This document shows positions 1 to 64,000 of a stretch of 64,000 nucleotides of DNA, piece after piece. Below the pieces are notes generated by a model. That model did not search any database and was not told where the DNA came from. It saw only the letters and a list, made by a program, of their open reading frames with translations. Origin of the DNA: an uncultured Bacteroidales bacterium. GTDB taxonomy: Bacteria > Bacteroidota > Bacteroidia > Bacteroidales > UBA932. Location of the stretch: assembly GCA_947179325.1 (NCBI GenBank), contig CAMXAU010000014.1, positions 1,532 through 65,531 on the forward strand, in the 5' to 3' direction. How positions within the stretch are numbered: the first letter of the stretch is position 1; the number at the start of each line of letters is the position of its first letter. The translations under genes and the position numbers were made by a program.

Positions 1-1004
1 CTTTCTACAGCATCCATATAGCTTTCCGGGAATTCGTTTCTGAATCCGTTGAGGTCTGCAATCAGCAGGGACTTGTAGAAGATCTCAATTGTGGCGAGGT
101 GGTAATGCGGGTCAAGTTCGTAATGGCCGCCGTCTGGAAGCACCTGTTTCTCTATCTCCCTGTTGAGGATTTCAACGCCGCTTCTTCTCCAGCTCTCAGC
201 TTCCTTGAACTCAGGAAAGAAGGAACCGGCGAGAAGCATCCTCTGCGCTTCGAAGAGAAGGTGGTTTCCTTGTGCGGACCAGTTGCCCATGATGTGTACG
301 GCATGCCTGTGGTAGTTCACGAGAAATTCTGTCAGGAACTCAGGGGTGAATGCCGGCGAGTCAATGAAAAGCTGGAACTGGAGACATTGGTCCTGCAGCC
401 TGTGGCTTGTCTCCAGCGGACGCCATGCAAACCTTGAGTTTTCTGCATCTTTCCCGTACTGGATATTGTCATTAATCTCGTATGCATCTCTGCTGACCTT
501 TACGAGAGGGTTCTTGCGTATCCAGTCAATATATTGCCTTGCCCATTCTTCGGCATATTTCTCATCCCCGCTTGTACGGTAGGCCTTTCCCATTGGGGTG
601 AACCATTTGTGCCGGTGCAGCTGCCATCGCAGCTCGTTGTCCTGTACTGGCCAGTATTTCCAGTCTATGTCTTCTCCGTAGTTGAATGAGGGCTGATATC
701 CATAGTGTACGAAAAAGGTGTGCCCGAGGGCTTCATCAGCCCATTTCTGCTCCTCTTTGTTGATTCCTATGTCTCCAGGATCCTTTATGTCAGGCGTGCA
801 GATTCCCTTGCGTGTGCGGTACCATTCAAGGAGAGCTACAGCCGCAGCCTTGTCGTCGCCTTCTGAATGAAGGGACTTGACAACTGCAAGCCCTGGATGG
901 TCAAGGTCAAGCAAATCAAATACTTCCGTCCTCAGGTCCTGTGCGCAGATTGTGTATGCAATGGAGGTCATCAGTGCGATGGCCGCTGATATATGTCTTT
1001 TCAT
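1..1004 (-). CDS. Heparinase II/III family lyase (PL12, heparinase III-like), truncated by the window's left edge
   Basis: Not in the ORF track (no stop in window). Manual translation from ATG at 1004: MKRHISAAIALMTSIAYTICAQDLRTEVFDLLDLDHPGL...DNELRWQLHRHKWF...WRRLETSHR...GNHHLFEAQR...DGGHYELDPHYHL, typical PL12 N-terminal motifs with an SPI signal; next to GH88. Confidence 0.88.
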   Translation of the reverse strand, partial: MKRHISAAIALMTSIAYTICAQDLRTEVFDLLDLDHPGLAVVKSLHSEGDDKAAAVALLEWYRTRKGICTPDIKDPGDIGINKEEQKWADEALGHTFFVHYGYQPSFNYGEDIDWKYWPVQDNELRWQLHRHKWFTPMGKAYRTSGDEKYAEEWARQYIDWIRKNPLVKVSRDAYEINDNIQYGKDAENSRFAWRPLETSHRLQDQCLQFQLFIDSPAFTPEFLTEFLVNYHRHAVHIMGNWSAQGNHLLFEAQRMLLAGSFFPEFKEAESWRRSGVEILNREIEKQVLPDGGHYELDPHYHLATIEIFYKSLLIADLNGFRNEFPESYMDAVE

Positions 1005-1046
1005 CTCGATATCAATGATATTGTTGAACAGGGAAGTGTATGTGAA

Positions 1047-2321
1047 TTAAAGTCTGCTGTATTCCAGGCCTTTGATTTCCATATATCTCTTGATGGCCTC
1101 AAGATAGTAGTAGTCAGCATAGTTCAGTGCCGTGTCCACCTCTGAGCCGTGAGGGAGGGACCCTGTTGAATGCATCAGGATGAAGCCGTCATTCTCGCCT
1201 GGCGTGGAAAGATAGGCCGGGGATGAAAGGCTTCTGAGAATACCTTCTGCATAGTCAAAGTATCTCTGCCCCTCAGATATGAATGTGCTCAGTTCGAACA
1301 GTCCGCATGAGGTGACAGCAGCTGCCGAGGCGTCACGTGGTGTCTTCGGGCTTTCCGGGGCATCATAGTCCCAATATGGGATGAGGTCATCGGTGTTCAC
1401 CCTTGACATTATCATGTCTGCAATCTCTTGCGCGAATGCGAGATATGTGCTGTCTCCGGTTTCACGGAAGCATTCTGTGTATCCATAGACTCCCCATGCC
1501 TGCCCGCGGGCCCAGGCGGAGTCATCGTTCCTGCCCTGGAATGTCTGCCTGCATTCAACTGTTCCGTCATTGTTGTAGCTGACGACATGCCAGCTGGTAC
1601 GGTCCGGACGGAAATGGTTTGCAAGGGTGGTGTTTGCATGGCGGATGGCTATATCCCTGTACTTTCTGTCCCCGGTCAGCCTCTCTGCGTTGAAAAGCAG
1701 TTCGAGATTCATCATGTTGTCTATTATTACAGGGTAGTTCCATGGGCCGAAATCCCAAGATCGTATCGCCCCTATGCCGCTGTGGAAACGTGAGCATAGA
1801 TTGTCCGCAGTCTCGACAAGGACAGTCGCGACAGTGTCGTCCGGCGAGAGCCTCAGTGCATTCCCGTAGCTGCAGTTCATCATGAACCCGAGGTCATGTG
1901 TGCCATTGTAGCTTCTTATCGGGTTGAGCATGTTTGTGTATTTCACGGCTTCTTCTTTTAGCTCCTTGTCTCCCGTGATTTCAAATCCGTACCAGAGCGA
2001 GCCAGGGAAGAATCCGCTCCTCCAGTCATAGATGCCGCAGAGGTTCATCTTCCCTATCTTGTCTGCAGGCGGGCATGCCCTGAGGGAATCCATGAATGCA
2101 GAAGGCTCCTTGCCGAGCTGCCATCCAAGGAATTCCAGGTCCTGTCCTGCATAGTTGCAGCATGGCAGCATGTCTGTGCCGTCTGCCTTCTCTGCTGCAA
2201 TCTTCAGCTGTGCCACTGATGTGTCAATGCCGTTCTTGAGCCATCCGTAGTCTTCATTGCTGACATTGCACGAAATGGCCGCCCCTAAAATTAGTGTTAC
2301 AGAAATTGATCTGATTCTCAT
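1047..2321 (-). CDS. GH88 unsaturated glucuronyl hydrolase (lipoprotein)
   Basis: Motifs WRSGFFPGSLW, THDLGF, IIDNMMNLELL, WARGQAW, RDASAAA, YADYYYLEA; lipobox AAISC. Confidence 0.93.
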   Translation of the reverse strand: MRIRSISVTLILGAAISCNVSNEDYGWLKNGIDTSVAQLKIAAEKADGTDMLPCCNYAGQDLEFLGWQLGKEPSAFMDSLRACPPADKIGKMNLCGIYDWRSGFFPGSLWYGFEITGDKELKEEAVKYTNMLNPIRSYNGTHDLGFMMNCSYGNALRLSPDDTVATVLVETADNLCSRFHSGIGAIRSWDFGPWNYPVIIDNMMNLELLFNAERLTGDRKYRDIAIRHANTTLANHFRPDRTSWHVVSYNNDGTVECRQTFQGRNDDSAWARGQAWGVYGYTECFRETGDSTYLAFAQEIADMIMSRVNTDDLIPYWDYDAPESPKTPRDASAAAVTSCGLFELSTFISEGQRYFDYAEGILRSLSSPAYLSTPGENDGFILMHSTGSLPHGSEVDTALNYADYYYLEAIKRYMEIKGLEYSRL

Positions 2322-2352
2322 GTCTACGATTTGTTGAAGATTTCAATGGATG

Positions 2353-2360
2353 CAAATTTA
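2353..2360 (-). promoter_or_regulatory. Bacteroidetes housekeeping-sigma -7 box for GH88/PL12 operon
   Basis: Minus strand reads TAAATTTG(CA), matching TAnnTTTG, 32 bp upstream of the GH88 start. Confidence 0.55.
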
Positions 2361-2389
2361 CCCGTAATACCTTTTTATATATCTCCCTA

Positions 2390-2478
2390 TTGTCCAAATG
2401 TGATTAAATACTATTGAAATTATATTGTTTTTGTCCAGAATTGCCTCAATTCTGCTTTCTTCCGGTGGTTTTGGACAA
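2390..2478. promoter_or_regulatory. Candidate HTCS operator boxes TTGTCCA in the divergent promoter region
   Basis: TTGTCCA at 2390 and 2431, inverted copy TGGACAA at 2472; 41-bp spacing. Confidence 0.35.
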
Positions 2479-2569
2479 AAATGAGATTTTTTTCAACAGA
2501 AATGGTGGGCGTTAATCGTTTTTGGGGTAAATAAGGATAAAACAAAAACTCTCCAAAGTGCACAAGAGG

Positions 2570-2577
2570 TAATTTTG
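2570..2577 (+). promoter_or_regulatory. -7 box for the SGBP-susC-susD operon
   Basis: TAATTTTG matches TAnnTTTG; argues against the TTG start at 2575 and for ATG 2626/2638. Confidence 0.5.
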
Positions 2578-2625
2578 TATAACGTAACGTATCACATTAA
2601 AGGCAGCAATGCCGCACTAAAATTT

Positions 2626-4854
2626 ATGACAGAGAATATGAAACAGAGAACAAGGCTGCAAGAAAGATTGAAATCCTTGCTGAAATGCCCGCTGTGGGCG
2701 GCTGCATTGATGTCTATCGTCTTTTATGCCGGTTTCGTCTCATGCGGGAGTGACTCCCTTGTGACAGATACTTCATTTGCCCTGTATTATCCGGGAATAA
2801 GTGAAGTCTGTCCGGGAACTAATATCAATGTCACTCCGACCTGGCATGGGGAGAAACCGGTTGACTTTTCCATCATTGGAGTGAAATTCAACGCCATGCC
2901 TGTGGAGACCGCATGCTTTTCCGTGGATTCGCAGACAGGTGTGTTCAGCATAGGCGGGTCGGACAATATTCCTACCGGAATCTATACAATAGATATGGAA
3001 TGCCGGTCTGGAGGTGTAAGGTATTCCTATATTGATGCGATAACCATAAACATGATGAAGCCTATACCGGACGGAATATTCCTTACTCCGTCCGAGATTA
3101 CCGTGACATTGTCTGAAATCCTGGAGGGGACGGCTGACGAGATGCCGGTCGCCAGGATAACGACCGATGAGAACAGGCATGTGCAGATCAAGAAATACCT
3201 TATATCGAATGTCTACAGGAACGGGGACCTCCATAATGAGACAAAGGACTGGTTTGATCTCAATCCTTCAACGGGGGTCTTTACAGTATTGCCGGGAAAC
3301 AGCGGCTTTGAGCCAGGGGTGTATACGTTTGATTTCAAGCTTACAACGTATGCTGTGGGAAGCGAGGACGAGGATGGCCTCTTCACGAAGGCCTTGAGGC
3401 TTGATGTTGTCTCCGCACCGTATGCCCTGGACTACTCTCCTGCTGTCTCCACGATTGAAATAGGATATTCCGGCAAGTCGGTGAAACCAGAGATAAAAGG
3501 CTCTCTGGACGGGCTTGTCTATTCGCTGAAGTCTGTGCTGCCAGACAATTCAATAGGGATTACTGTTGACGATGCTACAGGTGTCATACGTTTCCCGGAG
3601 AACAGTGATGTCAGGAAAGGAGATGAATATACGGTCAGTGTGACTGCGGCGAATGCGTATGGGGAAATGGATTTTGACAACGTCTATACCTTCAACGTGA
3701 CGGATTTCATCTTCCCTCTGACTGTGCTGGAGTATGATGATATAGACGAGGTGATTACCGGGGTCTCATTTGAGCTCCCTGTCAGGAAAATGACAGGTGA
3801 TGAGGTGTCCTTCTCATTTGATGCCCTTCCGCAGAGCCTTTCCGGGCTGAAGATAAATCCTGCAGACGGGACCGTGTCGTGCGAGAAAGGGACACAGCTT
3901 CCGGTAGGGCTCCATGAAGTGACGGTCTTTGCGAGGAATATCAAGAGCGAGATACGGGCAACGTTCCACATAAACATCGTCGCTAACCCTTATATGTTCA
4001 CATATGTCCGTTGGGGAAACAACCTCGGTCTGTCCCCGATTGAGGAATACGGCAACCAGTTCAGGATCCGTCAGGGAGACCAGGACCTTGTCGTCCCTGT
4101 CGCAGAAAGTGATATCCCGGCCGGTGCCCCTGTGGAATTCACTTTTGTCAACAAGACCTCTGGCTCAAGCTATGAAATGGGGGCGAGCCTTGGAGAGGAC
4201 GGTACCATAACCATAGTCCCTCAGACAAAGGGAGGCCCGGCTGCGAGGACGTATTTTGGTGTGATAACAGTCACTGTCGGAGGGGATTCCGAGGCTGCGG
4301 TCTCAAGGCAGTTCCCTCTGTTCGTGGACCAGGCCGGCTATGTCGGGGGATACAGCATCTCGTACACGCCTTTCGCCTTCAGGGTGAATCCGAGGACAGG
4401 AGGGACTTCTGAGTCGCCTGTTGTCATGAAGGAAGACGGTGGCGCAGTCAACGGGTTTACGATGGACTACAGGAGGAACTTCTATTTCTACAGGCTGGGT
4501 GGCCCGGAGCAGCATGTGGAGGGCAAGCTGGCGACAGATACATTCCTGTATGCACCATGGTATAAATATTATTCTTCCCTGAACAAGGCTGTGAACACAG
4601 GGGCCAATTCCCCGATGTCATGGTATGGCGATTCAAACGGGGACCGTGGCTGGCTCGGGCTGTGTGCGGCATATGTTAACCCAGGTGACCTTAAGCTCGT
4701 GGTAAACCCTGACAAGTATGTGGATGACTATGGATATGCCGATGGTGTGGTAATCGGTACAATGCAGTATAATGTCAACAACAATAACCCGGTGACAACA
4801 GGTACAGAGGTATTCCCGATCATGATATGGCTGGACCCAAGTTACAACAGATAA
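2626..4854 (+). CDS. Surface glycan-binding lipoprotein (BT4661-like, tandem Ig-like domains)
   Basis: ORF 2575..4854; lipobox GFVSC; beta-rich repeats; directly upstream of susC as in the B. thetaiotaomicron heparin PUL. Start uncertain (2626/2638/2710). Confidence 0.72.
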   Translation: MTENMKQRTRLQERLKSLLKCPLWAAALMSIVFYAGFVSCGSDSLVTDTSFALYYPGISEVCPGTNINVTPTWHGEKPVDFSIIGVKFNAMPVETACFSVDSQTGVFSIGGSDNIPTGIYTIDMECRSGGVRYSYIDAITINMMKPIPDGIFLTPSEITVTLSEILEGTADEMPVARITTDENRHVQIKKYLISNVYRNGDLHNETKDWFDLNPSTGVFTVLPGNSGFEPGVYTFDFKLTTYAVGSEDEDGLFTKALRLDVVSAPYALDYSPAVSTIEIGYSGKSVKPEIKGSLDGLVYSLKSVLPDNSIGITVDDATGVIRFPENSDVRKGDEYTVSVTAANAYGEMDFDNVYTFNVTDFIFPLTVLEYDDIDEVITGVSFELPVRKMTGDEVSFSFDALPQSLSGLKINPADGTVSCEKGTQLPVGLHEVTVFARNIKSEIRATFHINIVANPYMFTYVRWGNNLGLSPIEEYGNQFRIRQGDQDLVVPVAESDIPAGAPVEFTFVNKTSGSSYEMGASLGEDGTITIVPQTKGGPAARTYFGVITVTVGGDSEAAVSRQFPLFVDQAGYVGGYSISYTPFAFRVNPRTGGTSESPVVMKEDGGAVNGFTMDYRRNFYFYRLGGPEQHVEGKLATDTFLYAPWYKYYSSLNKAVNTGANSPMSWYGDSNGDRGWLGLCAAYVNPGDLKLVVNPDKYVDDYGYADGVVIGTMQYNVNNNNPVTTGTEVFPIMIWLDPSYNR

Positions 4855-4865
4855 CAGTATTGATT

Positions 4866-7800
4866 ATGAATAACAGGATGTATAGAATTATTCTGGCTCT
4901 CGTCATGTCTCTGCTATGTACCGGGACATTTTCGCAGGAGAGGACTATAACAGTGTCCGGCACGGTCACAGACGAGAACGGGGAGCCGCTCCCGGGTGCG
5001 GGGGTGCTGATAGAGGGGACTTCCAGCGGTGAGATTACTGATCTGGACGGAAAGTATTCCATAAGGGTTGGCTCCCAGGGGGCATTGGTGTTCAGCTTCA
5101 TCGGGTACAGGCCCGTGACATTGTCTGTGCGCGGCAGGGATAAGATGAATGTCTCGCTTGAACCTGACAGGACAATCCTTGATGAGGCTGTTGTGGTAGG
5201 ATACGGCACAATGAAAAGGAGTGACCTTACAGGCTCTGTCTCATCCGTAGGGGCGAAGGCCATTGAAAGCTTCAAGACCGGAACCGTGCTGGAGGCTCTT
5301 GGTGGCCAGATTGCAGGTGTCAATATCACTGCTGCGGATGGAACTCCTGGAGGTGATTTTGATATCAAGATACGTGGTGTGGGGACAGTGAACGGGGATT
5401 CTTCACCGTTGTATATTGTTGACGGGTTTGAGGTTGACAACATCAGCTTCCTCGCCAACCAGGATATCGCCTCCATAGATGTCCTGAAGGATGCATCCGC
5501 TTCCGCCATCTATGGGGCAAGGGCGGCGAATGGAGTTGTGCTCGTCACGACAAAATCAGGAAGGAACGGGCGGACGGAGGTCTCGTACAATGGCTCTGCA
5601 AGCTACAGGACATTGTCCCGTCAGCTTGATGTCCTTGACCCGTATGAATTCGTGAAGCTTCAGCTTGAACTGAATCCCACCAGATATGCAGACCGCTATT
5701 TCAAGGTCGGGGAAGATGCAAATGGCAAGGCGTACCGTTTCCAGAGCCTTGATGACTATATGGGGGCAGATACAGGTATCGACTGGCAGTATGAGGCATT
5801 CCGTCCGACATGGTCGCAGAGCCATGACGTGAGTGTCATCGGCGGAAATGCTGATACCCAGTATTCTGTGTCATTCTCTCATTTTGATGAGGCGGGAATC
5901 TTTGAAAGCAATACTTTCAGGAAGGACAATGCCCGCGTGAAGTTTTCCCAGAAGATTTTCAGGTGGCTTAAGCTTGATGCTTCCGTGAACTATACGCGCA
6001 GCAAGGATACCGGTATCGGTACGGGCGGGAGTACATTGAGCAACATAATCCAGTATCGTCCGGTCGGGGGGCTTTATGTCTCGGACTGGCAGCTGCGGTA
6101 CAATATGGTTGACCCGATGCTTGAAGAGGTCGGCCTGTCAAGCTCGAATTACTTTAACCCTATCCTTAACGCGGAGACTGTCGACCAGGTCAAGAACATT
6201 GACCAGTGGATCGCGAATGCGTCACTGTCTTTCAATCTGGCGAAGGGGCTTACGTTCAGGACATCTGCTTCGTATAATACTGCATTCAGGCGTGATGACG
6301 TGTTCTATGGCTCTGAAAGCTCCAATGCGATACGCGGCTCCGGACCGTATGGAAGTTCAAAGACCACGAGGACATTGAGATGGTCCAACAGCAATGTGCT
6401 TTCGTATGACAGGACATTTGCAAAGAAGCATACTATGCAGCTGACATTCGGGCATGAGGTGTCTTACAGTCTGGTGCAGTTCCTTTCCGGCGAGGCCAGG
6501 GAGTTCCCGCTGGATGCACTTGGGGTGGACAATCTTGGACTTGGTGCCGTCCCGAGCGCCGTGTCCACAGGCAAGACAGACAACAGGCGCCTGTCGTTCT
6601 TTGCCCGGGGATTCTATAACTATGACGACAGGTACATGCTGACAGCTACAGTCCGTGCCGATGCCTCCACAGTCTTCTCCGACAGCCATAAATGGGGATG
6701 CTTCCCTTCTTTTTCTGCGGCATGGAACATTGCCAATGAGCATTTCATGGACGGTGTGGCATGGCTGTCGAACCTTAAGCTGAGGGCTGGATGGGGTGTT
6801 GTCGGAAATGACAGGATCAGCAGCTATCTGTCGCTTGACCTGTATAATCCCCTCAAGTATGGTGCGGGCTCGTCACAGGTGACTGTGCTCCAGCCGAGCC
6901 AGCTTTCCAACAAGGACCTGAAATGGGAGGGGGCGATGACCACGAATGCCGGTATTGACCTTGGCTTCTGGGACAACAGGCTCAATATCACCGTTGACGG
7001 GTTCATAAAGGACTCCCGGGACCTGCTTCTGGCACAGAACCTTTCGCTTGTCACAGGATTTGAGTCCCAGTGGCAGAATGTCGGCAAGCTGCGCAATAAA
7101 GGCATAGAGATAAGCATAAGTTCCGTAAACTTCAACCGTCGGCACTTCTTCTGGTCGACTGATTTCAACATATCCTTCATAAGGAATACTCTCGTGGCTC
7201 TCCAGGACGGCTCTGACTATATTCTCTCCCGTTCCGGCTTCAATTCCAATTTCGCAAGCTATGACTACATCGCCCAGGTAGGGCAGCCTATCGGAAGCAT
7301 GTACGGGTATGTGTTTGACGGCATCTACCAGTATTCGGACTTTGATATCTATGCGGACGGGACAATGCACCTGAAGCCAGGTGTCCCGGATATAAGTGAA
7401 CATGCAGGGGAGACGGTCTCACCCGGCTTTGTGAAATACAGGGACATTGACGGGGACGGGATAATCACTGCGGCGGACAGGACAATAATAGGGAACGGGC
7501 AGCCGGACTGGTTCGGGGGCATCACCAACAGTTTCCAGTTCTATGGAGTGGATTTCAGCTTCATGCTGCAGTTCACCTACGGTAATGATGTCTATAATGC
7601 GCAGAGGATGTTCAGCACACAGTCAAGGCTTGAGATGCAGAATTTCCTTGGCGAGGTGAGGGACAGGTGGACTGCCTCCAATGCCTCCTCCAAGGTGCCT
7701 TCGGCAAAGGGATATGTTGCATACGATGTCTATTCAAGGTTTATCGAAGATGGCTCCTTCCTGAGGCTGAAGAACATCACCCTCGGGTATACTGTACCGG

Positions 7801-7994
7801 AAAGGTTGACCAGGAAGATGTATGTGAGCAAGCTGAGGGTATATGCAAGCGCCCAGAACCTTTTCTGCCTTACAGGATATTCCGGCTACGACCCTGAGGT
7901 GAACATGAAATCCACGCCTCTGATGCCGAGCTTTGACTATGGCGCATATCCGAGAAGCCGTGTATTCACTTTCGGCCTGGAACTTAAATTCTAA
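4866..7994 (+). CDS. SusC-like TonB-dependent transporter
   Basis: CarboxypepD-like N-terminus, VVVGYG, LKDASASAIYGARAANGVVLVTTK plug motif, C-terminal YP...FTFGLELKF. Confidence 0.96.
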   Translation: MNNRMYRIILALVMSLLCTGTFSQERTITVSGTVTDENGEPLPGAGVLIEGTSSGEITDLDGKYSIRVGSQGALVFSFIGYRPVTLSVRGRDKMNVSLEPDRTILDEAVVVGYGTMKRSDLTGSVSSVGAKAIESFKTGTVLEALGGQIAGVNITAADGTPGGDFDIKIRGVGTVNGDSSPLYIVDGFEVDNISFLANQDIASIDVLKDASASAIYGARAANGVVLVTTKSGRNGRTEVSYNGSASYRTLSRQLDVLDPYEFVKLQLELNPTRYADRYFKVGEDANGKAYRFQSLDDYMGADTGIDWQYEAFRPTWSQSHDVSVIGGNADTQYSVSFSHFDEAGIFESNTFRKDNARVKFSQKIFRWLKLDASVNYTRSKDTGIGTGGSTLSNIIQYRPVGGLYVSDWQLRYNMVDPMLEEVGLSSSNYFNPILNAETVDQVKNIDQWIANASLSFNLAKGLTFRTSASYNTAFRRDDVFYGSESSNAIRGSGPYGSSKTTRTLRWSNSNVLSYDRTFAKKHTMQLTFGHEVSYSLVQFLSGEAREFPLDALGVDNLGLGAVPSAVSTGKTDNRRLSFFARGFYNYDDRYMLTATVRADASTVFSDSHKWGCFPSFSAAWNIANEHFMDGVAWLSNLKLRAGWGVVGNDRISSYLSLDLYNPLKYGAGSSQVTVLQPSQLSNKDLKWEGAMTTNAGIDLGFWDNRLNITVDGFIKDSRDLLLAQNLSLVTGFESQWQNVGKLRNKGIEISISSVNFNRRHFFWSTDFNISFIRNTLVALQDGSDYILSRSGFNSNFASYDYIAQVGQPIGSMYGYVFDGIYQYSDFDIYADGTMHLKPGVPDISEHAGETVSPGFVKYRDIDGDGIITAADRTIIGNGQPDWFGGITNSFQFYGVDFSFMLQFTYGNDVYNAQRMFSTQSRLEMQNFLGEVRDRWTASNASSKVPSAKGYVAYDVYSRFIEDGSFLRLKNITLGYTVPERLTRKMYVSKLRVYASAQNLFCLTGYSGYDPEVNMKSTPLMPSFDYGAYPRSRVFTFGLELKF

Positions 7995-8000
7995 ACAGTG

Positions 8001-9713
8001 ATGAACATGAAGAGAAATATATTGATCATTATAGCCTTTACCTGCATGGCAATGAATTCCTGCTCCCTTGATGAAAAGGCGTATACGCAGGTGGAGATGG
8101 GTACATATATCAAGGACGCCCGGCAGGCCGAGACAGTCCTGCTTGGAATCTACAGGCAGATGAATGTCGATGACATATATGGACTTAACCTGTCGATGCT
8201 TTTCCAGCTCCCTACAGATGAGGCAAAGGTTGAGGGGAATGGCCTTACAGGCAACCGCCTGCAGGCAAGCAACGCCTACAGCACTTCCGACTCGTATGTC
8301 CAGGGGTCATGGGGCGCATTGTATAAGGGTATCTATTTCGCAAACAGCTTCCTTGAGGCGATGGATGTGAAAATGGATGTATTCACTTCATCAGACAAGG
8401 CCTTGGGTGAGGTGTATGTCGCAGAGGCAAGGGCATTGAGGGCGCTGTTCTATTTTGAACTGGTGCGCTGGTTCGGGCATGTCCCCCTGATAACCTCGAC
8501 TGCGCAGTCTGCACTTCATCCGTCGCTGTTTGAGCAGGCGGCTCCGGAAGATGTGTTCAGGTTTATTGAAGAGGACCTGAAATATGCAATAGATGTGCTT
8601 CCCTATGCTTCAGATGATGCGTTGAGGGCGGATAACAGCTTCAGGATCTCGAAGGGAGGTGCACTTGGGCTTTTGACAAAGGTATATGCGACATGGGCTG
8701 GATATCCGGTCTGCGATTCATCCAGATGGAGCCTGGCAGTCCAGACAGCAGAGGAGCTGATCGCTTCCGGAAGGCATTATCTCCTGACAGATTTCACACA
8801 GCTGTGGAAAAATGCGGGAAACAATATATGGGACAGCAGAGAAAGCCTTCTTGAGATATCATTCTATTCCCCCCAGTCTACAAATTCGTCAAGCGGACGT
8901 GTGGGCAAATGGAATGGTGTGACTGCGGCGCAGGGATCTATCAGGGGGAACTATAATTTTGCGATTTTCAAGGTCGTGCCGACCTTTATAAAGGAATGGA
9001 AAGAGGCAAATGAAGGTGACCTGAGATGGGGAGTCTCATTCGCTGACTACAAGTATACGGCAGCTGATTACAGGATAGCCCTCACCACTGCGAAGGTGAA
9101 CAATGTGACAACGGAGATTACATTTGAGATGGCGATGGATGACAGCAATGAATACTGGTCCCCGGACTGGAGAAAGGGCATGTGCTATCTGATGACTCCG
9201 GCAAAGTGGGATACTGAAATCTATGTGGACGACGCCAACCAGCTTGCTGACAACAACTACTCGAACGTCAACTGGTATCTCCTGAGATATGCTGACGTCC
9301 TGCTCCTCTATGCCGAGGCGCTTAATGAAATGAACCAGGGCCCGGACGACAAGGCGTACGAGGCTGTGAACATGGTAAGGAGGAGAGGATATGGCCTGAA
9401 CTATACAAAGCCTTCACTGGAGGCAGACCTTCCGGCCGGGCTTTCGTATGAGGAGTTCCGCGATGCCATATATGCTGAACGGTCGTATGAACTTGCCTTC
9501 GAGGGACACCGCCGCCAGGACCTGATCCGCTGGGGCATATACTACGACAGGGTCCAGGAGACCTATTACCGGCAGATGGACTGGCATGAACTGGGGGCTG
9601 ACTATTATATCGGTGCACTCTATACCTACAGGAACAAGAACGAATTGCTCCCTATCCCGCAGAGGGAAATGGACCTTTGCAGCAGATTTGAACAGAACCA
9701 GGGATGGAAATAA
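8001..9713 (+). CDS. SusD-like lipoprotein
   Basis: Lipobox MNSC; ARALRALFYFELVRWFG, LLRYADVLLLYAEA, ERSYELAFEGHR, LLPIP...QNQGW. Confidence 0.95.
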   Translation: MNMKRNILIIIAFTCMAMNSCSLDEKAYTQVEMGTYIKDARQAETVLLGIYRQMNVDDIYGLNLSMLFQLPTDEAKVEGNGLTGNRLQASNAYSTSDSYVQGSWGALYKGIYFANSFLEAMDVKMDVFTSSDKALGEVYVAEARALRALFYFELVRWFGHVPLITSTAQSALHPSLFEQAAPEDVFRFIEEDLKYAIDVLPYASDDALRADNSFRISKGGALGLLTKVYATWAGYPVCDSSRWSLAVQTAEELIASGRHYLLTDFTQLWKNAGNNIWDSRESLLEISFYSPQSTNSSSGRVGKWNGVTAAQGSIRGNYNFAIFKVVPTFIKEWKEANEGDLRWGVSFADYKYTAADYRIALTTAKVNNVTTEITFEMAMDDSNEYWSPDWRKGMCYLMTPAKWDTEIYVDDANQLADNNYSNVNWYLLRYADVLLLYAEALNEMNQGPDDKAYEAVNMVRRRGYGLNYTKPSLEADLPAGLSYEEFRDAIYAERSYELAFEGHRRQDLIRWGIYYDRVQETYYRQMDWHELGADYYIGALYTYRNKNELLPIPQREMDLCSRFEQNQGWK

Positions 9714-9733
9714 TTAATAAACACATGAATTAT

Positions 9734-12061
9734 ATGAAAAAGATTTTACTGACCATCGGGCTTGCCATATTGGCTTTTTGCGGCTGCCAGGATCTTGACA
9801 GCCTTTCGGGCAGGGTCGATGAACTGGAAAGCAGGGTTACATATCTTGAGGAGCTCTGCAAGGATATGAACGGGAACCTGACTGTAATGCAGGCTTTTGT
9901 TGCCGCGCATCAGAACAATCTCTATATCAAGTCTGTGACGGAGGTGACTGACGGGTTCACCATCACCTTTACAGACGGGAAGACCTATACCCTCAAGAAC
10001 GGTGAAAAAGGCTCAAAGGGAGACAAAGGTGACAGGGGAGAGCAGGGGGAGAAGGGAGATACCGGAGCGGATGCTGTTGCTCCGGTGGTAAGTATAACAT
10101 ACGATGAGACAGACGGCGGATATTACTGGACTCTCAATGGCGAACTGATTCTATGGAACGGGGAGAAGATCAGCGCGCTTGGGGTCACTCCTGAGCTTAA
10201 GATTGAGGACGGAGACTGGTATATATCCTACAATGGCGGAGCGACATGGGAGAAGGTTGCACCGGCCTATGACTATTCAACGCAGATTACGATAGCGGAA
10301 GATGCGGATGCAGTGTATTTCACCCTTGCTGACGGCACTGTGTTCACTATCCCGAAGGTTCCAGGATTCTCATTCAAGGTTGATGTGACTGACATTGCAG
10401 TCGTGTCGGGAGGTGTAATGGAACTTCCCTACAGGCTGACAGATGCTGACGGGACAGTCCGGTTTGAAGTCAGGGGAGAAAAATATTCCGGTGCTGTGGT
10501 CCCTTCAGATGAGACATCCGGAATAATAAAGGTTACTGTCCCGGACCCTGTGGAGGACGGCTATCTGCTTGTCACTGCGGTCAAGAATTCAACAAGCGAA
10601 TTCAAGGCCCAGTATATCACCTTTGAACAAGGTGTCCTGGCTGTCGCAACCGATGCATACAGAGTATCTGAGTTCGGTGAAGTCATTTCCGTGGAGATCT
10701 CCACAAACATTGCCAGGGAGGATTATGATATTGAACTTTCTGACAGCTGGATTGCCGTAGTGCCTGACACAAAGGCGATAAGGACCGATGTCGTGCGTCT
10801 GTCTGTTGCTGCGAATGCTGATACCCAGCGTACTGCCACTGTGAGGATATTTGCCGGTGAACTCAGCCAGGATATAACAATAGTCCAGGCCGGTGCATCT
10901 GATGAGAAGCCTTATTTCGCTGTTGATACAGAGGATATACGTGTGCCGTACATCGCAACTGAAGCCAGGATTACAGTAAGCAGCAACCTTCCTTGGTCAG
11001 TTGAGGTTCCGGAAGGTGTCACTGCTGACCCTTCTGTCGGTTCTGGGGATGCGGAGATAACATTGACATTCGTGTCGAATGAGGGCATTTATACGGAGAC
11101 AGAATTCGAGGTTACCGTCTCAACGGAAAATGCCGATGTGGAGACAGGGGCATATACAGTAAAGGTGATAAAAGAGGCTGCCCCGAATCCGAATGCGTTC
11201 ACATATGTCTGCTGGGGGAACAACATAGGCCTTGCACCGATTGAAAAATATGCCAGCCAGTTCAGGATGCTTCCTGGTGATCCTGCCATAGAGATTGATG
11301 TGCAGTCTACAGATATTCCTGCGGGCAAGCCGGTGTCTTACGGGGTAACTTCATATACTGTCACGAATTCTGTGCGTTCAGGTGTAAAGATTGATGCCGC
11401 TACAGGCCGGCTTACCATTTCAGCGGAAGGCACAAGGGATATCCAGTCTGCTTCTGTGCATTGTGTCGTGGTGACGGTCACGGTCGGTGAGGGCGAATCT
11501 GCCGTGTCAAGGGAGATACCTGTGTTTGTAGACCAGGTGGCCGGACCAGGCATGAGGACATATGATGTGAGGTTCACGCCTTTTGCCCTGCGCTTCAATC
11601 CTGTAACGGGCGGCTCTGTGGTTCCGTCTGTCGAGGTCTTTGAGCCTGGCACAGATACGAAGGTAGAGGGATTTACACTCGACTACAGGAGGACTTTCCA
11701 TTGGGAAAGCCTGAACAGCCCGTTCCCGTCCGGCTCATTCCCGACCGTGTCGGAAAATCCGCTTGAAGGCGCGTGGAGATATTATTTCAGTGCCCTTGGG
11801 CAGAATTATAATGCGGCAGGATATGCTCCGGTATCATATTATAACAATAAGGCCACCTCATATGCGGTAATGCCGGTGGCTGTTGAGCCAGGTACATTCC
11901 GGGTATCTGTGTGCCCTGGGGCTTTCCAGTATAATGGAGAATATGGAGAGGGGATGTTCAGCGGAACCCTTGTATGTGGCAGGGACGGTGAAAGCCCTAT
12001 TACGGCAAACAAGGAGCACCGTCCTTTCCTTGTCTGGCTTGACCCTTCATATGAAGAATAA
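9734..12061 (+). CDS. Surface lipoprotein: DUF4988/PL29-N-like coiled-coil and collagen-like stalk, BACON-like domains, C-terminal BT4661-like module
   Basis: Lipobox FCGC; (G-X-Y)8 at 10001-10072; BACON-like segments (EISTN..DSWI, VSSNLPWSV); C-terminal ~290 aa paralogous to the end of 2626..4854. Confidence 0.7.
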   Translation: MKKILLTIGLAILAFCGCQDLDSLSGRVDELESRVTYLEELCKDMNGNLTVMQAFVAAHQNNLYIKSVTEVTDGFTITFTDGKTYTLKNGEKGSKGDKGDRGEQGEKGDTGADAVAPVVSITYDETDGGYYWTLNGELILWNGEKISALGVTPELKIEDGDWYISYNGGATWEKVAPAYDYSTQITIAEDADAVYFTLADGTVFTIPKVPGFSFKVDVTDIAVVSGGVMELPYRLTDADGTVRFEVRGEKYSGAVVPSDETSGIIKVTVPDPVEDGYLLVTAVKNSTSEFKAQYITFEQGVLAVATDAYRVSEFGEVISVEISTNIAREDYDIELSDSWIAVVPDTKAIRTDVVRLSVAANADTQRTATVRIFAGELSQDITIVQAGASDEKPYFAVDTEDIRVPYIATEARITVSSNLPWSVEVPEGVTADPSVGSGDAEITLTFVSNEGIYTETEFEVTVSTENADVETGAYTVKVIKEAAPNPNAFTYVCWGNNIGLAPIEKYASQFRMLPGDPAIEIDVQSTDIPAGKPVSYGVTSYTVTNSVRSGVKIDAATGRLTISAEGTRDIQSASVHCVVVTVTVGEGESAVSREIPVFVDQVAGPGMRTYDVRFTPFALRFNPVTGGSVVPSVEVFEPGTDTKVEGFTLDYRRTFHWESLNSPFPSGSFPTVSENPLEGAWRYYFSALGQNYNAAGYAPVSYYNNKATSYAVMPVAVEPGTFRVSVCPGAFQYNGEYGEGMFSGTLVCGRDGESPITANKEHRPFLVWLDPSYEE
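10001..10072 (+). repeat. Collagen-like Gly-X-Y coding repeat
   Basis: GEK GSK GDK GDR GEQ GEK GDT GAD. Confidence 0.85.
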
Positions 12062-12076
12062 TTATAATATGACATT

Positions 12077-14221
12077 ATGGATATGAGATTCTTGATATTC
12101 ATTGCAGCAATGGCTATGCTCCCTCTCTGCTCCTGCATGAGGGCGGAGACGGAGTTCAGCCGTGATGCCAACAGCGAGAAGGTCGATAAAGGCGAAGAAG
12201 GTCCTTCCGGGCCTGAGTTTCCCGAAGATCCGGAATTGACCGAGGAAGACAGGAAAGTGAACCTTGAGCTGTTTGAAATAATCAATCTTGACTATCCTGG
12301 CCTGGAGACTGTCAAGAGCGAATACGGGCAGAAGCATTATGCGCTGGCGGCACAGGCCCTTGTGGAGTATTACAGGAACCGCCAGGTTGTGAACACGGAG
12401 ATAGACCTGGACGATACGGGTATATCTGCGGAGTACAAGAGGATTGCTGACCAGGCCCTGGAGTACCGTTTCTGTGTAAAGGAGGCGACATGGTATGAAA
12501 GCGTCATGGGGCTGCAGTATACGTATTATAGCTTCGATGACGGCAATGGAGGGATTGACTGGGCATTTGAGGCACCCGGTGCCGGGACTGAGTTCTATCA
12601 GAAACACTGGCATGTCTGGTTCAAGCACCTTGCCTACGCGCTTAACAGCACTGGGGATGACAGATATTTTGATTCGTGGAAAGAGGTATATTCTGACTGG
12701 CTTGAGAATTTCCCGTGCCCGGAGTCGGCCTCTGCATATGGCAACCGCTCCTGGCATCAGCTGTCTGTGGCTTCACGTATCTCCAGCCAGCTCAATATCA
12801 TTCCATATTTCCTCAAGTCTGAAAAGTTTACCGGGGACTGGCTTTCGACTGTCCTTGTGGAATTCTATAAGAGTGTGGAGTTCAGCAGGGCCAATCTCTA
12901 TAAGACAGAGACAAGCAACATAAGGTTTGCCCAGGAGGTCGCAGAAGCCAAGGCCGGTATAATGATGCCGGAATTCAAGGCGGCTGCGGAATGGCTTTCA
13001 GAGGGGGCATCCGCCGTGTCACGGCAGCTTATGACCCAGTTTAATCCAGACGGCACACATAATGAACTGGCACTTAATTACCACCTCGGTGTCATAGATA
13101 ATTTCAGGACGACCTATGAAAATGCACGTGCCAATGACAGGCTTGATGCTTTTTCTCCGGAGTTCCTTGCATATCTCCATAACGCCTGCCGTCTTGTCAT
13201 GGACTATATCTGGCCAGACTATACATGGGAATGGATGAATGATACATTCGAGCAGACTAAAAGCGTCCTTCTGAGGAATATGAGGGCATATTCCATTATG
13301 TTTCCCGAGGATGAGGAGCTTAAATATATGGGCACCGACGGTGCCGAGGGGACGAAGCCTTCTGCGACGTTGCGGCCTTATCCGGATGGAGGCTACTATT
13401 TCCTGAGGAACGGCTGGGATGTACAGTCGACGATGATGATATACAGCAATAATTATTGTGAGACCGGCTCTACTCACTGCCAGCCGGACAACGGTACCAT
13501 ATCCCTGTGGAGCAGGGGCAGGAACTTCCTTCCCGACCCTGGGGTCTATAGCTATGGCGGGACAGCGGAGACAGATGCAATGAAGGCGGAGCTGAGGAAG
13601 ACCTGCAGCCATAATACCCTTACGAAGTCGCTTACTGACATAAGTTCCAAGAATATAAGGGGAAAATGTCTCCTCTCAAGGAATGGGGATGGCTATGATG
13701 TTGTGGTGGCAGAGAATCCGTCATATTCAGACCTGACGCACAGGAGGGCTGTGTTTATGGTTGCCGGGAAGTTTTATGTAATTGTGGATGAGGCGTATGG
13801 AAGTGCCGCTGGAGTCCCGGTCAATGTGAGTTTCCATCTCTGTTCTGACCTCACAGGCGGCAAGGGTGCCGATGTGGTCACCATAGATGACGGGGGAGCG
13901 GATTTCTACGGTGCATATACCTCTTTCCCGGATGGAAATAACATGCTTCTGAGGACATTCTCTGAGACCACTTCCGGATATAAGGCAGAAAATGGCATAA
14001 GCAGATATTCCCCTAAGCTGAACACAGCATATGAACGTAAGTTTTACCGTGTGACGGCAAATAAGGCAGCTGCTTCGGACGTTGTAAGGTTCATAACTGT
14101 AATATATCCGGAGACCGGAAAGGCTGTCAGTGCAGAATTCAAGGCCCCATATTCGGAGAATTCCTGCTCTTTGCAGGTTTCTGTCAACGGCAGTACATAC
14201 AATCTCTCATATAATCTATAG
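12077..14221 (+). CDS. Heparinase II/III family lyase (PL12), lipoprotein (BT4662-like)
   Basis: Lipobox LCSC; N-terminus EVFEIINLDYPGL resembles the left-edge PL12; DGTHNELALNYH, GGYYFLRNGW, HCQPDNGT, DPGVYSY, HNTLT. Confidence 0.9.
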   Translation: MDMRFLIFIAAMAMLPLCSCMRAETEFSRDANSEKVDKGEEGPSGPEFPEDPELTEEDRKVNLELFEIINLDYPGLETVKSEYGQKHYALAAQALVEYYRNRQVVNTEIDLDDTGISAEYKRIADQALEYRFCVKEATWYESVMGLQYTYYSFDDGNGGIDWAFEAPGAGTEFYQKHWHVWFKHLAYALNSTGDDRYFDSWKEVYSDWLENFPCPESASAYGNRSWHQLSVASRISSQLNIIPYFLKSEKFTGDWLSTVLVEFYKSVEFSRANLYKTETSNIRFAQEVAEAKAGIMMPEFKAAAEWLSEGASAVSRQLMTQFNPDGTHNELALNYHLGVIDNFRTTYENARANDRLDAFSPEFLAYLHNACRLVMDYIWPDYTWEWMNDTFEQTKSVLLRNMRAYSIMFPEDEELKYMGTDGAEGTKPSATLRPYPDGGYYFLRNGWDVQSTMMIYSNNYCETGSTHCQPDNGTISLWSRGRNFLPDPGVYSYGGTAETDAMKAELRKTCSHNTLTKSLTDISSKNIRGKCLLSRNGDGYDVVVAENPSYSDLTHRRAVFMVAGKFYVIVDEAYGSAAGVPVNVSFHLCSDLTGGKGADVVTIDDGGADFYGAYTSFPDGNNMLLRTFSETTSGYKAENGISRYSPKLNTAYERKFYRVTANKAAASDVVRFITVIYPETGKAVSAEFKAPYSENSCSLQVSVNGSTYNLSYNL

Positions 14222-14244
14222 TTAGAGTGTTGATTATATAGAAT

Positions 14245-14274
14245 GGGGGACCGGAGATGCAGATCCGGTCCCCC
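14245..14274. terminator. Hairpin between convergent PL12 and HTCS genes
   Basis: Perfect 11-bp stem GGGGGACCGGA / TCCGGTCCCCC. Confidence 0.75.
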
Positions 14275-14331
14275 TTGTCTTATCCTGTCCATTGCCGGCA
14301 AGAGTCATGGCAAAATCGGAATGGCTGAACT

Positions 14332-17300
14332 CTACTGCCTCTTTGCGTACTCAGTTGGCAGGCACCCGATATGCTTCTTGAAGCATGTGGCGAAATAGGA
14401 CGGGGAGCTGAATCCGACCTTGTCGCTGACTTCAGATACAGTATACCTCCCTTCCTTCAGGAGGGCGCAGGCTTTTCTGAAACGTATCTTGTGGATGAAG
14501 TCAAGTGCGGATTCACCTGTGATGGCTTTCAGTTTCAGATGCAGGTTGCTGCGGCTCATGTTCATTGCCTTGGCAAAGTCGTCCGTGGAGAATTCCGAGT
14601 TGTCCAGGTTGTCCTCAACAATCCTGATCGCCCGTTTGAGAAGAGCTTCGTCCAGGGCATTGAATGTTATTTTCTCCGGCTCCACCTCGATGGACCTGGA
14701 ATATTTTTCAAGGATTCTGCTGTGTGCACGCAGGATGTTCTGTATCTTGGCGATAAGCACGGCCATTGAGAACGGCTTCATTATGTAGTCATCCGCACCT
14801 GTCTTCAGTGCCTCCAGCTCCTGGCGGCTGTCTGTCCTGGCAGAAAGCATTATTATTGGGATATGCCTGGTGTTTATGTCCTGCTTGAGATGCTGGCACA
14901 GCTTTATCCCGTCCATGACAGGCATCATAACATCGCTTACTATGAGGTCCACCCTGTTTGCCTTGATTATATCCATGGCCTCTTCTCCGTTGGATGCAAG
15001 AAGAGTATTGAACATTGCGGAAAGCCCGCTGTTCATGTATGTGCGTATCTCATCATTGTCCTCCACAATCAGCAGTGTCCATTTCTTGTCTCTGCTTTCA
15101 CCGGGCATGGCCATGTCTTCCTGGTTATCCGTGTCAAGCAGGTACATCTCCTTGCTGTTGGTAGTGTGCGTGTCAGTGCTCTCCTCCCCAAGCTCTTCTT
15201 CAGAGTATATACTGAGGTCCTGCGGGAAGAGAACCCTGAAAGTTGAACCTTTGCCTTCTTCACTTTCCAGCTCGAGCTTGGCATGGTGCAGCTCAACAAG
15301 CCTCTGGACAAGCGAAAGGCCGATCCCGCTTCCGACATGATGGCTTCCTATCTGGTAGAACCTTTCGAAAATCCTTTCCTGGAGACTGGCCGGAATGCCG
15401 TCTCCCGTGTCGGTCACCTCAAGGATGAAATTTGCCCTGTCCATATATGCCCTTACAGAGATGCTGCCTTTGTCTGTGTATTTGAATGCGTTGGACAGCA
15501 GGTTGTTGAGAATCAGGTCAAGGTACTGTTCGTCAATGTACAGGGGCTTGTCCTCAATTTCGGAGGCCAGTGTGTATTTCAGTTTCTTGCCCTGAGCCAG
15601 CCTTTCATAATATGAGAATATGTCCTGTATTGTATGATGTGCATCCTGATGCTTGACATGCAGCCTGAAGACACCAAGTTCGGCTCTTCTGTAGTCCATC
15701 AGCTGGTTTACGATATGAAGCATCCTCTGTGCATTCCTGTATATGGATTTCAGCTGTTTTCTTGTCCATACATCGGACACTTTCCCGATTACTTCCTGCA
15801 AAGGGGTGATTATCAGCGTGAGCGGGGTCCTCAGTTCATGGGATATGTTTATGAAGAACCTCAGCTTCATCTGGTTTATCTCTTCCTGGTGCTCTTTCTC
15901 CTTCTTCTCCAGTTCGAGCCTGGCTTCAATTGTCTGGCGGTATATGAGGAATTTAATGATTCCAGCTATCAGCATTACGAAAAGAATGAGGAATGCCAGC
16001 TTGGCAAACAGTGTCTTGTACCAGACAGGCAGGATGAGAATCTCGATTACAGTTGGCTCTACGCTCCATTTGCCGTCATTATTGGCGGCATTTACAGCAA
16101 ATCTGTATCTTCCATGCGGCAGATTGGAATAAGTCGCGTTTCGTGACTGGGTGGTTATCCATTCCCTGTCAAATCCTTCCAGCCTGTATGCGAATGTATT
16201 GTGGCCTCCTGCTATATAGTCCGTGACTGTGAATTCTATTGTAAATGAGTTCTGGTTATGCCTGAGGACAATGCTTTCAGTTGACGGCATTCCTTCAGAA
16301 AGTATTCCGCTGCTGTCTCCAGGCCTGACCTTCCTGTTGAATATCTGCAGTCCTGAAAGGACAGGTGATGGAGCATACGGGTTGTCTGCCATCTTCTCCG
16401 GAATGAATGTCGTGATTCCCCTGATTCCCCCGAAGAACATCTCTCCTGAGCTTCTGCGGCAGTGTGAGCCGGTGTTGAACTGCTTGCTCTGTATCCCGTC
16501 TTCAGTGGTGAAATTCCTGAATGTTCCGGAATATGGATTGAAGCAGCTCAGCCCATTGTTTGTGCTGATCCACAGTCTCCCGAAAGAGTCTTCCTCAATG
16601 CCCTCTATGACATTGCCTGGCAGTCCGTCAGACGTGGAATATCTCTGAAGGCTTCTGTCCTTGTCATTGTACGAGTACAGCCCTCCCTGGGTGGCAATCC
16701 ATATCACTTTTGAAGAGCTTTCCAGAAATACATGTATGGATTGCAGCGATCTGATCCGGCTGTCAATGCTGCTGACCGGTTCAAGTGACGGGCCATCTGC
16801 ATGGAATACCTCCAGGCCGTTCTCTCCGCCTACCCATAGTCTTCCCTGGGAGTCATGCATCATTGTCCTGATGCGGAGCTTGCGTATGGCATCCCCCTTT
16901 GAGTCCCTGTCCTTGACTGACATCCTGCCTGTCTTCTTGTCAAATGAATACAGTCCCTGCAAAGATCCTATCCAGATGCTTTCAGGGGTGTTTTCTATTA
17001 TGGAGTAGATGTCTCTTGGAGGAGTTCCGACGCAGTGGAACTCGCATCTCTCCATGTTGCTGCGGCCTTTGTGCAGGATGCTCAGCCCGCCTGCCTGCGC
17101 ACCTATGTATATGTTGTCTGAATATTTGTCTATGTATATTGTCTTGATGTCGTTTGCCTCAATCCCTTCAAACCTGTTCTGGGGGTCAGGCGCATAATAG
17201 CTGAACTCACCGGTGTCCGGGCTGTAGCTGTTTACACCTCCGTTGTTTGTCCCGATCCACAGCGTCCCCCTGCTGTCTTCCACTATGCAGTTTATTATGT

Positions 17301-18360
17301 TGTCATTAAGCGAATTGGTCCCTGGTATTCTCCTGATGTTCAGAAACCTTTCACGCAGCGGATGCCAATAGTCTATTCCTCCGAAATATGTCCCGAGCCA
17401 CATCCCTCCCTGCCTGTCTTTCATGATGCTTCTGACAGAGTTATGCGACAGGCTTCCTTCCAGGAACGGGTCATTCGTATATGTCTCGAACTCTCCTGTG
17501 GAGCTGTCATAGATGTTGAGGCTGTTGAATGTCCCGGCCCACAGCCTTCCTTCATCATCTGTCCCGAGTGAACGTATATAGTTGGAGCCGATGCTTCCAG
17601 GCTTGTCAGAATGCCTGAAATTCCTGATCTGCCCGTCCGGGATGTCATATCTGTATAGCCCGTCTCCTTCTGTACCTATCCATATTATGTCGTTTCCCTC
17701 GCAGAATATTGTCTGTATCTGGCTTTGGCCTGAATATATCGGGAGCCTCCTGAATTCATTTTCCGTTGTGGAATATGTAAACAGCCCGTCTTCTGCACAT
17801 CCGATATAGACCGTATGTCCGTTCCTTTGCATCGCAGTGGCCCTAAGGCTGGCAATGTTGGCCGGAAGCCCGCCTGTGAATAGCCTGGTGCCGCAGTCAA
17901 AGATGTCCATGGCATTCTCTGTCCCTACGAGTATCCGGTCTCTGTCTATCTCCGCAATGGACGTGACAGGTGCTGAAGTCGGATAATTTTCAAAGATTTC
18001 CGTCTCACGGTTCCAGACGGAAAGGCTCCTTCCTGTTCCCGCCCACAGCTTTCCCCCGCTGTCGAGGAAAAGTGTCCTCACGTCACTGTCTGCAATGCTT
18101 GCCGGGTCATTGTCGTCATGGAGATAGACAGTGAAGCTATGCCCGTCATATCTGTTCAGTCCGTCAAGCGTGGCGAACCATATATAGCCTTCGTTGTCCT
18201 GGCATATGGACAGTACGGTGTTGTGAGAAAGCCCGTTGTCAATGGAAATGTTTGAAAATCTGATTCTTCCGTCCTGACTTGCATGTATCTCGCCAGTCAG
18301 TCCCGCCAGCAAGGCTGCAAAGATTGCAGTGGCTTTAAGTATGGTATGGATATTTTTCAT
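14332..18360 (-). CDS. Hybrid two-component system regulator (beta-propeller sensor, HisKA, HATPase, REC, AraC)
   Basis: Reg_prop repeats, FFINISHELRTP, NLLSNAFKYT, GSGIGLS, SDVMMPVMDG, AraC C-terminus GFSSPSYFATCFKK. Confidence 0.96.
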   Translation of the reverse strand: MKNIHTILKATAIFAALLAGLTGEIHASQDGRIRFSNISIDNGLSHNTVLSICQDNEGYIWFATLDGLNRYDGHSFTVYLHDDNDPASIADSDVRTLFLDSGGKLWAGTGRSLSVWNRETEIFENYPTSAPVTSIAEIDRDRILVGTENAMDIFDCGTRLFTGGLPANIASLRATAMQRNGHTVYIGCAEDGLFTYSTTENEFRRLPIYSGQSQIQTIFCEGNDIIWIGTEGDGLYRYDIPDGQIRNFRHSDKPGSIGSNYIRSLGTDDEGRLWAGTFNSLNIYDSSTGEFETYTNDPFLEGSLSHNSVRSIMKDRQGGMWLGTYFGGIDYWHPLRERFLNIRRIPGTNSLNDNIINCIVEDSRGTLWIGTNNGGVNSYSPDTGEFSYYAPDPQNRFEGIEANDIKTIYIDKYSDNIYIGAQAGGLSILHKGRSNMERCEFHCVGTPPRDIYSIIENTPESIWIGSLQGLYSFDKKTGRMSVKDRDSKGDAIRKLRIRTMMHDSQGRLWVGGENGLEVFHADGPSLEPVSSIDSRIRSLQSIHVFLESSSKVIWIATQGGLYSYNDKDRSLQRYSTSDGLPGNVIEGIEEDSFGRLWISTNNGLSCFNPYSGTFRNFTTEDGIQSKQFNTGSHCRRSSGEMFFGGIRGITTFIPEKMADNPYAPSPVLSGLQIFNRKVRPGDSSGILSEGMPSTESIVLRHNQNSFTIEFTVTDYIAGGHNTFAYRLEGFDREWITTQSRNATYSNLPHGRYRFAVNAANNDGKWSVEPTVIEILILPVWYKTLFAKLAFLILFVMLIAGIIKFLIYRQTIEARLELEKKEKEHQEEINQMKLRFFINISHELRTPLTLIITPLQEVIGKVSDVWTRKQLKSIYRNAQRMLHIVNQLMDYRRAELGVFRLHVKHQDAHHTIQDIFSYYERLAQGKKLKYTLASEIEDKPLYIDEQYLDLILNNLLSNAFKYTDKGSISVRAYMDRANFILEVTDTGDGIPASLQERIFERFYQIGSHHVGSGIGLSLVQRLVELHHAKLELESEEGKGSTFRVLFPQDLSIYSEEELGEESTDTHTTNSKEMYLLDTDNQEDMAMPGESRDKKWTLLIVEDNDEIRTYMNSGLSAMFNTLLASNGEEAMDIIKANRVDLIVSDVMMPVMDGIKLCQHLKQDINTRHIPIIMLSARTDSRQELEALKTGADDYIMKPFSMAVLIAKIQNILRAHSRILEKYSRSIEVEPEKITFNALDEALLKRAIRIVEDNLDNSEFSTDDFAKAMNMSRSNLHLKLKAITGESALDFIHKIRFRKACALLKEGRYTVSEVSDKVGFSSPSYFATCFKKHIGCLPTEYAKRQ

Positions 18361-18430
18361 GAAATTCCTGAAATAGACAACTAAAATACATAAAAAATGC
18401 GCAATATGAAAATTCTGTGGAGCGGCATCG

Positions 18431-18523
18431 CCCTGCCTTGTCTGCCTTGTTCCGCATCTCCCTGCATTGTTTGACTTGTCTGCCTTGTTCCCGCCTTGCC
18501 TTGTGGATGTTGTTCTGCCTTGT
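18431..18523. repeat. Degenerate GCCTTGT repeat cluster
   Basis: GCCTTGT at 18435, 18444, 18482, 18498, 18517; exact 17-mer CTTGTCTGCCTTGTTCC at 18437 and 18475. Confidence 0.8.
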
Positions 18524-18685
18524 TGACGTTATTGGCATTTCCTGATTCAGGTTGATTCCGCTGGAATCTGGCCGTCTGAATCAGGATGGGGGAACAGGTC
18601 CGGGCTTGCCACCATGGCCAGACAAATGGCGCCCATGCTTCTGCGGCTGTTCCGTCAGGGAACGATGGTAAGCAGGTGTATACAT

Positions 18686-18721
18686 AAAAAAAGTAGCTGC
18701 AGGTAATCTGCAACTACTTTT
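18686..18721 (-). terminator. Intrinsic terminator of the small conserved gene
   Basis: AAAAGTAGCTGCAG-GTAAT-CTGCAACTACTTTT stem with an A-run giving a U-tail on the minus strand. Confidence 0.8.
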
Positions 18722-18745
18722 CTCAGCTATGATAGATAAAATCTA

Positions 18746-19033
18746 TTATTCCTCTTTGCCTGAAGCTACGATTGTCTCGCTGAGCTTCTCGCAGAGTGCG
18801 TCAAGTTTCTCGAACATCTCTTTGCGGATACCGTTGTAGTATGCTTTCCTTGAACCCTCTGCAGGATTGTTGATCTTGTCTTTCAGGTCGTTGTAAAGCT
18901 CTACAGCCTCATCAACTATCTTGGAGATTTCGTCTGCGTCCTTGTGAGGATTGATTGCAATGAACAATGCGCAATCATCGATGAACTCACCAATGAAATA
19001 CTCGATGTCTTTTTTTATAACTCTAAGGTTCAT
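18746..19033 (-). CDS. Small helical hypothetical protein (95 aa)
   Basis: Clean ATG ORF, -7 box upstream, terminator downstream; resembles short conserved Bacteroidales proteins starting with an 'LKKDI(N/E)Y' motif. Confidence 0.75.
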   Translation of the reverse strand: MNLRVIKKDIEYFIGEFIDDCALFIAINPHKDADEISKIVDEAVELYNDLKDKINNPAEGSRKAYYNGIRKEMFEKLDALCEKLSETIVASGKEE

Positions 19034-19068
19034 AATATTGTATATTTAGTTCTTTTGTTTTCGCGATG

Positions 19069-19076
19069 CAAATATA
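19069..19076 (-). promoter_or_regulatory. -7 box for 18746..19033
   Basis: TATATTTG(CA) on the minus strand. Confidence 0.55.
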
Positions 19077-19180
19077 GCAATTTAACCGGAATTCTGCACT
19101 GCTGCTGCAAGAAATGCCTGAAATATACACAGCATGTATCTCCTCAATAATCCCCCCACTAAAAAAAACAGAAAATAACC

Positions 19181-19256
19181 TTAGGGTATTTAAAAAACTT
19201 AAGTCTTATATGCAGGAATGCGGATTTTTTCTATATGTGATTCTTTTGAATCTCCT
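19181..19256 (+). repeat. Left direct repeat of the 18.5-kb insertion (promoter plus signal-peptide-coding remnant)
   Basis: 19181-19226 matches 37718-37764 except A6 vs A7; 19227-19256 matches 37823-37852 at 29/30. Confidence 0.9.
19183..19210 (+). promoter_or_regulatory. Putative ECF-sigma promoter AGGGTA-N13-AGTCTTATA
   Basis: Same bipartite motif at 37720 (N14) and immediately upstream of the anti-sigma gene at 53174 (N15). Confidence 0.55.
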
Positions 19257-19628
19257 TATAGTCATCGGTTTGTATCCGGGGATGCCTGTGGACTTTATGT
19301 CGTGAAGGGCGAAGAGCTAATTGTGTCCAATGCTAAGTTTGAGGCTGAGGTTTCCGGTGAGGACATCAGATGGGTCCCTGCAGATGGAAGCATTGATATT
19401 GTCCATAATGAGGGCAATGTTTATTTCCTATATTATCCTCTCCATACTGTGAGGACGGCTATATGGATGGTAAGGCTGACAGGCGGTATGCCGCAAGCAG
19501 TGAACGATACAGGTATTTTTATCACTCTGGCTTTCATGGATAAGGACGTAATGGAGAAATGTCATTTATCCAACAGGCCCCCGCAATCGCCATTGTCCTT
19601 GCGGAACTTGTCCAGGTCAATCAGCATG

Positions 19629-19690
19629 ATTGAGACAATATTGCATGTTTTGAGACGAAAGTTTCAGGCTTCCGGAAATATATGTCATAA
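19629..19690 (+). promoter_or_regulatory. Conserved TGAGAY tandem motif, copy 1
   Basis: 19631-19667 is 33/38 identical to 21147-21184; followed by TGTCATAA and the -7 box TAATTTTG (19688-19695). Confidence 0.6.
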
Positions 19691-19730
19691 TTTTGCAGTC
19701 ACCAATAATATAGACACTAAAACATATCAG

Positions 19731-20174
19731 ATGAAAGGCAGTATCACATCAATAGGTGATGCCATACGGTGCAATAGGGCAGATATGGCCGTCTTGTGTC
19801 TCGTCGTACTGTATATCATATCAGCTGATGTGCATGGCAATATTGTATCTTGGGCTGTGCTTTCGGATGCTTTGCCTTATGTTCTGCTGTATGCTGTAGC
19901 CAGACTGTGCTTTTCCTTGTCCTACAGAAAGATGACGCTTTTAGTGTATGCCACTCTCTGTGTATGGACAATCTATGAATCGGTGCTGGGACTGACCCGG
20001 CTTTGGGGGATTACGGCGTCCGGACATGCAGGATTTCCTATGACAGGAACATTCTTTAATCCGGGACCTTTGGGAGGACTTGTCTCAATAGGTCTGGCGG
20101 CATCATTGGCCTATCTTTGCGGCCACAAGAAATTTATATCGGCAAAAATACCTTTTAAATGTCTATGCCGGTAA
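19731..20174 (+). pseudogene. Truncated O-antigen-ligase-like gene (N-terminal TM segment only)
   Basis: CVWTIYESVLGL...SGHAGFPMTGTFFNPGPLGG aligns with CIWGIYESALGL...SGHESFVLTGSFTNPGPYGG of 25369..27282 but stops after ~147 aa. Confidence 0.75.
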
Positions 20175-20249
20175 ATGAAAGGCGTCGCCCTATGTTGAGG
20201 ATGAAGATGGAAACAAAATAAAAACTGTCATATTTAAGAAAGGATAGCA

Positions 20250-21125
20250 ATGAATAATAGAAAGATCTATAGGATACTTGGTACTGTGGTGATGACAGTG
20301 GCAGCAATAGTGGTCCTTGCCGTTACAGTTCCGGTGTTCTTCTTTGACCAGTTCCTGATTGGCGGAAGTTCCATGGAGCCGACCTTGCATACCGGTGACC
20401 ATGTGCTTGTGAACAAACTGCTTCATGGAGCAAGAATCTACAGGACATATGATTTTTCTGTTCCTGAGATGGAATGTTTCCGTATGCCTGGCTTCAGGAA
20501 GGTGAGGCCTGGGGATATTGTCGTTTTTAACAATCCTGACGCCCATAAGGGCAAAGGGCTAAGTTTCAGGATAAATGATGTCTATGCCAAAAGATGCATA
20601 GGAAATCCTGGCGACACGGTGTCTGTGGTCAATGGCTTTTATTCCAATAGCAGCATTAAGGGGCCGATAGGTAACGTCATGAACCAGCAGGAATTGTCAG
20701 AAACGCCGGATTCTGTCTTGAATGGACATGGAGTGGTACTTAAGGCTGCCCAGTTTGCCGGACGTTATGGCAAGTGGACTATAAAGGATTTCGGACCGTT
20801 GAGGGTGCCGGCGAAAGGAGACATCGTAAAGTTGTCTTCCGGAAATGTCAGGCTATATAGTAAGATTATACGTTACGAGACCGGTATGGCTCCATCTGTA
20901 AAGGATGGTAAAGTGCTGTTTGGCGGTATCCCTGTTGATGAATACGAATTTACGCATGACTATTATTTTTTCGGGGGAGACAATGTTCTGGATTCGCGTG
21001 ACAGCCGTTATTTCGGCCTTGTTCCCGATGAATTCATAGTAGGAGTGGCAACCAGAGTGCTGTTTTCCCGTCCGGCAGCTACCGGCAAGACAGATCGGAG
21101 CAGATTCTGGAAAAAACTTCCCTGA
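20250..21125 (+). CDS. lepB: Signal peptidase I (S26), accessory long form
   Basis: N-terminal TM; catalytic Ser box GGSSMEPTL..GD; Lys box YAKRCIGNPGD; GDNVLDSRDSRYFG. Confidence 0.93.
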   Translation: MNNRKIYRILGTVVMTVAAIVVLAVTVPVFFFDQFLIGGSSMEPTLHTGDHVLVNKLLHGARIYRTYDFSVPEMECFRMPGFRKVRPGDIVVFNNPDAHKGKGLSFRINDVYAKRCIGNPGDTVSVVNGFYSNSSIKGPIGNVMNQQELSETPDSVLNGHGVVLKAAQFAGRYGKWTIKDFGPLRVPAKGDIVKLSSGNVRLYSKIIRYETGMAPSVKDGKVLFGGIPVDEYEFTHDYYFFGGDNVLDSRDSRYFGLVPDEFIVGVATRVLFSRPAATGKTDRSRFWKKLP

Positions 21126-21144
21126 CTTCAGTTATAACTGGTTG

Positions 21145-21196
21145 ACTGAGATAATATTACAAGTTTTTGAGACGAAAGTTGCAGTTTTTGTCATAA
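21145..21196 (+). promoter_or_regulatory. Conserved TGAGAY tandem motif, copy 2
   Basis: TGAGAT 21147, TGAGAC 21168, TGTCAT 21189: 21-bp period, upstream of the transglutaminase operon. Confidence 0.6.
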
Positions 21197-21217
21197 AAAC
21201 AATATTTCTTTGCAATA

Positions 21218-23260
21218 TTGATAACCTATACCATTTTGAGACCACATAAATTAATTGCCGTAACTATAACCTTATGTGCGTTATGTTTTTCCATGCTCAG
21301 CTGTTCTGGACCTGATAGCCGTCTTGAACAGGTGCTGGCACTTGCTGGAAGCAACCGTCCGGAACTTGAAAAAGTGCTGAGGAGATATTCATCTCCTGAA
21401 GACAGCCTGAAATACCGTGCCGCAGTTTTTCTTATTGAGAACATGCCGGGATACGGGTATTATGAAGGGACGCCCCTTGACAATTTTCTTGAATATTACC
21501 CTCTGCTGCGGAGTGTCAGACTCAAGAAGCAGTCTCCTGATGTTGCAGTGGATTCCATAAACAGGAAATACGGAAAATTTGACCTCTCCGCTCTGCATTA
21601 TAAAGAGGATATCCGTACAGTCGATTCCGCATATCTCTGCAGGAATATAGAATGGGCTTTCAGGGTGTGGGAGGAACAGCCTTGGGGCAGGAATGTAGGC
21701 TTTAGGGATTTCTGTGAATATATACTTCCTTATCGTGTCGGCAATGAGACTCTTGCAGACTGGAGGGAAATGTACTATGAAAAGTATAACGGCATACTTG
21801 ACGGTCTGCGCAATTCTGGCTGTTCTGACCGTGAGGATCCTGCGGCTGCAGCCCGTATTATAACAGACTCCCTTACCGGGCCTAAGAAGATATTCTTCAC
21901 AAGTGCGGCTCCCGCAGCCCTGCCCCATATAGGGCCTGTGGCAGCCGATTACCGTAGCGGCAGCTGCCGCGATTTGGTGGACTTTGCCCTCTATGTCTGC
22001 CGTGCCTTGGGAATACCGTGTGCATCTGACTACATGCCTTTCAGAGGGGACGGGAATGTTGGGCATGAATGGGCGGCTTTTCTCGGGCGTGACAGCCTCT
22101 ACTGTCAGGATATGGGAAACCCTATGGTCAATTCAAGTAAAATCAGTACTCTCCGTAAGTTGAAAGTGTATCGCCGGACATTCAGTATAAACAACAGGCT
22201 CAATGATGTGGATATACCTGATTCTGACAGGCCTGAATTCCTGAAAAGACCATGTTTCGAAGATGTGACGCCGGCCTATGCCATAGATTTCCTGAAGACG
22301 CTTAAAGTCCCTGTAACTGAACTCTACAGTGGACTCAAGCCGAAGACGGTCTGTCTGTGCATGAGCAGCCGCTTTTCATGGGTTCCGGTAGCTGTCGGAA
22401 AGTTCTGCCGGGGTAATGCGGAGTTTGAGGATATAGACTGCAATACTCAGGTTATGAGGGTGGCTTCTGTCAAGGACGGCAAGGTCATGTTCCTGAGTGA
22501 CCCGTTCTATGTAAAGGAATCCGGCGACCTGCATTTCTACCGTGCCGGCAAAGAACTTCGGGACATTACGGTGTTCCGTAAGTTTCCTGAGCTTCAAGAG
22601 TTGTGGCTTCAGAGGCGTATGCTTGGTGGCGTCTTTGAGGGAAGCAACAGTCCGGATTTCACAATGAAAGATACGCTTCATATTATTACAGAACTTCCTA
22701 AGCGCCTTCTTGTCCCGGCCCGACCCCGGAAATCCGGCCCTTATCGGTATGTGCGGTATTTCGGTCCGAGGAACGGCTTCTGTAACATTGCTGACATGTA
22801 TGTCTACGGAGCAGACGGGGAACTGCTGACCGGAAAGCCTATAGGTGTTCCTGGCAGCTATAGTGGTGACAATAAGTACGACTATTGGAGTGCATTGGAT
22901 GGAAACGGTGAGACTTCATTTGATTCACGCACATCGTATGGGGCATGGGTGGGGCTTGATTTGGGCAAGCCAAAAGAGATTGGCAGGATTGTCTACACAG
23001 CAAGGAATCGGGACAATCATGTGCGCCCTGGAGACGAGTACGAACTGTTCTATTGTGACGGGAACTGGAAGTCTGCCGGAAGGGTAACGGCATCATCTGA
23101 TTCGATTCTTTACAAAGGCATTCCCAAAGGGGCACTCTATATTCTTGATAATCTTACTCGTGGTACTCAGATAAGAGTATTTTCATACGATGAAGGTGTT
23201 CAGGAATGGTTAAGACCACGTCAACAAGAGAATTTAGCCATTCAAAATGGCAATATTTAA
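21218..23260 (+). CDS. Transglutaminase-like domain lipoprotein with C-terminal F5/8 type C (discoidin) domains
   Basis: Lipobox MLSC; FCEYILPYR, GSCRD (Cys), RALGIP, GHEW (His); discoidin-like ALDGN...WVGLDLGKPKEI. Confidence 0.82.
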   Translation: MITYTILRPHKLIAVTITLCALCFSMLSCSGPDSRLEQVLALAGSNRPELEKVLRRYSSPEDSLKYRAAVFLIENMPGYGYYEGTPLDNFLEYYPLLRSVRLKKQSPDVAVDSINRKYGKFDLSALHYKEDIRTVDSAYLCRNIEWAFRVWEEQPWGRNVGFRDFCEYILPYRVGNETLADWREMYYEKYNGILDGLRNSGCSDREDPAAAARIITDSLTGPKKIFFTSAAPAALPHIGPVAADYRSGSCRDLVDFALYVCRALGIPCASDYMPFRGDGNVGHEWAAFLGRDSLYCQDMGNPMVNSSKISTLRKLKVYRRTFSINNRLNDVDIPDSDRPEFLKRPCFEDVTPAYAIDFLKTLKVPVTELYSGLKPKTVCLCMSSRFSWVPVAVGKFCRGNAEFEDIDCNTQVMRVASVKDGKVMFLSDPFYVKESGDLHFYRAGKELRDITVFRKFPELQELWLQRRMLGGVFEGSNSPDFTMKDTLHIITELPKRLLVPARPRKSGPYRYVRYFGPRNGFCNIADMYVYGADGELLTGKPIGVPGSYSGDNKYDYWSALDGNGETSFDSRTSYGAWVGLDLGKPKEIGRIVYTARNRDNHVRPGDEYELFYCDGNWKSAGRVTASSDSILYKGIPKGALYILDNLTRGTQIRVFSYDEGVQEWLRPRQQENLAIQNGNI

Positions 23261-23288
23261 TATTGTTAACTTTAAAATTTATCTTATT

Positions 23289-23657
23289 ATGAGAAAATTT
23301 TTTGTTTTATTGGCAGGAATGGTTCTATTCCTTGCTTCCTCTTTAACTTTCATTTATGTGAAAGGAGAAAATGATTCTGTGAACGATTTACTGTCAGCAA
23401 ATGTAGATGCTTTGGCGGATAATGAATCAAGTGGAGGGCTTGATGCAAATTATCACCGGATTGACTCCAAGTGTGAAGTCTTTGTATCTGCAGGAATGCA
23501 AATCGATATCTTTGGAATAGGAATAATAACTGCCAAAGCTGATGGTAAAATTGCTATTGATGGAAAGGTTGTCTGTCAATCTAAAGGTAATGAGACATGC
23601 CGTCCTGTCGAATGCTCTGATCTGTATAGTGTCATATTGCATGGAGGAGAGCGATGA
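23289..23657 (+). CDS. NVEALA-family secreted Cys-rich peptide (122 aa; NVDALA variant)
   Basis: Basic N-terminus, hydrophobic helix, polar spacer, LLSANVDALA (aa 34-43), then 79 aa with C62, C96, C104, C109. ATG at 23289 within ORF 23247. Confidence 0.8.
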   Translation: MRKFFVLLAGMVLFLASSLTFIYVKGENDSVNDLLSANVDALADNESSGGLDANYHRIDSKCEVFVSAGMQIDIFGIGIITAKADGKIAIDGKVVCQSKGNETCRPVECSDLYSVILHGGER

Positions 23658-24778
23658 GAAAATTTCCATATTTTTCTTTTGTACTTAGTCTGGTTGTCAT
23701 ATCATGTGTCAGCCAGACCAAGAATGAACCTAATGTTCAGGGGATATCTGTTGACATAAACAAACAGGCTGATATCAGCGAGTTCGTATCCTCGTTTGAC
23801 GGTTATGTCTGTCTTGAAACATACGAAGAATGCCTTGTCAATGAAATCCGGAAACTGAAGATGGTTGGTGATACTATTTATGTTGCCGATGATACTAAGA
23901 TTACGATGTTCAGTCGCAGGGATGGTTCTTATCTCGGCAAGATTCATAAGCATGGCCGGGGGCCTGGAGAATACATTACATTAACTGATTTTGATGTATT
24001 TGACTCCAGATTGTATGTGTTGTCGAATGTAGATCGCGAGATTATTATGTACAATGCCTCCGGTGATGTTCTGAGAATTATCAATACCGGTGAAGGATTC
24101 AGCAACTTGTCGGTGATAGACGAAGACAATATCTGGCTTTATTCTTCTGACAGCAATGACAGTATGTACAACTTCATTCTGATTGGTCCGGATGCCGATG
24201 TGAAAGCAAAGTACGACAAATTTTCTAAGAATCAGAGTTATACAATTGAAGACATTACATTCTGCGGTTCTGTTTCGGATACGTTGTATGTCTCCCAATA
24301 TTATGACAACATCGTGTATTCCTTGCATTATGACGGTTATGTTCCGTTATACCGTTTTGATATGAACCTCCGGAACACTGTGTCTCAGGAGGAGCTGTCG
24401 GCAACACCTTTAAGTGAACTGCACAAGACTTATAAATATAAGGAATCATTTCGTAGTATAATGCATATTGACAGAAACAGGCACACGTTATTTGCTGAAA
24501 CATGGTGCTTTCTTGACGGTCTGGCATTGAAGACCTGTTTTGTCAAAGCCGACATGGTGACCGGAAAATCTCATTTTTATATCTGCGGTTACGATGTTGA
24601 TGAGCGATTCCCATTGTTTGATCTATCTGACGTGATAGGGTACGACGGTAAGGTATTGATTTCATATCTTACTGCATTCTCAGCTAAAAAACATGGGAAA
24701 AAATATAAGATAGGCAATCTCGCTGACATATCCGAATACGACAATCCAGTCATCGTCTTTCACACTTTAAATTATTAA
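23654..24778 (+). CDS. 6-bladed beta-propeller lipoprotein, copy 1
   Basis: Lipobox VISC; LET..ECLV..I, GRGPGEY motif, C-terminal DNPVIVF; 4-nt overlap with the peptide gene. Confidence 0.85.
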   Translation: MRKFPYFSFVLSLVVISCVSQTKNEPNVQGISVDINKQADISEFVSSFDGYVCLETYEECLVNEIRKLKMVGDTIYVADDTKITMFSRRDGSYLGKIHKHGRGPGEYITLTDFDVFDSRLYVLSNVDREIIMYNASGDVLRIINTGEGFSNLSVIDEDNIWLYSSDSNDSMYNFILIGPDADVKAKYDKFSKNQSYTIEDITFCGSVSDTLYVSQYYDNIVYSLHYDGYVPLYRFDMNLRNTVSQEELSATPLSELHKTYKYKESFRSIMHIDRNRHTLFAETWCFLDGLALKTCFVKADMVTGKSHFYICGYDVDERFPLFDLSDVIGYDGKVLISYLTAFSAKKHGKKYKIGNLADISEYDNPVIVFHTLNY

Positions 24779-24781
24779 GCG

Positions 24782-25363
24782 GTGAACAGGTATCTATTCG
24801 GAATCCTTATTATGTTATCGTCTTTGTCGGTTTCTTGCTCGAACAGCCAAAATGATATGAAAGATGCTATTGTGGCATTTCGTCAGAAGCAGATAATATT
24901 ACCGGAAGAACTTGTCAAAGTGGAAAACAGGAATATATCGAAGAGTATATTGGAGCAGGCTGAGGTAAAGATGGTCATTTACTATGACTCTTTGGAGTGC
25001 AGCTCCTGTAAAGTCTCCCATCTGAAAGAGATGCAATATCTTTATGAACTTTCTGACAAGTTACCTATGTTAGAGGTTTATACGATTTTTTCTCCCTTGC
25101 AGCAGGAATATGACCAGACTATGGTAGATCTGATGATGTTAAATTTCCCATATCCGATATATGTAGACAATACTTGTTCTTTTGAAAAGAATAATCCTGA
25201 TTTTCCTGAAGACAAACGCTTTCATAGTTTTCTTTTGGATAAAACCGGACATCCGGTTTTTGTCGGTAACCCGACAGCAAGCGATAAGCTTTGGGACCTG
25301 TTCCTGAAAGTTATGGATAACCTTCAGGAAAATGATGGAGTCTATATAGATGTTTTGAAATAA
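24782..25363 (+). CDS. Thioredoxin-like lipoprotein with CxxC
   Basis: Lipobox SVSC; YYDSLECSSC; FLLDK...VFVGNP; GTG start. Confidence 0.7.
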   Translation: MNRYLFGILIMLSSLSVSCSNSQNDMKDAIVAFRQKQIILPEELVKVENRNISKSILEQAEVKMVIYYDSLECSSCKVSHLKEMQYLYELSDKLPMLEVYTIFSPLQQEYDQTMVDLMMLNFPYPIYVDNTCSFEKNNPDFPEDKRFHSFLLDKTGHPVFVGNPTASDKLWDLFLKVMDNLQENDGVYIDVLK

Positions 25364-25368
25364 ACGCT

Positions 25369-27282
25369 TTGAGACAATTTAAAAACATAATTCTATTGAT
25401 TGTATGGACGGTTGCGGCTGTTGCAATTGTCCATACAATTATTCTCGTGTCTAAGCCTGTAGAATTAATGCATTATACTACTGCAGGCCTATTGGTGTGT
25501 GCTACATCTCTGTTTATACCGACTATAATAATATTAGTGGTAGAACAGAAAGTTATACAATGGAACATAGTGGATATAGTTCTCGTCTGTCTGGTGATTC
25601 TTTATTGTATATCAGCATCAGTGAATAATCAACGTATTTCAATCTTTTGGATGCAGGAATTCTTTCCGTATGCTATCATGTATATATCCTTTAAGGTTCT
25701 TTTCGGCATAAAGAAAAGATTGGTAAGCTGGTTTGTATTTATCATATTTTGTATTTGGGGAATTTATGAAAGTGCTTTAGGATTGGGACAGATTTTCGGC
25801 AGTGTACCTTCTGGACATGAATCTTTTGTATTGACAGGCAGTTTTACTAATCCGGGACCATACGGAGGATTTATAGCTTTTCTTATGACTGTTTTGGTCG
25901 GATACTTGATTGAATATGGGAAATGTGTCAATGTTATATGTCGGCCTGTTATTGACGGGATGCGTACTATTGGATTAAAACGATTAACCAGTAGCCGCTA
26001 TGCCGCATGGTGTATATTCAGGTTATTGCCTATAATTTTAGCTGCTATTGCTGTGATTTTATGCATTGTAGTGTTTCCTGCCTCAATGAGCCGTGCTGGT
26101 TGGTTGGCATTTGCTTGTGGCTTAATGCTTTGTCTTATACGTGAAACAGGAATTATCAAGTCTGTATTAAGTCATAAAGCAATATCTGCCATTATGTTGA
26201 TTACCATATTGTCTGCTGTCGCGACGATATTCATGATGAAGAAAGATTCAGCAATCGGAAGATTCCATATCTGGAATATGGAGGCAAAGGCAATAATTGA
26301 AACTCCGTTTATCGGTACTGGACCAGGTGCTGTTCTTGGGCAATACGCAAAGATTCAAGAAAATTATTTTAAGGAAAACGAGTGTTCACAAAAAACTGTA
26401 AATGTTGCAGGTGCACCATCGTATGCATTCAACGAATATCTTAAAATAGGTATGGAGACAGGAATTGCAGGCACATTACTGGCTTTATGTGTCGTTGTTC
26501 TTGCAATTATACAGCTTTTACGCTCGAATGATATATTCGGTTATGGGCTTGTAGCAATAGCGGTTTTTGCATTTTTTTCTTATCCTTTAAGTGTAGCACA
26601 GTTTTCTATATGTATAGTTGCAATGCTTGCATTGTCAAGTTGCCATGATTCTGAAGTGCTTAAGTTACAAAAGAAAAAGAATACATATGTATTGTGCAAT
26701 TCATTGTTGACGATTTTTGTCATTGGTCTTGTGCTATTTGGAATAACTGATTTATATAAAGTTTATAAATCACGGGAAAAGGCATCTGATGATTGGCGGA
26801 TGGCAAGGCAATGGACTCTTATGAAAAAATATGATTGTGCTGCAGAAGAACTTGAGACATTATATCCGTACCTATTCTGGAGTTATCAGTATCTTTACGA
26901 ATATGGATACGCTTTGCATAGGGCTGGTATGTATGAAAAAAGCAATGTAATCTTTACTGAAGGCACTTTGATATCCGCAGATCCAATGTTTCATAACATG
27001 ATAGGGAAAAATTATATGGAAATGGGTTCTTATGATTATGCGGAAAAGGAGTTAATTAAGTCGCATTATACTGTTCCATGTCGTCTATATCCATTGGTCT
27101 TGCTTATGGAAATGTATATGGACATCAATTTGACAGAAAAGGCTAAAGAAGTAGGTGATAAAGTCTTGAATATGAAGATAAATAAAAAGAATGGAACTAT
27201 GATAGAACTTAGAAGGCGTGCAGAAGAATGTTTAAAGATTTTGAAACATGATGTTAATGAAATTAATGGCATTTCCAATTGA
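25369..27282 (+). CDS. O-antigen-ligase-like (Wzy_C) polytopic membrane protein with C-terminal TPR
   Basis: Many TM helices; SRAGWLA, DSAIGRFHIW, PFIGTGPG, AFNEYL; TPR-like YEYGYAL...NMIGKNY...AEKEL. Confidence 0.85.
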   Translation: MRQFKNIILLIVWTVAAVAIVHTIILVSKPVELMHYTTAGLLVCATSLFIPTIIILVVEQKVIQWNIVDIVLVCLVILYCISASVNNQRISIFWMQEFFPYAIMYISFKVLFGIKKRLVSWFVFIIFCIWGIYESALGLGQIFGSVPSGHESFVLTGSFTNPGPYGGFIAFLMTVLVGYLIEYGKCVNVICRPVIDGMRTIGLKRLTSSRYAAWCIFRLLPIILAAIAVILCIVVFPASMSRAGWLAFACGLMLCLIRETGIIKSVLSHKAISAIMLITILSAVATIFMMKKDSAIGRFHIWNMEAKAIIETPFIGTGPGAVLGQYAKIQENYFKENECSQKTVNVAGAPSYAFNEYLKIGMETGIAGTLLALCVVVLAIIQLLRSNDIFGYGLVAIAVFAFFSYPLSVAQFSICIVAMLALSSCHDSEVLKLQKKKNTYVLCNSLLTIFVIGLVLFGITDLYKVYKSREKASDDWRMARQWTLMKKYDCAAEELETLYPYLFWSYQYLYEYGYALHRAGMYEKSNVIFTEGTLISADPMFHNMIGKNYMEMGSYDYAEKELIKSHYTVPCRLYPLVLLMEMYMDINLTEKAKEVGDKVLNMKINKKNGTMIELRRRAEECLKILKHDVNEINGISN

Positions 27283-27465
27283 GACGAATACGAACTGTTC
27301 TATTGCGATGGTAACTGGAAATCGGCCGGCACTCTCTATATCCTGAACAATCTTACGCGCGGTAAAGACATAAGAGTGTTTTCCTGCGATGAAGGTGTGC
27401 AGGAATGGGACCGTCCGAAACGTAAAGAAAATCTACCATTGTATTATGATATTATTCATATTTAA
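27283..27465 (+). pseudogene. 3' remnant of a second transglutaminase-discoidin gene
   Basis: DEYELFYCDGNWKSAG-TLYILNNLTRGKDIRVFSCDEGVQEW versus DEYELFYCDGNWKSAG[17 aa]ALYILDNLTRGTQIRVFSYDEGVQEW at the end of 21218..23260. Confidence 0.9.
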
Positions 27466-27477
27466 ACTAAGTGAACA

Positions 27478-28605
27478 ATGAAAAGGGTATTCAACATTTC
27501 AGTATTATTGCTTGGGTTCATTGTGACAGCTTGTGTCAATGAGCCCAAGCGTCAGGACGATGTCCGGGTGATAACAGTGGATGTCACCAGGCAGGCTGAC
27601 ATCAGCAAGTTCGTGTCGTCCTTTGACGGATGTGTGCCTCTTGAGACGAATGAAGACTGTTTGGTTGATGAAATCCGGAAACTGAAGATGGTTGGTGATA
27701 CTATTTACATTGCCGATGATACTAAGATTATAATGTTCAGCCGCAGGGATGGTTCTTATCTCGGCAAGATTCATAAGCAGGGTCGGGGGCCGGGGGAATA
27801 CATTACATTAACCAATTTTGATGTATTTGATTCCAAATTGTATGTACTATCAAGTATTGATGAAGAAATTATAGAATATAGTTCTTGCGGTGATGTATTG
27901 AGAACAATTGATACAAAAGAAGGATTTAGAGATTTGTTGGTAATGAACAAGAACAATATTTGGCTATATTCTTCTGATAGTAATGATTTAATGTATAATT
28001 TCATATTGATTAACTCGGATTCAAACGTAAAGGCTAAATATGATTCATTTTCAGAAAATCAAAGTTTTATATTGTCAGATGATGTCTTTGTGAATCAGAG
28101 TCCGGATACATTATATACTGCTAAATATTTTGATAATACAGTCTATGTTTTACATAGTGATGGCTATTACCCGAAATACAGATTTAATATGAATCTTAAA
28201 CATCTAATATCTCAAGAAGAATTGTCATCAACACGCATAAAAGTTCTATATGATACATATAAATACAAAGAAACTTTGTGTCAGGTAATGCATATTGACA
28301 GAAATGAGAATACGCTGTTTGCGGAAATTTTATGTTTTCTTGACGGTCTGGCATTGAAGACCTGTTTTGTCAAAACCGACATGGTAACCGGGAAATCCCA
28401 TTTTTATATCCGTGGTAATGAAGTTGACGAACGATTTCCATTGTTTGATTTGTCAAGAGCTATAGGCTATGATGGCAAGACTCTGATTTCATATCTTCCG
28501 GCATCTTCGGCAAAAAGATTCCAACGGGAATATAAACTGGATTATTTTTCCGACATATCCGAATACGACAATCCAGTCATTGTCTTTCATACTTTAAATT
28601 ATTAA
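27478..28605 (+). CDS. 6-bladed beta-propeller lipoprotein, copy 2 (no adjacent peptide gene)
   Basis: Lipobox VTAC; colinear paralog of 23654..24778 with the same C-terminus DISEYDNPVIVFHTLNY. Confidence 0.87.
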   Translation: MKRVFNISVLLLGFIVTACVNEPKRQDDVRVITVDVTRQADISKFVSSFDGCVPLETNEDCLVDEIRKLKMVGDTIYIADDTKIIMFSRRDGSYLGKIHKQGRGPGEYITLTNFDVFDSKLYVLSSIDEEIIEYSSCGDVLRTIDTKEGFRDLLVMNKNNIWLYSSDSNDLMYNFILINSDSNVKAKYDSFSENQSFILSDDVFVNQSPDTLYTAKYFDNTVYVLHSDGYYPKYRFNMNLKHLISQEELSSTRIKVLYDTYKYKETLCQVMHIDRNENTLFAEILCFLDGLALKTCFVKTDMVTGKSHFYIRGNEVDERFPLFDLSRAIGYDGKTLISYLPASSAKRFQREYKLDYFSDISEYDNPVIVFHTLNY

Positions 28606-28608
28606 GCG

Positions 28609-28671
28609 ATGAACAAGTATATATTTGGAATACTTATTCTGTTTTACTGTGGGGTGTTGTGCACATGGTAG
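28609..28671 (+). pseudogene. 5' stub of a second thioredoxin-like gene
   Basis: MNKYIFGILILF versus MNRYLFGILIML, at the same 3-nt spacing after the propeller stop; homology ends after ~11 codons. Confidence 0.7.
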
Positions 28672-28808
28672 TTTGCGAACAGAAAAGACTCAATCATCAC
28701 TGGTTAGTGCATATGACTGTCCTTACTTTGGCCGTGGGCGATTGTGATAAGATTGCATACGGTGCCAATTCAAACTGATTTAAGGGTAATGCGTTGATAT
28801 ATAATATT

Positions 28809-30317
28809 ATGGTGGTAAGAAAGAAATTAATGATGATATATGTTGCCCTGCTGCTTGTCTGTCCGGTCATGCTGCTTCCTGCTCAGGAGAGAGGTGGAAT
28901 GCTTGCCGCAAGGATGAGCCTGGAGGAGGTAATTGATTCTGCCCGGACGCGTTCGGTGTCTGCACTGGCGGCCAAGGCTTCGTTCGTGTCGAGCTACTGG
29001 GCATTCCGTTCCTATAAGGCGAGCCGTCTGCCGTCACTCAATTTCTATGGAAATCTTGCCTCATTTGACAGGTCCCTGCGTCTGCTTCAGAACTATGAGA
29101 CCGGAGAAATGGTCTATACGGGCAATTACAACATGCAGAACAAGGTCGGGCTGTCCATAAAGCAGAATATCACTTTCACGGGAGGAAGTCTTTCGCTCTA
29201 TTCTGACCTTTCCCGTATAGACCAGTTCGGAAGCAATGCCCACAAGACTTATTATGCGCAGCCGATAACCCTTTATTACGAACAGCCTCTTCTTGCCTAC
29301 AACCGTTTCAAGTGGGACAGGAAAATTTCACCGAAGGAATACGAGAAGGCAAAGAGGACATATCTGGAGGCTATGGAGGCTGTTACAATCCGTGCCGTGA
29401 AGTATTATTTTGACTTGATGAAGGCCAAGCTCAACCACGAAAAGGCCGTGACCAACTATTCCAACACCCGTCAGATGTGCTCTGTGGCGGCAGAACGCAT
29501 GAGTCTTGGCAGCGTGACACGTGATGAATATCTCCAGCTTGAGCTGCGCATGCTTAACGACAGCATTTCAATCAATGAGTCGGCAATCAGGGTGAAGGAG
29601 GCGCAGATGACGCTCAATTCCCTTCTTGGCTACGGTGAAGGACTTGAGATTGAACCGGAAGTCACAGGAGAATTGCCTGATATCTGGATGGATTATGATG
29701 TGGTAATGTCCAAGGCTCTGGAGAATTCTTCATTCCTGCTTGACAATGAAATCCGGGTGCTCAATGCGGAGTCTGCCATTGCCCAGGCAAAGGCCAACAG
29801 AGGGGCTTCCGTCTCCCTGAGCGCAAGGTTCGGACTTAGCAATTCCAACGGGCATTTCCGTGAGACCTATACAGGCCTTCTCGACCAGGAAGTGGTGGGC
29901 ATCACATTCTCTGTTCCGATTTTCGACTGGGGACTTGGCAAGGGACGTGTGAAGAATGCCAAGGCAAAGGCGGCTGTGGTGAAGGCAGAAGTCGCACAGG
30001 CTGAGCAGGACTACCGTAGAAGTGTCTATACGGCAGTGGGACAGTTCAACAACCAGAGGCAGCAATGCATGGTTTCTGCACGTGCAAGCCGGATAGCACA
30101 GGAACGCTACTCGCTGATGATGGAGAAATTCCGTAGCGGACGGGCTTCCGTTACCGACCTGAATACGGCACAGAACGAGAATGATTCCGCAGTGAGCCGT
30201 TATGTGACTGACCTGAGCAATTTCTGGAACTATTATTATACTCTCAGGCAGCTGACCCTGTATGATTTCATCCGTAATGCGGATATTGATGTTGATTTTC
30301 TTGAACTTATAAGATAA
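28809..30317 (+). CDS. TolC-family outer membrane channel
   Basis: ORF 28794..30317; signal peptide; LSLEEVI-like start, VPIFDWG, two OEP-like coiled-coil repeats. Confidence 0.9.
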   Translation: MVVRKKLMMIYVALLLVCPVMLLPAQERGGMLAARMSLEEVIDSARTRSVSALAAKASFVSSYWAFRSYKASRLPSLNFYGNLASFDRSLRLLQNYETGEMVYTGNYNMQNKVGLSIKQNITFTGGSLSLYSDLSRIDQFGSNAHKTYYAQPITLYYEQPLLAYNRFKWDRKISPKEYEKAKRTYLEAMEAVTIRAVKYYFDLMKAKLNHEKAVTNYSNTRQMCSVAAERMSLGSVTRDEYLQLELRMLNDSISINESAIRVKEAQMTLNSLLGYGEGLEIEPEVTGELPDIWMDYDVVMSKALENSSFLLDNEIRVLNAESAIAQAKANRGASVSLSARFGLSNSNGHFRETYTGLLDQEVVGITFSVPIFDWGLGKGRVKNAKAKAAVVKAEVAQAEQDYRRSVYTAVGQFNNQRQQCMVSARASRIAQERYSLMMEKFRSGRASVTDLNTAQNENDSAVSRYVTDLSNFWNYYYTLRQLTLYDFIRNADIDVDFLELIR

Positions 30318-30321
30318 TAGG

Positions 30322-31407
30322 ATGGCTATGGATATTTATAGAACAATGATTGTTTCCGTTGCTGCATTTTCAGTAGCTTATGGATGTGGAGTCAAGGGTG
30401 GAAATGACGGAGGACGTGACGGAAGGCTCCAGTATACTCCTGAGGTGAATAAGGTGGAGGTCATGGAACTGAAGCGGTGCAGTTTCATGAGACAGCTGAC
30501 CGCCAATGGCAAGCTTGTCGCTGCAGGAAAGAGCTCCCTGTCGTTCAACACTTCCGGTACGGTGTCTGAGCTATATGTCAGCAATGGCCAGTCTGTCAGG
30601 GCTGGAGATGTGCTTGCCGAGCTGGAGCAGCGTGAGAAGAAGCTTGCATTGGAGGCGGCGGGCATTTCCCTGGAGAAGGCAGAGATAGATTTTTATGACG
30701 TTCTTGCCGGGCAGGGCTATCAGGCCAGGGATACGGCATCTGTTCCTAAGGATATCCTTGATATGGCAAAGATGCGTTCCGGCTACAGGTCAGCATTGAA
30801 CAGCTATCAGAGGGCGGCCATAGATTTTGAACGGACAGTGCTCAAGGCCCCTTTTGCCGGCAAAGTGGCTGACGTGAAGTTCAGGAAATATGACAATGTG
30901 TCTTCCGGGGCCTTCTGTATGCTGATTGACGACAGTATGCTTGATGTGGACTTCTCCGTCCTGGAGTCTGAATATAGCTTTGTAAAGGAAGGCCTTACGG
31001 TGTCTGTCGCTCCTTTCACCGGAGCCGGTGTGGCTCTGGAGGGGCATGTTACGGAAATAAACCCGACAGTGGACAAGTATGGGCTTGTGGCTGTGAGGGC
31101 ACGTGTCAGGAATGACGGCAGCCTTATTGACGGTATGAATGTGAGTGTGACGGTCTGCAGGGATGTCCCGGATGTGTTGGTGGTCCCTAAAAGTGCAGTG
31201 GTGATAAGGGATAATCTGGATGTGCTGTTCAGATATAAGGACGGAAAGGCAATGTGGACATATGTCCATGTGCTTATGTCCAACAGTGCCAGCCATGTGG
31301 TGACGGCAAATACGGACCGTGGGGCGGAGCTGAATGAAGGTGACATGGTCATTGTATCCGGAAACCTTAATCTCGGTGACGGCTCGTCCGTAGAAATCGT
31401 AGACTGA
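30322..31407 (+). CDS. RND periplasmic adaptor (membrane fusion protein)
   Basis: Lipoyl half motifs G.VSELYV.NGQ.V.AGD and LKAPFAGKV; LVVPKSAV. Confidence 0.92.
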   Translation: MAMDIYRTMIVSVAAFSVAYGCGVKGGNDGGRDGRLQYTPEVNKVEVMELKRCSFMRQLTANGKLVAAGKSSLSFNTSGTVSELYVSNGQSVRAGDVLAELEQREKKLALEAAGISLEKAEIDFYDVLAGQGYQARDTASVPKDILDMAKMRSGYRSALNSYQRAAIDFERTVLKAPFAGKVADVKFRKYDNVSSGAFCMLIDDSMLDVDFSVLESEYSFVKEGLTVSVAPFTGAGVALEGHVTEINPTVDKYGLVAVRARVRNDGSLIDGMNVSVTVCRDVPDVLVVPKSAVVIRDNLDVLFRYKDGKAMWTYVHVLMSNSASHVVTANTDRGAELNEGDMVIVSGNLNLGDGSSVEIVD

Positions 31408-31409
31408 CT

Positions 31410-34400
31410 ATGCTGAACAGACTGATAGACCGCCCTATAAGTGTCACGATGGTCCTCCTCGTGGTGCTTGTGCTTGGAATCACAGCAATCCGTCTTCTCC
31501 CTGTGTCCCTGATTCCTGATGTGGATGTGCCTTATATTACGGTTCAGGTGACAGCTCCGGACCTTTCCGCGCGGGAGATAGACGAGACCATCCTCAAGCC
31601 GCTCAGGCAGCAGCTTGTGCAGGTCGGTTCTCTTGAAGATGTAAGGAGCGAGGCTAAAGACGGAAGCGGTACCGTTGCCCTGACCTTCTCTCAAGGTGCT
31701 GACATGGATTATCTCTTTATCGAGGTCAACGAGAAAATTGACAGGTGCATGTCATCGTTCCGGGATGTGGAGAGGCCGAAAGTCCTCAAGTCCGGTGCTG
31801 CTGATATTCCGGCTTTCTATGTCAACATCACCCTCCGGGATGAAACGGTCCTGCCGGATGAGACTGATAGGGGACTGTTTCCGGTGTCCCAGTCGTTTCT
31901 TGACATGAGTTGTTTCGCTTCAGATGTAGTGGCCAAGAGGATTGAGCAGCTTAAGGAGGTCGCAATGGTTGACCTGAGCGGTGGTGTGCGTCCGGAGCTT
32001 CTGATTATCCCTGACAGGGATGCGCTGAAGAGATTGGGCATGACGGAGTCTGGTTTTGAGAATGTAGTCAAGGCTGCCGATATCCGCCTTGGCAGTCTGA
32101 CTATAAGGGACGGGGAGTACCGCTATAATGTGAAGTTCCGCTCTTTTGCTTCAGACAGGTCCGATATAGAGGACCTTTATCTGGAAGTTGGCGGTAAGGT
32201 GATGCAGGTCAAGGATATTGCCCGTGTGATAGAGCATCCTTCCAAGAGGACAGGGCTGGTGATGTCCGACGGCAGGGATGCTGTGACCATGGCAGTGATA
32301 AAGCAGAGCAGCGCCAGGATGGCAGAACTGAAGAAGGCTATGAACAGTCTGATGAAGCAGTTCCGCCGTGACTATCCTGAAATGGAGTTTACCGTGACGC
32401 GTGACCAGACAGAGCTTCTGGAATATTCCATTGACAATCTGATTCAGAATATAGTAGTGGGTATCCTGCTGGCCTGTCTGATAATTTTCCTTTTCATGAA
32501 GGATTTCAGGTCTCCTATGCTGGTGGTTTTCACCATTCCTGCCGCACTGGTGTTCTCGATGCTTGTCTTCTACGTGATAGGATTGACCATCAATATCATA
32601 TCACTTTCCGGCCTTGTGCTTGGAGTGGGAATGATGGTGGACAATACCATAGTGCTTATAGACAATATCACGGCACGGTGGCAGAGGGGAGAACAGCTGC
32701 GCCGTGCAGTTGTGAAAGGTACATCGGAAGTGCTTGCTCCTATGCTGAGTTCCATGCTCACTACATGTGCAGTATTCATCCCGCTGATTTTTATGAGCGG
32801 TATAGCCGGAGCCATGTTCTATGACCAGGCTATGGCAATAACAGTGGTGCTTGCCACATCGTATGTGGTGACTGTGACTGTCGTGCCTGTATATTACTGG
32901 TGGTGGTACCACAGATCCGATGCTTTTGTGCCGAACCGCTTTCTTGAACGGCTGTCTTCCGGGAAGGGTGTACTTATGTATGAAAAGGGTGTGGAATGGC
33001 TCGTGAGGCGAAGATTGGTCTGCTGGGGAGTCCTTGCGGTGTCGGTTGCCGGCATCATCGTGTGTTTTTCATATATGCCCAAGGAGAAGCTTCCCGAAGT
33101 TACCTACACGGACACTTTGTTGAAAATCAACTGGAACAGCCAGCTTGCGCTTGACAGGAATACAGAGCGTGTCAGACGTCTGGACTCTTTGGCGAAAGGC
33201 TACTCCATGCAGTCCACTGCGCTTGTGGGGATGCAGCAGTTTGTCCTCGGCCATAGCGGGGACCAGTCTGTTTCAGAGACTACGGTCTATCTTAAGGCTC
33301 ACGATGCCCATAGCCTTGGCAGGCTTAAGGATGAGATTTCTACATTTCTTATGAAGGAATATCCCGACTGCATATATTCCTTTGAGTCTTCGGGCAATAT
33401 TTTCGACATGGTCTTTTCCGAAAAGGAACCTGAACTTCTTGCGCGTTTCCGTCCTGTGTCTCTTCCGGAGCTTGATGTGGAGTCCATTCAGGGGCTGACT
33501 TCAGACCTTGCACGTAGTCTTCCATATCTGCATATACCTCCGGTCCCTCTCAAGACAGATGTCCTGTATGTCGCAGATCCTCAGGTGATGGCGCTTTACG
33601 GTGTGTCATACTCCCAGCTTGCAGGGGTTCTGAAGAATGCCCTCAATGAGAACCGTCTGTTCAATATTGTCCAGGGGGACAGGACATTGCCTGTAGTCAT
33701 GGGTGTTGACACAAGGGAGATGGACGATATTGTCCGGAACACCTTCCTGTATCGTGACGGTGCCGGACTGCCGGTGAGTGCTTTTATGAAGCAGACATAC
33801 GAAGAGGACCTCAAGAGTATAGTTTCCGGGGTGGAGGGCAGCTACTATCCTCTTCCGCTTGACCTCCCTGACAGCGATGTCTCCAGTGTCATGGATGACA
33901 TCCGCGAAGTGACATACAGGAACGGGAATTTCGATGTAAGCTTTACTGGGTCATATTTCAGCAGCAGGAAGATGGTCAGGGAACTTGCTCTTGTGCTTAT
34001 TGTGGCTGTAGTCCTTCTTTACCTCATACTTGCCTCTCAGTTCGAGTCCCTTGTCCAGCCTCTGATAATCCTGTCAGAAATTGTGATAGACATTTTTGTC
34101 TCACTTGCCGTGCTCTGGCTCTGTGGCGCATCCGTCAATCTCATGTCAATGATAGGCCTTGTGGTCGTGTGTGGCATCGTCATCAATGATTCCATCCTTA
34201 AGATTGACACCATCAACAGGCTGCGGCGTTCCGGAACGGGACTCTACCATGCCATTCTTCTCGGGGGGCAAAGAAGGCTGAAGGCTATAGTCATGACTTC
34301 ATTGACTACAATCCTTGCGGTATGTCCGTTTCTTGTCCGGGGTAATATGGGGGCGGACCTCCAGTATCCTATGTCACTTGTCATCATTGCGGGAATGATA

Positions 34401-34469
34401 ACAGGTACTGCTGTCAGTCTCTTCTTTGTGCCGATTGTCTATTATGAAATATACAGGAAGAGGAAATGA
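31410..34469 (+). CDS. RND transporter permease, subunit 1
   Basis: LIDRPISV start, LPVSLIPDVD, GMMVDNTIV, LASQFES, RRLKAIVMTSLTT. Confidence 0.92.
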   Translation: MLNRLIDRPISVTMVLLVVLVLGITAIRLLPVSLIPDVDVPYITVQVTAPDLSAREIDETILKPLRQQLVQVGSLEDVRSEAKDGSGTVALTFSQGADMDYLFIEVNEKIDRCMSSFRDVERPKVLKSGAADIPAFYVNITLRDETVLPDETDRGLFPVSQSFLDMSCFASDVVAKRIEQLKEVAMVDLSGGVRPELLIIPDRDALKRLGMTESGFENVVKAADIRLGSLTIRDGEYRYNVKFRSFASDRSDIEDLYLEVGGKVMQVKDIARVIEHPSKRTGLVMSDGRDAVTMAVIKQSSARMAELKKAMNSLMKQFRRDYPEMEFTVTRDQTELLEYSIDNLIQNIVVGILLACLIIFLFMKDFRSPMLVVFTIPAALVFSMLVFYVIGLTINIISLSGLVLGVGMMVDNTIVLIDNITARWQRGEQLRRAVVKGTSEVLAPMLSSMLTTCAVFIPLIFMSGIAGAMFYDQAMAITVVLATSYVVTVTVVPVYYWWWYHRSDAFVPNRFLERLSSGKGVLMYEKGVEWLVRRRLVCWGVLAVSVAGIIVCFSYMPKEKLPEVTYTDTLLKINWNSQLALDRNTERVRRLDSLAKGYSMQSTALVGMQQFVLGHSGDQSVSETTVYLKAHDAHSLGRLKDEISTFLMKEYPDCIYSFESSGNIFDMVFSEKEPELLARFRPVSLPELDVESIQGLTSDLARSLPYLHIPPVPLKTDVLYVADPQVMALYGVSYSQLAGVLKNALNENRLFNIVQGDRTLPVVMGVDTREMDDIVRNTFLYRDGAGLPVSAFMKQTYEEDLKSIVSGVEGSYYPLPLDLPDSDVSSVMDDIREVTYRNGNFDVSFTGSYFSSRKMVRELALVLIVAVVLLYLILASQFESLVQPLIILSEIVIDIFVSLAVLWLCGASVNLMSMIGLVVVCGIVINDSILKIDTINRLRRSGTGLYHAILLGGQRRLKAIVMTSLTTILAVCPFLVRGNMGADLQYPMSLVIIAGMITGTAVSLFFVPIVYYEIYRKRK

Positions 34470-37400
34470 AAGTGAACAGCGGCATAAGGATTCCTTCGTT
34501 TTCGGTCCTGCTCATCACTGCGGTGATTGCGGTGCTTGGCATTGCATCTGTACCAATGCTCAATGTCCGCTACACTCCGGAACAGGCCGGGAATACAATC
34601 AGCGTCTCGTTTTCGTGGAACGGTGTCTCCGCAAGGATAATGGAGGCGGAGGTTACATCCAGGATTGAGGGTGTGCTTTCCGGTATCAGGGACAACAGCG
34701 GTGTCAGTTCCACATCTGACCGCGGAAAGGGAAGCGTACGGGTCAAGTTCAGGAAAGGTACGGATATGGCTGCCGCCCGTTTTGAGGTGGCGTCACGTAT
34801 CAGGAACATATATCCAAAGCTTCCGGAAGGTGTCAGCTATCCGGCCATTTCTCTTGGTACAAGAGGGACAGGGGGCACTACGGCGGTGACATTTGTCCTG
34901 AAGGCGGACATTCCCTCCAAGGAGATAGAGAAATTTGTGACTGCAAGGCTGATGACACCGTTGTCACGTATAGATGGTGTGGAGAAAGTCTCTTTCTGGG
35001 GGGCATCGCCTTTCGAATGGGTGGTGACCTTCGACATGCACAAGGCCGATGCTGTAGGGGTGGATGCAGATGCCATAGCTTCTGCGTTCAACTACTGGTT
35101 TGGTGCAGAGATGATAGGGATGGCAAGTACGGATGACGGGATGGTGAGTGTAAAGCTTGCATGCATGTCGGGTGAGGACTTCGGTGATATTCCGATTGTC
35201 AACAGAAACGGCAGGATTGTGTATCTGAGGGAAATTGCTGATTTCCGCTATCAGGAGTCGCTGCCGAGTTCATATCACAGGATCAACGGTCTGAACACCA
35301 TAAACCTTTCCGTGTCAGTGGAACCGGAGACCAACCTTCTGCGGATGTCGTCTGAAATAAGGTCGACGATGAGCGGGCTGGAGGCGTCTTTTCCGGAAGA
35401 GATAACAGTATCTGTCAGTCATGATGCATCAGAATACATTGCAAAGGAGCTTGACAGGATATATTTCAGGACTTTTCTGTGTCTCCTTGTCCTTCTTGTA
35501 TTTGTGTTCCTTGTCAGCCGCTCCTGGCGATACCTGTTCGTGATAGCCCTTACCCTTGTCGCGGACATACTCGCGGCGATAGTGCTCTATAACCTGCTTG
35601 ACATAACCGTGCATATCTATACGCTTGCCGGAATAACAGTCTCCCTCGGTATCATGATAGATACAGCGATAGTGATGGCGGACCATTATTCATACTGCCG
35701 GAACCGTTCAGTCTTTCCTGCTCTTCTCGGTGCGACGGGCACTACGGTGGGTGCGCTTTGCGTAATACTTCTTCTCCCGGAGCAGGACAGGAAGAACCTC
35801 ACTGACTTTGCATGGATCATCATGGTCAACCTGTCAGTTTCCTTGATTACTGCATATCTCTTCATTCCTTCGCTGATAGACAGATATCCGTTAAGGAGAT
35901 CGGCGTACAGCCTTTCTCTGAAAAGGCGCAGGAGAATAATCAGGTGGAACAGACGGTATCAGGCTTTCATAGAGGCATGCCTTCGCCGCAGATGGGTGTT
36001 GGCCGTTGTACTTGTGGCTTCTTTCGGCATTCCTACCTGCCTTCTGCCCGAGAAGCTCGGTTCCAGAAACCCTGACCGGATGCAGAAGGTCTACAATGGG
36101 ATTATGGGGTGGCCTCCGTATGCCGACAACCGGAAAGATGTTGACGGGATTCTCGGCACTTCGTTCGCCATGTTCAGCAAGGCTATGGACCGTTCTGACT
36201 TTTATCGTGAGCCGGGACGCCAGTCCCTGCAGATAGATGCAGCAATGCCTGAGGGATGTACGGTCGGCCAGCTCAACGAAGTGGTCAGGAGCATGGAGAA
36301 CTATCTCTGCAAGTTCGGGCAGATTGAAATGTTCACTACGGATGTCAAAAGTTATGACAACGCATCCATCTCCGTCAGCTTCAGGCCGGAATATGAAAAT
36401 ACCTCCTTTCCAGCGGAACTCAAGTCCCAGGTGATATCAATGGCAAACAATTTCGGCGGGGCCACATGGCGGGTCTATGGGGTGAACAACAATTATTTCA
36501 GCAATAATGTCCGTTCTGATTATAAGTCATATACAATCTCGCTTAAAGGGTACAATTATGATGAACTTGTCAGCTATGCTGACACTCTGATGGATATCCT
36601 TTCAGTTAACCGGCGAGTGTCCGAACTGGAGTTTGTAACTCCTTCCGGACGGCTTCCGGTCAATGAGTACAACATGGAATATGATTTCGGGAAAATGTCG
36701 GTATCCGGAGTAAATCCTTATAGATACTACCAGAAGCTGTCTACAGTTCTGTATCAGCGTAACCTTGTTTCAGTGGTGGAGGACGGGGAGATGACGTCCG
36801 TGGTCCTGAAATCTTCAGAGTCGGAGAATTTTGACTATTGGCATGTCGTGAACTCGCAGGTTAGGGTAGATTCCACATATGCGAGGCTGTCTGAACTCGG
36901 GTCGGTGGAGAAAAGAAGGACCGGCTTCCCGATAGTGAGGAACAACCAGTCCTACGAGGTGAAGGTGGGATTCAACTTCATAGGTTCTTATGAACTTTCC
37001 AATTCTTTGATAAGCAAGACTGTAAAATATATGAATGATGAAGTCCTTCCTGTTGGCTATAAGGCGTCTTCACGTGGATGGGGAGTATGGTCTCAGGAAA
37101 AGAAAGGCAAATATGGAAAGCTGATTCTGCTTGTGGCGGCAATAATCTTTGTGATGTGCGCTACGGTCTTCAATTCTTTGAGGCTTCCTTTTGCTGTTAT
37201 TCTCATGATACCCGTGTCTTTCATCGGGGTTTTCCTTGCGTTCGGGCTGTCGGACTTCACTTTTGATCAGGGTGGCTTTGCGGCTTTTGTCATGTTGAGC
37301 GGAGTGGTGGTCAATGCGGGGATCTATCTTGTGGACACTTTCCGGAAAGACAGGAGCGGACGTAGTGATGTAAGGAGATATATCAGGGCATTCAATCATA

Positions 37401-37600
37401 AGATAAACCCGATTATGCTTACTGTCATTTCCACAGTCCTTGGTCTGCTTCCGTTCCTTTCGGATGGCCCGGAGGAGGTGTTCTGGTTTGCATTTGCGGT
37501 GGGCACCATTTCCGGAATGCTGTTTTCTCTCATTGCCCTTGTGGTCTATCTTCCGGTCTTCTGCCTTGCCAGGCCCTCGGGAAAAGGCAAACGTGGATAA
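34466..37600 (+). CDS. RND transporter permease, subunit 2
   Basis: AcrB-like topology, GIMIDTAIV, PIMLTVIST; 4-nt overlap with subunit 1. Confidence 0.9.
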   Translation: MKVNSGIRIPSFSVLLITAVIAVLGIASVPMLNVRYTPEQAGNTISVSFSWNGVSARIMEAEVTSRIEGVLSGIRDNSGVSSTSDRGKGSVRVKFRKGTDMAAARFEVASRIRNIYPKLPEGVSYPAISLGTRGTGGTTAVTFVLKADIPSKEIEKFVTARLMTPLSRIDGVEKVSFWGASPFEWVVTFDMHKADAVGVDADAIASAFNYWFGAEMIGMASTDDGMVSVKLACMSGEDFGDIPIVNRNGRIVYLREIADFRYQESLPSSYHRINGLNTINLSVSVEPETNLLRMSSEIRSTMSGLEASFPEEITVSVSHDASEYIAKELDRIYFRTFLCLLVLLVFVFLVSRSWRYLFVIALTLVADILAAIVLYNLLDITVHIYTLAGITVSLGIMIDTAIVMADHYSYCRNRSVFPALLGATGTTVGALCVILLLPEQDRKNLTDFAWIIMVNLSVSLITAYLFIPSLIDRYPLRRSAYSLSLKRRRRIIRWNRRYQAFIEACLRRRWVLAVVLVASFGIPTCLLPEKLGSRNPDRMQKVYNGIMGWPPYADNRKDVDGILGTSFAMFSKAMDRSDFYREPGRQSLQIDAAMPEGCTVGQLNEVVRSMENYLCKFGQIEMFTTDVKSYDNASISVSFRPEYENTSFPAELKSQVISMANNFGGATWRVYGVNNNYFSNNVRSDYKSYTISLKGYNYDELVSYADTLMDILSVNRRVSELEFVTPSGRLPVNEYNMEYDFGKMSVSGVNPYRYYQKLSTVLYQRNLVSVVEDGEMTSVVLKSSESENFDYWHVVNSQVRVDSTYARLSELGSVEKRRTGFPIVRNNQSYEVKVGFNFIGSYELSNSLISKTVKYMNDEVLPVGYKASSRGWGVWSQEKKGKYGKLILLVAAIIFVMCATVFNSLRLPFAVILMIPVSFIGVFLAFGLSDFTFDQGGFAAFVMLSGVVVNAGIYLVDTFRKDRSGRSDVRRYIRAFNHKINPIMLTVISTVLGLLPFLSDGPEEVFWFAFAVGTISGMLFSLIALVVYLPVFCLARPSGKGKRG

Positions 37601-37645
37601 TATGATGAATTGAGACAGGATTACATATTTATGCACCGGATTTCA

Positions 37646-37697
37646 TCTGCGTGCAGGGCTTCATGAACCATTTGAGCCCTGCACGCAGAATTTTTTT
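37646..37697 (+). terminator. Intrinsic terminator after the RND operon
   Basis: 15-bp stem TCTGCGTGCAGGGCT / AGCCCTGCACGCAGA followed by ATTTTTTT. Confidence 0.88.
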
Positions 37698-37717
37698 AAT
37701 AAAGTTTGTAAATATGT

Positions 37718-37852
37718 TTAGGGTATTTAAAAAAACTTAAGTCTTATATGCAGGAATGCGGATTCTGGTTGAGCCGCGTCTATTGATGTAACACTAAACT
37801 TTCTGTTGATGAAAACAAGTCATTTTCTGTATGTGATTCTTTTGAATCTCCT
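37718..37852 (+). repeat. Right direct repeat (intact ECF-type promoter and start of the phosphoesterase gene)
   Basis: Matches 19181-19256, plus 58 bp (37765-37822, containing the start codon) that the left copy lacks. Confidence 0.9.
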
Positions 37853-38942
37853 GCCTGTTTCACTTTTCGCCCAGGCCGGCTTGGGACCATGGGTGCCGGA
37901 TGTATCCGAAACATCATTCACTGTCAATTGGGAGACTCCTGATTCTCAGCTTGTCAGGGTCGAGGTTGTCAAAGACGGTGCTGCCGATACCCTGAACTTC
38001 TATCAGACAAGATACGGCCGTAGTCTTGTCGGCACCAGCCATTCGGTAAAGGTTACAGGCCTTGAAGCCGGTACAAGATACGCCTACCGCGTCTGCGGGA
38101 TAAAGGTGCTGGACGAGTCCCAGCCATATCAGCTTGTATATGAAAAGGAGGAGAAGAAAGGGGAGTGGCACGGCATTGTCACCCTGGACAGCAAGGCACC
38201 TGTGTGCCGTTTCTCCATGGTGAATGACATACATGGCGACAAAGAACTGTTTGCTGAACTGTTCAAGGGGATTTCGCCGCAGGACATGGATTTCATGCTC
38301 ATGAATGGTGACATGGTGTCTTACATGACTTCGATTGATGTTGTCAAGGACTGCATAATATCCCCGGTGGAGACACTGCTGCATGATGTCCCGATGCTCT
38401 ACGCAAGAGGCAACCATGAGGGCCGCGGCCAGGACTTCTGGCGTTTTGAGGAAGTCTCCCCGTCGCGTGACGGAAAGGCCTGGTATGCATTCAGGCAGGG
38501 ACCGGTCGCCTTTATAGTGATAGACTGCGGCGAGGACAAGCCGGACGGGCATCCTGCATATTGCGGAAATGCGCATTTCGACCAGTACCGCGCAGAAGAG
38601 GCTGAATGGCTGAGAAGCGTGACCAAAGAAAAATGGTTCAGGACTGCGCCCTACAAGGTCTGTGTGTCGCATATACCGATGTCACTTGAAGAGGATTCAT
38701 GGTATACACAGAAACAATTGCACGAGACAATGCTTCCTATACTTAACAAGGCCGGCGTGGACCTCATGCTCAGCGCGCATTTCCACCGCCATGTGTTCGT
38801 GCCGGAGGGAAAATGCGGCAACAGTTTCCCTATCATCGTGAATGACTGCGATGAACGTCTTGACTTTGTCTGTGACGGCAGGAAAGCGAAGCTGGAAATC
38901 TATGACCGTGATGGCAATGCTGTCCATGAATATGAATTTTGA
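37809..38942 (+). CDS. Purple-acid-phosphatase-like metallophosphoesterase (FN3 + calcineurin-like)
   Basis: SPI signal ending LFA-Q; NDIH, NGDMV, RGNHE, SHIP, SAHFH metal motifs. Confidence 0.88.
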   Translation: MKTSHFLYVILLNLLPVSLFAQAGLGPWVPDVSETSFTVNWETPDSQLVRVEVVKDGAADTLNFYQTRYGRSLVGTSHSVKVTGLEAGTRYAYRVCGIKVLDESQPYQLVYEKEEKKGEWHGIVTLDSKAPVCRFSMVNDIHGDKELFAELFKGISPQDMDFMLMNGDMVSYMTSIDVVKDCIISPVETLLHDVPMLYARGNHEGRGQDFWRFEEVSPSRDGKAWYAFRQGPVAFIVIDCGEDKPDGHPAYCGNAHFDQYRAEEAEWLRSVTKEKWFRTAPYKVCVSHIPMSLEEDSWYTQKQLHETMLPILNKAGVDLMLSAHFHRHVFVPEGKCGNSFPIIVNDCDERLDFVCDGRKAKLEIYDRDGNAVHEYEF

Positions 38943-38965
38943 TCTACGGAAAATCCCCATTTATA

Positions 38966-40684
38966 ATGTGTATTAAATTGTTTTCTTCGAAAAGCTTTGG
39001 CCTCATTGCTGTCATCCTGATGCTGGCGGCGTGCAGCCCGCGGAAGACCTCCAGGCCTTTCCATGTGATACCTTATCCGCAGGAAGTTGAATTCCAGGAT
39101 GGTGTGTTTGACATTGCAGGTGCACGGTTTACGGTCGCTGCAGGAATTGACGCAATGGCAGAAGACTATATACAGTCATTCGCAGACCGCCTGGAGGCAG
39201 TTACGGGCAAGCACAATGCAATCCGCCGCGGAACAGCCGAGAGGGGAGTCGTCTTTGTGCTTGACGAGACGCTCGGGCAGGAAGCATACACAATCGATGT
39301 CACCCGAAGGTGCGCCAGGATCTCGGCATCTTCCTACAGCGGCTTTGTGTATGCCTTGCAGACGGTCGGCCAGATGCTTCCGGTGGAGTACTATGGCGGG
39401 GCAAGGTCGAAGGCAGACTTTGTCCTGCCGTGTGTCTCCATCAGCGATTCTCCGCGATTCCCGTACCGCGGCCTGCTTCTGGACGTGGGACGCCAGTATT
39501 TCAGCGTGGAGGAACTGAAGAGGGTTCTTGACATCATGTCTGTCTATAAGGCCAATGTCTTCCACTGGCATCTTAATGAGGATGCGGGGTGGCGCATGGA
39601 GATCAAGAAGTATCCGCGGCTGACCGAAGTCGGGTCGGTGCGCAGCGCAAGCCAGACAGATTTTGACCCTACGCATCTTGACGGAGTGCCGCAGAGCGGC
39701 TTCTATACCCAGGATGACATGCGTGAAGTTGTTGCCTATGCCGCAAAGCTTGGCATAACCGTTATCCCGGAGCTTGACCTTCCCGGACATATGCTCAGTG
39801 CATTGGCCTCATACCCTGAACTGGGATGTACGGGAGGTCCATATGAGGTGGCATGTACGTGGGGAGTGAAAAAGGATGTCCTGTGTGTAGGCAAGGAGGA
39901 GACATTCACCTTCCTTGAGGATGTCCTGACCGAGCTGCTGGATATATTTCCGTCGGAGTATATCAACATCGGAGGCGATGAAGTCCCGAAAGACCGCTGG
40001 AAGGCATGTCCTCACTGTCAGGCGCGCATAAGGGAGCTTGGCCTTAAAGATAAGGACGGGCATACCGCCGAGCAGTATCTCCAGAACTATGTGACAGCGC
40101 GTATGCAGAGCTTTCTTGCAAAGCACGGCCGCAAGATTATAGGCTGGGAGGAGATTCTTGAAGGAGAACTTTCGGAAGGAGTCACAGTGATGTCATGGAA
40201 AGGTACGGAAGAGGGCGTGGATGAACGCATATGGAACTACAATACCATAATGAGTCCCCGGGGCTACATGTATATTGACCGCTATCAGTCGCATGACCAG
40301 GACCATGAGCCATTTTCAATCGGAGCATATCTTCCTGTGGAACGCGTGTACGAATATGAACCTTACAAAGGTGTTCCGGAGTCCGGCAAGGACAAGATAC
40401 TTGGAGTGCAGGCAAACCTGTGGGGAGAGTATATCCGCACAGAGGAATATATGGAGTATATGCTTCTCCCGCGCCTGGCCGCTCTCAGCGAGGTTCAGTG
40501 GTGCACTCCGGAGAACCGCCAGTATCCGAGATTTGTAGAGTCGATGGACCATCATCGTGAAATCTATGGGCAGAAAGGGCTTACCTATGCCAAACACCTG
40601 TGGGGCATAGTGGGGCTTCCGGGGGCGGAATACCCGGCAAGGACTCCGGAAGAGATTGAAGAATACTGGGCATCCATGGAATAG
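38966..40684 (+). CDS. GH20 beta-N-acetylhexosaminidase (lipoprotein)
   Basis: D.PRFPYRG.LLDVGR, FHWHLNED.GWR, PELDLPGH, NIGGDE, GVQANLW.EY; lipobox LAAC. Confidence 0.95.
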   Translation: MCIKLFSSKSFGLIAVILMLAACSPRKTSRPFHVIPYPQEVEFQDGVFDIAGARFTVAAGIDAMAEDYIQSFADRLEAVTGKHNAIRRGTAERGVVFVLDETLGQEAYTIDVTRRCARISASSYSGFVYALQTVGQMLPVEYYGGARSKADFVLPCVSISDSPRFPYRGLLLDVGRQYFSVEELKRVLDIMSVYKANVFHWHLNEDAGWRMEIKKYPRLTEVGSVRSASQTDFDPTHLDGVPQSGFYTQDDMREVVAYAAKLGITVIPELDLPGHMLSALASYPELGCTGGPYEVACTWGVKKDVLCVGKEETFTFLEDVLTELLDIFPSEYINIGGDEVPKDRWKACPHCQARIRELGLKDKDGHTAEQYLQNYVTARMQSFLAKHGRKIIGWEEILEGELSEGVTVMSWKGTEEGVDERIWNYNTIMSPRGYMYIDRYQSHDQDHEPFSIGAYLPVERVYEYEPYKGVPESGKDKILGVQANLWGEYIRTEEYMEYMLLPRLAALSEVQWCTPENRQYPRFVESMDHHREIYGQKGLTYAKHLWGIVGLPGAEYPARTPEEIEEYWASME

Positions 40685-40764
40685 CCCTGCCGGGATGCGG
40701 GCTTTGCCCTCAATCTCGGTATAAATCACCAGTATAAGAATTAAGCAACTAAACACTAACTGCA

Positions 40765-42219
40765 ATGAATAATATCCTAAAATCATTAGCTGTCTGCGCT
40801 GCAGCAATAGTGCTTGCCGGCGCGGCTGTCTCCTGCACACAGGAGAACTCAAAGATAATAAAGACTGAAATCCCGGCCCGCTCTGCCGGACAGGAAGATG
40901 TAATCGGACTCAGGCTTGCTCCGATGGATACCGTCAGAATCGGTTTCGTCGGTCTCGGCGGCCGTGGCTCGTATGCCCTTTACAGATACCTTTCAGTTCC
41001 ATGGACCAAGATTGTTGCACTTTGTGACATAGAGCCTGACAGGGTCGAGAAGAATGTGAAGTTTCTTAAGGAACATGATATTGAAGTCGCGGCCACGTAC
41101 ACTGGAGACAGCGGATTCAAGGAACTTTGCCGTCGCGGCGACATCGATCTTGTCTATATCTGTACCGACTGGGCCAATCATGCTCCTGTCGCTCTTGAAG
41201 CCCTGAACAACGGGAAGAATGTGGCATGCGAGGTGCCTTCTGCCACTTCCCTTGAAGAATGCTGGGCACTTGTGGATGCGGCCGAGAAGAACCGCCGCCA
41301 CTGCATGATGCTCGAGAACTGCTGCTATGACTTCTTTGAACTTTCTGCCCTGGAGATGGCACGTAATGGCGTATTCGGGGAGGTCGTCCATGCGGAAGGA
41401 GCCTACTGCCATAACCTCACCGACTATTGGGACGGCTACTGGAGGAACTGGCGCCTCGATTTCAACAGCAAGCATAAGGGAGATGTATATCCGACACATG
41501 GTCTCGGACCTGTCTGCCAGGTCCTGAACATCCATAGGGGAGACCGTATGAAGACTCTTGTTGCTATGGACACTCCGTCTGTAAACGGTGTGAAGTCCGT
41601 AAAGAGGTACCAGGGCATCGATATGCCTGATTTCAAGAACGGAGACCTTACGGCAACAATGATTCTTACAGAAAAGGGCAAGTCCATCCTCATTGAACAT
41701 GATGTCATGACCCCGCGTCCGTACAACAGGATGTATCAGCTCGTCGGAACCGAAGGCTATGCGGCAAAATATCCGATAGAGCAGTGGAGCGTCAGCAAGG
41801 GACAGGCTGATTCATTGGGACTTTTCATTGAAGAGGATGCCGCAGGTGGCGACGGCCGCATGACAGAGCGTGACCGCATTGATTTCCATGGTGCGCTGCC
41901 GGCGGATGTTGTGGAAAGGCTTCAGAAAAAATATCCGACCCCTATCCTGGACAAGGACCTTGAGGAGCTTGCAAAGCGTGTCGGCGGGCACGGCGGAATG
42001 GACTTCCTCATGGACTACCGCCTCATCTACTGCCTGCACTACGGGCTTCCTCTTGACATGGACGTATATGACCTTGCGGAATGGTGCTGCATCTCTGAGC
42101 TTGGTGCAATATCCATAGAAAACGGCTGTGCGCCGGTTGAGGTCCCTGACTTCACGCGCGGTGCATGGGACAAGGTTGACGGATTCAGATATGCATTCGC
42201 GGACGGGTCTTTCAGATAG
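40765..42219 (+). CDS. GH109 NAD+-dependent alpha-N-acetylgalactosaminidase-like (Gfo/Idh/MocA fold)
   Basis: GFVGLGGRG, CEVP, ENCCY, YPTHG, GGHGGMD. Confidence 0.88.
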   Translation: MNNILKSLAVCAAAIVLAGAAVSCTQENSKIIKTEIPARSAGQEDVIGLRLAPMDTVRIGFVGLGGRGSYALYRYLSVPWTKIVALCDIEPDRVEKNVKFLKEHDIEVAATYTGDSGFKELCRRGDIDLVYICTDWANHAPVALEALNNGKNVACEVPSATSLEECWALVDAAEKNRRHCMMLENCCYDFFELSALEMARNGVFGEVVHAEGAYCHNLTDYWDGYWRNWRLDFNSKHKGDVYPTHGLGPVCQVLNIHRGDRMKTLVAMDTPSVNGVKSVKRYQGIDMPDFKNGDLTATMILTEKGKSILIEHDVMTPRPYNRMYQLVGTEGYAAKYPIEQWSVSKGQADSLGLFIEEDAAGGDGRMTERDRIDFHGALPADVVERLQKKYPTPILDKDLEELAKRVGGHGGMDFLMDYRLIYCLHYGLPLDMDVYDLAEWCCISELGAISIENGCAPVEVPDFTRGAWDKVDGFRYAFADGSFR

Positions 42220-42228
42220 ACATCGGAA

Positions 42229-45207
42229 ATGAATATTAGGATTGGTTTAAAAGTATGCCTGCTGGCCATTCTTATGATGGCCGGCGGCATTGTCTCCCTC
42301 GCCCAGGTGTCCGTAGCCGGAATCGTTACGGACAAGGCGACGGGAGAGCCTTTGGTCGGGGTCAGCGTGGCCGTGCAGGGTACATCTGCAGGTGTGGTCA
42401 CTGACATTGACGGAAGATTCCGCGCAGATGTCCCCGAAGATGCTTCTCTTATATTCGGCTATCTCGGCTACAGGACCCTAACAGTTCCGGTAGACGGCAG
42501 GAAGATGCTTGAAATTGTCATGGAATCTGACATAAATACTCTTGACGAAGTTGTCCTGATGGGATACTCTTCCATGAAGAAGACAGAGCTTTCAAGTTCG
42601 GTCGTCTCTGTGCAGGGGGACAGGCTGAGGGACATCGTTACGTCTGATCTCGGCACTATGCTGCAGGGCAAGGTTGCCGGTGTCGTTGTCACCAATTCTT
42701 CGGGTGCCCCGGGTTCCGGCTCGACAATCCGAATACGCGGTACAGGCAGCATCGCGGCAAGTTCTGACCCTCTATATGTGGTGGACGGAGTGGTCGGAGG
42801 GACATTCAGCCCTAACGATGTAGAGACTATCACGGTCTTGAAGGATGCCGGTTCTACAGGTATATATGGTGCCTCCGGAGCCGGTGGAGTCATTGTGGTG
42901 ACTACGAAGCAGGCAAAGAACGGCCAGGAGCCGTCAGTGGACTTCAAGGCGCAGGTAGGGGTGAAGCAGATGCTCACCGGCCGCTTCCATATGATGGATG
43001 CCTCGGAACTGTATGATCTTTACAAGTCCATAATGTCTTCCGGGGCAATGAAGAGCTATCCGGAAAAGCTCCGTACGCAGAATTTCGACTGGATAAAGGA
43101 TATGGAGAGGACCGGTGTCACACAGAACTACTGGCTCTCTGCAAGCGGAAGCCTGAAAAAGATGAATTTCCTTGTAAGCCTGGACTATTACGACGAGGAC
43201 GGCACTCAGAGGGAATCTGCATACAACAGGATTTCCGGAAGGGTGAATGTCGGGGCAGAGATCGCCAGGAACCTGACGCTCAACGCAAGGGTAAGCTACA
43301 CCCAGTCAAAGACAGTTGAAGGCACGGGGCTGACCAGCTATAACCAGCTTCCGTGGAACAATCCGTATGACCAGAATACCGGCAAATACATGTACCTTTC
43401 ATCAGCCGTGCGTCCTGACAATGGAGAGCTGTGGTATGGACGTGAGGCTGTCAATCCGCTGTATGCCTCATCTGTCAATCCGAACCCGTACGGTGTCTCC
43501 AAGTCATTTGTCGGAGACCTCCAGCTGAGCTGGGCAGTCACGGACTGGCTGACAGTGACCTCGACCAACAGATATTCAACCGGCAGTACCCTCAACAAGT
43601 CTGTCGTTGTCCCGGAGGCCTACAATGCCACATGGCCTGACGGTAAGATCAGCCAGGATATTTCATGGAGCAACTCTTTCTGCACCACAAATATCATCAA
43701 ATACTTTGACACCTTCAATGGCGTCCACAGCGTGTCCGCGCTTGCCGGATATGAATACGGCTACAGCTCGGACGACTATATGAATGTCATTGCCTCCGGT
43801 CTGAAAAACGGCCTGCAGGTCCTCAACGGAACGGTTGCGGAGAACGTCTACGGGACAAAGACCGAGATGGCAAGCTGGTCGGCATTCGCACAGGCGCAGT
43901 ACAGCTACAAGGAAAAATATATCCTGAATGCCGTCTTCCGTGCAGACGCCTCATCTGTATTCGCACCAAAGAACAGGGTCGGATATTTCCCTTCCGTCTC
44001 TGCCGCATGGCTTGTGAGCGGTGAGGATTTCATGAAAAACCAGAATGTCGTCTCTTTCCTCAAGATAAGGGCAAGCTACGGAATGACCGGAAACTCAGGT
44101 CTCGGCGCGTATAAATATCTTGACCTCTATGGCTTTTCTGACAAGTTCCAGTACCAGGGTGTGCAGGGGGCTGTCCCGATGACTGTTGCCAATCCGTATC
44201 TCCACTGGGAGACAGCCGTGATGAAGAACCTCGGTGTCGACATCTCGTTCGGCAACTGGCTCACCCTTAATGTGGATGTCTACAGCAACCTCAACAAGGA
44301 CCTTCTCCTGTCGGTGCCGCTCGCGCTCAGCTCAGGCTTTGACAGCCGCACGGAGAATACCGGAAAAATACGCAACAGCGGAGTCGAGGTGCAGGTAACT
44401 TCAAACAACTTCAGCCGCAGGAACTTCAAATGGTCCACATCGCTGAATCTCGGACACAACAAGAATGTGGTTGTCTATCTTCCTGAACATAAGGATATAA
44501 TTGTCTCCCACTCGCAGGGCGACCAGATATATCGCGAGGGAGAGCCGCTCTACAGCTGGTACATGCCTAAATGGCTCGGTGTGGACCCTGCAAACGGAAA
44601 TCCGCAGTGGGAGATCCTGACGCGTGACGAAGACGGCAACATCACGGGACGCGAGCCCGGGAGCAACCTGAACAATACGCGCGATGTCCAGATTGTCGGG
44701 TGCGCCCAGCCTAAGCTGACCGGAGGCATGCTGAACTCCTTCAATGTCTATGGGGTCGAGATCAGTGCAAACCTGCAGTTCGTCTACGGCAACGATGTCT
44801 ACAACGATACCCGCCGCTATATAGACTCTGACGGAGCATACATCGACTACAATTTCATGTCCCTTGACAACGGTCTTGGATGGAGCCGCTGGGAGAAGGA
44901 AGGTGACATTGCGACCCATCCAAGGGCGAGGGTGGGAGGAAACAGGCGTTCCAATGAGCTGACTTCCCGCTATCTTGAGGACGGAAGCTACCTGCGCATA
45001 AAGAATGTGACGATAAGCTGGCCTCTGCCTGCCAATGTGACCAAGAAGATGCATTTCCGCAGCTTCAGGATTTTCCTCTCGGGGGATAATCTCTATACTT
45101 TCACAAAATTCTCGGGCATGGATCCGGAAGTCGGGGTGAAGGGGCTGTTCAGCTACAACTACCCTGTCTCAAGGACATTCTCGCTCGGCCTTGACATCAA
45201 ATTCTGA
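42229..45207 (+). CDS. SusC-like TonB-dependent transporter
   Basis: LKDAGSTGIYGASGAGGVIVVTTK plug; C-terminal YPVSRTFSLGLDIKF. Confidence 0.95.
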   Translation: MNIRIGLKVCLLAILMMAGGIVSLAQVSVAGIVTDKATGEPLVGVSVAVQGTSAGVVTDIDGRFRADVPEDASLIFGYLGYRTLTVPVDGRKMLEIVMESDINTLDEVVLMGYSSMKKTELSSSVVSVQGDRLRDIVTSDLGTMLQGKVAGVVVTNSSGAPGSGSTIRIRGTGSIAASSDPLYVVDGVVGGTFSPNDVETITVLKDAGSTGIYGASGAGGVIVVTTKQAKNGQEPSVDFKAQVGVKQMLTGRFHMMDASELYDLYKSIMSSGAMKSYPEKLRTQNFDWIKDMERTGVTQNYWLSASGSLKKMNFLVSLDYYDEDGTQRESAYNRISGRVNVGAEIARNLTLNARVSYTQSKTVEGTGLTSYNQLPWNNPYDQNTGKYMYLSSAVRPDNGELWYGREAVNPLYASSVNPNPYGVSKSFVGDLQLSWAVTDWLTVTSTNRYSTGSTLNKSVVVPEAYNATWPDGKISQDISWSNSFCTTNIIKYFDTFNGVHSVSALAGYEYGYSSDDYMNVIASGLKNGLQVLNGTVAENVYGTKTEMASWSAFAQAQYSYKEKYILNAVFRADASSVFAPKNRVGYFPSVSAAWLVSGEDFMKNQNVVSFLKIRASYGMTGNSGLGAYKYLDLYGFSDKFQYQGVQGAVPMTVANPYLHWETAVMKNLGVDISFGNWLTLNVDVYSNLNKDLLLSVPLALSSGFDSRTENTGKIRNSGVEVQVTSNNFSRRNFKWSTSLNLGHNKNVVVYLPEHKDIIVSHSQGDQIYREGEPLYSWYMPKWLGVDPANGNPQWEILTRDEDGNITGREPGSNLNNTRDVQIVGCAQPKLTGGMLNSFNVYGVEISANLQFVYGNDVYNDTRRYIDSDGAYIDYNFMSLDNGLGWSRWEKEGDIATHPRARVGGNRRSNELTSRYLEDGSYLRIKNVTISWPLPANVTKKMHFRSFRIFLSGDNLYTFTKFSGMDPEVGVKGLFSYNYPVSRTFSLGLDIKF

Positions 45208-45214
45208 CACAGCC

Positions 45215-46948
45215 ATGAAAAAGTACATAATATTGATTTTTGCGGCCCTGTCTGCTCTCTCATGCAACCTGGACTATTTCCCTTACGACAAAGTGTCGTC
45301 CGGAAGCATGCAGCACGTATCCTCTGCCACTACGGCCACGGACGGAAACTACGCCCTCTTCAAGGCCCCGGTGGAGTACAGCGGATTCTACACTGTAGGC
45401 AATACCTATATCCGCCACTACATGCTCATGTCCGAGCTGAAAGGCGACAATATCCTCATGTCTGCAAAGAGCACAGACCCGCTGTTTCTTGACGCAGTGC
45501 TTGAAGACTCGTCAAGCGATACGAATGTGGAGTATTTCTGGTTCATATCATACAAGATAGCCTATTCGGCATCTGTGGTCATCAATATGATAGACGACAA
45601 CACCGATGATGCCGTGCTGCGCCATATCAAGGGGGAGAACCTCGTGATGAGGGCACTGGCCCACATGAACCTGTGCCATTTCTTTGCAAACCCGTACATC
45701 TGGGACAACGGTGCCTCCCCCGGTGTCGTCATAAATCTCGGGGACGGGAACACTGATGTCTCAAGGGCTTCTGTTGCGCAGGTCTATGACCGTGTCGAGA
45801 AAGACCTTCTTGATGCTGTACGGTGCATGGACGGAGGTTCGCGCAGAGGCAACAGAGGGTATATGGACAAAAGCACTGCCCAGGGCTTCCTTGCGCGCCT
45901 GTATCTGTACATGGGACGCTATGAGGACTGCATAAGGGTAGTGGATGAAATGCTGGCCGGGGCAGATCCGGGCTCCATGCTGGATGAGGACTATGAGCAT
46001 CTTTTCCAATTCAGCCGCGAGTCAAAGGAAGTGCTGTGGTGCGTGGGCATGATTGACAATACGACTGACATTGCAGGGGAGCAGGGCGTGCTCGGCTCGA
46101 TGTACTGGTCGAACGGAGATCCCGGTGACGGCTCCGGATGGGCTGAGATATATTACTCGCAGCCGCTGATCGACCTTTATGAACGTCATGCCGGAGACAT
46201 GAGGCAGGCGACGATGCGTGTGCCTAAGCACATCTCCACAACCGGAAGGAAGATGATATACTGGCCGGTGCCTACCGATGACGGCTTCTACGAGAACTAT
46301 ATAGACAGGGACCCTTCATATGATGAGTCAACCGGCAGATACACATGTACATATGTCCGTACTGATGCCGCAGGCAATGAAAAGGGCGAGAGGTATGCGG
46401 TAGAAACGGAGATTGTGGATACATATCCGCGCAATTATATCGTCATGGACGGGAAGAAGCAATATGTGACGGTGACTGATTCGCTCGGATGCCGCACAGG
46501 TTCAGGCGGAAACGTCTATCCTCTGAACTACATGAAGAAATTCTCATGCCAGGAAGGCAGGATCACCAATCTCGCATCTCCGATAATGCTCCGCTGGGGC
46601 GAGCTTATCCTTGACAGGGCAGAGGCGTATGCCCATCTCGGGAATGTCTCCAAGGCGCTTGATGACGTTAACGTGATGCGCAGACGTGCCGGACTCGGGG
46701 AAGATGACATGTTCACTCTCTCCAATATGGAGGCGCGCGGCTATGGCGATGTGCTGGATGTCGTGCTGGATGAACGCCGTCTTGAGCTGTGCTTTGAAGG
46801 CTTCAGGGTGCTGGACCTCAGGAGGAACATGCGGGACATGGACCGCCGCTATGCCGGCAGGCAGATATGGGAGGTCGTGCCGTACAATGACACGAGGCTC
46901 ATGTACCAGATACCGCGCGCTGAAACCAATGTCAGCGGAATACAATAA
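45215..46948 (+). CDS. SusD-like lipoprotein
   Basis: Lipobox ALSC; GENLVMRAL, MLRWGELILDRAEA, ERRLELCFEG. Confidence 0.92.
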   Translation: MKKYIILIFAALSALSCNLDYFPYDKVSSGSMQHVSSATTATDGNYALFKAPVEYSGFYTVGNTYIRHYMLMSELKGDNILMSAKSTDPLFLDAVLEDSSSDTNVEYFWFISYKIAYSASVVINMIDDNTDDAVLRHIKGENLVMRALAHMNLCHFFANPYIWDNGASPGVVINLGDGNTDVSRASVAQVYDRVEKDLLDAVRCMDGGSRRGNRGYMDKSTAQGFLARLYLYMGRYEDCIRVVDEMLAGADPGSMLDEDYEHLFQFSRESKEVLWCVGMIDNTTDIAGEQGVLGSMYWSNGDPGDGSGWAEIYYSQPLIDLYERHAGDMRQATMRVPKHISTTGRKMIYWPVPTDDGFYENYIDRDPSYDESTGRYTCTYVRTDAAGNEKGERYAVETEIVDTYPRNYIVMDGKKQYVTVTDSLGCRTGSGGNVYPLNYMKKFSCQEGRITNLASPIMLRWGELILDRAEAYAHLGNVSKALDDVNVMRRRAGLGEDDMFTLSNMEARGYGDVLDVVLDERRLELCFEGFRVLDLRRNMRDMDRRYAGRQIWEVVPYNDTRLMYQIPRAETNVSGIQ

Positions 46949-46968
46949 CTGATAACCCAATAACTCTT

Positions 46969-48492
46969 ATGAACAGAAAGACAATTATACTTACCATGCT
47001 TGCAGTTCTCCTGCTTTCCTGCGGGAAAGAGCCGGTACCTGCAGGCATCCCTGTGGTAAAGCCCGGAATTGACATAGAGTCAGGCATGGACGGGATATAT
47101 GCTTCGCGGCAGATTTTCCAGCCAAAGGAAGTTGACGTCCCGGTGGAGCATTTCATCGCTCCTGAGCCTCCGTTCCCTTATGATGTCGTCTATTCCTATG
47201 ACGAGACCAATTTCCCGAATCCGGAACGCGGCCCTTATTTCAATGTCGCCTACAACTTCAATGACGGGAATGTCCCTGAAGTCGCTACAGTGGAGCGGCT
47301 CGCAAGCGCAAGGGAAGACGGCACATCGCTTGTGTTCACCTTCCTGTACCTGTGCGACTTTGTGGACAGGGAGATTCTTTCCGATGATGTCCTCAGGGTG
47401 ATGAGGGAGCATTTTGTGAACCTCAGGCAGTCCGGCTGCAAGGCGGTGTGCAGGATTGCATACTCATGGAACGACAAATGGCCTGTGCAGGAGCCTCCTG
47501 CGGACATGATTGTCAGCCATGTAAACCAGCTCAAGCCTATCTTCCAGGAATTCGGCGATGTGATCTATGTGATGCAGGCCGGCCTTATAGGCACATACGG
47601 AGAGTGGGCATATACAACCAATGTGAAATCTGAAGAGGATCATGCCAAGGTAGTGAAAGCCTTGCTTGAAGCCTTGCCGGAAAACAGGGCTGTCGCAATC
47701 AGGACTCCGTCATGGAAACAGAGGCTTCTACAGGAGTTCAACGGTGACGGCAAAGCTGTTACGGAGAAGGATTCGATAACTGTTGCAGATGCCTTCGGCC
47801 CTTCATACAAGGCAAGGATGGCCATACATAACGACTGTGCGTTTGTGAATGGAAATGACGGAGGAACATTCGGAAACGTGTTTTCAAGAATGTATGTCAA
47901 TGCAGAGTCCAATTACTACCCGTACGGAGGGGAGTCGTGCTACCAGGGAAATAACGAATACTGCGAGTGTACTCCGTCATATGTCAACCTGAGGACCTAT
48001 CACTGGTCCTATCTGAGCAACCACTATGCAATCAGGGAGTTATGGCAGAACGAGGGCTGCTACAACGATGCGAGCACTCGTGTCGGATACAGATTTGTCT
48101 TGAACGGTGCCGCTTTCCATGGTACATTTGCATCAGATGAGGACTTCGGGATAAGCCTGTGCCTGTCCAACTACGGGTTCGCATCGCTCATAAACAAGAG
48201 GGATATGGAGTTTGTCATCGTCAACCAGAAAAGGCCGAATGAGAAATATGTCTACCCGCTGGACAAGGACCCGCGTGAATGGAAAGGAGGCAAGGCATAT
48301 GTCTTCACGGACCGTATTGTCCTGCCTTCGGCGCTTCAGAAAGGTGCAGAGTACAGCCTGTACCTGAACCTGCCTGACGAGTCCCCGTTCCTGCATGACA
48401 ACCCGGACTACAGTGTCAGGTTTGCAAACAAGTACACATGGGACGAAAGCACGGGATATAATCTGATAGCCTCATTTAAAGCAGAATATTAG
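46969..48492 (+). CDS. DUF4874/DUF4832-like lipoprotein (putative glycoside hydrolase fold)
   Basis: Lipobox LLSC; FPNPERG, QAGLIGTYGEW, HNDCAF, GGES, VGYRFVL. Confidence 0.75.
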   Translation: MNRKTIILTMLAVLLLSCGKEPVPAGIPVVKPGIDIESGMDGIYASRQIFQPKEVDVPVEHFIAPEPPFPYDVVYSYDETNFPNPERGPYFNVAYNFNDGNVPEVATVERLASAREDGTSLVFTFLYLCDFVDREILSDDVLRVMREHFVNLRQSGCKAVCRIAYSWNDKWPVQEPPADMIVSHVNQLKPIFQEFGDVIYVMQAGLIGTYGEWAYTTNVKSEEDHAKVVKALLEALPENRAVAIRTPSWKQRLLQEFNGDGKAVTEKDSITVADAFGPSYKARMAIHNDCAFVNGNDGGTFGNVFSRMYVNAESNYYPYGGESCYQGNNEYCECTPSYVNLRTYHWSYLSNHYAIRELWQNEGCYNDASTRVGYRFVLNGAAFHGTFASDEDFGISLCLSNYGFASLINKRDMEFVIVNQKRPNEKYVYPLDKDPREWKGGKAYVFTDRIVLPSALQKGAEYSLYLNLPDESPFLHDNPDYSVRFANKYTWDESTGYNLIASFKAEY

Positions 48493-48494
48493 TC

Positions 48495-50306
48495 ATGAAG
48501 AAACTTTATATACTTATTGCGGCGGCTCTTGCCCTGCTCTCATGCACAAAGCAGGAGACCGACACAGTCCCGTTCATATTCCGGGGCACCACTGTCGCCG
48601 AATTCAACAGCCAGGCTGCAGACGACAATTATTACTATTACCTGACAGGCACAATCGCAGAAATCATCGATGCCGCCAACTCCCATTTCATCCTTCAGGA
48701 CGGGACTGGTGAAGTGCTTGTCTACGGCCTGTGGCGGAACATCCATGGGAAGAGAATCCGGAACATGGGGGACTACAAGGCCGGTGACAACATTACAATC
48801 GCTGCATTGAAAGGCAAGTTCGCCGATGAGCCTTATGCCAAAGAAGCGTATGTCGTGGATGTGGACAAGGCAAAGATGTGGGTGACCCCTACCGATACCC
48901 ACCTTCCTGACGCAGGCGGTGAAATCGAGCTGAAGGTGTTCACTGACGGGGCTTTCACACTTGCCGCGTCCGAGGACTGGATAAAGGTGGGGGAGGCTGA
49001 CGGCAATATAATACCGGTTGAAATCGCTGCAAACGAAAGCATATTTGTGCGTTTCGGCTACATCAATGTAAGGTCAGCTGACATGACCATAAGGGTAAAG
49101 GTCACCCAGGACGGCTATCTTCCGCAGCTCAGCACGATGAAGGAAGCAATTCTTATGGACTATGCCAGGGTCGAGGGAACCGTCCTCGCCATTGTGGAAG
49201 ACGGCTATCTTCTTGCAGACCGGACAGGTGTCCTTTTTGTCTCTACGACAAAATTCAACGGGATATACCCCGGAGCCACATTGTCCGTGACAGGAAGCCT
49301 CGGGACAGCCGACTATATGACAAGGCTGACTCCAGAGCTTACGGCTGCCGTGCAGATTGAACCTTTGCCTTCTGCGGAGCCGAGAGTCCTTGGCACAGAT
49401 GAAATCAACTCCATAATTGCCGGGGCATCCTCCAAGGACCCGGGCAAGGCCGGAAACCTGGAATATGAATTTGTAAGGGTAGGCGGCACCATTGTGCTCA
49501 TTGACGGCAAGACAAGGCTTGTGTCAGACGGCAAGGCAATCAATGTCGAGCCGTACAAGGCCGGGGCGGAACTTAATTTTGACGACCTCAACGGCCATCA
49601 GCTCGAGCTGGACGGCTACATTGTCTCGCTTTCGGGCGGCACTCTCAAAATGATTGTCACGGGCTATGAGGATGTTCCTGTCGTGAGCCGGATAACAATA
49701 GACGGAGACTATTCCGACTGGGACGGCCTGGAGGACATGACACCTGGCAATGACATGAGTGCATCGCACAACCTGAAGCCGGTGGTGAAGCTGCACTGCG
49801 AGAACGGCTATGTCTACGGCTACATAAGGGTGGACAAGAGCGAAGAGAACGGAGGTTTCCCTAAAGACCCTGAAAGCCAGTATCTCCTTAAGATTGCCGG
49901 ACGCTTCTATGTGTGGATTGACAATGATGACACTGCTGAGGGCCAGGGCGGCGGATGGCTGTTCGATCCTCAGCGCTATGACAATGTCATCTGCTACCGC
50001 ATCACAAGCACAGCCGGAGGCTGGACAGGCTGGTCGACAGTTGCCCCGCGCGCAAATGAATACTATGGTGCATGCGTTGTCGGCAACAAGCATACGGACG
50101 ATGAAAGCAACAAGGACACAGTCGGGTATATGGCGACAACTGTTGACGGGGACATCCTTGAGGGCGAATTCTCGTTCCTTGCAGCCAAAGTCGGTCTTTT
50201 CGGAAAGGACAAGGCCGTGATAGGGCTTGAGATAGGATGGGACAACGGATTCAACACCGGTGCCGCCTCTCTCGGAAAGAAAGGTTATGAAATAAATTTG
50301 AATTAG
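48495..50306 (+). CDS. Surface lipoprotein: OB-fold-like repeats, BACON-like domain, C-terminal DOMON/CBM9-like module
   Basis: Lipobox LLSC; DGTGEVLVYG; ASEDWIKV; ITIDGDYSDW. Confidence 0.65.
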   Translation: MKKLYILIAAALALLSCTKQETDTVPFIFRGTTVAEFNSQAADDNYYYYLTGTIAEIIDAANSHFILQDGTGEVLVYGLWRNIHGKRIRNMGDYKAGDNITIAALKGKFADEPYAKEAYVVDVDKAKMWVTPTDTHLPDAGGEIELKVFTDGAFTLAASEDWIKVGEADGNIIPVEIAANESIFVRFGYINVRSADMTIRVKVTQDGYLPQLSTMKEAILMDYARVEGTVLAIVEDGYLLADRTGVLFVSTTKFNGIYPGATLSVTGSLGTADYMTRLTPELTAAVQIEPLPSAEPRVLGTDEINSIIAGASSKDPGKAGNLEYEFVRVGGTIVLIDGKTRLVSDGKAINVEPYKAGAELNFDDLNGHQLELDGYIVSLSGGTLKMIVTGYEDVPVVSRITIDGDYSDWDGLEDMTPGNDMSASHNLKPVVKLHCENGYVYGYIRVDKSEENGGFPKDPESQYLLKIAGRFYVWIDNDDTAEGQGGGWLFDPQRYDNVICYRITSTAGGWTGWSTVAPRANEYYGACVVGNKHTDDESNKDTVGYMATTVDGDILEGEFSFLAAKVGLFGKDKAVIGLEIGWDNGFNTGAASLGKKGYEINLN

Positions 50307-50315
50307 TGTAGAGAG

Positions 50316-51251
50316 ATGAAAAGATTCTTTTATTTAGTAGTGGTTCTGGCGGTGATACCTGTTCTGTCGTGTACAGAACAGGCGTCACTTAAATTCATTG
50401 AACAGGACGGCGTATGGGTGCCTGACCAAAGGTCGCTCACTTCATTTGCCGGCAGATTGCAGCAGGCAGACATGGCCGGGGCGTCGGCCATGATATCCAG
50501 GGCCTTTGCAGAGGCGGACAGTCTCGGTGCGCTGAAATCCACCTCTGAAACTGTCGCACGTCTTTCTGATGGACTTTATTCAAGGCTTACAGGGGAAGGG
50601 GCGTCCATGAGGGATTATGAACTTGCAGAGGCAATGCTCGGCAGGGAAGTGCTCTGCTCGACTCTTGACCCGATCGATTTCAAGAGGATTGACTACAAGC
50701 GGGGACGGCTGAACCTTAACCGCCCCGGTTTCATGGTAAATGACTTTCCTGTAGTATCGGCTGACGGGAGCGAATGCATGCTCAGGGAACTTTTTACAGA
50801 AAGGACGCTCCTTTTCATATATGGCGCAGAATGTAAAGAATGCGACAGGATGGTGAAGGATATACAGCGTTCTCCATTCATCAGAAAGGCAAAGGCAGAC
50901 TCGTCCCTGAACCTTGTCGCTCTCTATACGGGAGAAGACAGAGGTGGATTCAAGCCAGGTCTTGAGGGCTGGACCAATGTCATTGACAGGGACAATGCGG
51001 TCATTTATGAAAACGCATTTGACAGCGGAATGGTCCCGTCTTTTTATCTTATTTCTGAAAATTGCATTGTTGACCTGAAGGCTGCGCGTTCCCTGAAAGA
51101 AGTGGAAAAAGCTGATGCGGCCGCCCGCCTGACAAGCCTGGATATTGCCCTGGAGCCGTCTGAGCTGGCCTGGGGGGGGCAAGATAGCAGATGGGCAATA
51201 CATGCCCTTCAGGGACAGTTCTTACCTGACCCTGTACGAAAACGGAGGTAA
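50316..51251 (+). CDS. DUF5106/thioredoxin-like lipoprotein; N-terminal part of a frameshifted fusion with GH31
   Basis: Lipobox VLSC; NRPG..VNDF, TLLFIY.AECKEC, VPSFYLI; its last in-register residues (DIALEPSELAWGG) look like a GH31 N-terminus. Confidence 0.7.
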   Translation: MKRFFYLVVVLAVIPVLSCTEQASLKFIEQDGVWVPDQRSLTSFAGRLQQADMAGASAMISRAFAEADSLGALKSTSETVARLSDGLYSRLTGEGASMRDYELAEAMLGREVLCSTLDPIDFKRIDYKRGRLNLNRPGFMVNDFPVVSADGSECMLRELFTERTLLFIYGAECKECDRMVKDIQRSPFIRKAKADSSLNLVALYTGEDRGGFKPGLEGWTNVIDRDNAVIYENAFDSGMVPSFYLISENCIVDLKAARSLKEVEKADAAARLTSLDIALEPSELAWGGQDSRWAIHALQGQFLPDPVRKRR

Positions 51252-52635
51252 CCAGGTCCAGCCTCTCATCCTCACAAGCCATGGGCGTTATGTCTGGAGC
51301 GATCAGCCGTTCAAGTACAGTATCAGGGACGGTGTCCTCCATATCGAAGACGCACTGGCAGAAATCAACACGGCAAAGGTCGGCAGCTCTCTTGCTGATG
51401 CCTATCGTTTCGCCCAGAAGGCATTCTTCCCGGTAGAGGGCCTGCTCCCTCCTGTGGAATTCTTTGAAAAGCCTCAATGGAATACCTGGATAGAGCTTCA
51501 GTACAATCAGAACCAGAAAGATATCCTTGAGTATGCCCGTGGAATAATCCGCAACGGGCTTCCTGCCGGCATCATCATGATTGACGACACATGGCAGGAG
51601 GACTATGGCAAGTGGGTGTTCCATCCGGGCCGCTTCCCTGACCCTAAGGCCATGTGTGACGAACTGCACCGCATGGGATTCAAGGTCATGCTTTGGGTGA
51701 CTCCTTTTGTCAGCATGGACCAGTATGAAATCTGCGTAAGGGTCGGTGACGGCTTCCTCAAGAAAGAAGGGACCGGGACCTATCCTGTCTACTGGTGGAA
51801 CGGATACTCAGCTTCGATAGACTTCTCAAGCGAACAGGGATACAGATGGTTCGACGAAGAACTCGGCAGGCTCGTCGATGAGTTCGGCGTGGACGGATTC
51901 AAGTTCGATGCCGGCGACTTCAACCTCTTCCCTTCTGATGCAATCTCTGCAGGAGGCATGACTGCATGGGAATACTGCGCGGCATTTGCCGGCTTCGGCG
52001 AGAAATATCCTTACAATGAATTCCGTGCTGCATGGAAATCCGGAGGCAAGCCGCTGGTCCAGAGGCTTCACGACAAGGGACATTCATGGCAGGCTCTCAA
52101 CGCACTCATCCCTGAGATGATGGCTGCCAACCTTAACGGATACTGGTTCTGTGCCCCGGACATGATCGGGGGAGGCAGCTTCGCCTCTTTCCTGCCGGGA
52201 TGTGTGATCGACAGTGACCTTGTGGTGCGTTCCGCACAGGTCCATGCTCTCATGCCTATGATGCAGTTCTCTGTGGCTCCATGGAGGATTCTTGACAAGG
52301 AACATCTTGATGCGGTGCTTGAGGCCGTCAGGATAAGGGACCGTTTCCTGGACAGGATAGTCTCCCTTATGCATAAGGCTTCGGTGTCAGGTGAGCCAGT
52401 CGTTGCACCGCTTGAGTTTTGGTTTCCTCATCAGGGGCTTGCAGAAGTGAAGAACCAGTTCATGCTCGGTCCTGACGTCATGGTTGCACCTATGACAGAG
52501 CCGGGTACTGTGCGTACTGTGGCCCTCCCTCGCGGGAAATGGCTTTCTGATGACGGTGTCATCTATGAAGGCGGCCAGGATATAACAGTTGAAGTCCCTT
52601 TGGAGAGAATCCCGTATTTCTATGCTGTTCAATGA
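51145..52635 (+). CDS. GH31 glycosidase, MYORG/NET37-like (no own start or signal; in frame with the upstream ORF if G7)
   Basis: PQWNTWIEL, MIDDTWQ, RFPDPK, nucleophile KFDAGD, acid/base PDMIGG, MMQFSVAPW, QFMLG. Confidence 0.88.
   Translation: MPWSRLSWPGGGKIADGQYMPFRDSSYLTLYENGGNQVQPLILTSHGRYVWSDQPFKYSIRDGVLHIEDALAEINTAKVGSSLADAYRFAQKAFFPVEGLLPPVEFFEKPQWNTWIELQYNQNQKDILEYARGIIRNGLPAGIIMIDDTWQEDYGKWVFHPGRFPDPKAMCDELHRMGFKVMLWVTPFVSMDQYEICVRVGDGFLKKEGTGTYPVYWWNGYSASIDFSSEQGYRWFDEELGRLVDEFGVDGFKFDAGDFNLFPSDAISAGGMTAWEYCAAFAGFGEKYPYNEFRAAWKSGGKPLVQRLHDKGHSWQALNALIPEMMAANLNGYWFCAPDMIGGGSFASFLPGCVIDSDLVVRSAQVHALMPMMQFSVAPWRILDKEHLDAVLEAVRIRDRFLDRIVSLMHKASVSGEPVVAPLEFWFPHQGLAEVKNQFMLGPDVMVAPMTEPGTVRTVALPRGKWLSDDGVIYEGGQDITVEVPLERIPYFYAVQ
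51172..51179 (+). repeat. G8 homopolymer at the frameshift junction
   Basis: GCC T GGGGGGGG C AAG; removing one G joins 50316.. to ..52635 in frame. Confidence 0.9.
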
Positions 52636-53170
52636 GACTGAGCTGATTGTAAAGATGAAGAATGACTCCCGCGAGGCGTTCTTCATCTTTTATCAGAAAT
52701 ACCTGCCGCTGGTGGAGAATTTCGCTTTGTCGCTGGTCAAGGAACCTGATGTGGCAAAGGAGATTTCCCAGAATGTCTTCATAAAGATCTGGGACAGGAG
52801 ACGGAAACTGGAGAATGTGGACTCTTTCAAGTCATACCTTTTCAGGATGACAAAGAATGCAGTCTATGACTATTTCCGTTCATGCAGGGGCAGGGCATTG
52901 GTAAGCCTTGACGAGATGTCGGAGAATATCAGCCTGGGCGATTTTTCAATAGACACGGGCGGCCCGGACATAGACTCCAAGAATCTGCTGATGAAAGTCC
53001 TCATTGAGATGGACAGGCTTCCTGAGAAATGCAGGAAGGTGTTCATCATGAGCAGGATGCTTGGAATGAAGAACCAGGAGATTGCAGACACTCTTGCCAT
53101 TTCGCTCAAGACCGTCGAATACCATATAACCAACGCCTTGGCGATTTTAAGAAAAAAAGTGAAAATATGA
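52622..53170 (+). CDS. ECF RNA polymerase sigma-70 factor (PUL type)
   Basis: AKEISQNVFIKIW, FKSYLFRMTKN, LPEKCRKVF.MSR, EIADTLAIS.KTVE.HI..AL; start overlaps the GH31 3' end. Confidence 0.95.
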   Translation: MLFNETELIVKMKNDSREAFFIFYQKYLPLVENFALSLVKEPDVAKEISQNVFIKIWDRRRKLENVDSFKSYLFRMTKNAVYDYFRSCRGRALVSLDEMSENISLGDFSIDTGGPDIDSKNLLMKVLIEMDRLPEKCRKVFIMSRMLGMKNQEIADTLAISLKTVEYHITNALAILRKKVKI

Positions 53171-53173
53171 CCC

Positions 53174-53203
53174 AGGGTAAATCCTTGCAGGCTCAGTCTT
53201 ATA
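53174..53203 (+). promoter_or_regulatory. Putative ECF-sigma promoter AGGGTA-N15-AGTCTTATA upstream of the anti-sigma gene
   Basis: Fills the 37-bp sigma/anti-sigma gap; same motif at 19183 and 37720. Confidence 0.6.
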
Positions 53204-53207
53204 GGCG

Positions 53208-54197
53208 ATGAGAAACAGAAGCGTCATATACAATATCATAGACTCTTTCATGCGTCATGATAATCCGTCAGAGCCGGTCCGGGGATTTTTCCGCAGCTGG
53301 CTCATCGATGATGAACACAAGGATGAGAAAAGCATGGCCCTGGAGGACCAGTGGAGCAGGATGAATGATGTCCTGGATGCCATAGACGGGCCTGGGGATG
53401 GCCGGGTGCAATATGAAATGCTGGAGCATATGGAGAAGACAGGGAAGAGAAGAGGGTTCTATATGCGCTGGCATGTGGCGGCATCGCTGCTTGTCGTCTT
53501 TGCCGGCCTTGCCGCATATTCAGCCTGGTCTTCGCGGAATGCAGCCGGGACAGACAGGATGTGCTATGTCACAGGGCAAGGCTCCAAGGGGGAATTCTTT
53601 CTTCCTGACGGCTCGCATGTGTGGATGAACGCAAATTCCAGGCTGGAGTTCTCCGGTGATTTCGGCATGGGTGACGAGAGGAGGGTATCTGTGGATGGAG
53701 AGGCGTTTTTCGATGTGGTCAAGGACAGACGTCCGTTCATCGTTTCCCTTGGTGATGAAGTGAACGTAAAGGTCCATGGGACAAGGTTCAATGTCCGCAA
53801 TTCGGAAATCTTCGAGTCTGTCCAGGTCGCCTTGCAGTCCGGTTCCGTTGAAATCGTCAACGGCGGCAGCCAGAGGACAATGCTTGCTCCAGGATGCTGC
53901 TATACCTTCAACCCCTCCAGGGGGACATACAGTATATCCCATGTCAACACTGCCAATTTCAGCAACTGGACAAAGCCTGCCGTGGTCTTCAGGGATGAAA
54001 CCCTTGGAGATGTACTGACCACTCTGGAGCATTGGTATAACACGAAGATAACAGTGGAGAAAGGTGTGGACATAACGCTGTCCCTCTCCTTTACCTTGAA
54101 GAACGAGCCTATGGACGATACATTCCTGCTGCTGCAGACCTTGACAAGATACCGGTGCACGGTCGTTGACGGCAGCCATGTGGTGATTTCACGGTAA
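53208..54197 (+). CDS. FecR-family anti-sigma factor
   Basis: TM (AASLLVV), LPDGSHVWMNANS, GEAFFDV, GTRFNV, LEHWYN. Confidence 0.93.
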   Translation: MRNRSVIYNIIDSFMRHDNPSEPVRGFFRSWLIDDEHKDEKSMALEDQWSRMNDVLDAIDGPGDGRVQYEMLEHMEKTGKRRGFYMRWHVAASLLVVFAGLAAYSAWSSRNAAGTDRMCYVTGQGSKGEFFLPDGSHVWMNANSRLEFSGDFGMGDERRVSVDGEAFFDVVKDRRPFIVSLGDEVNVKVHGTRFNVRNSEIFESVQVALQSGSVEIVNGGSQRTMLAPGCCYTFNPSRGTYSISHVNTANFSNWTKPAVVFRDETLGDVLTTLEHWYNTKITVEKGVDITLSLSFTLKNEPMDDTFLLLQTLTRYRCTVVDGSHVVISR

Positions 54198-54234
54198 AGA
54201 CAATTATGTAACCCAACACTAAACTATAATTTTA

Positions 54235-57200
54235 ATGAAAAGTAGACTAATCAGTATTCTGCTCTTGCTTGCTGTCCTGTCCGGTCTTGTCCCGGTCTAT
54301 GGGCAGACCAGGAGTGTCACTGTCCATGAGGGCAGGATTGAGGCAGGCGAGTTTCTGCAGATCCTTGAAAAGCAGACCGGCTACACTTTTGCGTACAAGA
54401 CTTCTGACATTGACCTGTCGGCTGTTGTCGATGCGGATGCGGACGGGGAAGATATTCTGACCGTTCTTAGGCAGGCCTTGTCTTCGCAAAACCTTGACTT
54501 TACGCTCTCCGGGACAAGGATTGTCATTTCCAGGAAGGAACAGGGGCAGTCCACGGATAAAGGACGCCATGTCTCCGGAAGGGTCCTTGATCCAGACAAT
54601 AGCCCTGTGATAGGGGCTGTGGTCATGACCTCAGGCCTGAACGGTACCGTCACGGATGAGAACGGTGCTTTCCGGCTTGCTCTTTCCGGAGGAGAGAATT
54701 CAATTACCGTCGAATGTCTCGGCTATTCCTCCAAGAAGGTCAATCTCACCTCTTCGCAGGACAATCTTGTGATATATCTTGCAGAAGATGCGATGAATAT
54801 CGAGGAGACAGTTGTAGTCGGCTACGGTGTGCAGAAAAAGATAAACCTTACCGGAGCGATATCAACTGTCGAGACGAAGGCATTGGCTGACCGTCCTTCA
54901 CAGGATCTGGGACATATGCTGCAGGGCTCGGTGCCGGGTCTTTTTGTGACCACTTCAAGCGGGGACCCCGAGGCTGAAATATCAATCAACATCCGTGGAT
55001 ATAATTCAATCAATGGTGGTAAGCCTCTTGTCCTCATTGACGGCGTTGAGGGAGACATGACTATAGTCAATCCAGCTGACGTGGAGTCTATATCTGTCAT
55101 CAAGGATGCATCGTCCGCCGCAATCTATGGAGCGCGTGCATCTTTCGGAGTCGTTCTGATAACAACGAAGAGCGGTTCTGCCAATGACGGCAAGCCGACT
55201 GTCCGCTATAACGGAAAAGTTGGATTCTCCGCCCCGACAACCCGTACCGACTACGAGACGACAGGCTATTGGTCAGTGTATATAAATGACTATTTCTACA
55301 ATAGCTCATTTGGCCGTAACTGGACAAGGTACACGGAAGAGGACATGAACCAGCTGTGGCTCAGGCGCAATGACAAGACCGAGAACCCTGAGCGTCCTTG
55401 GGTGCTTACAGAGATGCGTGACGGCAAGGAAAGCTATATCTATTATTGCAATACGGACTGGTATCACGAGATGTTCCGGGACATCAATCCTTTTACACAG
55501 CATAATGTCTCTGTCAACGGTGGGAACAAGTTCGTGAAATATTTCTTCTCGGCCGGCTACGAGCATAAGGAGGGAGTCTTCCAGGTCAGGCCGGAGAAAT
55601 TCAACAAGTACAATCTCCGCAGCAAGACTGACTTCGCTTTGACAAAGTGGATGACGCTGAGCAACAACATGAGTTTCTACACCACTGATTATGATTATCC
55701 GGGCAATGCCGGCCAAAACATCACTTTCCAGTATTCCGGATACCATGCCTTTGCCAGCATGCCGCTTCAGAATCCGGACGGCACATGGGTGTACAAGACC
55801 ATCTTCACTGATTCAAATGTCGCCAATGGCTGTCATATGGAGCTTGGGCAGGATACAAAGCAGAACCATAGATACAGGTACAATTTCTCCAATACGGCAG
55901 AGCTTTCTGTGCGTCCTGTGGAAGGGCTTGACATACGTGCGAACTTCACCTACACGATGGATATCAACAAGTCATGGAACAGGTCCACTCCAGCTACTTA
56001 TTCCAAATATCCAGATGTTATTGAGACAGATGACAACGGACGTTTCTGGAACCGTCTCCTTGAGACGCATGACCAGAGCAAATACATCTCGACTAACATC
56101 TACGGGACATATAACCGCACTTTTGGCGGGAATCATAATATGCAGCTGACAGCCGGATATAACTATGAGACATGGTATCAGAAAAAGCATTCCACCGAAG
56201 CGCACAACCTGTCTTCGCTCTACCTCAGTGACTATGAAATGGTCCTTCCCCTGGAAGACGGCACATATAACTGGAACATCCACGGAGGGCAAAGTGAATA
56301 TGCACTCCAGGGCTTCTTTGCCCGTGCAAATTATGACTATAAGGGAAAATACCTTTTCGAGGCCAGCATCCGTTTTGACGGTACATCACGTTTCGTAAGG
56401 GAGCACCGCTGGGGATATTTCCCGTCGGCATCGGCTGGATGGCGGTTCTCTGAGGAAGACTTCTTTGCCCCTGTCAAGGGATGGTGGGACCTGGCCAAGA
56501 TACGCTTCTCTGTCGGCTCTCTTGGCAACCAGCAGGTAGGCTACTATGATTTCATCAGGACAATAAATAAGAAGTCCGGCAGCTACATGTTCGAGGGAGA
56601 GACATCTATGGGCAGCATGGTCACGGTCTCGAACCCGAATGCATCGGACTTTACATGGGAGACTACCAACCATTACAACCTCGGACTGGATATGGCTTTC
56701 TTCGGCAACAGGCTGGCCTTTACCGGTGAGGCCTATATAAGGCAGACAAAGGGCATGCTGACATCAGGAGAACCTCTTCCGGAGGTCTATGGTGCAGGCT
56801 CCCCGATGAAAAATGCCGCGGACCTGTGTTCTTACGGATACGAGCTCTCGCTGGAATGGAAAGATGCATTTGCATTGGGAAGCAAGCCGTTTTCGTACAG
56901 TGTAAGGGCTACATTGAGTGACTATGTCACCAAAATAACAAAGTTCAAGAATCCGACACGCCTCCTTGGCTCATACTATGAAGGGATGACCATAGGCGAG
57001 ATCTGGGGCTATACGACAGACGGGTTCTTCAAGACAGACGAAGAGGCTCAGGCTTATGCAAAGCAGGTCGACCTCTCGGACATCGCCGCAGGGCTGAACG
57101 ACGGATGGCGCGCCGGAGACCTGAAATATCTGGATCTGAATTCTGACGGCATAATCAATTCCGGAGGCTATAGCGTAGACTCTCCCGGAGACAAGAAAAT

Positions 57201-57738
57201 CATAGGAAATACAGAGCCTCGCTGGCAGTATGGAATAACACTTTCCGCCTCCTGGAACGGTATTGACATCTCAACTTTCATTCAGGGAATCGGGCGGATA
57301 AACATGTATCCGGACGGTGAAAACCGTGCTTTCTGGAACTGCTATACGCAGATACCGCTTTCTTTCCTTCCTAAGAATTATATGGACAATATCTGGTCTG
57401 AAGACAATCCTGGTGCCTATTTCTCAAGGCCGAGAGCGGAGATAGCCAAAGATGGAAACTCGTATTTGGGCACAGTAAATGACCATTATCTGCAGAATAT
57501 CGGATATATCAGGATGAGAAACCTCACGGTAGGCTATTCATTGCCGGTTTCTGTGTGCAGGAAAGCTAAGTTTGACAGTCTCCGGATCTATCTTTCAGGG
57601 GAGAATCTGTGGTATTGGTCCCCTTTGCGCAAGGCAACAAAATATCTTGATCCGGAAATGGCCTATTCAAAGAAGCAGTTCGGATATGGCTATCCATGGC
57701 AGCGCACATTCGTTCTTGGACTGGACATAACATTCTAA
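54235..57738 (+). CDS. SusC-like TonB-dependent transducer with N-terminal signalling (STN) extension
   Basis: LEKQTGYTFAY STN-like region; KDASSAAIYGARASFGV; YPWQRTFVLGLDITF. Confidence 0.95.
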   Translation: MKSRLISILLLLAVLSGLVPVYGQTRSVTVHEGRIEAGEFLQILEKQTGYTFAYKTSDIDLSAVVDADADGEDILTVLRQALSSQNLDFTLSGTRIVISRKEQGQSTDKGRHVSGRVLDPDNSPVIGAVVMTSGLNGTVTDENGAFRLALSGGENSITVECLGYSSKKVNLTSSQDNLVIYLAEDAMNIEETVVVGYGVQKKINLTGAISTVETKALADRPSQDLGHMLQGSVPGLFVTTSSGDPEAEISINIRGYNSINGGKPLVLIDGVEGDMTIVNPADVESISVIKDASSAAIYGARASFGVVLITTKSGSANDGKPTVRYNGKVGFSAPTTRTDYETTGYWSVYINDYFYNSSFGRNWTRYTEEDMNQLWLRRNDKTENPERPWVLTEMRDGKESYIYYCNTDWYHEMFRDINPFTQHNVSVNGGNKFVKYFFSAGYEHKEGVFQVRPEKFNKYNLRSKTDFALTKWMTLSNNMSFYTTDYDYPGNAGQNITFQYSGYHAFASMPLQNPDGTWVYKTIFTDSNVANGCHMELGQDTKQNHRYRYNFSNTAELSVRPVEGLDIRANFTYTMDINKSWNRSTPATYSKYPDVIETDDNGRFWNRLLETHDQSKYISTNIYGTYNRTFGGNHNMQLTAGYNYETWYQKKHSTEAHNLSSLYLSDYEMVLPLEDGTYNWNIHGGQSEYALQGFFARANYDYKGKYLFEASIRFDGTSRFVREHRWGYFPSASAGWRFSEEDFFAPVKGWWDLAKIRFSVGSLGNQQVGYYDFIRTINKKSGSYMFEGETSMGSMVTVSNPNASDFTWETTNHYNLGLDMAFFGNRLAFTGEAYIRQTKGMLTSGEPLPEVYGAGSPMKNAADLCSYGYELSLEWKDAFALGSKPFSYSVRATLSDYVTKITKFKNPTRLLGSYYEGMTIGEIWGYTTDGFFKTDEEAQAYAKQVDLSDIAAGLNDGWRAGDLKYLDLNSDGIINSGGYSVDSPGDKKIIGNTEPRWQYGITLSASWNGIDISTFIQGIGRINMYPDGENRAFWNCYTQIPLSFLPKNYMDNIWSEDNPGAYFSRPRAEIAKDGNSYLGTVNDHYLQNIGYIRMRNLTVGYSLPVSVCRKAKFDSLRIYLSGENLWYWSPLRKATKYLDPEMAYSKKQFGYGYPWQRTFVLGLDITF

Positions 57739-57749
57739 ACATGCCGTAT

Positions 57750-59540
57750 ATGAAAAAATATTATATCCTGTTGGCAGCTTTGCTGATTTCCGCAGTTTCC
57801 TGCAATCTTGACAGGTATCCCCTGGATAGGGAGACCCTGGATACATATCTTTTGGATGAGGCGCAGTGCCAGAGCTTTTCCAATACATTCTACGAAGCAT
57901 TGTTCGGAGGGACTTCCAATCCGATATTCGATGCTGAAAATGATTTATATATGTCGAAAACCCTGCCTGCGATAATAAGGGGAGGCACATCGCGTACGAC
58001 CCCCTCAGGCGGTGGTGGATGGAGTTTTACGACATTGAGGTCTATAAATACAATGCTCGGGCATATGGACAACTGCAAGGACCCAGATGTCCGTCAGAAA
58101 TATACCGCCCTGGCAAGGTTTTTCCGTGCGTACTGGTACTACAAGATGGTACGTGACTTCGGTGATGTCCCATGGTATGACCACGAGCTTGGGACAGATG
58201 AGACTGATGAACTGTACAAGGCGCGTGACTCCCGTGACTATGTCTTTGAAAAGATGCTTGAGGACATTGACTTCGCAATAGAAGTCCTTCCCAAGACACC
58301 TAACCTGTATCGGGTCACAAGCTGGACCGTGCTTGCCCTGAAGTCGCGCATGTGCCTCTTTGAGGGAACATGGAGAAAATATCACGGACTCTCCCTTGAA
58401 CACGATGCGGACTATTATCTCAAGCTCGCTGCAGATGCGGCCAGGACCTTCATTGAGACTTCGCCTTATGGCATCTATGTGTATGACAAGGACCCTTCCA
58501 TGAGCTACACCTGGCTGTTCTCCTCAATGACAGCTCCGATTGAGGAACATGTCCTGGCAAAGGCATACAGCCTTGACGTCCAGCTGTCACACAAGGCAAC
58601 CTATTATTCTTTCAGCGACGGTGCCAACATCAATATAAACAAGAAATTCATTGATGCCTTCCTGATGGCGGACGGCAGCAGATACACCGATAAGGAAGGC
58701 TGGGAGACCGACATCTACTATGACGAGGTCACCGGAAGGGATCCGCGCCTTGCGCAGATTGTCCGTTGCCCGGGCTATCACCGTCTTGACCATGACGAAA
58801 TCATGACTACTGACTTTTCCGCCTCCCTTACCGGCTATCCATATGTGAAATATGCCGTGAGCTGGAAAGATCAGGATAATTCATTTGCAGCCTCTGATAA
58901 TGATCTGCCGCTTGTAAGGGCAGCGGAAGTCTATCTGAATTATGCCGAGGCCATGGCGGAGAGGAGTGATGTCAAGATTACACAGGATGACATTGACCTT
59001 AGCATCAACCCGATACGCAAAAGGGCCGGGATGCCTGACATGGACCTTGCGTGGTGCAATGCCAATCCGGACGACAACTATATGGGTTCGGCAAAGTATG
59101 GCTACCGCAATGTCAAGGGAGAGAACAGGGGAGTCATCCTTGAAATCCGCAGGGAACGCATGGTTGAACTTGCCCAGGAGTGTGATTTCCGCTGGTACGA
59201 CCTTATGAGGTGGAAAGAGGGCAAGTGCATAGAGCAGGACATACTCGGGCAATACTTCCCGGGGCCGGGCGAATATGACTTTGACGGTGACGGCGTTGTG
59301 GACATCTGTCTCTATGAGACTGAAAAAGCCCCTGCAACTGAGGCCCGGCTTGTCTACAAGATAGGTGTCAACCCTATAGTCCTGACAGACGGGAATAAGG
59401 GAAATGTCAATCCTTACAAGACCCAGAAGCATCAGTTCGATGAAGCCAGGGACTATCTCTTCCCGATTCCTACCGGTGAACTTGCAATGAACAATAATCT
59501 TACGCAGAATCCTGGATGGACCGACATAAAACGTGAGTAA
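57750..59540 (+). CDS. SusD-like lipoprotein
   Basis: Lipobox AVSC; ARFFRAYWY, RAAEVYLNYAEA, RERMVELAQE, YLFPIP...QNPGW. Confidence 0.94.
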   Translation: MKKYYILLAALLISAVSCNLDRYPLDRETLDTYLLDEAQCQSFSNTFYEALFGGTSNPIFDAENDLYMSKTLPAIIRGGTSRTTPSGGGGWSFTTLRSINTMLGHMDNCKDPDVRQKYTALARFFRAYWYYKMVRDFGDVPWYDHELGTDETDELYKARDSRDYVFEKMLEDIDFAIEVLPKTPNLYRVTSWTVLALKSRMCLFEGTWRKYHGLSLEHDADYYLKLAADAARTFIETSPYGIYVYDKDPSMSYTWLFSSMTAPIEEHVLAKAYSLDVQLSHKATYYSFSDGANININKKFIDAFLMADGSRYTDKEGWETDIYYDEVTGRDPRLAQIVRCPGYHRLDHDEIMTTDFSASLTGYPYVKYAVSWKDQDNSFAASDNDLPLVRAAEVYLNYAEAMAERSDVKITQDDIDLSINPIRKRAGMPDMDLAWCNANPDDNYMGSAKYGYRNVKGENRGVILEIRRERMVELAQECDFRWYDLMRWKEGKCIEQDILGQYFPGPGEYDFDGDGVVDICLYETEKAPATEARLVYKIGVNPIVLTDGNKGNVNPYKTQKHQFDEARDYLFPIPTGELAMNNNLTQNPGWTDIKRE

Positions 59541-59597
59541 AGACAGACTAAAACCTGGACAATAACATTATTACTAACAATTTTAAAATCATTAAAG

Positions 59598-60527
59598 ATG
59601 AAAAAATGTTTTTCTTTCTTGGCAGTTGCCGCAATGGCTTGCTGTGCAGTAGTTTCTTGTGACAAGGCCCCTAATGGCGGGAATGGCCCGGATGATGAAG
59701 GCGGGGTAACTCCAGGCATTTCAGAAGTCAATATCTCAATTGACGGAGACTTCTCAGACTGGAATGCCATAACTGAGAGCAGCGAGGACGGCACAGTCTA
59801 TTTCTGTGCTTCCGGAGCGGATGGATATAAGAATATCCGTAATCTGAAGGCGACTTCTGACCCTGATTATATCTATATGTATTTTGAGGTTTCGGCCAGC
59901 AAGATATATATGGGATCAGGCGGACATCATGGAGACAGCTGGGAAGGAATGGGATTTGCCACTCCTGCTCCTATCTGGATTTATATTGATTCCGACAACA
60001 ATCCTTCCACAGGACTTTTGCCTCATTGGGTCGGTGACATAGACTCCGGTGGATATGCTTTCTCGGATCTCGGATTTGACAATGGCCTCAACCTTTACAC
60101 ATGGATTGCTACCGAGACCGGACTTTGGGACATGGGCTGGCAGCAGAGCAATGTCAAGATCGGTTCATATAAAGATGGAGACAAGGAAATAAAAGTTGAA
60201 GACGGAACAAGCATTGAGGACTCTCAGAATTATAAATGGATAACAGACGACTATCCGGACGGCTATGGCTGGAGTCATCTGAAGGACAATACAATCATTA
60301 CCTTCGATAACTTCAAGACAAAAATCAGTAATGGCTGGGCTATCTGTGAGTTGGCAATAGACAGGTCGCTTCTTGTGGACAACAATGCAGTGGAGGGACC
60401 GGATATGACAGAGGTTGCCTTCGGTGTAGCAAACCAGTGCTCATCAGCCGAGACAGGCAAAGGTGGCTGGTCAGGCATCATCCCGAGTGACCGCAAACCT
60501 GCTGTCCTGAAACTGATCAACAAATAA
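59598..60527 (+). CDS. Surface lipoprotein with DOMON/CBM9-like module
   Basis: Lipobox VVSC; ISIDGDFSDW, IYIDSDNNPSTG. Confidence 0.65.
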   Translation: MKKCFSFLAVAAMACCAVVSCDKAPNGGNGPDDEGGVTPGISEVNISIDGDFSDWNAITESSEDGTVYFCASGADGYKNIRNLKATSDPDYIYMYFEVSASKIYMGSGGHHGDSWEGMGFATPAPIWIYIDSDNNPSTGLLPHWVGDIDSGGYAFSDLGFDNGLNLYTWIATETGLWDMGWQQSNVKIGSYKDGDKEIKVEDGTSIEDSQNYKWITDDYPDGYGWSHLKDNTIITFDNFKTKISNGWAICELAIDRSLLVDNNAVEGPDMTEVAFGVANQCSSAETGKGGWSGIIPSDRKPAVLKLINK

Positions 60528-60552
60528 AGGATATTTTAGCATTTGTACCGGG

Positions 60553-60589
60553 GGGGCTTGAGTAAAACTTTTTTATTCAAGCCCCTTTT
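60553..60589 (+). terminator. Intrinsic terminator ending the second PUL
   Basis: GGGGCTTGAGTAAAA-CTT-TTTTATTCAAGCCCC followed by TTTT. Confidence 0.8.
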
Positions 60590-60859
60590 GGTCAAAATAC
60601 CATGTTTTAATAACACAGAATATATTATGACCAAAGTTGTGAAAAGTAATTTGATTACTGTTTTGATATTATTTGTATCCTCCTCTTGTCAAGTAATCCC
60701 TGGGGATCTGACTTCTCAAATAGAAACAGGGTGACACTCTGACAGCGATACCATATGTCAAGGGGTATGTGGAATGCAACTTTGGACGAGACTCATTAAA
60801 AGAAGCAATAAATTTTCCAGCCTATTCAAGTCATTGAAATGGACAAAGTAAGAAGGTTT

Positions 60860-60964
60860 TCCGGAGCCGTCTCCATATTGATGACTGAGCAGATTTCTCT
60901 TCACACCGAAATTGCTCTACGCCGCATCGAGATGAAATAAGCAGAGCGGAGACAGGCTTCCGGA
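60860..60964. ncRNA. Candidate structured RNA (unidentified)
   Basis: Outer stem 60860-74/60948-64, inner stem 60887-97/60908-17, small hairpin CATC-GA-GATG; no family recognised. Confidence 0.3.
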
Positions 60965-61000
60965 TAATAGATTATTTGTCGCTTGCTGAGTACGGAAGTT

Positions 61001-61031
61001 ATTGGAAATTGGAAAATTATGATTATATTTG
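61001..61031 (+). promoter_or_regulatory. str operon promoter
   Basis: ATTG (61001-04), 19-nt spacer, TATATTTG(CA) at 61024-31. Confidence 0.65.
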
Positions 61032-61082
61032 CAGCCCCAAATTATGGGGTAAGAAACATAAATTAAAGATTTACAATTATTT

Positions 61083-61481
61083 ATGCCTACAATTCAACAA
61101 TTAGTTCGCAAAGGACGCGAGGTGATAGTCGAGAAGAGCAAATCACGCGCGTTGGATGCTTGCCCTCAGAGAAGGGGCGTATGCGTTCGTGTGTACACAA
61201 CCACACCTAAGAAACCTAACTCAGCAATGCGTAAGGTTGCCCGTGTACGTCTTACCAACTCTAAAGAGGTCAACGCGTACATCCCTGGCGAAGGTCACAA
61301 CCTCCAGGAGCACTCAATCGTGCTCGTAAGGGGCGGTCGTGTGAAAGACCTTCCTGGTGTACGTTACCACATCCTTAGGGGAGCTTTGGATACTGCAGGT
61401 GTAGAGGGAAGGACACAGTCCCGTTCACTCTATGGCGCAAAACGTCCTAAAGCCGGAAAGAAACCAGCCTCTAAGAAGTAA
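61083..61481 (+). CDS. rpsL: 30S ribosomal protein S12
   Basis: [35 protein letters not shown]. Confidence 0.99.
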
Positions 61482-61518
61482 TTTTATTCATTTACACCTT
61501 ATTTAATTTTCTACAAAA

Positions 61519-61995
61519 ATGAGAAAATCGAAGCCTAAGAAGAGGATTCTACTTCCTGATCCTAAGTTTCACGATGCAATGGTAACACGCTTCGTGAACA
61601 ATCTTATGTTGCAGGGGAAGAAGAGTATCGCGTATTCTATTTTTTACGATGCCATTGACATGGTAGGCGAGAAGATGAAAGATTCTGACAAGGCTCCTCT
61701 CGATATTTGGAGGAAAGCAATCGAGAATGTGACCCCTCAGCTTGAGGTAAAGAGCCGCAGGATCGGTGGAGCTAACTTCCAGGTGCCGACAGAGGTGCGT
61801 CCGGAAAGGAAGATTTCACTCGCTATGAAGAATATGATCATCTTCGCCCGCAAGCGTTCCGGCCACTCTATGGCAGAAAAGCTCTGTGCTGAAATCATCG
61901 CCGCATACAACTGCGAGGGTGCAGCATACAAGAGAAAAGAAGACATGCACAGAATGGCAGAGGCCAACAAGGCTTTTGCACACTTCCGTTTCTAA
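61519..61995 (+). CDS. rpsG: 30S ribosomal protein S7
   Basis: [30 protein letters not shown]. Confidence 0.99.
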
Positions 61996-62019
61996 AATCC
62001 CCCAAGTAAGTAACGAAAA

Positions 62020-64000
62020 ATGGCAAGAGATCTTAAATTCACCAGAAACATCGGTATCATGGCTCACATCGATGCCGGAAAGACAACAACCTCAGAGCGT
62101 ATCCTGTTCTATACGGGTAAGACCCACAAGATCGGTGAGGTTCATGAGGGTGCTGCCACAATGGACTGGATGGTTCAGGAGCAGGAGCGCGGTATCACAA
62201 TCACTTCCGCTGCTACAACTGCATTCTGGCACTACAAAGGGGATACTTATCAGATTAACTTGATCGACACTCCGGGCCACGTTGACTTCACCGTTGAGGT
62301 GGAGCGTTCACTTCGTGTCCTTGACGGTACAGTCGCTACCTTCTGTGCGGTAGGACGTGTACAGCCTCAGTCAGAGACCGTATGGCGTCAGGCTGACAAA
62401 TATGGAGTGCCTAAGATTGCTTATATCAACAAGATGGACCGTGTCGGAGCGGACTTCCTTGCAGTCGTTGACGAAATCAAGGAGAAGCTCGGTGCACGTG
62501 CAGTTCCAATCTGCCTTCCTATAGGTGCAGAGGACAAGTTCCAGGGCATTGTTGACCTTATCGCCAACAAGGCTATGGTTTACGACGGCAGCGAAAACCT
62601 CGTGAACTATAAACTGGAGGATGTTCCTGCAGAGATGGCAGACGAGGTTGCAATGTGGAGGGAGAAGCTCATCGAGGCAGCAGCCGAGTATGACGAGACC
62701 CTCATGGAGAAATTCTTCGATGATCCAGACTCAATTTCAGAGGAGGAGATCATCTCTGCTCTCCGCAAGGCGACAATTGACATGTCCATCGTACCTGCTT
62801 GCTGCGGTTCTTCATTCAAGAACAAGGGCGTGCAGTTCCTTCTTGACGCAGTAATGCGTTATCTCCCGTCTCCACTTGACAAGGGAGCTGTCACAGGAAC
62901 CAATCCTAAGACAGGCGAGGAAGAGGATCGCAAGCCGTCAGCAAGCGAGCCATTCTGCGCTCTCGTGTTCAAGATTGCAACCGATCCTTTCGTGGGACGC
63001 CTTGCATTCCTCCGCGCTTATTCAGGACGTCTTGATGCAGGTTCATACGTGCTCAACACACGTTCAGACAAGAAGGAGCGTGTAGCACGACTTTACCAGA
63101 TGCACTCAAACAAGCAGAACCCTATCGAATTCGTAGAGGCTGGAGATATCTGCGCAGCTGTAGGATTCAAGGATCTCCGCACTGGAGATACAATCTGCTT
63201 CGAGAACAATCCTATCACCCTTGAGTCTATGGAGTTCCCAGATCCGGTTATCGGACTCGCTGTGGAGCCTAAGACCCAGAAAGACCTTGACAAGCTTGGA
63301 ATCGCCCTTGCAAAACTTGCAGAGGAGGACCCAACATTTACTGTCAAGACTGACCATGAGACAGGACAGACTGTCATCAGCGGTATGGGTGAGCTTCACC
63401 TTGACATCATCGTTGACCGTCTCCGCCGTGAGTTCAACGTGGACATCAACCAGGGTGCGCCTCAGGTTAACTACAAAGAGGCCATCACTCAGCCTGTTCA
63501 GCACCGTGAGGTGTTCAAGAAGCAGACTGGTGGACGTGGTAAGTTCGCAGACATCATTGTCGAGATCGGACCTGCTGACGAAGGCGTTACTGGACTTCAG
63601 TTCGTTGACGAGGTTAAGGGAGGTAACATTCCTAAGGAATTCATCCCTTCTGTTGAGAAAGGATTCAAGTCTGCCATGGCAAATGGTGTACTTGCCGGAT
63701 ATGAGGTTCCGTCCCTCAAGGTAATCCTCAAGGACGGTTCTTTCCACCCTGTCGATTCAGACCAGCTCTCATTTGAGATCTGCGCACGTCAGGCTTTCCG
63801 TCATGCATGCCCTAAGGCAAGGCCGGTTCTCCTTGAGCCTATCATGAACCTTGAGGTTGTGACACCGGAAGACTACATGGGAGATATCGTCGGAGACCTT
63901 AACCGCCGCAGGGGACAGATCAACGCGATGGATTCAACTACAGGTGCACGTATTGTAAAGGCATTCGTTCCGCTCGCAGAGCAGTTCGGCTATGTAACCA
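62020..64000 (+). CDS. fusA: Elongation factor G, truncated by the window's right edge
   Basis: Manual translation from ATG 62020: [27 protein letters not shown]...ERGITITSA...IDTPGHVDF...NKMD; follows rpsL-rpsG. Confidence 0.98.

What the first reader, a model, noticed from the sequence alone, without database searches (positions are those of the whole stretch)
19181..37852. 18.5-kb insertion bounded by a duplicated promoter and gene 5' end
Seen: 19181-19256 is a copy of 37718-37852 (46/47-bp block differing only by A6 vs A7, plus a 29/30-bp block) lacking 58 bp that hold the start codon. The duplicated part encodes FLYVILLNLL of the phosphoesterase signal peptide. Inference: Campbell-type integration into the 5' end of the phosphoesterase gene, with the right copy restoring the gene and the left copy decaying. 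No integrase is visible, so the element may be trans-mobilised, recombination-derived or fixed. The repeats could also allow excision.
Basis: partly seen in the sequence, partly recalled or inferred. Interest (0 to 1): 0.72.

Follow-up and report, generated by a model that had tools for sequence, protein, structure and literature searches.

The report
Recombination-built island duplicating a promoter
An 18.5-kb imported gene cluster (an efflux pump plus uncharacterised peptide and cell-surface genes) sits inside the promoter and first 15 codons of a gut bacterium's phosphoesterase gene; it was put there by short-homology recombination, not by a mobile-element enzyme, and that is why the promoter and gene start now occur twice.

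Summary
The repeat is real. 19181-19256 equals 37718-37852 minus 58 bp that hold the start codon. Independent assemblies from other samples carry the same joints.

A sister species (L016/L012) has both flanks adjacent, with 118 bp where the window has 18.7 kb. So the cluster is an insertion.

It is not an integrase element:
- There is no recombinase, transposase, relaxase, tRNA or terminal inverted repeat.
- The left joint is a 9-nt microhomology (GAATCTCCT). It links codon 15 of the phosphoesterase to an internal fragment of a fimbrillin-like gene.
- The right joint lies in the 11-nt box TTAGGGTATTT, which is conserved in every orthologous promoter.
- About 95 bp left of that box (terminator hairpin included) match, at 94-96%, the phosphoesterase upstream region of another species whose coding sequence is only 79% identical.

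The two joints are crossed by 135 bp, and this duplicated the target. That is Campbell-type topology without a site-specific recombinase.

The cargo is a patchwork, and near-identical copies (96-97%) lie in other contexts in rat and bovine gut metagenomes. The left copy later lost 58 bp.

No empty allele was found within the species, and excision could not be tested. This is an ordinary but well-resolved case of island acquisition.

The parts
18746..19033 (-). 95-aa conserved small protein gene, the left flank anchor
   Evidence: 94% aa / 92% nt identity to L016/L012, where it lies divergently about 200 bp from the phosphoesterase.
19034..19180 (.). Ancestral intergenic DNA left of the left copy
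   Evidence: 19034-19092 aligns with L016 by blastn. 19109-19141 aligns weakly but above shuffles (score 25 vs 15.5 +/- 2.7; 1 of 300 shuffles). Conspecific L003-5 share it up to 19123 only.
19181..19256 (+). Left copy: promoter box plus remnant of the phosphoesterase 5' end (codons 6-15), lacking 58 bp that hold the RBS and start codon
   Evidence: It sits at the orthologous distance from the 95-aa gene, as in L016. It shares the lineage-specific 'GCAGGAATGCGGATT' with the right copy.
19182..19210 (+). Conserved promoter-like box TAGGGTATTT-N-AGTCTTATA (left copy)
   Evidence: Present about 70 nt before the ATG of every phosphoesterase orthologue examined. Only two matches in the window.
19248..19256 (+). 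Left joint: 9-nt microhomology GAATCTCCT, shared by phosphoesterase codons 12-15 and the fimbrillin-like gene Z
   Evidence: Contigs from four metagenomes and L108 all start matching exactly at 19248. Upstream of that point they read ..GAGCAGGAG.
19248..19491 (+). Internal fragment (about aa 66-146) of a 565-aa fimbrillin-like (Mfa_like_1) lipoprotein gene 'Z'; a pseudogene with a 5-nt frameshift at 19436
   Evidence: P0241: 86% aa over 65 residues. L108: 87.7% nt. Differences from relatives fall on third codon positions, and the relatives continue differently after 19491.
19563..19700 (+). Copy of a multi-copy intergenic element (ATTGAGACAATATTGCATGTTTTGAGACGAAAGTT...)
   Evidence: Family D9; alignment A3; depth peak of 2-5x in four metagenomes.
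19758..20226 (+). Remnant of a Wzy_C-type (O-antigen-ligase-like) gene with a 1123-bp internal deletion at 20157/20158
   Evidence: 36% aa identity to residues 61-185 of the intact Wzy_C gene at 25369. Relatives carry 1123 extra nt at 20157/20158. 20165-20226 aligns (77% nt) with the 3' end of a 126-aa ORF just upstream of the S26 gene in L026; that this ORF is a Wzy C-terminal remnant is inferred.
20250..21125 (+). S26 signal-peptidase-I-like gene
   Evidence: Pfam PF10502 2.5e-28; TIGR02227. Sits next to the RND operon in L026.
21293..23260 (+). 655/680-aa protein with weak transglutaminase-core and F5/8 type C matches
   Evidence: all matches below Pfam gathering score.
23247..25363 (+). 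NVEALA-like small protein, DUF5128 six-bladed propeller 1, and a 193-aa protein
   Evidence: GC 36-39% against about 50% for the surrounding genome.
25369..27282 (+). Intact Wzy_C-family membrane protein (637 aa)
   Evidence: PF04932 1.3e-18.
27281..28643 (+). Internal duplicate of 23031-24816: a 3' fragment of the 680-aa gene plus propeller 2, with the NVEALA gene lost
   Evidence: Families D1-D4 and D7, 75-88% identity. Absent from L025.
28794..37600 (+). RND efflux operon: outer-membrane factor, membrane-fusion protein and two RND pumps
   Evidence: Pfam. 28821-37585 recurs as a unit at 96.5% in L027 (AbiE context), 91% in L025 (GH115 context) and 76% in L026.
37609..37630 (+). Truncated copy of the intergenic element; the end of cluster-derived DNA
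   Evidence: A relative (X11) matches to 37630 and then continues with the native element, TTGAGACGATTTT.
37624..37717 (+). Phosphoesterase-upstream DNA of the L011/L017-type species, with a terminator hairpin at 37646-37689 followed by a T-run
   Evidence: 96% identity (4 differences in 105) to an X10 contig that runs into the L017-type promoter. 94% to L011, although the coding DNA is only 79% identical. Hairpin dG -32 kcal/mol, z -6.4.
37718..37852 (+). Right copy: full promoter box, 5'UTR, start codon and first 15 codons of the phosphoesterase
37809..38942 (+). Metallophosphoesterase (purple-acid-phosphatase-like), the first gene of a GH20-GH109-SusC/SusD locus with an ECF sigma/anti-sigma pair

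Best explanation
Ancestral state. The 95-aa gene and the phosphoesterase (PE) utilisation locus were divergent neighbours. About 200 bp lay between them, holding the PE promoter.

The insertion. An 18.46-kb stretch of foreign DNA (19257-37717) entered by recombination that needed no site-specific recombinase.
- Its left end, an internal piece of a fimbrillin-like gene, joined PE codon 15 through a 9-nt microhomology (GAATCTCCT).
- Its right end was PE-upstream DNA of another species. It joined in the 11-nt promoter box TTAGGGTATTT, which all PE promoters share.
- On the target, the left joint lies 135 bp downstream of the right joint. The joints are therefore crossed ('ends-in', Campbell topology), and the 135 bp between them (promoter, 5'UTR and 15 codons) ended up on both sides of the insert.

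Possible routes. The same product can arise from a single crossover of a circularised fragment, from gap repair of an ends-in fragment, or from a replicative template switch. The data do not separate these.

Afterwards.
- The right copy kept PE working.
- The left copy lost 58 bp, including the start codon.
- The left part of the insert decayed: a frameshift in the fimbrillin fragment and a 1123-bp deletion in a Wzy gene.

Shown versus inferred.
- Shown: insertion relative to the sister species, both joint sequences, the foreign origin of the pieces, and the absence of mobility genes.
- Inferred: that both joints formed in one event, the physical form of the intermediate, and that the left promoter copy still fires into the cluster.
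For: Empty site.
- L016 is colinear with the window on both sides: HTCS 75%, 95-aa gene 92%, PE locus 78% nt.
- L016 9862-9980 (118 bp) stands where the window has 19092-37788.
- L012 has the same geometry.

Left context. The left copy sits in ancestral context.

Left joint.
- Homology to gene Z starts exactly at 19248 in X9, X10, X11, X15 and L108.
- It overlaps PE homology by 9 nt.
- Z is a 565-aa Mfa-like protein.

Right side.
- Cluster homology stops at 37585-37630 in L025, L026, L027 and X9-X15.
- 37624-37728 is 94-96% identical to the L017-type PE upstream. Similarity ends at the box.

The two copies.
- They share a lineage-specific 5'UTR insertion, so both derive from this lineage's own promoter.
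- They differ at only 2 of 77 positions.

No mobility apparatus. There is no recombinase, transposase or relaxase among the 12 genes that fill the insert. There is no tRNA and no terminal inverted repeat.

Foreignness of the cargo.
- GC drops to 36-39% at 23-29 kb.
- Copies 96-97% identical occur in rat and bovine gut metagenomes that lack the flanks.
- The same RND operon lies in three other contexts.

Precedent. In E. coli conjugation crosses, most integrants of DNA with one homologous end were single crossovers of circularised molecules. These duplicated 109-950 bp of the target (PMC3240628).
Against: - No empty-site allele was found within the species. The conspecific alternative (L003-5) joins the left flank at 19123 to a different locus.
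- No donor genome was seen in which the pieces are contiguous.
- The fimbrillin fragment is 88-90% identical to relatives while the cluster is 96-97% identical. The insert also has further internal joints: 19491/19563, 20157/20158 and about 37630. It may therefore have been assembled in several steps rather than one.
- The first ~700 bp of PE are only 72-85% identical to conspecific L015, against 96-100% further on. Additional recombination at this locus is therefore certain, and part of the right side could be donor-derived.
- Identities of 9 and 11 nt are short. The 7-nt overlap at 37624-37630 is AT-rich.
Confidence: 0.55

Rival explanations
1. Homology-facilitated illegitimate recombination of linear DNA from a close relative. 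That donor already had cluster-hairpin-promoter-PE. One crossover was homologous, inside the PE locus at about 38.5 kb. The other was the illegitimate 9-nt joint at codon 15. The left copy is then the recipient's promoter and the right copy the donor's.
For: A 9-nt microhomology is typical of such joints (3-10 bp; PMC3240628). PE 37867-38467 is 72-85% identical to conspecific L015, then 96-100% from about 38560, as expected for a donor tract that ends there. One of the two differences between the copies (A at 19233 vs G at 37829) matches L016/L012 on the left and L015/L022 on the right.
Against: This kind of recombination normally deletes recipient DNA rather than duplicating it. The two copies share the same lineage-specific 5'UTR insertion and are 97% identical, so the donor would have to be nearly the same strain. 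No genome with the required donor arrangement was found. L015's own promoter is very different from the left copy.
Confidence: 0.2
2. An integrative mobilisable element that uses an integrase supplied in trans. The 76/135-bp repeats would be attL/attR, and the element would carry a replacement promoter and 5' gene end.
For: Direct repeats flank an insert that is foreign by GC content and by distribution. Parts of the cluster occur in several genomic contexts.
Against: There is no integrase, excisionase, relaxase or tRNA target. In other genomes the units that recur are sub-modules with different ends (28821-37585; 19563-21125), never 19257-37717 as a whole. The left end is an internal gene fragment joined by microhomology. 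The right end is another species' PE-upstream DNA. None of the other contexts shows the repeat.
Confidence: 0.06
3. The cluster is ancestral at this place, and the L016/L012 lineage lost it by recombination between the direct repeats.
For: Direct repeats with about 35 nt of exact identity could support rare deletion. Only one outgroup lineage shows the empty state.
Against: The origin of the repeat would still need explaining. The insert has foreign GC and near-identical copies in unrelated contexts. The gene-fragment joints mark it as incoming DNA. The L016 intergenic region shows no scar of the lineage-specific 5'UTR insertion.
Confidence: 0.04
4. Assembly artefact: the repeat caused a chimeric join in the metagenome-assembled genome.
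For: k=31 contigs break in the repeat.
Against: Both joints recur, base for base, in independent SPAdes and MEGAHIT assemblies of other samples. Depth is even across the joints.
Confidence: 0.01

Closest known systems
Single-crossover integrants of circularised incoming DNA that duplicate the target (E. coli conjugation assay, PMC3240628)
   Same: A direct duplication of 109-950 bp of the homologous locus flanks the inserted DNA. One joint is illegitimate. No site-specific recombinase is involved.
   Different: Here it is a natural event in a gut Bacteroidales genome. The cargo is 18.5 kb. The shared segment is only 135 bp, and one boundary is set by an 11-nt promoter box. The intermediate was not observed.
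Homology-facilitated illegitimate recombination (Acinetobacter, S. pneumoniae, P. stutzeri; refs 41, 42 and 47 in PMC5361080; proposed for V. cholerae T6SS effector/immunity arrays)
   Same: Foreign DNA is trapped next to a conserved anchor. The illegitimate joint has 3-10 bp of microhomology. An orphaned remnant of the resident gene is left behind.
   Different: The classical outcome is a deletion of recipient DNA, whereas here the target is duplicated. The 'anchor' may be as short as the promoter box.
Integrase-type genomic islands and integrative mobilisable elements of Bacteroidales (NBU-type elements and conjugative transposons; own knowledge)
   Same: Foreign cargo is flanked by direct repeats, and the target gene is restored on one side.
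   Different: There is no integrase, mobilisation gene or oriT. The ends are gene fragments, and the unit as a whole does not recur elsewhere.
Microhomology-mediated template switching (MMBIR/FoSTeS-type insertions with flanking duplication; own knowledge, mainly from eukaryotes)
   Same: Several short segments are strung together through 7-11-nt identities. Returning upstream of the point of departure gives a duplication.
   Different: It is not established for 18-kb interspecies insertions in bacteria, and it cannot be told apart here from sequential events.

Membership tests
Integrase-mediated integrative element (island, IME or ICE) | Site-specific recombinase gene (tyrosine or serine type) in or next to the element | tested here: not met
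   Pfam and NCBIfam scans of all 12 genes that fill 19218-37600, and of the flanking genes, found none.
Integrase-mediated integrative element (island, IME or ICE) | Defined att repeats at the ends of a unit that recurs as a whole | tested here: not met
   Repeats exist. However, relatives share only sub-modules with other end points, and the repeat borders coincide with a microhomology and a promoter box.
Integrase-mediated integrative element (island, IME or ICE) | Excision to a circle and an empty site in the population | not testable with these tools
   Only k=31 Logan contigs were available, and these break in the 35-nt repeat. No raw-read runs were listed.
Transposon / insertion sequence | Transposase, terminal inverted repeats and a short target-site duplication | tested here: not met
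   No transposase. No inverted repeat pairs the two ends. The duplication is 76/135 bp.
Campbell-topology (ends-in / single-crossover) recombinational insertion | Direct duplication of a target segment on both sides of the insert, with each copy in native context on its outer side | tested here: met
   The left copy adjoins ancestral intergenic DNA, and the right copy adjoins the PE gene.
Campbell-topology (ends-in / single-crossover) recombinational insertion | An uninterrupted target exists in relatives | tested here: met
   Met in the sister species L016/L012. Not found within the species.
Homology-facilitated illegitimate recombination | Illegitimate joint with 3-10 bp of microhomology | tested here: met
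   GAATCTCCT, 9 nt.
Homology-facilitated illegitimate recombination | Deletion of recipient DNA between the anchor and the illegitimate joint | tested here: not met
   The target is duplicated, not deleted.
Tripartite RND efflux operon (cargo) | Outer-membrane factor, membrane-fusion protein and RND pump genes in one operon | tested here: met
   PF02321, HlyD-family models, and PF00873 twice.
Polysaccharide utilisation locus with ECF sigma/anti-sigma control (target locus) | SusC/SusD pair(s), glycoside hydrolases, an ECF sigma factor and a FecR-type anti-sigma factor | tested here: met
   GH20, GH109, SusC/SusD, GH31, Sigma70_r2/r4, FecR and a 1167-aa SusC-like TonB-dependent receptor, longer than the 992-aa SusC.

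The most novel reading that the evidence does not exclude
The whole mosaic was laid down in one replicative, multi-template-switch event using 7-11-nt identities. The mosaic runs: phosphoesterase codon 15, then a 244-bp fimbrillin fragment, then a Wzy/S26 block, then the NVEALA/propeller block, then the RND operon, then about 95 bp of another species' promoter-upstream DNA, and back to the resident promoter box. By duplicating the ECF-type promoter, the event placed an imported export module under the glycan-responsive control of the utilisation locus.
Probability: 0.1. Interest if true: 0.6.

Novelty: new member of a known kind. Interest (0 to 1): 0.33.

Why it matters
It is a clean natural example of how gut Bacteroidales acquire a large gene cluster without any mobile-element machinery. 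Both joints are resolved to the nucleotide, and the donor-type sequences are identified.

It shows that a conserved promoter box can act as a recombination anchor between species that are only 79% identical. It also shows that the 5' edge of a polysaccharide utilisation locus is a rearrangement hotspot: six different upstream neighbours were seen among relatives.

It flags an uncharacterised module (S26 peptidase / NVEALA / propeller / Wzy with an RND pump) that circulates at 96-97% identity among gut communities of different hosts.

It does not reveal a new kind of system.

Tried and rejected
- The genome-contig scan with the phosphoesterase gave only two loci. Both were useful, but there was no conspecific among them.
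- The word-indexed protein search with the 19248-19568 translation found nothing. The exhaustive HMMER search was needed to identify gene Z.
- Literature searches for 'NVEALA' returned nothing.
- Rfam found nothing in the window at gathering thresholds, and nothing in 19000-21400 at E <= 1. No tRNA was found.
- The sigma-70 promoter scan is uninformative for Bacteroidales.
- Logan contigs cannot test for empty-site or circle junctions, because unitigs break in the 35-nt exact repeat.
- Apparent 'joints' 19697->37609 and 21185->19248 in X9 are explained by the multi-copy intergenic element and by the element lying upstream of gene Z. They are not excision products.
- I first took 37600-37717 to be the cluster's own terminator. 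That was rejected because cluster relatives diverge at 37585-37630 and the stretch matches the L017-type phosphoesterase upstream.
- The idea that the fimbrillin gene is natively next to the cluster was not supported. In L108 it sits in a GH88/SusCD context.
- Among 80 metagenome loci with a homologue of the 95-aa gene, only the L016 contig has the phosphoesterase next to it.
Full report
**1. The observation**

Reading both ends and running repeat finder confirm two matching blocks:
- 19181-19226 equals 37718-37764, except for A6 vs A7.
- 19227-19256 equals 37823-37852, at 29/30.

The right copy has 58 extra bp (37765-37822) that hold the TTG/ATG start (37806/37809) of a metallophosphoesterase (PE). 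Both copies read FLYVILLNLL in the signal-peptide frame.

The 318-codon ORF that starts at 19218 is in another frame. It is a read-through of gene debris.

The box TTAGGGTATTT and the two-part pattern TAGGGTRTTT-N10-16-AGTCTTRTA occur only at these two places in 64 kb.

The window is contig JAIDOH010000012.1 of GCA_029063375.1. The same left joint, with the 58-bp gap, is present in independent assemblies L006 and L008. The same right copy is present in L013. Mis-assembly is therefore excluded.

**2. Gene map**

Left flank:
- a heparinase-type utilisation locus
- a hybrid two-component regulator (14332-18360, minus strand)
- a 110-aa gene and a 95-aa gene (18746-19033, minus strand)

Between the repeats, all on the plus strand:
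- gene debris (19257-20226)
- an S26 signal peptidase
- a 655/680-aa protein with weak transglutaminase and F5/8-C matches
- an NVEALA-like peptide
- a DUF5128 propeller
- a 193-aa protein
- a Wzy_C protein
- a second propeller
- an RND operon: outer-membrane factor, fusion protein and two pumps

Right flank: PE, GH20, GH109, SusC/SusD, DUF4874/4832, GH31, an ECF sigma factor, a FecR anti-sigma factor and a second SusC/SusD pair.

GC is about 50% overall but 36-39% at 23-29 kb. No recombinase, transposase, relaxase or tRNA is present. No inverted repeat pairs the two ends.

**3. It is an insertion**

L016 (GCA_011262095.1; PE 79% aa) is colinear with the window on both sides:
- regulator, 75% nt
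- 95-aa gene plus 59 bp, 92% nt
- PE locus, 78% nt

Just 118 bp (L016 9862-9980) stand where the window has 19092-37788. L012 has the same geometry.

The window DNA left of the left copy aligns with the L016 intergenic region:
- by blastn to 19092
- weakly but above shuffles to 19141

The left copy lies at the orthologous distance from the 95-aa gene. The left copy is therefore the resident promoter in place.

Among 80 metagenome loci that hold a homologue of the 95-aa gene, only the L016 contig has PE next to it. The adjacency is thus specific to this small clade.

The upstream neighbour of PE differs in every other relative:
- Schlafen/GH130 in L011 and L017
- DUF4249 in L015
- DPP-IV in L022
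- ribosomal genes in L024

Conspecific L003-5 join the left flank at 19123 to yet another locus. This edge is a rearrangement hotspot.

No empty allele was found within the species.

**4. The left joint**

Contigs of four unrelated gut metagenomes (X9, X10, X11 rat, X15 bovine) match 19248-19491 at 88-90% inside long contigs. All of them start matching exactly at 19248 and are preceded by ..GAGCAGGAG. They continue differently after 19491. Their differences from the window fall on third codon positions.

The exhaustive protein search identifies the source as a 565-aa fimbrillin-like (Mfa_like_1) lipoprotein, gene Z, residues 67-131. L108 gives the DNA.
- Z reads GAG|GAATCTCCT|TAT.
- PE reads TTTT|GAATCTCCT|GCC.

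The joint is a 9-nt microhomology at 19248-19256. The chance of 9 or more shared nucleotides at a random joint is about 4e-6.

The fragment carries a 5-nt frameshift at 19436. In L108, gene Z sits in a GH88/SusCD context and not next to the cluster.

**5. The rest of the left end is debris**

- 19563-19700 is a copy of a multi-copy intergenic element. It is also found at 21140, truncated at 37609, after the RND operon in L025, and at the end of L108.
- 19758-20226 is a Wzy_C gene remnant. Residues 181-305 of the ORF match residues 61-185 of the intact paralogue. Relatives have 1123 more nt at 20157/20158.
- L006 and X2 carry a further frameshift at 19557.

**6. The right end**

Cluster relatives stop matching the window at these positions:
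- 37566-37585 in L025, L026, L027, X9 and X15
- 37630 in X10 and X11; X11 then continues with the native element, TTGAGACGATTTT

From 37624 to 37728 the window is 96% identical (4 differences in 105) to an X10 contig that runs into the L017-type PE promoter. L011, L017, X9, X11 and X15 share 37664-37728 at 94%, broken on the left by a Schlafen gene.

PE coding DNA of that species is only 79% identical to the window. Similarity stops right after TTAGGGTATTT.

This stretch contains a strong hairpin (37646-37689; -32 kcal/mol; z -6.4) followed by a T-run. It now serves as the terminator of the RND operon.

So the last ~95 bp of the insert are PE-upstream DNA of another species, and the right joint lies in the 11-nt box. 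That box is conserved about 70 nt before the ATG in every orthologue. The overlap between the truncated element and this stretch is about 7 nt (CATATTT). It is AT-rich and therefore weak evidence.

**7. The two copies**

Both share 'GCAGGAATGCGGATT'. This is the start of a ~33-nt 5'UTR insertion that no other species has. They differ at only 2 of 77 positions. Both therefore descend from this lineage's own promoter.

The 58-bp gap is a later deletion in the left copy.

**8. Mechanism**

On the uninterrupted target, the right joint (the box, about -90) lies 135 bp upstream of the left joint (codon 15). The joints are crossed, and this topology duplicates the segment between them.

The same product can arise in three ways:
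- a single crossover of a circularised fragment
- gap repair of an ends-in fragment
- a replicative template switch

In E. coli conjugation experiments, most integrants of DNA with one homologous end were such single crossovers. They duplicated 109-950 bp (PMC3240628).

Classical homology-facilitated illegitimate recombination shares the microhomology but usually deletes recipient DNA. It remains a rival because PE 37867-38467 is only 72-85% identical to conspecific L015, against 96-100% beyond about 38560. A donor tract could end there.

Two observations argue that the insert was assembled in more than one step:
- The fimbrillin fragment is 88-90% identical to relatives, while the cluster is 96-97% identical.
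- The insert has extra internal joints.

**9. The cargo**

- The RND operon (28821-37585) recurs as a unit at 96.5% next to AbiE genes (L027), at 91% next to GH115 (L025) and at 76% after an S26 peptidase (L026).
- Propeller - 193-aa protein - Wzy precede it in L025.
- 27291-28820 is a window-specific internal duplication.
- In X9, X10, X11 and X15, the depths of the cluster, of gene Z and of the L017-type PE contig co-vary: about 6, 7, 13-14 and 7-8.5. This hints that one organism carries all three donor-type pieces. Four samples are not proof.
- The function is unknown. Peptidase, small peptide, propellers, a Wzy-type membrane protein and an RND exporter together suggest processing and export of a peptide or surface component. 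That is inference only.

**10. Function of the left copy**

It keeps the full conserved box. The downstream locus has an ECF sigma/anti-sigma pair, so the box may be an ECF-type promoter (inference). If active, it would transcribe into about 1 kb of debris and then the S26 gene. No suitable RNA data were available. X9 is labelled 'RNA?' and holds cluster relatives, but it comes from another organism.

**11. Verdict**

- The insertion and the Campbell-type topology are supported.
- The mobile-element reading is not supported.
- This is a recombination-built, fixed island: a new member of a known kind, with modest interest.

Noticed in passing
window 20250-37600; L025, L026, L027: A recurring, uncharacterised module combines an S26 peptidase, an NVEALA peptide, DUF5128 propellers and a Wzy_C protein with an RND efflux operon. 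It occurs in different genomic contexts. Copies 96-97% identical are present in rat and bovine gut metagenomes that lack this genome's flanks. No paper in the library mentions NVEALA.
   Followed up: partly
window 23031-24816 vs 27281-28643: An internal duplication (75-88% identity) covers the 3' end of the 680-aa gene plus the propeller. The second copy has lost the NVEALA gene. Strain L006 still has an NVEALA gene there, and L025 lacks 27291-28820 altogether.
   Followed up: partly
window 18746-19033 (-): The 95-aa protein with no family match is far more conserved than its neighbours: 92% nt and 94% aa to L016, against 75-78% nt for adjacent genes. Homologues occur in at least 80 metagenome contigs with varied neighbours.
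   Followed up: partly
window 19563-19700, 21140-21260, 37609-37630; L025 12351-12462; L108 14485-14524: A multi-copy intergenic element (ATTGAGACAATATTGCATGTTTTGAGACGAAAGTTGCAG...) precedes several genes. Its depth is 2-5x that of neighbouring DNA in four metagenomes. There is no Rfam match. It is possibly a promoter/leader cassette and a recombination substrate.
   Followed up: partly
window 37809-39167 vs L015: The phosphoesterase gene is a mosaic. It is 72-85% identical to conspecific L015 up to about 38470 and 96-100% from about 39170. A second low-identity patch (54-63%) lies at 38867-39167, at the PE/GH20 boundary.
   Followed up: partly
window 19123/19124; L003-L005: Conspecific strains (98.2% identical in the left flank) switch at 19123 to a different locus: a BACON protein, a second hybrid two-component regulator and a GH116-like protein. 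That locus is absent from the window.
   Followed up: partly
window 37751-37785: A lineage-specific insertion of about 33 nt lies in the phosphoesterase 5'UTR, between the promoter box and GTAACACTAAAC. It creates a 12-codon upstream ORF from ATG 37748. In the left copy the 58-bp deletion fuses that ATG in frame to the signal-peptide remnant, giving a 31-codon ORF from 19210.
   Followed up: no
L011 3139-3186; L017: In the L011/L017 species a Schlafen/AlbA_2 ATPase gene abuts the phosphoesterase promoter. The breakpoint lies inside the loop of the terminator hairpin. An X10 strain keeps the whole hairpin.
   Followed up: partly
L012 7990-8850: An array of about 176-bp tandem repeats (AAAATAGTGCTGTTTGGCACGC...) lies between a sulfatase gene and the 95-aa gene.
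   Followed up: no
window 52589-57738: An ECF sigma factor, a FecR anti-sigma factor and an unusually long (1167-aa) SusC-like TonB-dependent receptor lie downstream of the phosphoesterase locus. The box TAGGGTATTT-N-AGTCTTATA, conserved in all orthologous promoters, may be its target.
   Followed up: no

What the first reader, a model, noticed from the sequence alone, without database searches (positions are those of the whole stretch)
19731..37600. Candidate new system: periplasm-matured, RND-exported Cys-rich peptide (NVEALA cluster)
Seen: co-directional, tightly spaced genes for signal peptidase I, transglutaminase-discoidin lipoprotein, a 122-aa NVDALA peptide, beta-propeller lipoprotein, CxxC lipoprotein, O-antigen-ligase/TPR protein, a second propeller, TolC, MFP and two RND permeases. 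Established: NVEALA is a Pfam family of small Bacteroidetes proteins with no function known to me; RND-TolC pumps can take substrates from the periplasm; glycocin clusters such as sublancin pair a Cys-rich precursor with a glycosyltransferase, thiol-disulfide oxidoreductases, immunity and an exporter. Inference: Sec export, release by the private peptidase, disulfide formation, possible glycosylation and isopeptide cross-linking, then outer-membrane export. That would be a RiPP-like antagonism or signalling pathway whose tailoring enzymes are all extracytoplasmic, unlike classical RiPPs.
Basis: partly seen in the sequence, partly recalled or inferred. Interest (0 to 1): 0.9.

Follow-up and report, generated by a model that had tools for sequence, protein, structure and literature searches.

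The report
Cys-rich peptide, propeller and pump locus
A mouse-gut Bacteroidales genome carries a conserved but apparently undescribed gene island: small secreted cysteine-rich proteins, each paired with its own beta-propeller lipoprotein, sit beside a private signal peptidase, a thioredoxin-like lipoprotein, an O-antigen-ligase-like membrane protein and a two-permease efflux pump, which most likely make and export strain-variable peptides used between bacteria.

Summary
All the listed genes lie on the + strand between 19731 and 37600 and end at a strong terminator. The linkage is not chance. Searches anchored on the CxxC lipoprotein, the pump adaptor or the signal peptidase all recover the same gene set in divergent Bacteroidales contigs (GC 39-63%), in shuffled orders. 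In three lineages a peptide-propeller pair sits inside the pump operon.

The 122-aa protein belongs to a wider family. Members share a signal anchor and a conserved LFxANVEAL[A/S/T]xxE leader, followed by variable cores that mostly have four Cys. A propeller lipoprotein gene follows in 19 of 21 cases. The CxxC lipoprotein models as a thioredoxin fold. The S26 catalytic boxes and the transglutaminase-like Cys/His are conserved.

The peptide-to-Wzy cassette is low in GC and has been exchanged horizontally. It recombines at the leader/core boundary and leaves orphan propellers and gene fragments. The whole 18.5-kb island is flanked by direct repeats.

My best reading (about 0.5) is a polymorphic, periplasm-matured secreted peptide system with cognate propeller partners and pump-mediated release. 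Cleavage, disulfides, glycosylation and export are all inferred, and isopeptide cross-linking has no support. E. coli enterotoxin STII is a precedent for the route. I found no paper describing the system.

The parts
19160..19256 (.). Left copy of the direct repeat that flanks the island. It is a degenerate duplicate of the promoter and 5' end of the downstream metallophosphoesterase gene.
   Evidence: the repeat finder families D6-D8 and blastn at 92.7% and 96.7% identity.
19731..20174 (+). Truncated Wzy_C-like N-terminal fragment, lying inside ORF 19218-20174. Probably a gene remnant.
   Evidence: tblastn gives 36% identity to residues 61-185 of the full Wzy_C-TPR protein. No Pfam hit. The near-identical relative L001 has this region split into two ORFs.
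20250..21125 (+). Dedicated type I signal peptidase (S26), 291 aa with one N-terminal transmembrane helix.
   Evidence: Pfam Peptidase_S26 2.5e-28 and TIGR02227 3e-26. The SMEPT, KRC..PGD and GDN..S.DSR boxes are conserved in homologues. An S26 gene was found in 31 of 33 pump-anchored loci.
21218..23260 (+). 680-aa lipoprotein with a transglutaminase/papain-like core and carbohydrate-binding-like domains (CBM-like and F5/8-C-like).
   Evidence: Sub-threshold Pfam hits. PDB 2yb7 CBM match at 2.8e-13. C250 and H283 are conserved in at least 90% of 25 homologues. Lipobox MLSC. Present in 17 of 33 pump-anchored loci.
23289..23657 (+). NVEALA-family precursor, 122 aa. Layout: signal anchor 1-24, conserved leader with NVDALA at 38-43, then a 72-79-aa core with Cys62, 96, 104 and 109.
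   Evidence: PF14055 scores 24-24.6 bits against a cut-off of 27. The four Cys are invariant in 65 relatives. The AlphaFold2 model (pLDDT 74.6) shows a transmembrane helix, a leader helix and a small beta/alpha domain with no PDB fold match. The stop overlaps the propeller start by 4 nt.
23654..24778 (+). Cognate six-bladed beta-propeller lipoprotein 1 (DUF5128/DUF4934).
   Evidence: Pfam 4.1e-27. PDB 4RAA at 5.4e-7. Lipobox VISC. Only the lipobox Cys and a GxGPxE motif are conserved across 63 propellers.
24782..25363 (+). Thioredoxin-fold CxxC (C73-S-S-C76) lipoprotein.
   Evidence: AlphaFold2 pLDDT 89.6. The best Foldseek matches are thioredoxin-like PG_2175, the DipZ C-terminal domain, TlpA, peroxiredoxins and NHLRC2. 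C73 and C76 are invariant in 46 homologues.
25369..27282 (+). Polytopic Wzy_C (O-antigen-ligase-like) membrane protein with a conserved C-terminal TPR-like domain.
   Evidence: Pfam Wzy_C 1.3e-18 and a weak LcrH/SycD TPR hit. Homologues carry TPR hits. Residues are conserved in both parts of the protein. The side of the membrane on which the tail lies is unresolved.
27217..27441 (+). Remnant of the 3' end of a second transglutaminase-like gene. It marks the start of a duplicated, decayed module.
   Evidence: tblastn gives 50% identity to residues 584-675 of the 680-aa protein. Direct repeats D4 and D5.
27478..28605 (+). Orphan propeller lipoprotein 2, 68% identical to propeller 1. In the near-identical relative L001 a second NVEALA gene precedes it; that gene is absent here.
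   Evidence: Pfam 1.5e-29. blastn and alignment against L001.
28609..28671 (+). 20-codon remnant of the start of a second CxxC lipoprotein gene.
   Evidence: Direct repeat D3, 24702-24816 versus 28529-28643 at 84%. Sequence read.
28794..30317 (+). TolC-type outer-membrane efflux protein.
   Evidence: Pfam OEP 6.5e-31.
30322..31407 (+). Periplasmic adaptor (membrane fusion) lipoprotein.
   Evidence: TIGR01730 RND_mfp 3e-42, above its cut-off.
31410..34469 (+). RND permease 1.
   Evidence: Pfam ACR_tran 1e-146. It scores far below the cut-off of every named NCBIfam RND model.
34466..37600 (+). RND permease 2, 22% identical to permease 1. The conserved pairing suggests a heteromeric pump.
   Evidence: Pfam ACR_tran 2.2e-99. 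Pairwise identity. The pairing is conserved in the related loci that extend through the pump.
37646..37697 (+). Intrinsic terminator: a GC-rich hairpin of about 17 bp followed by a U-run, at the end of the operon.
   Evidence: strand folding gives -32.2 kcal/mol, z = -8.4.
37697..37852 (.). Right copy of the flanking direct repeat. It is the intact promoter and 5' end of the metallophosphoesterase gene, which starts at 37806.

Best explanation
This is a mobile accessory island of gut Bacteroidales. It most likely makes small, disulfide-rich, strain-variable secreted proteins or peptides outside the cytoplasm and releases them through a dedicated tripartite pump.

Proposed path:
1. The NVEALA-type precursor is inserted by Sec through its N-terminal signal anchor. 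This is inferred from the sequence.
2. The island's own S26 peptidase frees the core. The likely cut is at the nearly invariant A-L-[A/S/T] of the NVEALA motif, which fits the -3/-1 rule of type I signal peptidases. This is inference.
3. The thioredoxin-fold CxxC lipoprotein forms or shuffles the two disulfides of the four-Cys core. The fold is shown; the role is inferred.
4. The Wzy_C-TPR membrane protein and the transglutaminase-like lipoprotein with carbohydrate-binding-like domains may add, trim or check a modification. This is the weakest step, and these genes are not in every locus.
5. The propeller lipoprotein encoded immediately downstream binds its own peptide. It most likely acts as a cognate protective (immunity) partner or a holding chaperone. 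The pairing is shown; the role is inferred.
6. The OEP-MFP-RND-RND pump takes the product from the periplasm across the outer membrane. The conserved linkage is shown; the substrate is inferred.

The product is most likely used in competition between related bacteria.
For: Linkage was shown from three independent anchors:
- CxxC homologues (35-56% identity) lie in arrays of small peptide plus propeller, followed by Wzy_C, S26, OEP, MFP and two RND genes.
- Among 33 pump-adaptor-anchored metagenome loci with at least 6 kb upstream, 31 carry S26, 27 a propeller, 21 Wzy, 17 the transglutaminase-like gene, 14 the thioredoxin-like gene and 12 an NVEALA gene.
- Three S26 homologues at 46-48% identity all sit next to Wzy_C and the pump, in different gene orders and at GC 43-63%.
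- The order OEP-NVEALA-propeller-MFP occurs inside the pump operon in three loci.

Precursor-like architecture:
- Across 159 distinct sequences, conservation peaks at L-F-x-A-N-V-E-A-L-[AST]-x-x-E and collapses beyond it.
- Cores are 6.2% Cys, and 60% of them have exactly four Cys.
- The next gene is a propeller in 19 of 21 cases, often with overlapping stop and start codons.
- Propellers in loci without an NVEALA motif are still preceded by signal-peptide Cys-rich ORFs.

The enzymes look intact:
- S26 catalytic boxes are conserved.
- The thioredoxin fold has an invariant CxxC.
- The transglutaminase-like Cys and His are conserved.

Polymorphic-toxin-like evolution:
- Against L003 the pump is 97-98% identical, but the peptide is 72%, the propeller 60-68%, the Trx-like protein 80% and Wzy 88%.
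- Against the other species L007 the cassette is about 88% identical while S26 and MFP are 76%.
- In the peptide gene, window versus L003, dS is 0.11 in the leader and 1.29 in the core, which places a recombination breakpoint at the leader/core boundary.
- The locus holds an orphan propeller and gene fragments.
- Propellers share a median of 17% identity and keep only the lipobox Cys and a GxGPxE motif.
- The cassette GC is 0.34-0.41, against 0.45-0.53 in the flanks.

Mobility and precedent:
- Direct repeats flank the island, and another locus lies next to conjugative-transposon genes.
- The route has a precedent in enterotoxin STII: Sec, DsbA, then MacAB-TolC (PMC5985334).
Against: - No step has been observed biochemically, and no product is known.
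- The window's core is 72-79 residues (7.8-8.4 kDa). That is larger than any substrate I know of for an RND pump; this limit is from my own knowledge.
- dN/dS is about 0.3 in the core, so there is no signal of positive selection.
- The NVEALA motif lies about 14-20 residues beyond the membrane anchor, further than usual for a type I signal peptidase site.
- The housekeeping signal peptidase could do the cleavage, leaving the private one with another substrate.
- NVEALA genes were detected in only 12 of 33 pump-anchored loci. Detection is incomplete, and flanks were limited to 10 kb.
- Phylogenetic independence is modest: the 80 loci fall into 9 adaptor clusters at 90% identity, and 60 of them belong to a single cluster.
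- The side of the membrane on which the Wzy_C TPR tail lies is unresolved.
- A 370-aa propeller is large for an immunity protein.
Confidence: 0.5

Rival explanations
1. The peptide and propeller form a stable extracytoplasmic two-subunit complex with a function of its own, not a toxin and its antidote. The complex could be a ligand-capturing surface complex, or an enzyme whose small Cys-rich subunit carries cross-links or a peptide-derived cofactor. Methylamine dehydrogenase is the model: a small disulfide-rich light chain, a propeller heavy chain and a thioredoxin-like MauD accessory protein. In this reading the pump handles a small-molecule product or substrate.
For: - The peptide and propeller genes are tightly coupled.
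- A thioredoxin-like accessory protein is present.
- A single motif, GxGPxE with an invariant Glu, is kept in all propellers and could be a shared active or binding site.
- The core is under purifying selection, with dN/dS about 0.3.
- RND pumps normally carry small molecules (from my own knowledge).
Against: - Both partners are extremely divergent: propellers share a median of 17% identity and the cores are unalignable between classes. That is unusual for a conserved enzyme.
- Orphan propellers exist without peptides, and alleles are swapped within a species.
- No cofactor-maturation enzymes, such as a MauG-type haem protein or a radical-SAM enzyme, are present in the cluster.
- This reading gives the dedicated signal peptidase no clear role.
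Confidence: 0.15
2. The peptides are secreted signals, such as quorum or kin-recognition pheromones, and the propeller lipoproteins are their cognate receptors or binding proteins. The pump and peptidase would be the signal-production machinery.
For: - The precursors have the leader-core layout of exported peptides.
- Peptides and propellers occur in cognate pairs.
- Alleles are strain-specific, as in pherotype systems.
- A hybrid two-component regulator lies next to the island in the window.
Against: - The hybrid two-component gene is not linked to the cluster in L007, L008, L010, L012 or L094-L096. In the window the island looks inserted into the promoter and 5' end of a neighbouring gene, with polysaccharide-utilisation-type genes on either side.
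- No regulator is conserved within the cluster.
- Arrays of up to six or so different peptide-propeller pairs in one locus, and orphan propellers, fit antagonism and immunity better than signalling.
Confidence: 0.12
3. The conserved core (S26, Wzy_C-TPR and the pump) is an envelope-maintenance or resistance module, acting for example on a lipid-linked glycan or on foreign peptides. The peptide-propeller cassettes would simply accumulate at this recombination-prone site without using the pump.
For: - The S26-Wzy-pump core is the most constant part. It can occur with no peptide or propeller in the 10 kb shown, as in L094 and L096.
- NVEALA genes were detected in only 12 of 33 pump loci.
- The Wzy_C family normally acts on undecaprenyl-linked glycans (from my own knowledge).
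Against: - Peptide-propeller pairs lie inside the pump operon, between OEP and MFP, in three lineages.
- Propellers are present in 27 of 33 pump loci.
- Anchoring on the CxxC protein always recovered the pump.
- No strong terminator separates the cassette from the pump in the window. The only strong terminator follows RND2.
Confidence: 0.12
4. The adjacency is fortuitous and the small ORF is not a real gene.
For: The window protein scores just below the Pfam NVEALA cut-off. Only nine close homologues were found by the word-based search.
Against: - The profile search found 157 clusters at 50% identity, with four invariant Cys in the long class.
- dN/dS of about 0.3 shows the ORF is under selection as a coding sequence.
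- The linkage was reproduced from three anchors.
- Metatranscriptome contigs cover related alleles of the peptide gene (weak evidence).
Confidence: 0.02

Closest known systems
E. coli heat-stable enterotoxin STII (STb) secretion: Sec, DsbA, MacAB-TolC
   Same: A ribosomal pre-peptide is exported by Sec. Its signal is removed by a type I signal peptidase and its disulfides are made in the periplasm. A tripartite TolC-type pump then expels it from the periplasm across the outer membrane (PMC5985334).
   Different: - The STII pump uses a MacB ABC transporter, not a pair of RND permeases.
- STII relies on housekeeping LepB and DsbA rather than cluster-encoded enzymes.
- STII has no leader motif, propeller partner, Wzy_C protein or transglutaminase-like protein, and no polymorphic arrays.
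- STII is 48 aa, whereas the core here is 72-79 aa (shorter in the short class).
Double-glycine-leader bacteriocins of Bacteroidales (bacteroidetocins) and class II bacteriocins
   Same: Both have a conserved leader followed by a variable, often disulfide-containing core. Both are encoded on accessory, strain-variable loci with an adjacent protective gene and a dedicated exporter. This comparison rests on my own knowledge.
   Different: Those leaders have no Sec signal. They are removed by a C39 peptidase domain fused to an ABC exporter. The island's genes are all assigned to other families, so no C39 or ABC gene is present. Here the precursor has a signal anchor and the peptidase is S26.
Glycocins such as sublancin
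   Same: A Cys-rich ribosomal peptide is encoded together with thiol-disulfide oxidoreductases and an exporter.
   Different: Glycocin clusters have a cytoplasmic GT2-type S/O-glycosyltransferase and a SunT-type ABC exporter, and neither is present here. The only candidate glycan-handling protein is a Wzy_C-type membrane protein. Its action on the peptide is untested.
Polymorphic toxin loci with orphan cassettes (CDI cdiA-CT/cdiI, Rhs)
   Same: - A conserved N-terminal part is joined to swapped variable C-terminal parts.
- The recombination breakpoint lies at the boundary between them.
- A cognate partner gene lies immediately downstream.
- Downstream duplicate modules keep a fragment of the upstream gene, and orphan partner genes occur.
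   Different: Those toxins are large, contact-dependent and delivered by type V or type VI secretion. Here the variable unit is a small Sec-exported Cys-rich protein, and the partner is a 370-aa propeller lipoprotein.
Methylamine dehydrogenase (mau) cluster
   Same: A small disulfide-rich subunit with a long leader, a beta-propeller large subunit, and a thioredoxin-like accessory protein (MauD). This comparison rests on my own knowledge.
   Different: The mau cluster encodes one conserved enzyme with a MauG haem protein and a tryptophan-derived cofactor. Its propeller has seven blades. It has no arrays, pump or dedicated signal peptidase.
SipW-TasA/TapA of Bacillus subtilis (a dedicated type I signal peptidase in an operon with its substrates)
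   Same: A second, operon-encoded S26 peptidase that serves specific exported substrates. This comparison rests on my own knowledge.
   Different: That system belongs to a Gram-positive biofilm matrix. The substrates are large fibre proteins, and there is no pump or oxidoreductase.
MdtABC-TolC heteromeric RND pump
   Same: Two different RND permease genes lie in tandem with one adaptor. The best NCBIfam equivalog matches include MdtB and MdtC.
   Different: The scores are far below the MdtB and MdtC cut-offs (264 against 1774 bits). The outer-membrane gene is inside the operon, and the neighbourhood is entirely different.

Membership tests
Pfam PF14055 NVEALA | Score at or above the family gathering threshold of 27 bits. 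| tested here: inconclusive
   The window protein scores 24.0-24.6 bits. Its motif reads NVDALA. Of 65 aligned relatives of the same long-core class, 56 match PF14055, the best at 1.2e-12. It is a divergent member by transitive homology, not by its own score.
Pfam PF14055 NVEALA | A small Bacteroidota protein with an N-terminal hydrophobic segment followed by the NVEALA motif. | tested here: met
   Signal anchor at residues 1-24 and NVDALA at 38-43. The position-specific conservation profile was built from 159 sequences.
Type I signal peptidase (MEROPS S26) | HMM match above the cut-off, plus the Ser and Lys catalytic boxes. | tested here: met
   PF10502 scores 99.6 bits (cut-off 22.9) and TIGR02227 92.2 bits (cut-off 47). 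The SMEPT, KRC..PGD and GDN..S.DSR boxes are present and conserved.
Thioredoxin-fold thiol-disulfide oxidoreductase (TlpA/DsbE/ResA-like) | A thioredoxin fold with a CxxC motif at the N-terminus of helix 1. | tested here: met
   The AlphaFold2 model has pLDDT 89.6. Foldseek gives probability 1.0 to thioredoxin-like PG_2175, DipZ-C, TlpA and DsbE. C73-S-S-C76 is invariant in 46 homologues. The direction of the redox reaction, oxidase or reductase, is not testable here.
RND tripartite efflux pump | An RND permease, a periplasmic adaptor and an outer-membrane factor encoded together. | tested here: met
   ACR_tran at 1e-146 and 2.2e-99, RND_mfp at 144.7 bits (cut-off 94.9), and OEP at 6.5e-31. 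No named subfamily cut-off is reached.
O-antigen ligase / O-oligosaccharyltransferase (Wzy_C) | Wzy_C domain match. | tested here: met
   PF04932 scores 67.7 bits against a cut-off of 31.7.
O-antigen ligase / O-oligosaccharyltransferase (Wzy_C) | Transfer of an undecaprenyl-linked glycan to a defined acceptor (lipid A core or a protein). | not testable with these tools
   No acceptor can be inferred. The side of the membrane on which the TPR tail lies is unresolved.
RiPP (ribosomally synthesised and post-translationally modified peptide) | A precursor with a leader and a core. | tested here: met
   The leader is conserved and the core is variable.
RiPP (ribosomally synthesised and post-translationally modified peptide) | The core is modified by cluster-encoded enzymes beyond signal removal and disulfide formation. 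| not testable with these tools
   The candidates are the Wzy_C-TPR and transglutaminase-like proteins. There is no evidence of any modification.
Glycocin cluster | A GT2-family S/O-glycosyltransferase and a peptidase-containing ABC exporter. | tested here: not met
   None of the cluster proteins matches these families.
Double-glycine-leader bacteriocin | A leader without a Sec signal, cleaved by a C39 peptidase-ABC transporter. | tested here: not met
   The precursor has an N-terminal hydrophobic anchor. The cluster has no C39 or ABC gene.
Transglutaminase-like / papain-like superfamily | Transglut_core HMM match and a Cys-His-Asp triad. | tested here: inconclusive
   The HMM scores 17 bits, below the cut-off of 23. 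Cys250 and His283 are conserved. The third residue was not assigned.
Known anti-phage defence systems (PADLOC) | Any component matching a PADLOC model. | tested here: not met
   No hits for the eight cluster proteins tested.

The most novel reading that the evidence does not exclude
A previously unrecognised, Bacteroidales-wide class of secreted peptide toxins, or small protein toxins, whose whole maturation line lies outside the cytoplasm. A private S26 peptidase would cut at the NVEALA motif. A dedicated thioredoxin-like lipoprotein would set the disulfides. A Wzy_C-TPR enzyme would decorate the peptide. A heteromeric RND pump would secrete a folded product of 3-8 kDa. Each toxin would be neutralised in the producer by its own six-bladed propeller lipoprotein, a new kind of immunity protein.
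Probability: 0.25. Interest if true: 0.9.

Novelty: new variant of a known kind. Interest (0 to 1): 0.78.

Why it matters
Gut Bacteroidales compete through secreted toxins, and only a handful of toxin families are known. This locus type appears in mouse and human gut metagenomes, and one adaptor cluster alone has 4,519 member sequences. It varies between strains of one species and seems to move horizontally.

If the peptides are antagonistic, the locus would:
- explain what several large families of unknown function do (NVEALA, DUF5128/DUF4934/TolB_like propellers, and an unnamed thioredoxin-like lipoprotein family);
- add a new secretion task for RND pumps;
- supply a large natural library of disulfide-rich peptides with matched binding proteins.

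Even if the function is different, the strict pairing of a small Cys-rich protein with a private propeller, next to a private signal peptidase, is a clear and testable module.

Tried and rejected
- **Literature.** Searches for NVEALA, DUF5128, DUF4934, PF14055, PF17170, PF15869, PF16288 and BF3164, and for combinations of Bacteroidales, peptide, RND, signal peptidase and propeller, found nothing relevant. A weak Pepco hit in 2 of 65 relatives led to an antiviral-effector preprint that is unrelated.
- **Species-representative genomes.** A scan with the peptide profile found one locus only, in a Bacteroidales MAG, so the long-core subclass is rare among representatives.
- **Fold of the peptide core.** The fold search gave no significant PDB match (best E = 1.1). 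A 4,136-aa T9SS protein matched the core profile through its InlB-B-repeat-like array. However, the relatives of the window peptide do not hit that Pfam family, so I did not claim homology.
- **Positive selection.** dN/dS is about 0.3 in both leader and core, so no positive selection was found.
- **Expression.** Runs are held as assembled contigs, and only 90-95%-identical alleles of the transglutaminase-like, peptide and propeller genes appear in true metatranscriptomes. This is suggestive only.
- **Topology of the Wzy_C TPR tail.** A hydropathy scan was inconclusive.
- **Proton-relay residues of the RND permeases.** My motif searches, written from memory, found nothing. Direct reading shows single-Asp motifs (VDN and IDT) in the presumed TM4. 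I draw no conclusion from this.
- **Naming the human-gut carrier species.** Cluster members carry no organism names.
- **Sigma-70-type promoter and terminator scan.** Counts were near chance, and the Bacteroides -7 motif scan gave nothing decisive.
- **The adjacent hybrid two-component regulator.** I rejected it as part of the system because it is not linked to the cluster in the other loci.

Full report
**1. What is in the window**

Between about 19.2 and 37.7 kb all substantial genes are on the + strand, with short or overlapping junctions.

- **ORF 19218-20174.** They are 36% identical to residues 61-185 of the full-length Wzy_C protein encoded further down, so this is a truncated copy.
- **S26 type I signal peptidase, 20250-21125.** It matches Pfam at 2.5e-28 and TIGR02227 at 3e-26, and its catalytic boxes are intact.
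- **680-aa lipoprotein, 21218-23260.** Its transglutaminase-core and F5/8-C matches are below threshold, but a CBM-like segment matches PDB 2yb7 at 2.8e-13. Cys250 and His283 are conserved in 25 homologues of 27-99% identity.
- **122-aa NVDALA protein, 23289-23657.**
- **DUF5128 six-bladed propeller lipoprotein, 23654-24778.** Its start overlaps the peptide's stop by 4 nt.
- **193-aa CxxC lipoprotein, 24782-25363.** It has no Pfam, NCBIfam or PDB sequence match.
- **Wzy_C protein with a TPR-like tail, 25369-27282.**
- **Second propeller, 27478-28605.**
- **Pump genes.** OEP, MFP and two RND permeases that share only 22% identity.

A hairpin of -32.2 kcal/mol (z = -8.4) followed by a U-run sits at 37646-37697, directly after the last permease gene. 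No comparable terminator lies inside the cluster.

**2. Is the linkage more than chance?**

I ran it from three independent anchors.

- **CxxC lipoprotein.** The family has 59 detectable homologues of 35-56% identity. The three distant contexts I examined (L008/L009, L010/L011, L012/L013) show arrays of a 70-93-aa protein followed by a TolB_like or DUF5128 propeller. Next to them lie the CxxC gene and OEP, MFP, an RND of about 1019 aa and an RND of about 1042 aa; Wzy_C and S26 are also present in L008 and L010. The pump proteins are 55-65% identical to the window's, S26 47-50%, Wzy 36-41% and the propellers about 25%.
- **Pump adaptor.** A metagenome scan with an adaptor alignment returned 80 loci. 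I classified every ORF with jackhmmer profiles. Of the 33 loci with at least 6 kb upstream of the pump, 31 have S26, 27 a propeller, 21 Wzy, 17 the transglutaminase-like gene, 14 the CxxC gene and 12 a recognisable NVEALA gene.
- **Signal peptidase.** Three homologues at 46-48% identity, on contigs of 43-63% GC, all lie beside Wzy_C and the pump. The orders differ: OEP-MFP-R1-R2-Wzy-S26, Wzy-S26-OEP-MFP-R1-R2, and R1-R2-Wzy-x-S26-OEP.

Shuffled order with preserved linkage argues for selection on the neighbourhood. In L010, L016 and L053 an NVEALA gene and its propeller lie between OEP and MFP, inside the pump operon.

One caveat applies. The 80 adaptor loci fall into only nine clusters at 90% identity, and 60 belong to one common human-gut organism. 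The number of independent lineages is therefore roughly a dozen, not eighty.

**3. The small protein**

The word-based search found only nine close relatives. The species-representative genome collection held a single locus. A profile search of 1.8 billion representatives found 157 clusters, and they fall into two classes.

- **Long class, 105-130 aa.** The window protein belongs here. The whole length aligns, and four Cys are invariant (C62, C96, C104, C109).
- **Short class, 62-100 aa.** The cores are unalignable and Cys-rich.

Both classes share an N-terminal Lys-rich start, about 20 hydrophobic residues, and a polar stretch that ends in L-F-x-A-N-V-E-A-L-[A/S/T]-x-x-E. Information content per position peaks on that motif and falls to background within about four residues after the Glu (159 sequences). 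Cores are 6.2% Cys, and 60% of them have exactly four Cys.

The window protein itself scores just below the Pfam NVEALA threshold, but 56 of 65 long-class relatives match the family.

The AlphaFold2 model (pLDDT 74.6) shows a membrane helix, a second helix that carries the motif, four strands and a C-terminal helix. It has no significant PDB neighbour.

The A-L-[A/S/T] triplet satisfies the small-residue rule at positions -3 and -1 for type I signal peptidases (established knowledge). This makes the motif a plausible site for the island's own S26 enzyme. That is inference, and the site lies further from the membrane anchor than usual.

**4. The partners**

In 19 of 21 informative cases the gene after an NVEALA gene is a propeller, usually within a few bases.

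The propellers are extraordinarily divergent, with a median of 17% identity to the window's. Only the lipobox Cys and a G-x-G-P-x-E motif are kept. In loci where no NVEALA motif was detected, propellers are still preceded by ORFs that have a signal peptide and many Cys (L031 and L020). The robust unit is therefore a secreted Cys-rich protein plus its private propeller.

The CxxC lipoprotein models confidently (pLDDT 89.6). It matches thioredoxin-like proteins: PG_2175, DipZ-C, TlpA, peroxiredoxins and the Trx domain of NHLRC2. Its CxxC is invariant.

The S26 boxes are conserved across the family.

The Wzy_C protein keeps conserved residues in both its membrane part and its TPR-like tail. I could not settle on which side of the membrane the tail lies.

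**5. Evolutionary behaviour**

L001 is the same organism at about 99% identity. It carries a second NVEALA gene, 71% identical, in front of propeller 2. In the window that gene and the first 80 nt of the propeller are replaced, which leaves an orphan propeller. The second module is a decayed duplicate. It begins with a 3' fragment of the transglutaminase-like gene (27217-27441) and ends with a 20-codon stub of a second CxxC gene (28609-28671).

Against L003 the pump proteins are 97-98% identical, but the peptide is 72%, the propeller 60-68%, CxxC 80% and Wzy 88%. Against L007, a different species with S26 and MFP at 76%, the cassette is about 88% identical. The cassette therefore moves independently of its flanks.

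Within the peptide gene, window versus L003, synonymous divergence is 0.11 in the leader and 1.29 in the core. This places a recombination breakpoint at the leader/core boundary. dN/dS is about 0.3 throughout, so the core is constrained and not under detectable positive selection.

The cassette has 34-41% GC, against 45-53% around it. Metagenome contigs from mouse gut show further arrangements, including one that lacks propeller 2.

The whole island is bracketed by a direct repeat, 19160-19256 versus 37697-37764 plus 37823-37852. The repeat is the promoter and 5' end of the downstream metallophosphoesterase gene. Polysaccharide-utilisation-type genes lie on both sides. In L010 the system lies next to conjugative-transposon genes.

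Several features are hallmarks of polymorphic toxin/immunity loci such as CDI and Rhs:
- conserved N-terminal parts joined to swapped C-terminal parts;
- a cognate partner gene immediately downstream;
- orphan partners;
- duplicate modules that retain a piece of the upstream gene.

**6. Most likely mechanism**

I commit, at about 0.5, to the following path.

1. The precursor is inserted by Sec.
2. The private S26 peptidase releases the core.
3. The thioredoxin-like lipoprotein forms the disulfides.
4. The Wzy_C-TPR and transglutaminase-like proteins possibly process the product further.
5. The cognate propeller lipoprotein sequesters or holds the peptide.
6. The heteromeric RND pump releases the product across the outer membrane, and the product acts on competing bacteria.

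What is shown: the gene families, the thioredoxin fold, the conserved catalytic residues, the pairing, the linkage and the recombination pattern. What is inferred: every biochemical step and the biological role.

The chief difficulty is size. The window's product would be 7.8-8.4 kDa. To my knowledge that is larger than any RND substrate, although the short class (25-45 residues) resembles STII, which leaves E. coli through MacAB-TolC after Sec export and DsbA oxidation (PMC5985334).

The rivals are:
- a stable peptide-propeller complex with its own function, analogous to methylamine dehydrogenase (0.15);
- signalling peptides with propeller receptors (0.12);
- a core envelope module to which the cassettes are merely attached (0.12);
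- chance adjacency (0.02).

**7. Comparison with known systems, and novelty**

The route resembles STII secretion. The genetics resemble polymorphic toxin loci. The leader-core logic resembles bacteriocins and RiPPs.

The locus fails the defining tests for glycocins, because it has no GT2 glycosyltransferase and no ABC exporter. It fails those for double-glycine bacteriocins, because the precursor has a Sec anchor and there is no C39-ABC gene. It has no PADLOC match.

I found no paper that mentions NVEALA or the propeller families in a functional context. NCBIfam has no model that matched the peptide, the propellers or the CxxC protein.

I rate it a new variant of a known kind: secreted ribosomal peptide systems with cognate protection and dedicated export. 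There is about a one-in-four chance that the fully extracytoplasmic, RND-dependent pathway with propeller immunity is real. That would be close to a new category.

The system is real and its precursor logic holds.

Noticed in passing
window 19160-19256 and 37697-37852: The whole 18.5-kb cluster is bracketed by a direct repeat of about 85-155 bp. The repeat is the promoter and 5' end of the metallophosphoesterase gene at 37806, and the left copy has a 58-bp internal deletion. The island therefore looks inserted into the promoter and 5' end of that gene, between the hybrid two-component regulator gene on one side and the metallophosphoesterase, GH20 and GH109 genes on the other.
   Followed up: partly
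window 19698/37609 (junction in run X4): One metagenome contig joins 19698 to 37609 and skips 17,910 bases, which could be an empty-site form without the island. Only 22 bases lie on the shorter side, so the evidence is weak.
   Followed up: no
window 27287/28821 (junction in runs X4 and X5); also 28581 back to 24755 in X6: Mouse-gut metagenomes contain alleles of the locus that lack propeller 2, so that Wzy is followed directly by OEP as in L003. Other alleles have the modules in a different order.
   Followed up: partly
P0175 (4,136 aa): A giant T9SS-sorted protein (Por_Secre_tail, NHL, PKD) matched the peptide-core profile in 15 stretches. These appear to coincide with its InlB-B-repeat-like (Flg_new_2) array, although I did not compare the coordinates. 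The relatives of the window peptide do not hit that Pfam family, so any relationship is unproven.
   Followed up: partly
L031 1472-1720 and 3367-3690; L020 3288 and 6474: Propellers in loci without an NVEALA motif are still preceded by small signal-peptide ORFs with 6-8 Cys. One has a degenerate motif (LFRTNVRAEAGG). The peptide-propeller unit is therefore wider than the Pfam NVEALA family.
   Followed up: partly
L010 / L011 (locus coordinates about 800-5300): One copy of the system lies directly downstream of conjugative-transposon genes (TraM, DUF4138). This suggests carriage on an integrative conjugative element.
   Followed up: no
window 19218-19730: The first 171 codons of the ORF that ends in the Wzy-like fragment match no family. 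The ORF begins inside the left direct repeat and is split by a frameshift in the near-identical L001. It is probably non-functional debris from the insertion.
   Followed up: no
window 31410-37600: Both RND permeases carry a single Asp in the presumed TM4 motif (VDNTIV and IDTAIV). From memory, AcrB has an Asp-Asp pair there. Both permeases score far below every named NCBIfam RND subfamily cut-off. They may form a distinct RND clade.
   Followed up: no
window 1-14221 and 37806-60527: The island is embedded among long co-directional genes typical of polysaccharide-utilisation loci. Upstream are 1055-aa and 571-aa ORFs of SusC- and SusD-like size and a hybrid two-component regulator gene. Downstream are metallophosphoesterase, GH20 and GH109 genes. 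Only the genes named here were checked against Pfam.
   Followed up: no
runs X33 and X38 on window 21500-24300: Metatranscriptome assemblies from mouse gut contain contigs 90-95% identical to the transglutaminase-like, NVEALA and propeller genes. This suggests that related alleles are transcribed in vivo. DNA carry-over cannot be excluded.
   Followed up: partly

Follow-up and report, generated by a model that had tools for sequence, protein, structure and literature searches.

The gene at nt 23289-23657 of the window, by which we mean the whole stretch of 64,000 nucleotides that was analysed, appears from its sequence to be a long-core member of the uncharacterised Pfam NVEALA family, and the junction behind its NVDALA-DNES motif is a conservation boundary and a recombination boundary at the same time. 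The leader as far as P3' is conserved and shared. Everything past that point forms a cassette, swapped and diversified in step with a propeller lipoprotein and, in most cases, a CxxC lipoprotein. We put at about 0.5 the probability that the protein is cleaved at this junction by a protease encoded in the same island. That the S26 signal peptidase of the island cuts exactly between A43 and D44 is a more tentative proposal.

The open reading frame 23289-23657 encodes 122 aa. Its translation opens MRKFFVLLAGMVLFLASSLTFIYVKGENDSVNDLLSANVDALADNESSGGLDANYHRIDSKCEVF and closes CQSKGNETCRPVECSDLYSVILHGGER, and the translation of nt 23289-23654 begins MRKFFVLLAGMVLFLASSLTFIYVKGENDSVNDLLSANVDALADNESSGG. 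The start at 23289 (MRK) was preferred to that of a longer ORF at 23247 because the homologues open with MRK or MKK and the extension from 23247 is not conserved among them, and the 23247 start is most probably a gene-caller artefact. The gene and its parts are as follows.

23289..23657, + strand: gene of an NVEALA-family pre-pro-protein (long-core subfamily), 122 aa; from the family profile and homologue alignments.
23298..23360, + strand: hydrophobic signal/anchor helix, aa 4-24, after M-R-K; from the sequence and an AF2 helix 2-27 with pLDDT 92-96.
23373..23417, + strand: amphipathic helix predicted in the pro-region (aa 29-43), with NVDALA at its end; from AF2, pLDDT ~77-81.
23400..23426, + strand: motif N-V-D-A-L-A-D-N-E (P6 to P3'), the leader/core junction; from position statistics of 170 non-redundant members.
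23417/23418, + strand: candidate cleavage site after A43; from motif position statistics.
23418..23459, + strand: acidic Ser/Gly-rich linker, aa 44-57, of variable length in the family; from the AF2 coil 44-57 and homologue comparison.
Inside 23418..23459, + strand: recombination/diversity breakpoint at about codon 47/48; from nucleotide comparisons.
23460..23654, + strand: four-Cys beta-rich core domain (C62/C96/C104/C109) with a C-terminal helix; from the invariant Cys and AF2.

An earlier note on this DNA had described a hydrophobic helix at aa ~4-24, which corresponds to the uncharged run of 21 residues from F4 to V24 that is read in the sequence. Its other landmarks were also found where it had placed them: N38-V39-D40-A41-L42-A43 at nt 23400-23417, D44-N45-E46-S47 directly behind, cysteines at positions 62, 96, 104 and 109, and 79 residues remaining after A43. 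From D44 onward the protein reads DNESSGGLDANYHR. The AF2 model, built on a 72-sequence alignment, has a helix 2-27, a coil 44-57 and, between them, a helix 29-43 that ends exactly at A43 and is a prediction for the isolated chain only. The core was modelled with low to moderate confidence as strands 58-95 and a helix 109-118. The pLDDT was 74 for the full-length model and 61 for a model of the core alone, and a Foldseek search of the core fold against the PDB gave no match at E<=1e-3. Read in order, the protein has a positively charged N-terminus, the hydrophobic helix of 21 residues, a polar spacer of 13 residues and an amphipathic helix running to N-V-D-A-L-A-x-x-E, which a flexible acidic/Ser/Gly linker and a ~70-aa four-Cys domain follow. 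As a side observation, 15 stretches of a 4136-aa T9SS protein matched the core profile, overlapping Pfam Flg_new_2. A kinship of the core with this protein or with Flg_new_2 was rejected at a profile comparison probability of 2.6%.

The Pfam model of the family (NVEALA, PF14055) matched residues 6-55 of the window protein with 24.6 bits (E 2.1e-5), its cut-off being 27. The paralogue type P0005, which is 71% identical, reached 27.7 bits, the long-core protein P0029 47.8, and short relatives 29-41. Nine close homologues, 119-122 aa long, came out of a word-indexed search. When seven of them were aligned with the window protein, aa 20-47 were almost invariant and the four Cys invariant, the latter also among 72 members at 25-71% identity. 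When 1.8 billion proteins were searched with the profile of the close homologues, 156 cluster representatives were found at E<=1e-3, of which about 100 were full-length long-core proteins (105-130 aa) with the same four Cys. About 40 others among the 156 matched through residues 1-50 alone; they belong to the canonical short NVEALA type, in which the Cys-rich tails (25-45 aa) are unrelated. We assign the window gene to the family because this profile search joins the long and the short proteins and the Pfam cut-off is passed by several of each. The gene product shares its leader with the proteins of PF14055, with a hydrophobic N-terminus and a spacer followed by N-[VI]-E-A-L-[AST]-x-x-E, but it differs in its 122 aa and its conserved ~70-aa four-Cys domain, where the family typically has a short Cys-rich tail and proteins that, going by the family description, are presumably ~73-87 aa long. 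The hexapeptide NVDALA has a single occurrence in the six-frame translation of the window, which would not be significant by itself; it is the family match that carries the weight. A literature search on NVEALA/PF14055, the partner families (DUF5128, PF17170, DUF4934 and BF3164) and combinations of the components gave nothing relevant.

Position statistics over 170 non-redundant relatives define the conserved block L-[LF]-x-A-N-[VI]-E-A-L-[AST]-x-x-E, with Leu at P10, Leu or Phe at P9, Ala at P7 and Val or Ile at P5, while the Asn at P6 was fixed by the search pattern. At P4, Glu was found in 80% of these members and Asp, the residue of the window protein, in 11%. Ala occupied P3 in 96%, Leu P2 in 95% and Glu P3' in 68%. 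P1 was Ala (46%), Ser (27%) or Thr (21%), adding up to 94% of small residues, with Leu, Met or Arg in 6% and Gly in 0%. Conservation ends three residues past the motif, and the entropy per position reaches the background from P4' onwards. The sole Gln peak of the leader falls at P1' (17%, against 1.8% overall in these proteins and 5.9% at the next highest position). The hydrophobic run has a median of 19 aa in the family and the spacer between its end and the motif Asn is mostly 13-17 aa. In the window protein the run has 21 residues and A43 is placed 19 residues past V24.

The same boundary was apparent in the DNA. Between the window and the locus L003, 3 of 141 nt differ in codons 1-47 and 84 of 225 nt in codons 48-122. 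In a sliding comparison of these two, the 3' end of the upstream gene and the leader were 95-100% identical, up to about nt 23404-23430; the drop fell within nt 23405-23464, and from there identity remained at 53-67% across the core and on into the propeller gene. The same replacement was found at 23454-23764 in a contig of the run X4, a run that was only guessed to be RNA and carries a diverged relative, so it is unusable as RNA evidence. In the Alistipes locus L009 there are six NVEALA genes with the common leader MKKKITIL.CM.L..SAA..TGY.MY...L.ANLEAL and unrelated cores. It is because of the L009 paralogues and of the sharp drop of DNA identity between strains that we consider a conserved leader with a variable core well supported. 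We also counted the codon changes with respect to the paralogue type. There were 12 synonymous and 3 non-synonymous changes in leader codons 20-47, against 3 and 11 in the hydrophobic segment and 17 and 21 in the core. By these counts the gene is under selection, and the pro-region, where the selection is purifying, is its most constrained part. A family alignment had been suggested beforehand as the way to check for a conserved leader and a variable core, and both were found (170 members, L009 and L003). NVEALA stands as a leader motif, as had been claimed, and so does the variable product behind it (the rise of entropy after P3', L009 and L003 agree in this). What did not stand for the long-core proteins is a short hypervariable peptide as the product, their cores being a conserved domain of ~70 aa.

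The gene belongs to an island extending from ~19218 to 37600 and flanked by polysaccharide-utilisation loci. Its other genes are these.

19218..20174, + strand: degraded Wzy-like gene immediately before S26, similar in its C-terminal part to the N-terminal part of 25369-27282.
20250..21125, + strand: S26 signal peptidase I paralogue with Ser41 and Lys114; from TIGR02227, PF10502 and sequence motifs.
21218..23260, + strand: transglutaminase-like (papain-fold) lipoprotein with an F5/8 type C domain; from weak Pfam matches and a GSC...GHEW motif.
23654..24778, + strand: cognate six-bladed beta-propeller lipoprotein (DUF5128); Pfam PF17170, 95.6 bits.
24782..25363, + strand: CxxC thioredoxin-like lipoprotein; from invariant motifs and weak PDB profile matches.
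25369..27282, + strand: Wzy_C (O-antigen-ligase-like) membrane protein with a C-terminal TPR-like region; Pfam PF04932, 67.7 bits.
27283..27464, + strand: 3'-end remnant of a second transglutaminase-like gene copy; from sequence comparison.
27478..28605, + strand: second DUF5128 propeller lipoprotein, an orphan in the window; from Pfam and comparison with L001.
28794..37600, + strand: TolC-like (OEP) protein, membrane-fusion protein and two RND transporter genes, recurrent in islands; from recurrence across loci.

The start of the propeller gene overlaps the stop codon of the NVEALA gene (ATGA). In the 33 loci found via the NVEALA protein, a DUF5128/TolB-like propeller lipoprotein follows every NVEALA gene that has downstream sequence, and the CxxC lipoprotein usually comes next. 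When several paralogues are present in one locus, the one beside the long-core gene is the one closest to the copy in the window. In L009 the propeller adjacent to the long-core gene scores 2.7e-81 against the window copy and the other propellers 4e-8 and 3e-9; the corresponding figures for L017 are 6.8e-31 (adjacent) and 1.4e-14. Since the propeller and CxxC paralogues beside a long-core gene resemble the window copies far more than their sister paralogues do, the NVEALA core, the propeller and the CxxC lipoprotein co-vary as a triad within loci. The lipo-Cys18 of the propeller is invariant. As an enzyme the propeller was rejected, given that across 37 sequences the conserved residues were the lipo-Cys, Gly, one Glu, Tyr, Phe and Asn, with no catalytic set among them. 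This pattern, and the fact that the sole PDB sequence match of the protein is 4RAA, an uncharacterised exported protein, lead us to favour a binding role. Regarding the CxxC lipoprotein, the lipo-Cys and a CSSC motif were invariant in 12 orthologues. Its PDB profile matches were weak but all four thioredoxin-like, and there was no match to Pfam and no single-sequence match to the PDB. A MauE/DoxX membrane protein is present in some islands.

The degraded Wzy-like gene has a counterpart in L001 that consists of two ORFs. The remnant at 27283..27464 marks a lost second NVEALA cassette, and the counterpart in L001 of the second, orphan propeller has an NVEALA gene before it. The Wzy_C protein has a weak TPR-type match at residues 508-624, and its gene recurs in islands. 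The transglutaminase-like gene recurs in islands of several lineages. The Pfam matches of its product are weak (F5_F8_type_C 26.8 bits, Transglut_core 17 bits) and we consider it an alternative candidate for the leader protease, second to S26. No RiPP maturase was recognised at the locus, where what we found was thiol-redox proteins, Wzy_C-TPR, the transglutaminase-like protein and S26; besides, a folded core of ~70 aa, as predicted here, is atypical for a RiPP.

The S26 gene product is a bona fide bacterial SPase I by its scores (TIGR02227 92.2 bits with a cut-off of 47, PF10502 99.6 with a cut-off of 22.9) and by the motifs S41 (SMEPT), K114 (KRCIG) and GDNVLDSRDSR (GDN..DSRDSR). Matches to TraF models were marginal, with E values of 3e-4 to 5e-3, far below the cut-offs. 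We examined seven homologues (44-59% identity), chosen only for their long contigs, and each of the seven had Wzy_C and a TolC-MFP-RND-RND set as neighbours. Upstream flank was present for four of them, and all four were accompanied by propellers and short NVEALA genes. In the opposite direction, starting from NVEALA, S26 was present in L001, L007, L014 (with the same gene set in another order), L018, L019, L027 and L033, and it was absent within 10 kb in L009, L010, L012, L016, L021/L024 and L030, that is in about half of the well-flanked NVEALA islands. A jackhmmer match in L013 is doubtful, having neither a phmmer match nor an S26 motif. Because the seven homologues share the same type of island, this S26 subfamily is dedicated to such islands, coupled most tightly to Wzy_C and the pump, and NVEALA genes do not always have it as a neighbour. 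It is a credible shared processing enzyme for the NVEALA proteins. The residues at P1 were Ala in 11, Thr in 5 and Ser in 1 of the S26-positive cases and mostly Ser or Thr in well-flanked S26-negative islands, these being raw counts with no correction for phylogeny. The S26-positive L034 has Val at P1.

The h-region of a cleavable Sec signal peptide spans ~7-15 residues, the cut follows 3-9 residues further on, and SPase I binds its substrates in extended form. As is usual in the c-region of SPase I substrates, the window protein has small residues at -3 and -1 (A41 and A43) and no Pro at +1 (D44). Its hydrophobic run of 21 aa and the 19 residues from V24 to A43 are longer than such a signal peptide has, and in the place of the extended c-region that would be expected AF2 gives the helix 29-43. 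In Bacteroidetes ~71% of SPase I substrates expose Gln at +1, the so-called Q-rule (PMC5837995). The +1 residue is Asp in the window, and the 17% of Gln in the family is far below that average. The Gln peak at P1' may nevertheless be taken as a weak hint of a neo-N-terminus.

The earlier note had read NVDALA as a signal peptidase site displaced beyond the reach of the housekeeping enzyme, which would be cut between A43 and D44 by the co-encoded peptidase to release the 79-aa core. The peptidase turned out to be no chance neighbour, with all seven homologues in the same kind of island, and the long h-region and the spacer of 13-17 aa agree with a displaced site. The conserved Ala-x-Ala geometry (P3 Ala 96%, P1 small 94%), the Gln peak in line with the Q-rule, the apparent dedication of the S26 subfamily to the islands and the enrichment of P1 Ala in those that have S26 also fit. 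Against it are the 21% of Thr and 0% of Gly at P1, the Val of L034, and the conservation of P2, P4, P6 and P3', for which SPase I specificity gives no reason. A helix is predicted for the motif, and about half of the well-flanked islands are devoid of S26. Another point concerns the enzyme, whose Ser41 sits 9 residues behind its own membrane helix in the sequence. Since this is the spacing of ordinary signal peptidases, the S26 paralogue alone does not solve the distance problem. In this strict form the displaced site is a good hypothesis, though less likely than not. Given the invariant P2/P4/P6, the Glu at P3', the Thr-rich P1 and the predicted helix, the residue pattern of the motif reads more like a recognition helix than like the c-region of a generic SPase I substrate.

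The sequence of events that we propose for cleavage at the junction is the following. The NVEALA protein would be inserted N-in/C-out by Sec and anchored by its long hydrophobic segment, and the NVDALA helix would be the handle for a machinery present once per island, made up of S26 with the Wzy_C-TPR partner and/or the transglutaminase-like protease. A cut at A43 or a few residues behind it would release the core, whose disulfides would be made by the cognate CxxC lipoprotein, and the cognate propeller lipoprotein might bind it as a chaperone, receptor or immunity partner. The TolC-MFP-RND pump might export the core or give protection against it, although RND pumps are not known to be protein exporters.

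Other explanations place the cut elsewhere or do without it. The housekeeping SPase I might cut at ~aa 18-21, with no second cut, to give a product that is soluble, in the periplasm or secreted, and keeps the NVDALA helix at its N-terminus for docking. A small-x-small pattern is indeed found within the last 10 residues of the hydrophobic run in 145 of 163 members, and many leaders, those of the short family especially, have a conventional site of this kind at the end of the run (..AVSA/FVYVK, where the slash marks the cut). Some members have canonical sites (..VSA/F, ..FNA/Q or ..YHA/Q), and a permanent interaction surface would suit the strong conservation of the helix. However, small-x-small is common in any helix rich in Ala and Ser, and a site of the Q-rule type upstream of the motif was found in only 12 of 167 members. 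The window protein, which reads ..S-L-T/F there, would need Ser/Thr at P3/P1 and Phe at P1'. One leader on unrelated cores and a diversity break right behind the motif are left unexplained by a cut of this sort, which we judge unlikely.

The protein could also stay uncleaved, as a type II (N-in) membrane-anchored protein with the helix on the membrane surface and the Cys domain displayed to the propeller. With its 21 residues the hydrophobic segment is long enough to span the membrane and is modelled as part of the helix 2-27 with pLDDT >90, and a tether would be in keeping with the flexible linkers, which vary in length and reach ~40 aa in P0027 and P0133. On the other hand, the hypervariable Cys-rich tails of 25-45 aa on a conserved leader resemble released peptides, and the island has a dedicated peptidase and a pump, which makes a permanent anchor quite improbable in our view. 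A leader of the double-glycine type, cut after G49-G50 by a C39 peptidase-ABC exporter, was rejected and has hardly any probability left, for although Gly-Gly often appears 4-8 residues past the motif (SSGG in the window) and Gly at P5' or P6' in about a quarter of the 170 members, the pair is unconserved and out of register in close homologues (SSGG, SGGK, SSGS, SSGV), a C39/ABC gene was found in 0 of 40 loci, and an N-terminal hydrophobic helix is incompatible with cytoplasmic leader recognition.

Proteolysis at the junction by an island-encoded protease, the reading that we prefer, has partial parallels in known systems. Cone-snail toxin prepropeptides and Sec-dependent class II bacteriocins combine a conserved signal-plus-pro region with a hypervariable disulfide-rich mature part, and in class II bacteriocins a cognate partner gene adjoins each variant. 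The likeness to these would be one of architecture only. The mitochondrial Imp1/Imp2 and the conjugative TraF are S26 paralogues with non-overlapping, non-canonical substrate sets, and Imp1 accepts sites some way behind a hydrophobic sorting segment, with an acidic P1'. They are S26 enzymes with special substrates too, but they belong to other lineages and the matches to TraF models were marginal. The heat-stable enterotoxin STa of E. coli, made as a pre-pro-peptide, undergoes disulfide formation in the periplasm, loses its pro-region in a second cleavage and leaves the cell in a TolC-dependent way (PMC6356903). Its layout of signal peptide, pro-region and Cys-rich mature part resembles that of the NVEALA proteins, to which it is unrelated in sequence. 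The NVEALA island differs in that it also encodes the oxidoreductase, along with a peptidase, a propeller partner and an RND pump, and in that its cores are cassette-like and far more diverse. In the tapA-sipW-tasA operon of Bacillus the signal peptidase SipW, of the S26 clan, is encoded beside its own secreted substrates TasA and TapA (PMC4292775). In both cases a dedicated S26-clan signal peptidase is found beside its substrates, which in the island are proposed ones. SipW belongs to the ER/archaeal type and acts on ordinary signal peptides at a normal distance, whereas the island enzyme is a bacterial Ser/Lys SPase I and the proposed site is ~19 residues past the hydrophobic segment. By analogy, the pre-pro pathway of STa and dedicated peptidases such as SipW would be the closest working models.

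What appears to be new here is the long-core variant within the uncharacterised NVEALA family, and the system around it appears undescribed. With these data a domain of unknown function becomes a defined system, with a common leader that has a sharp junction motif, swappable Cys-rich cores and co-evolving propeller and thioredoxin-like partners, and with S26, Wzy_C-TPR, the transglutaminase-like protein and the RND-TolC pump as components that the island shares. Gut Bacteroidales are rich in NVEALA genes and in the propeller genes that accompany them (Prevotella, Alistipes, Bacteroides, Paraprevotella and MAGs from mouse and human gut). A wider proposal, speculative and rather unlikely as a whole, is that the islands are an undescribed, Bacteroidales-specific maturation and export system in which S26, Wzy_C-TPR and RND-TolC would recognise the NVEALA helix, cut far from the anchor and release a large repertoire of cassette-encoded disulfide-rich peptides or mini-proteins, each with its own propeller for immunity or as a receptor and its own thiol oxidoreductase. 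If this is true, the islands would stand for a new class of effectors acting between gut bacteria, or of bacteriocin-like systems, and signal peptidase I would have a second way of recognising its substrates. Should cleavage by S26 behind NVEALA hold, a bacterial SPase I would be acting, unusually, on a site remote from the membrane anchor, and one would expect a large, so far hidden set of secreted peptides with a possible influence on competition in the gut.

The window carries the trace of a second, lost NVEALA cassette, in two features that follow the Wzy_C gene (25369-27282):

27283-27464, remnant of a transglutaminase-like gene, C-terminal part in frame 0 (DEYELFYCDGNWKSAG..IRVFSCDEGVQEW..), immediately preceding the next propeller gene
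27478-28605, second gene for a DUF5128 propeller lipoprotein, orphan, preceded by the remnant

L001, a strain variant, has this remnant too, and there a second NVEALA gene follows it. In the window this NVEALA gene and the first ~37 codons of the second propeller have been replaced, leaving the propeller gene orphaned. Further downstream, the N-terminus of the TolC-like protein (28794-28900) is a signal peptide that follows the Bacteroidetes Q-rule in textbook form (..VMLLPA↓QERGG), and provides a local ordinary signal peptidase I site with which the candidate NVDALA↓D site (A43/D44) can be compared. The regions 1-18360 and 37806-60527 are typical Bacteroidales chromosome, with SusC/SusD pairs, BT4661-like surface glycan-binding proteins, heparinase II/III, GH20, GH109, GH31, a hybrid two-component regulator and an ECF sigma/FecR pair. 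Gut metagenomes contain near-identical sequence, and there are relatives in mouse gut.

An Alistipes locus (L009, 2827-17709) contains six modules in tandem, each made of an NVEALA peptide, a propeller lipoprotein of ~360 aa and a CxxC lipoprotein; a TolC-MFP set lies behind the six. The cores of the six peptides are unrelated and their leaders near-identical. The island signal peptidase paralogue S26 (20250-21125 in the window) was absent within 10 kb of these modules. Across the family, many long-core members (e.g., P0015, P0022, P0029) have L-D-C-x-Y in place of L-D-T/A-x-Y at the core start (aa 48-51, 23430-23440 in the window), and so possess a fifth Cys. Some members (P0027, P0036, P0133 and P0145) have an extra Cys-rich insert or a very long linker of low complexity (GTTDPEK repeats, Gly/Ser runs) between motif and core, and the spacing of the two is thus unconstrained.

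Paraprevotella-like islands include an additional thiol-redox component, whose gene has that of the CxxC lipoprotein on one side and S26 on the other:

L027 12081-13121, MauE/DoxX-family membrane protein with a C-terminal extension (PF07291, 54 bits), present also in L015, L026 and L033

Directly upstream of S26 the window has a relic of another gene, which is two ORFs in L001:

19218-20174, degraded Wzy_C-like gene, resembling the N-terminal part of the gene at 25369-27282

S26 adjoins or overlaps a Wzy_C gene in 12 of the 15 loci where it is found, suggesting that the peptidase and the Wzy_C protein function together.
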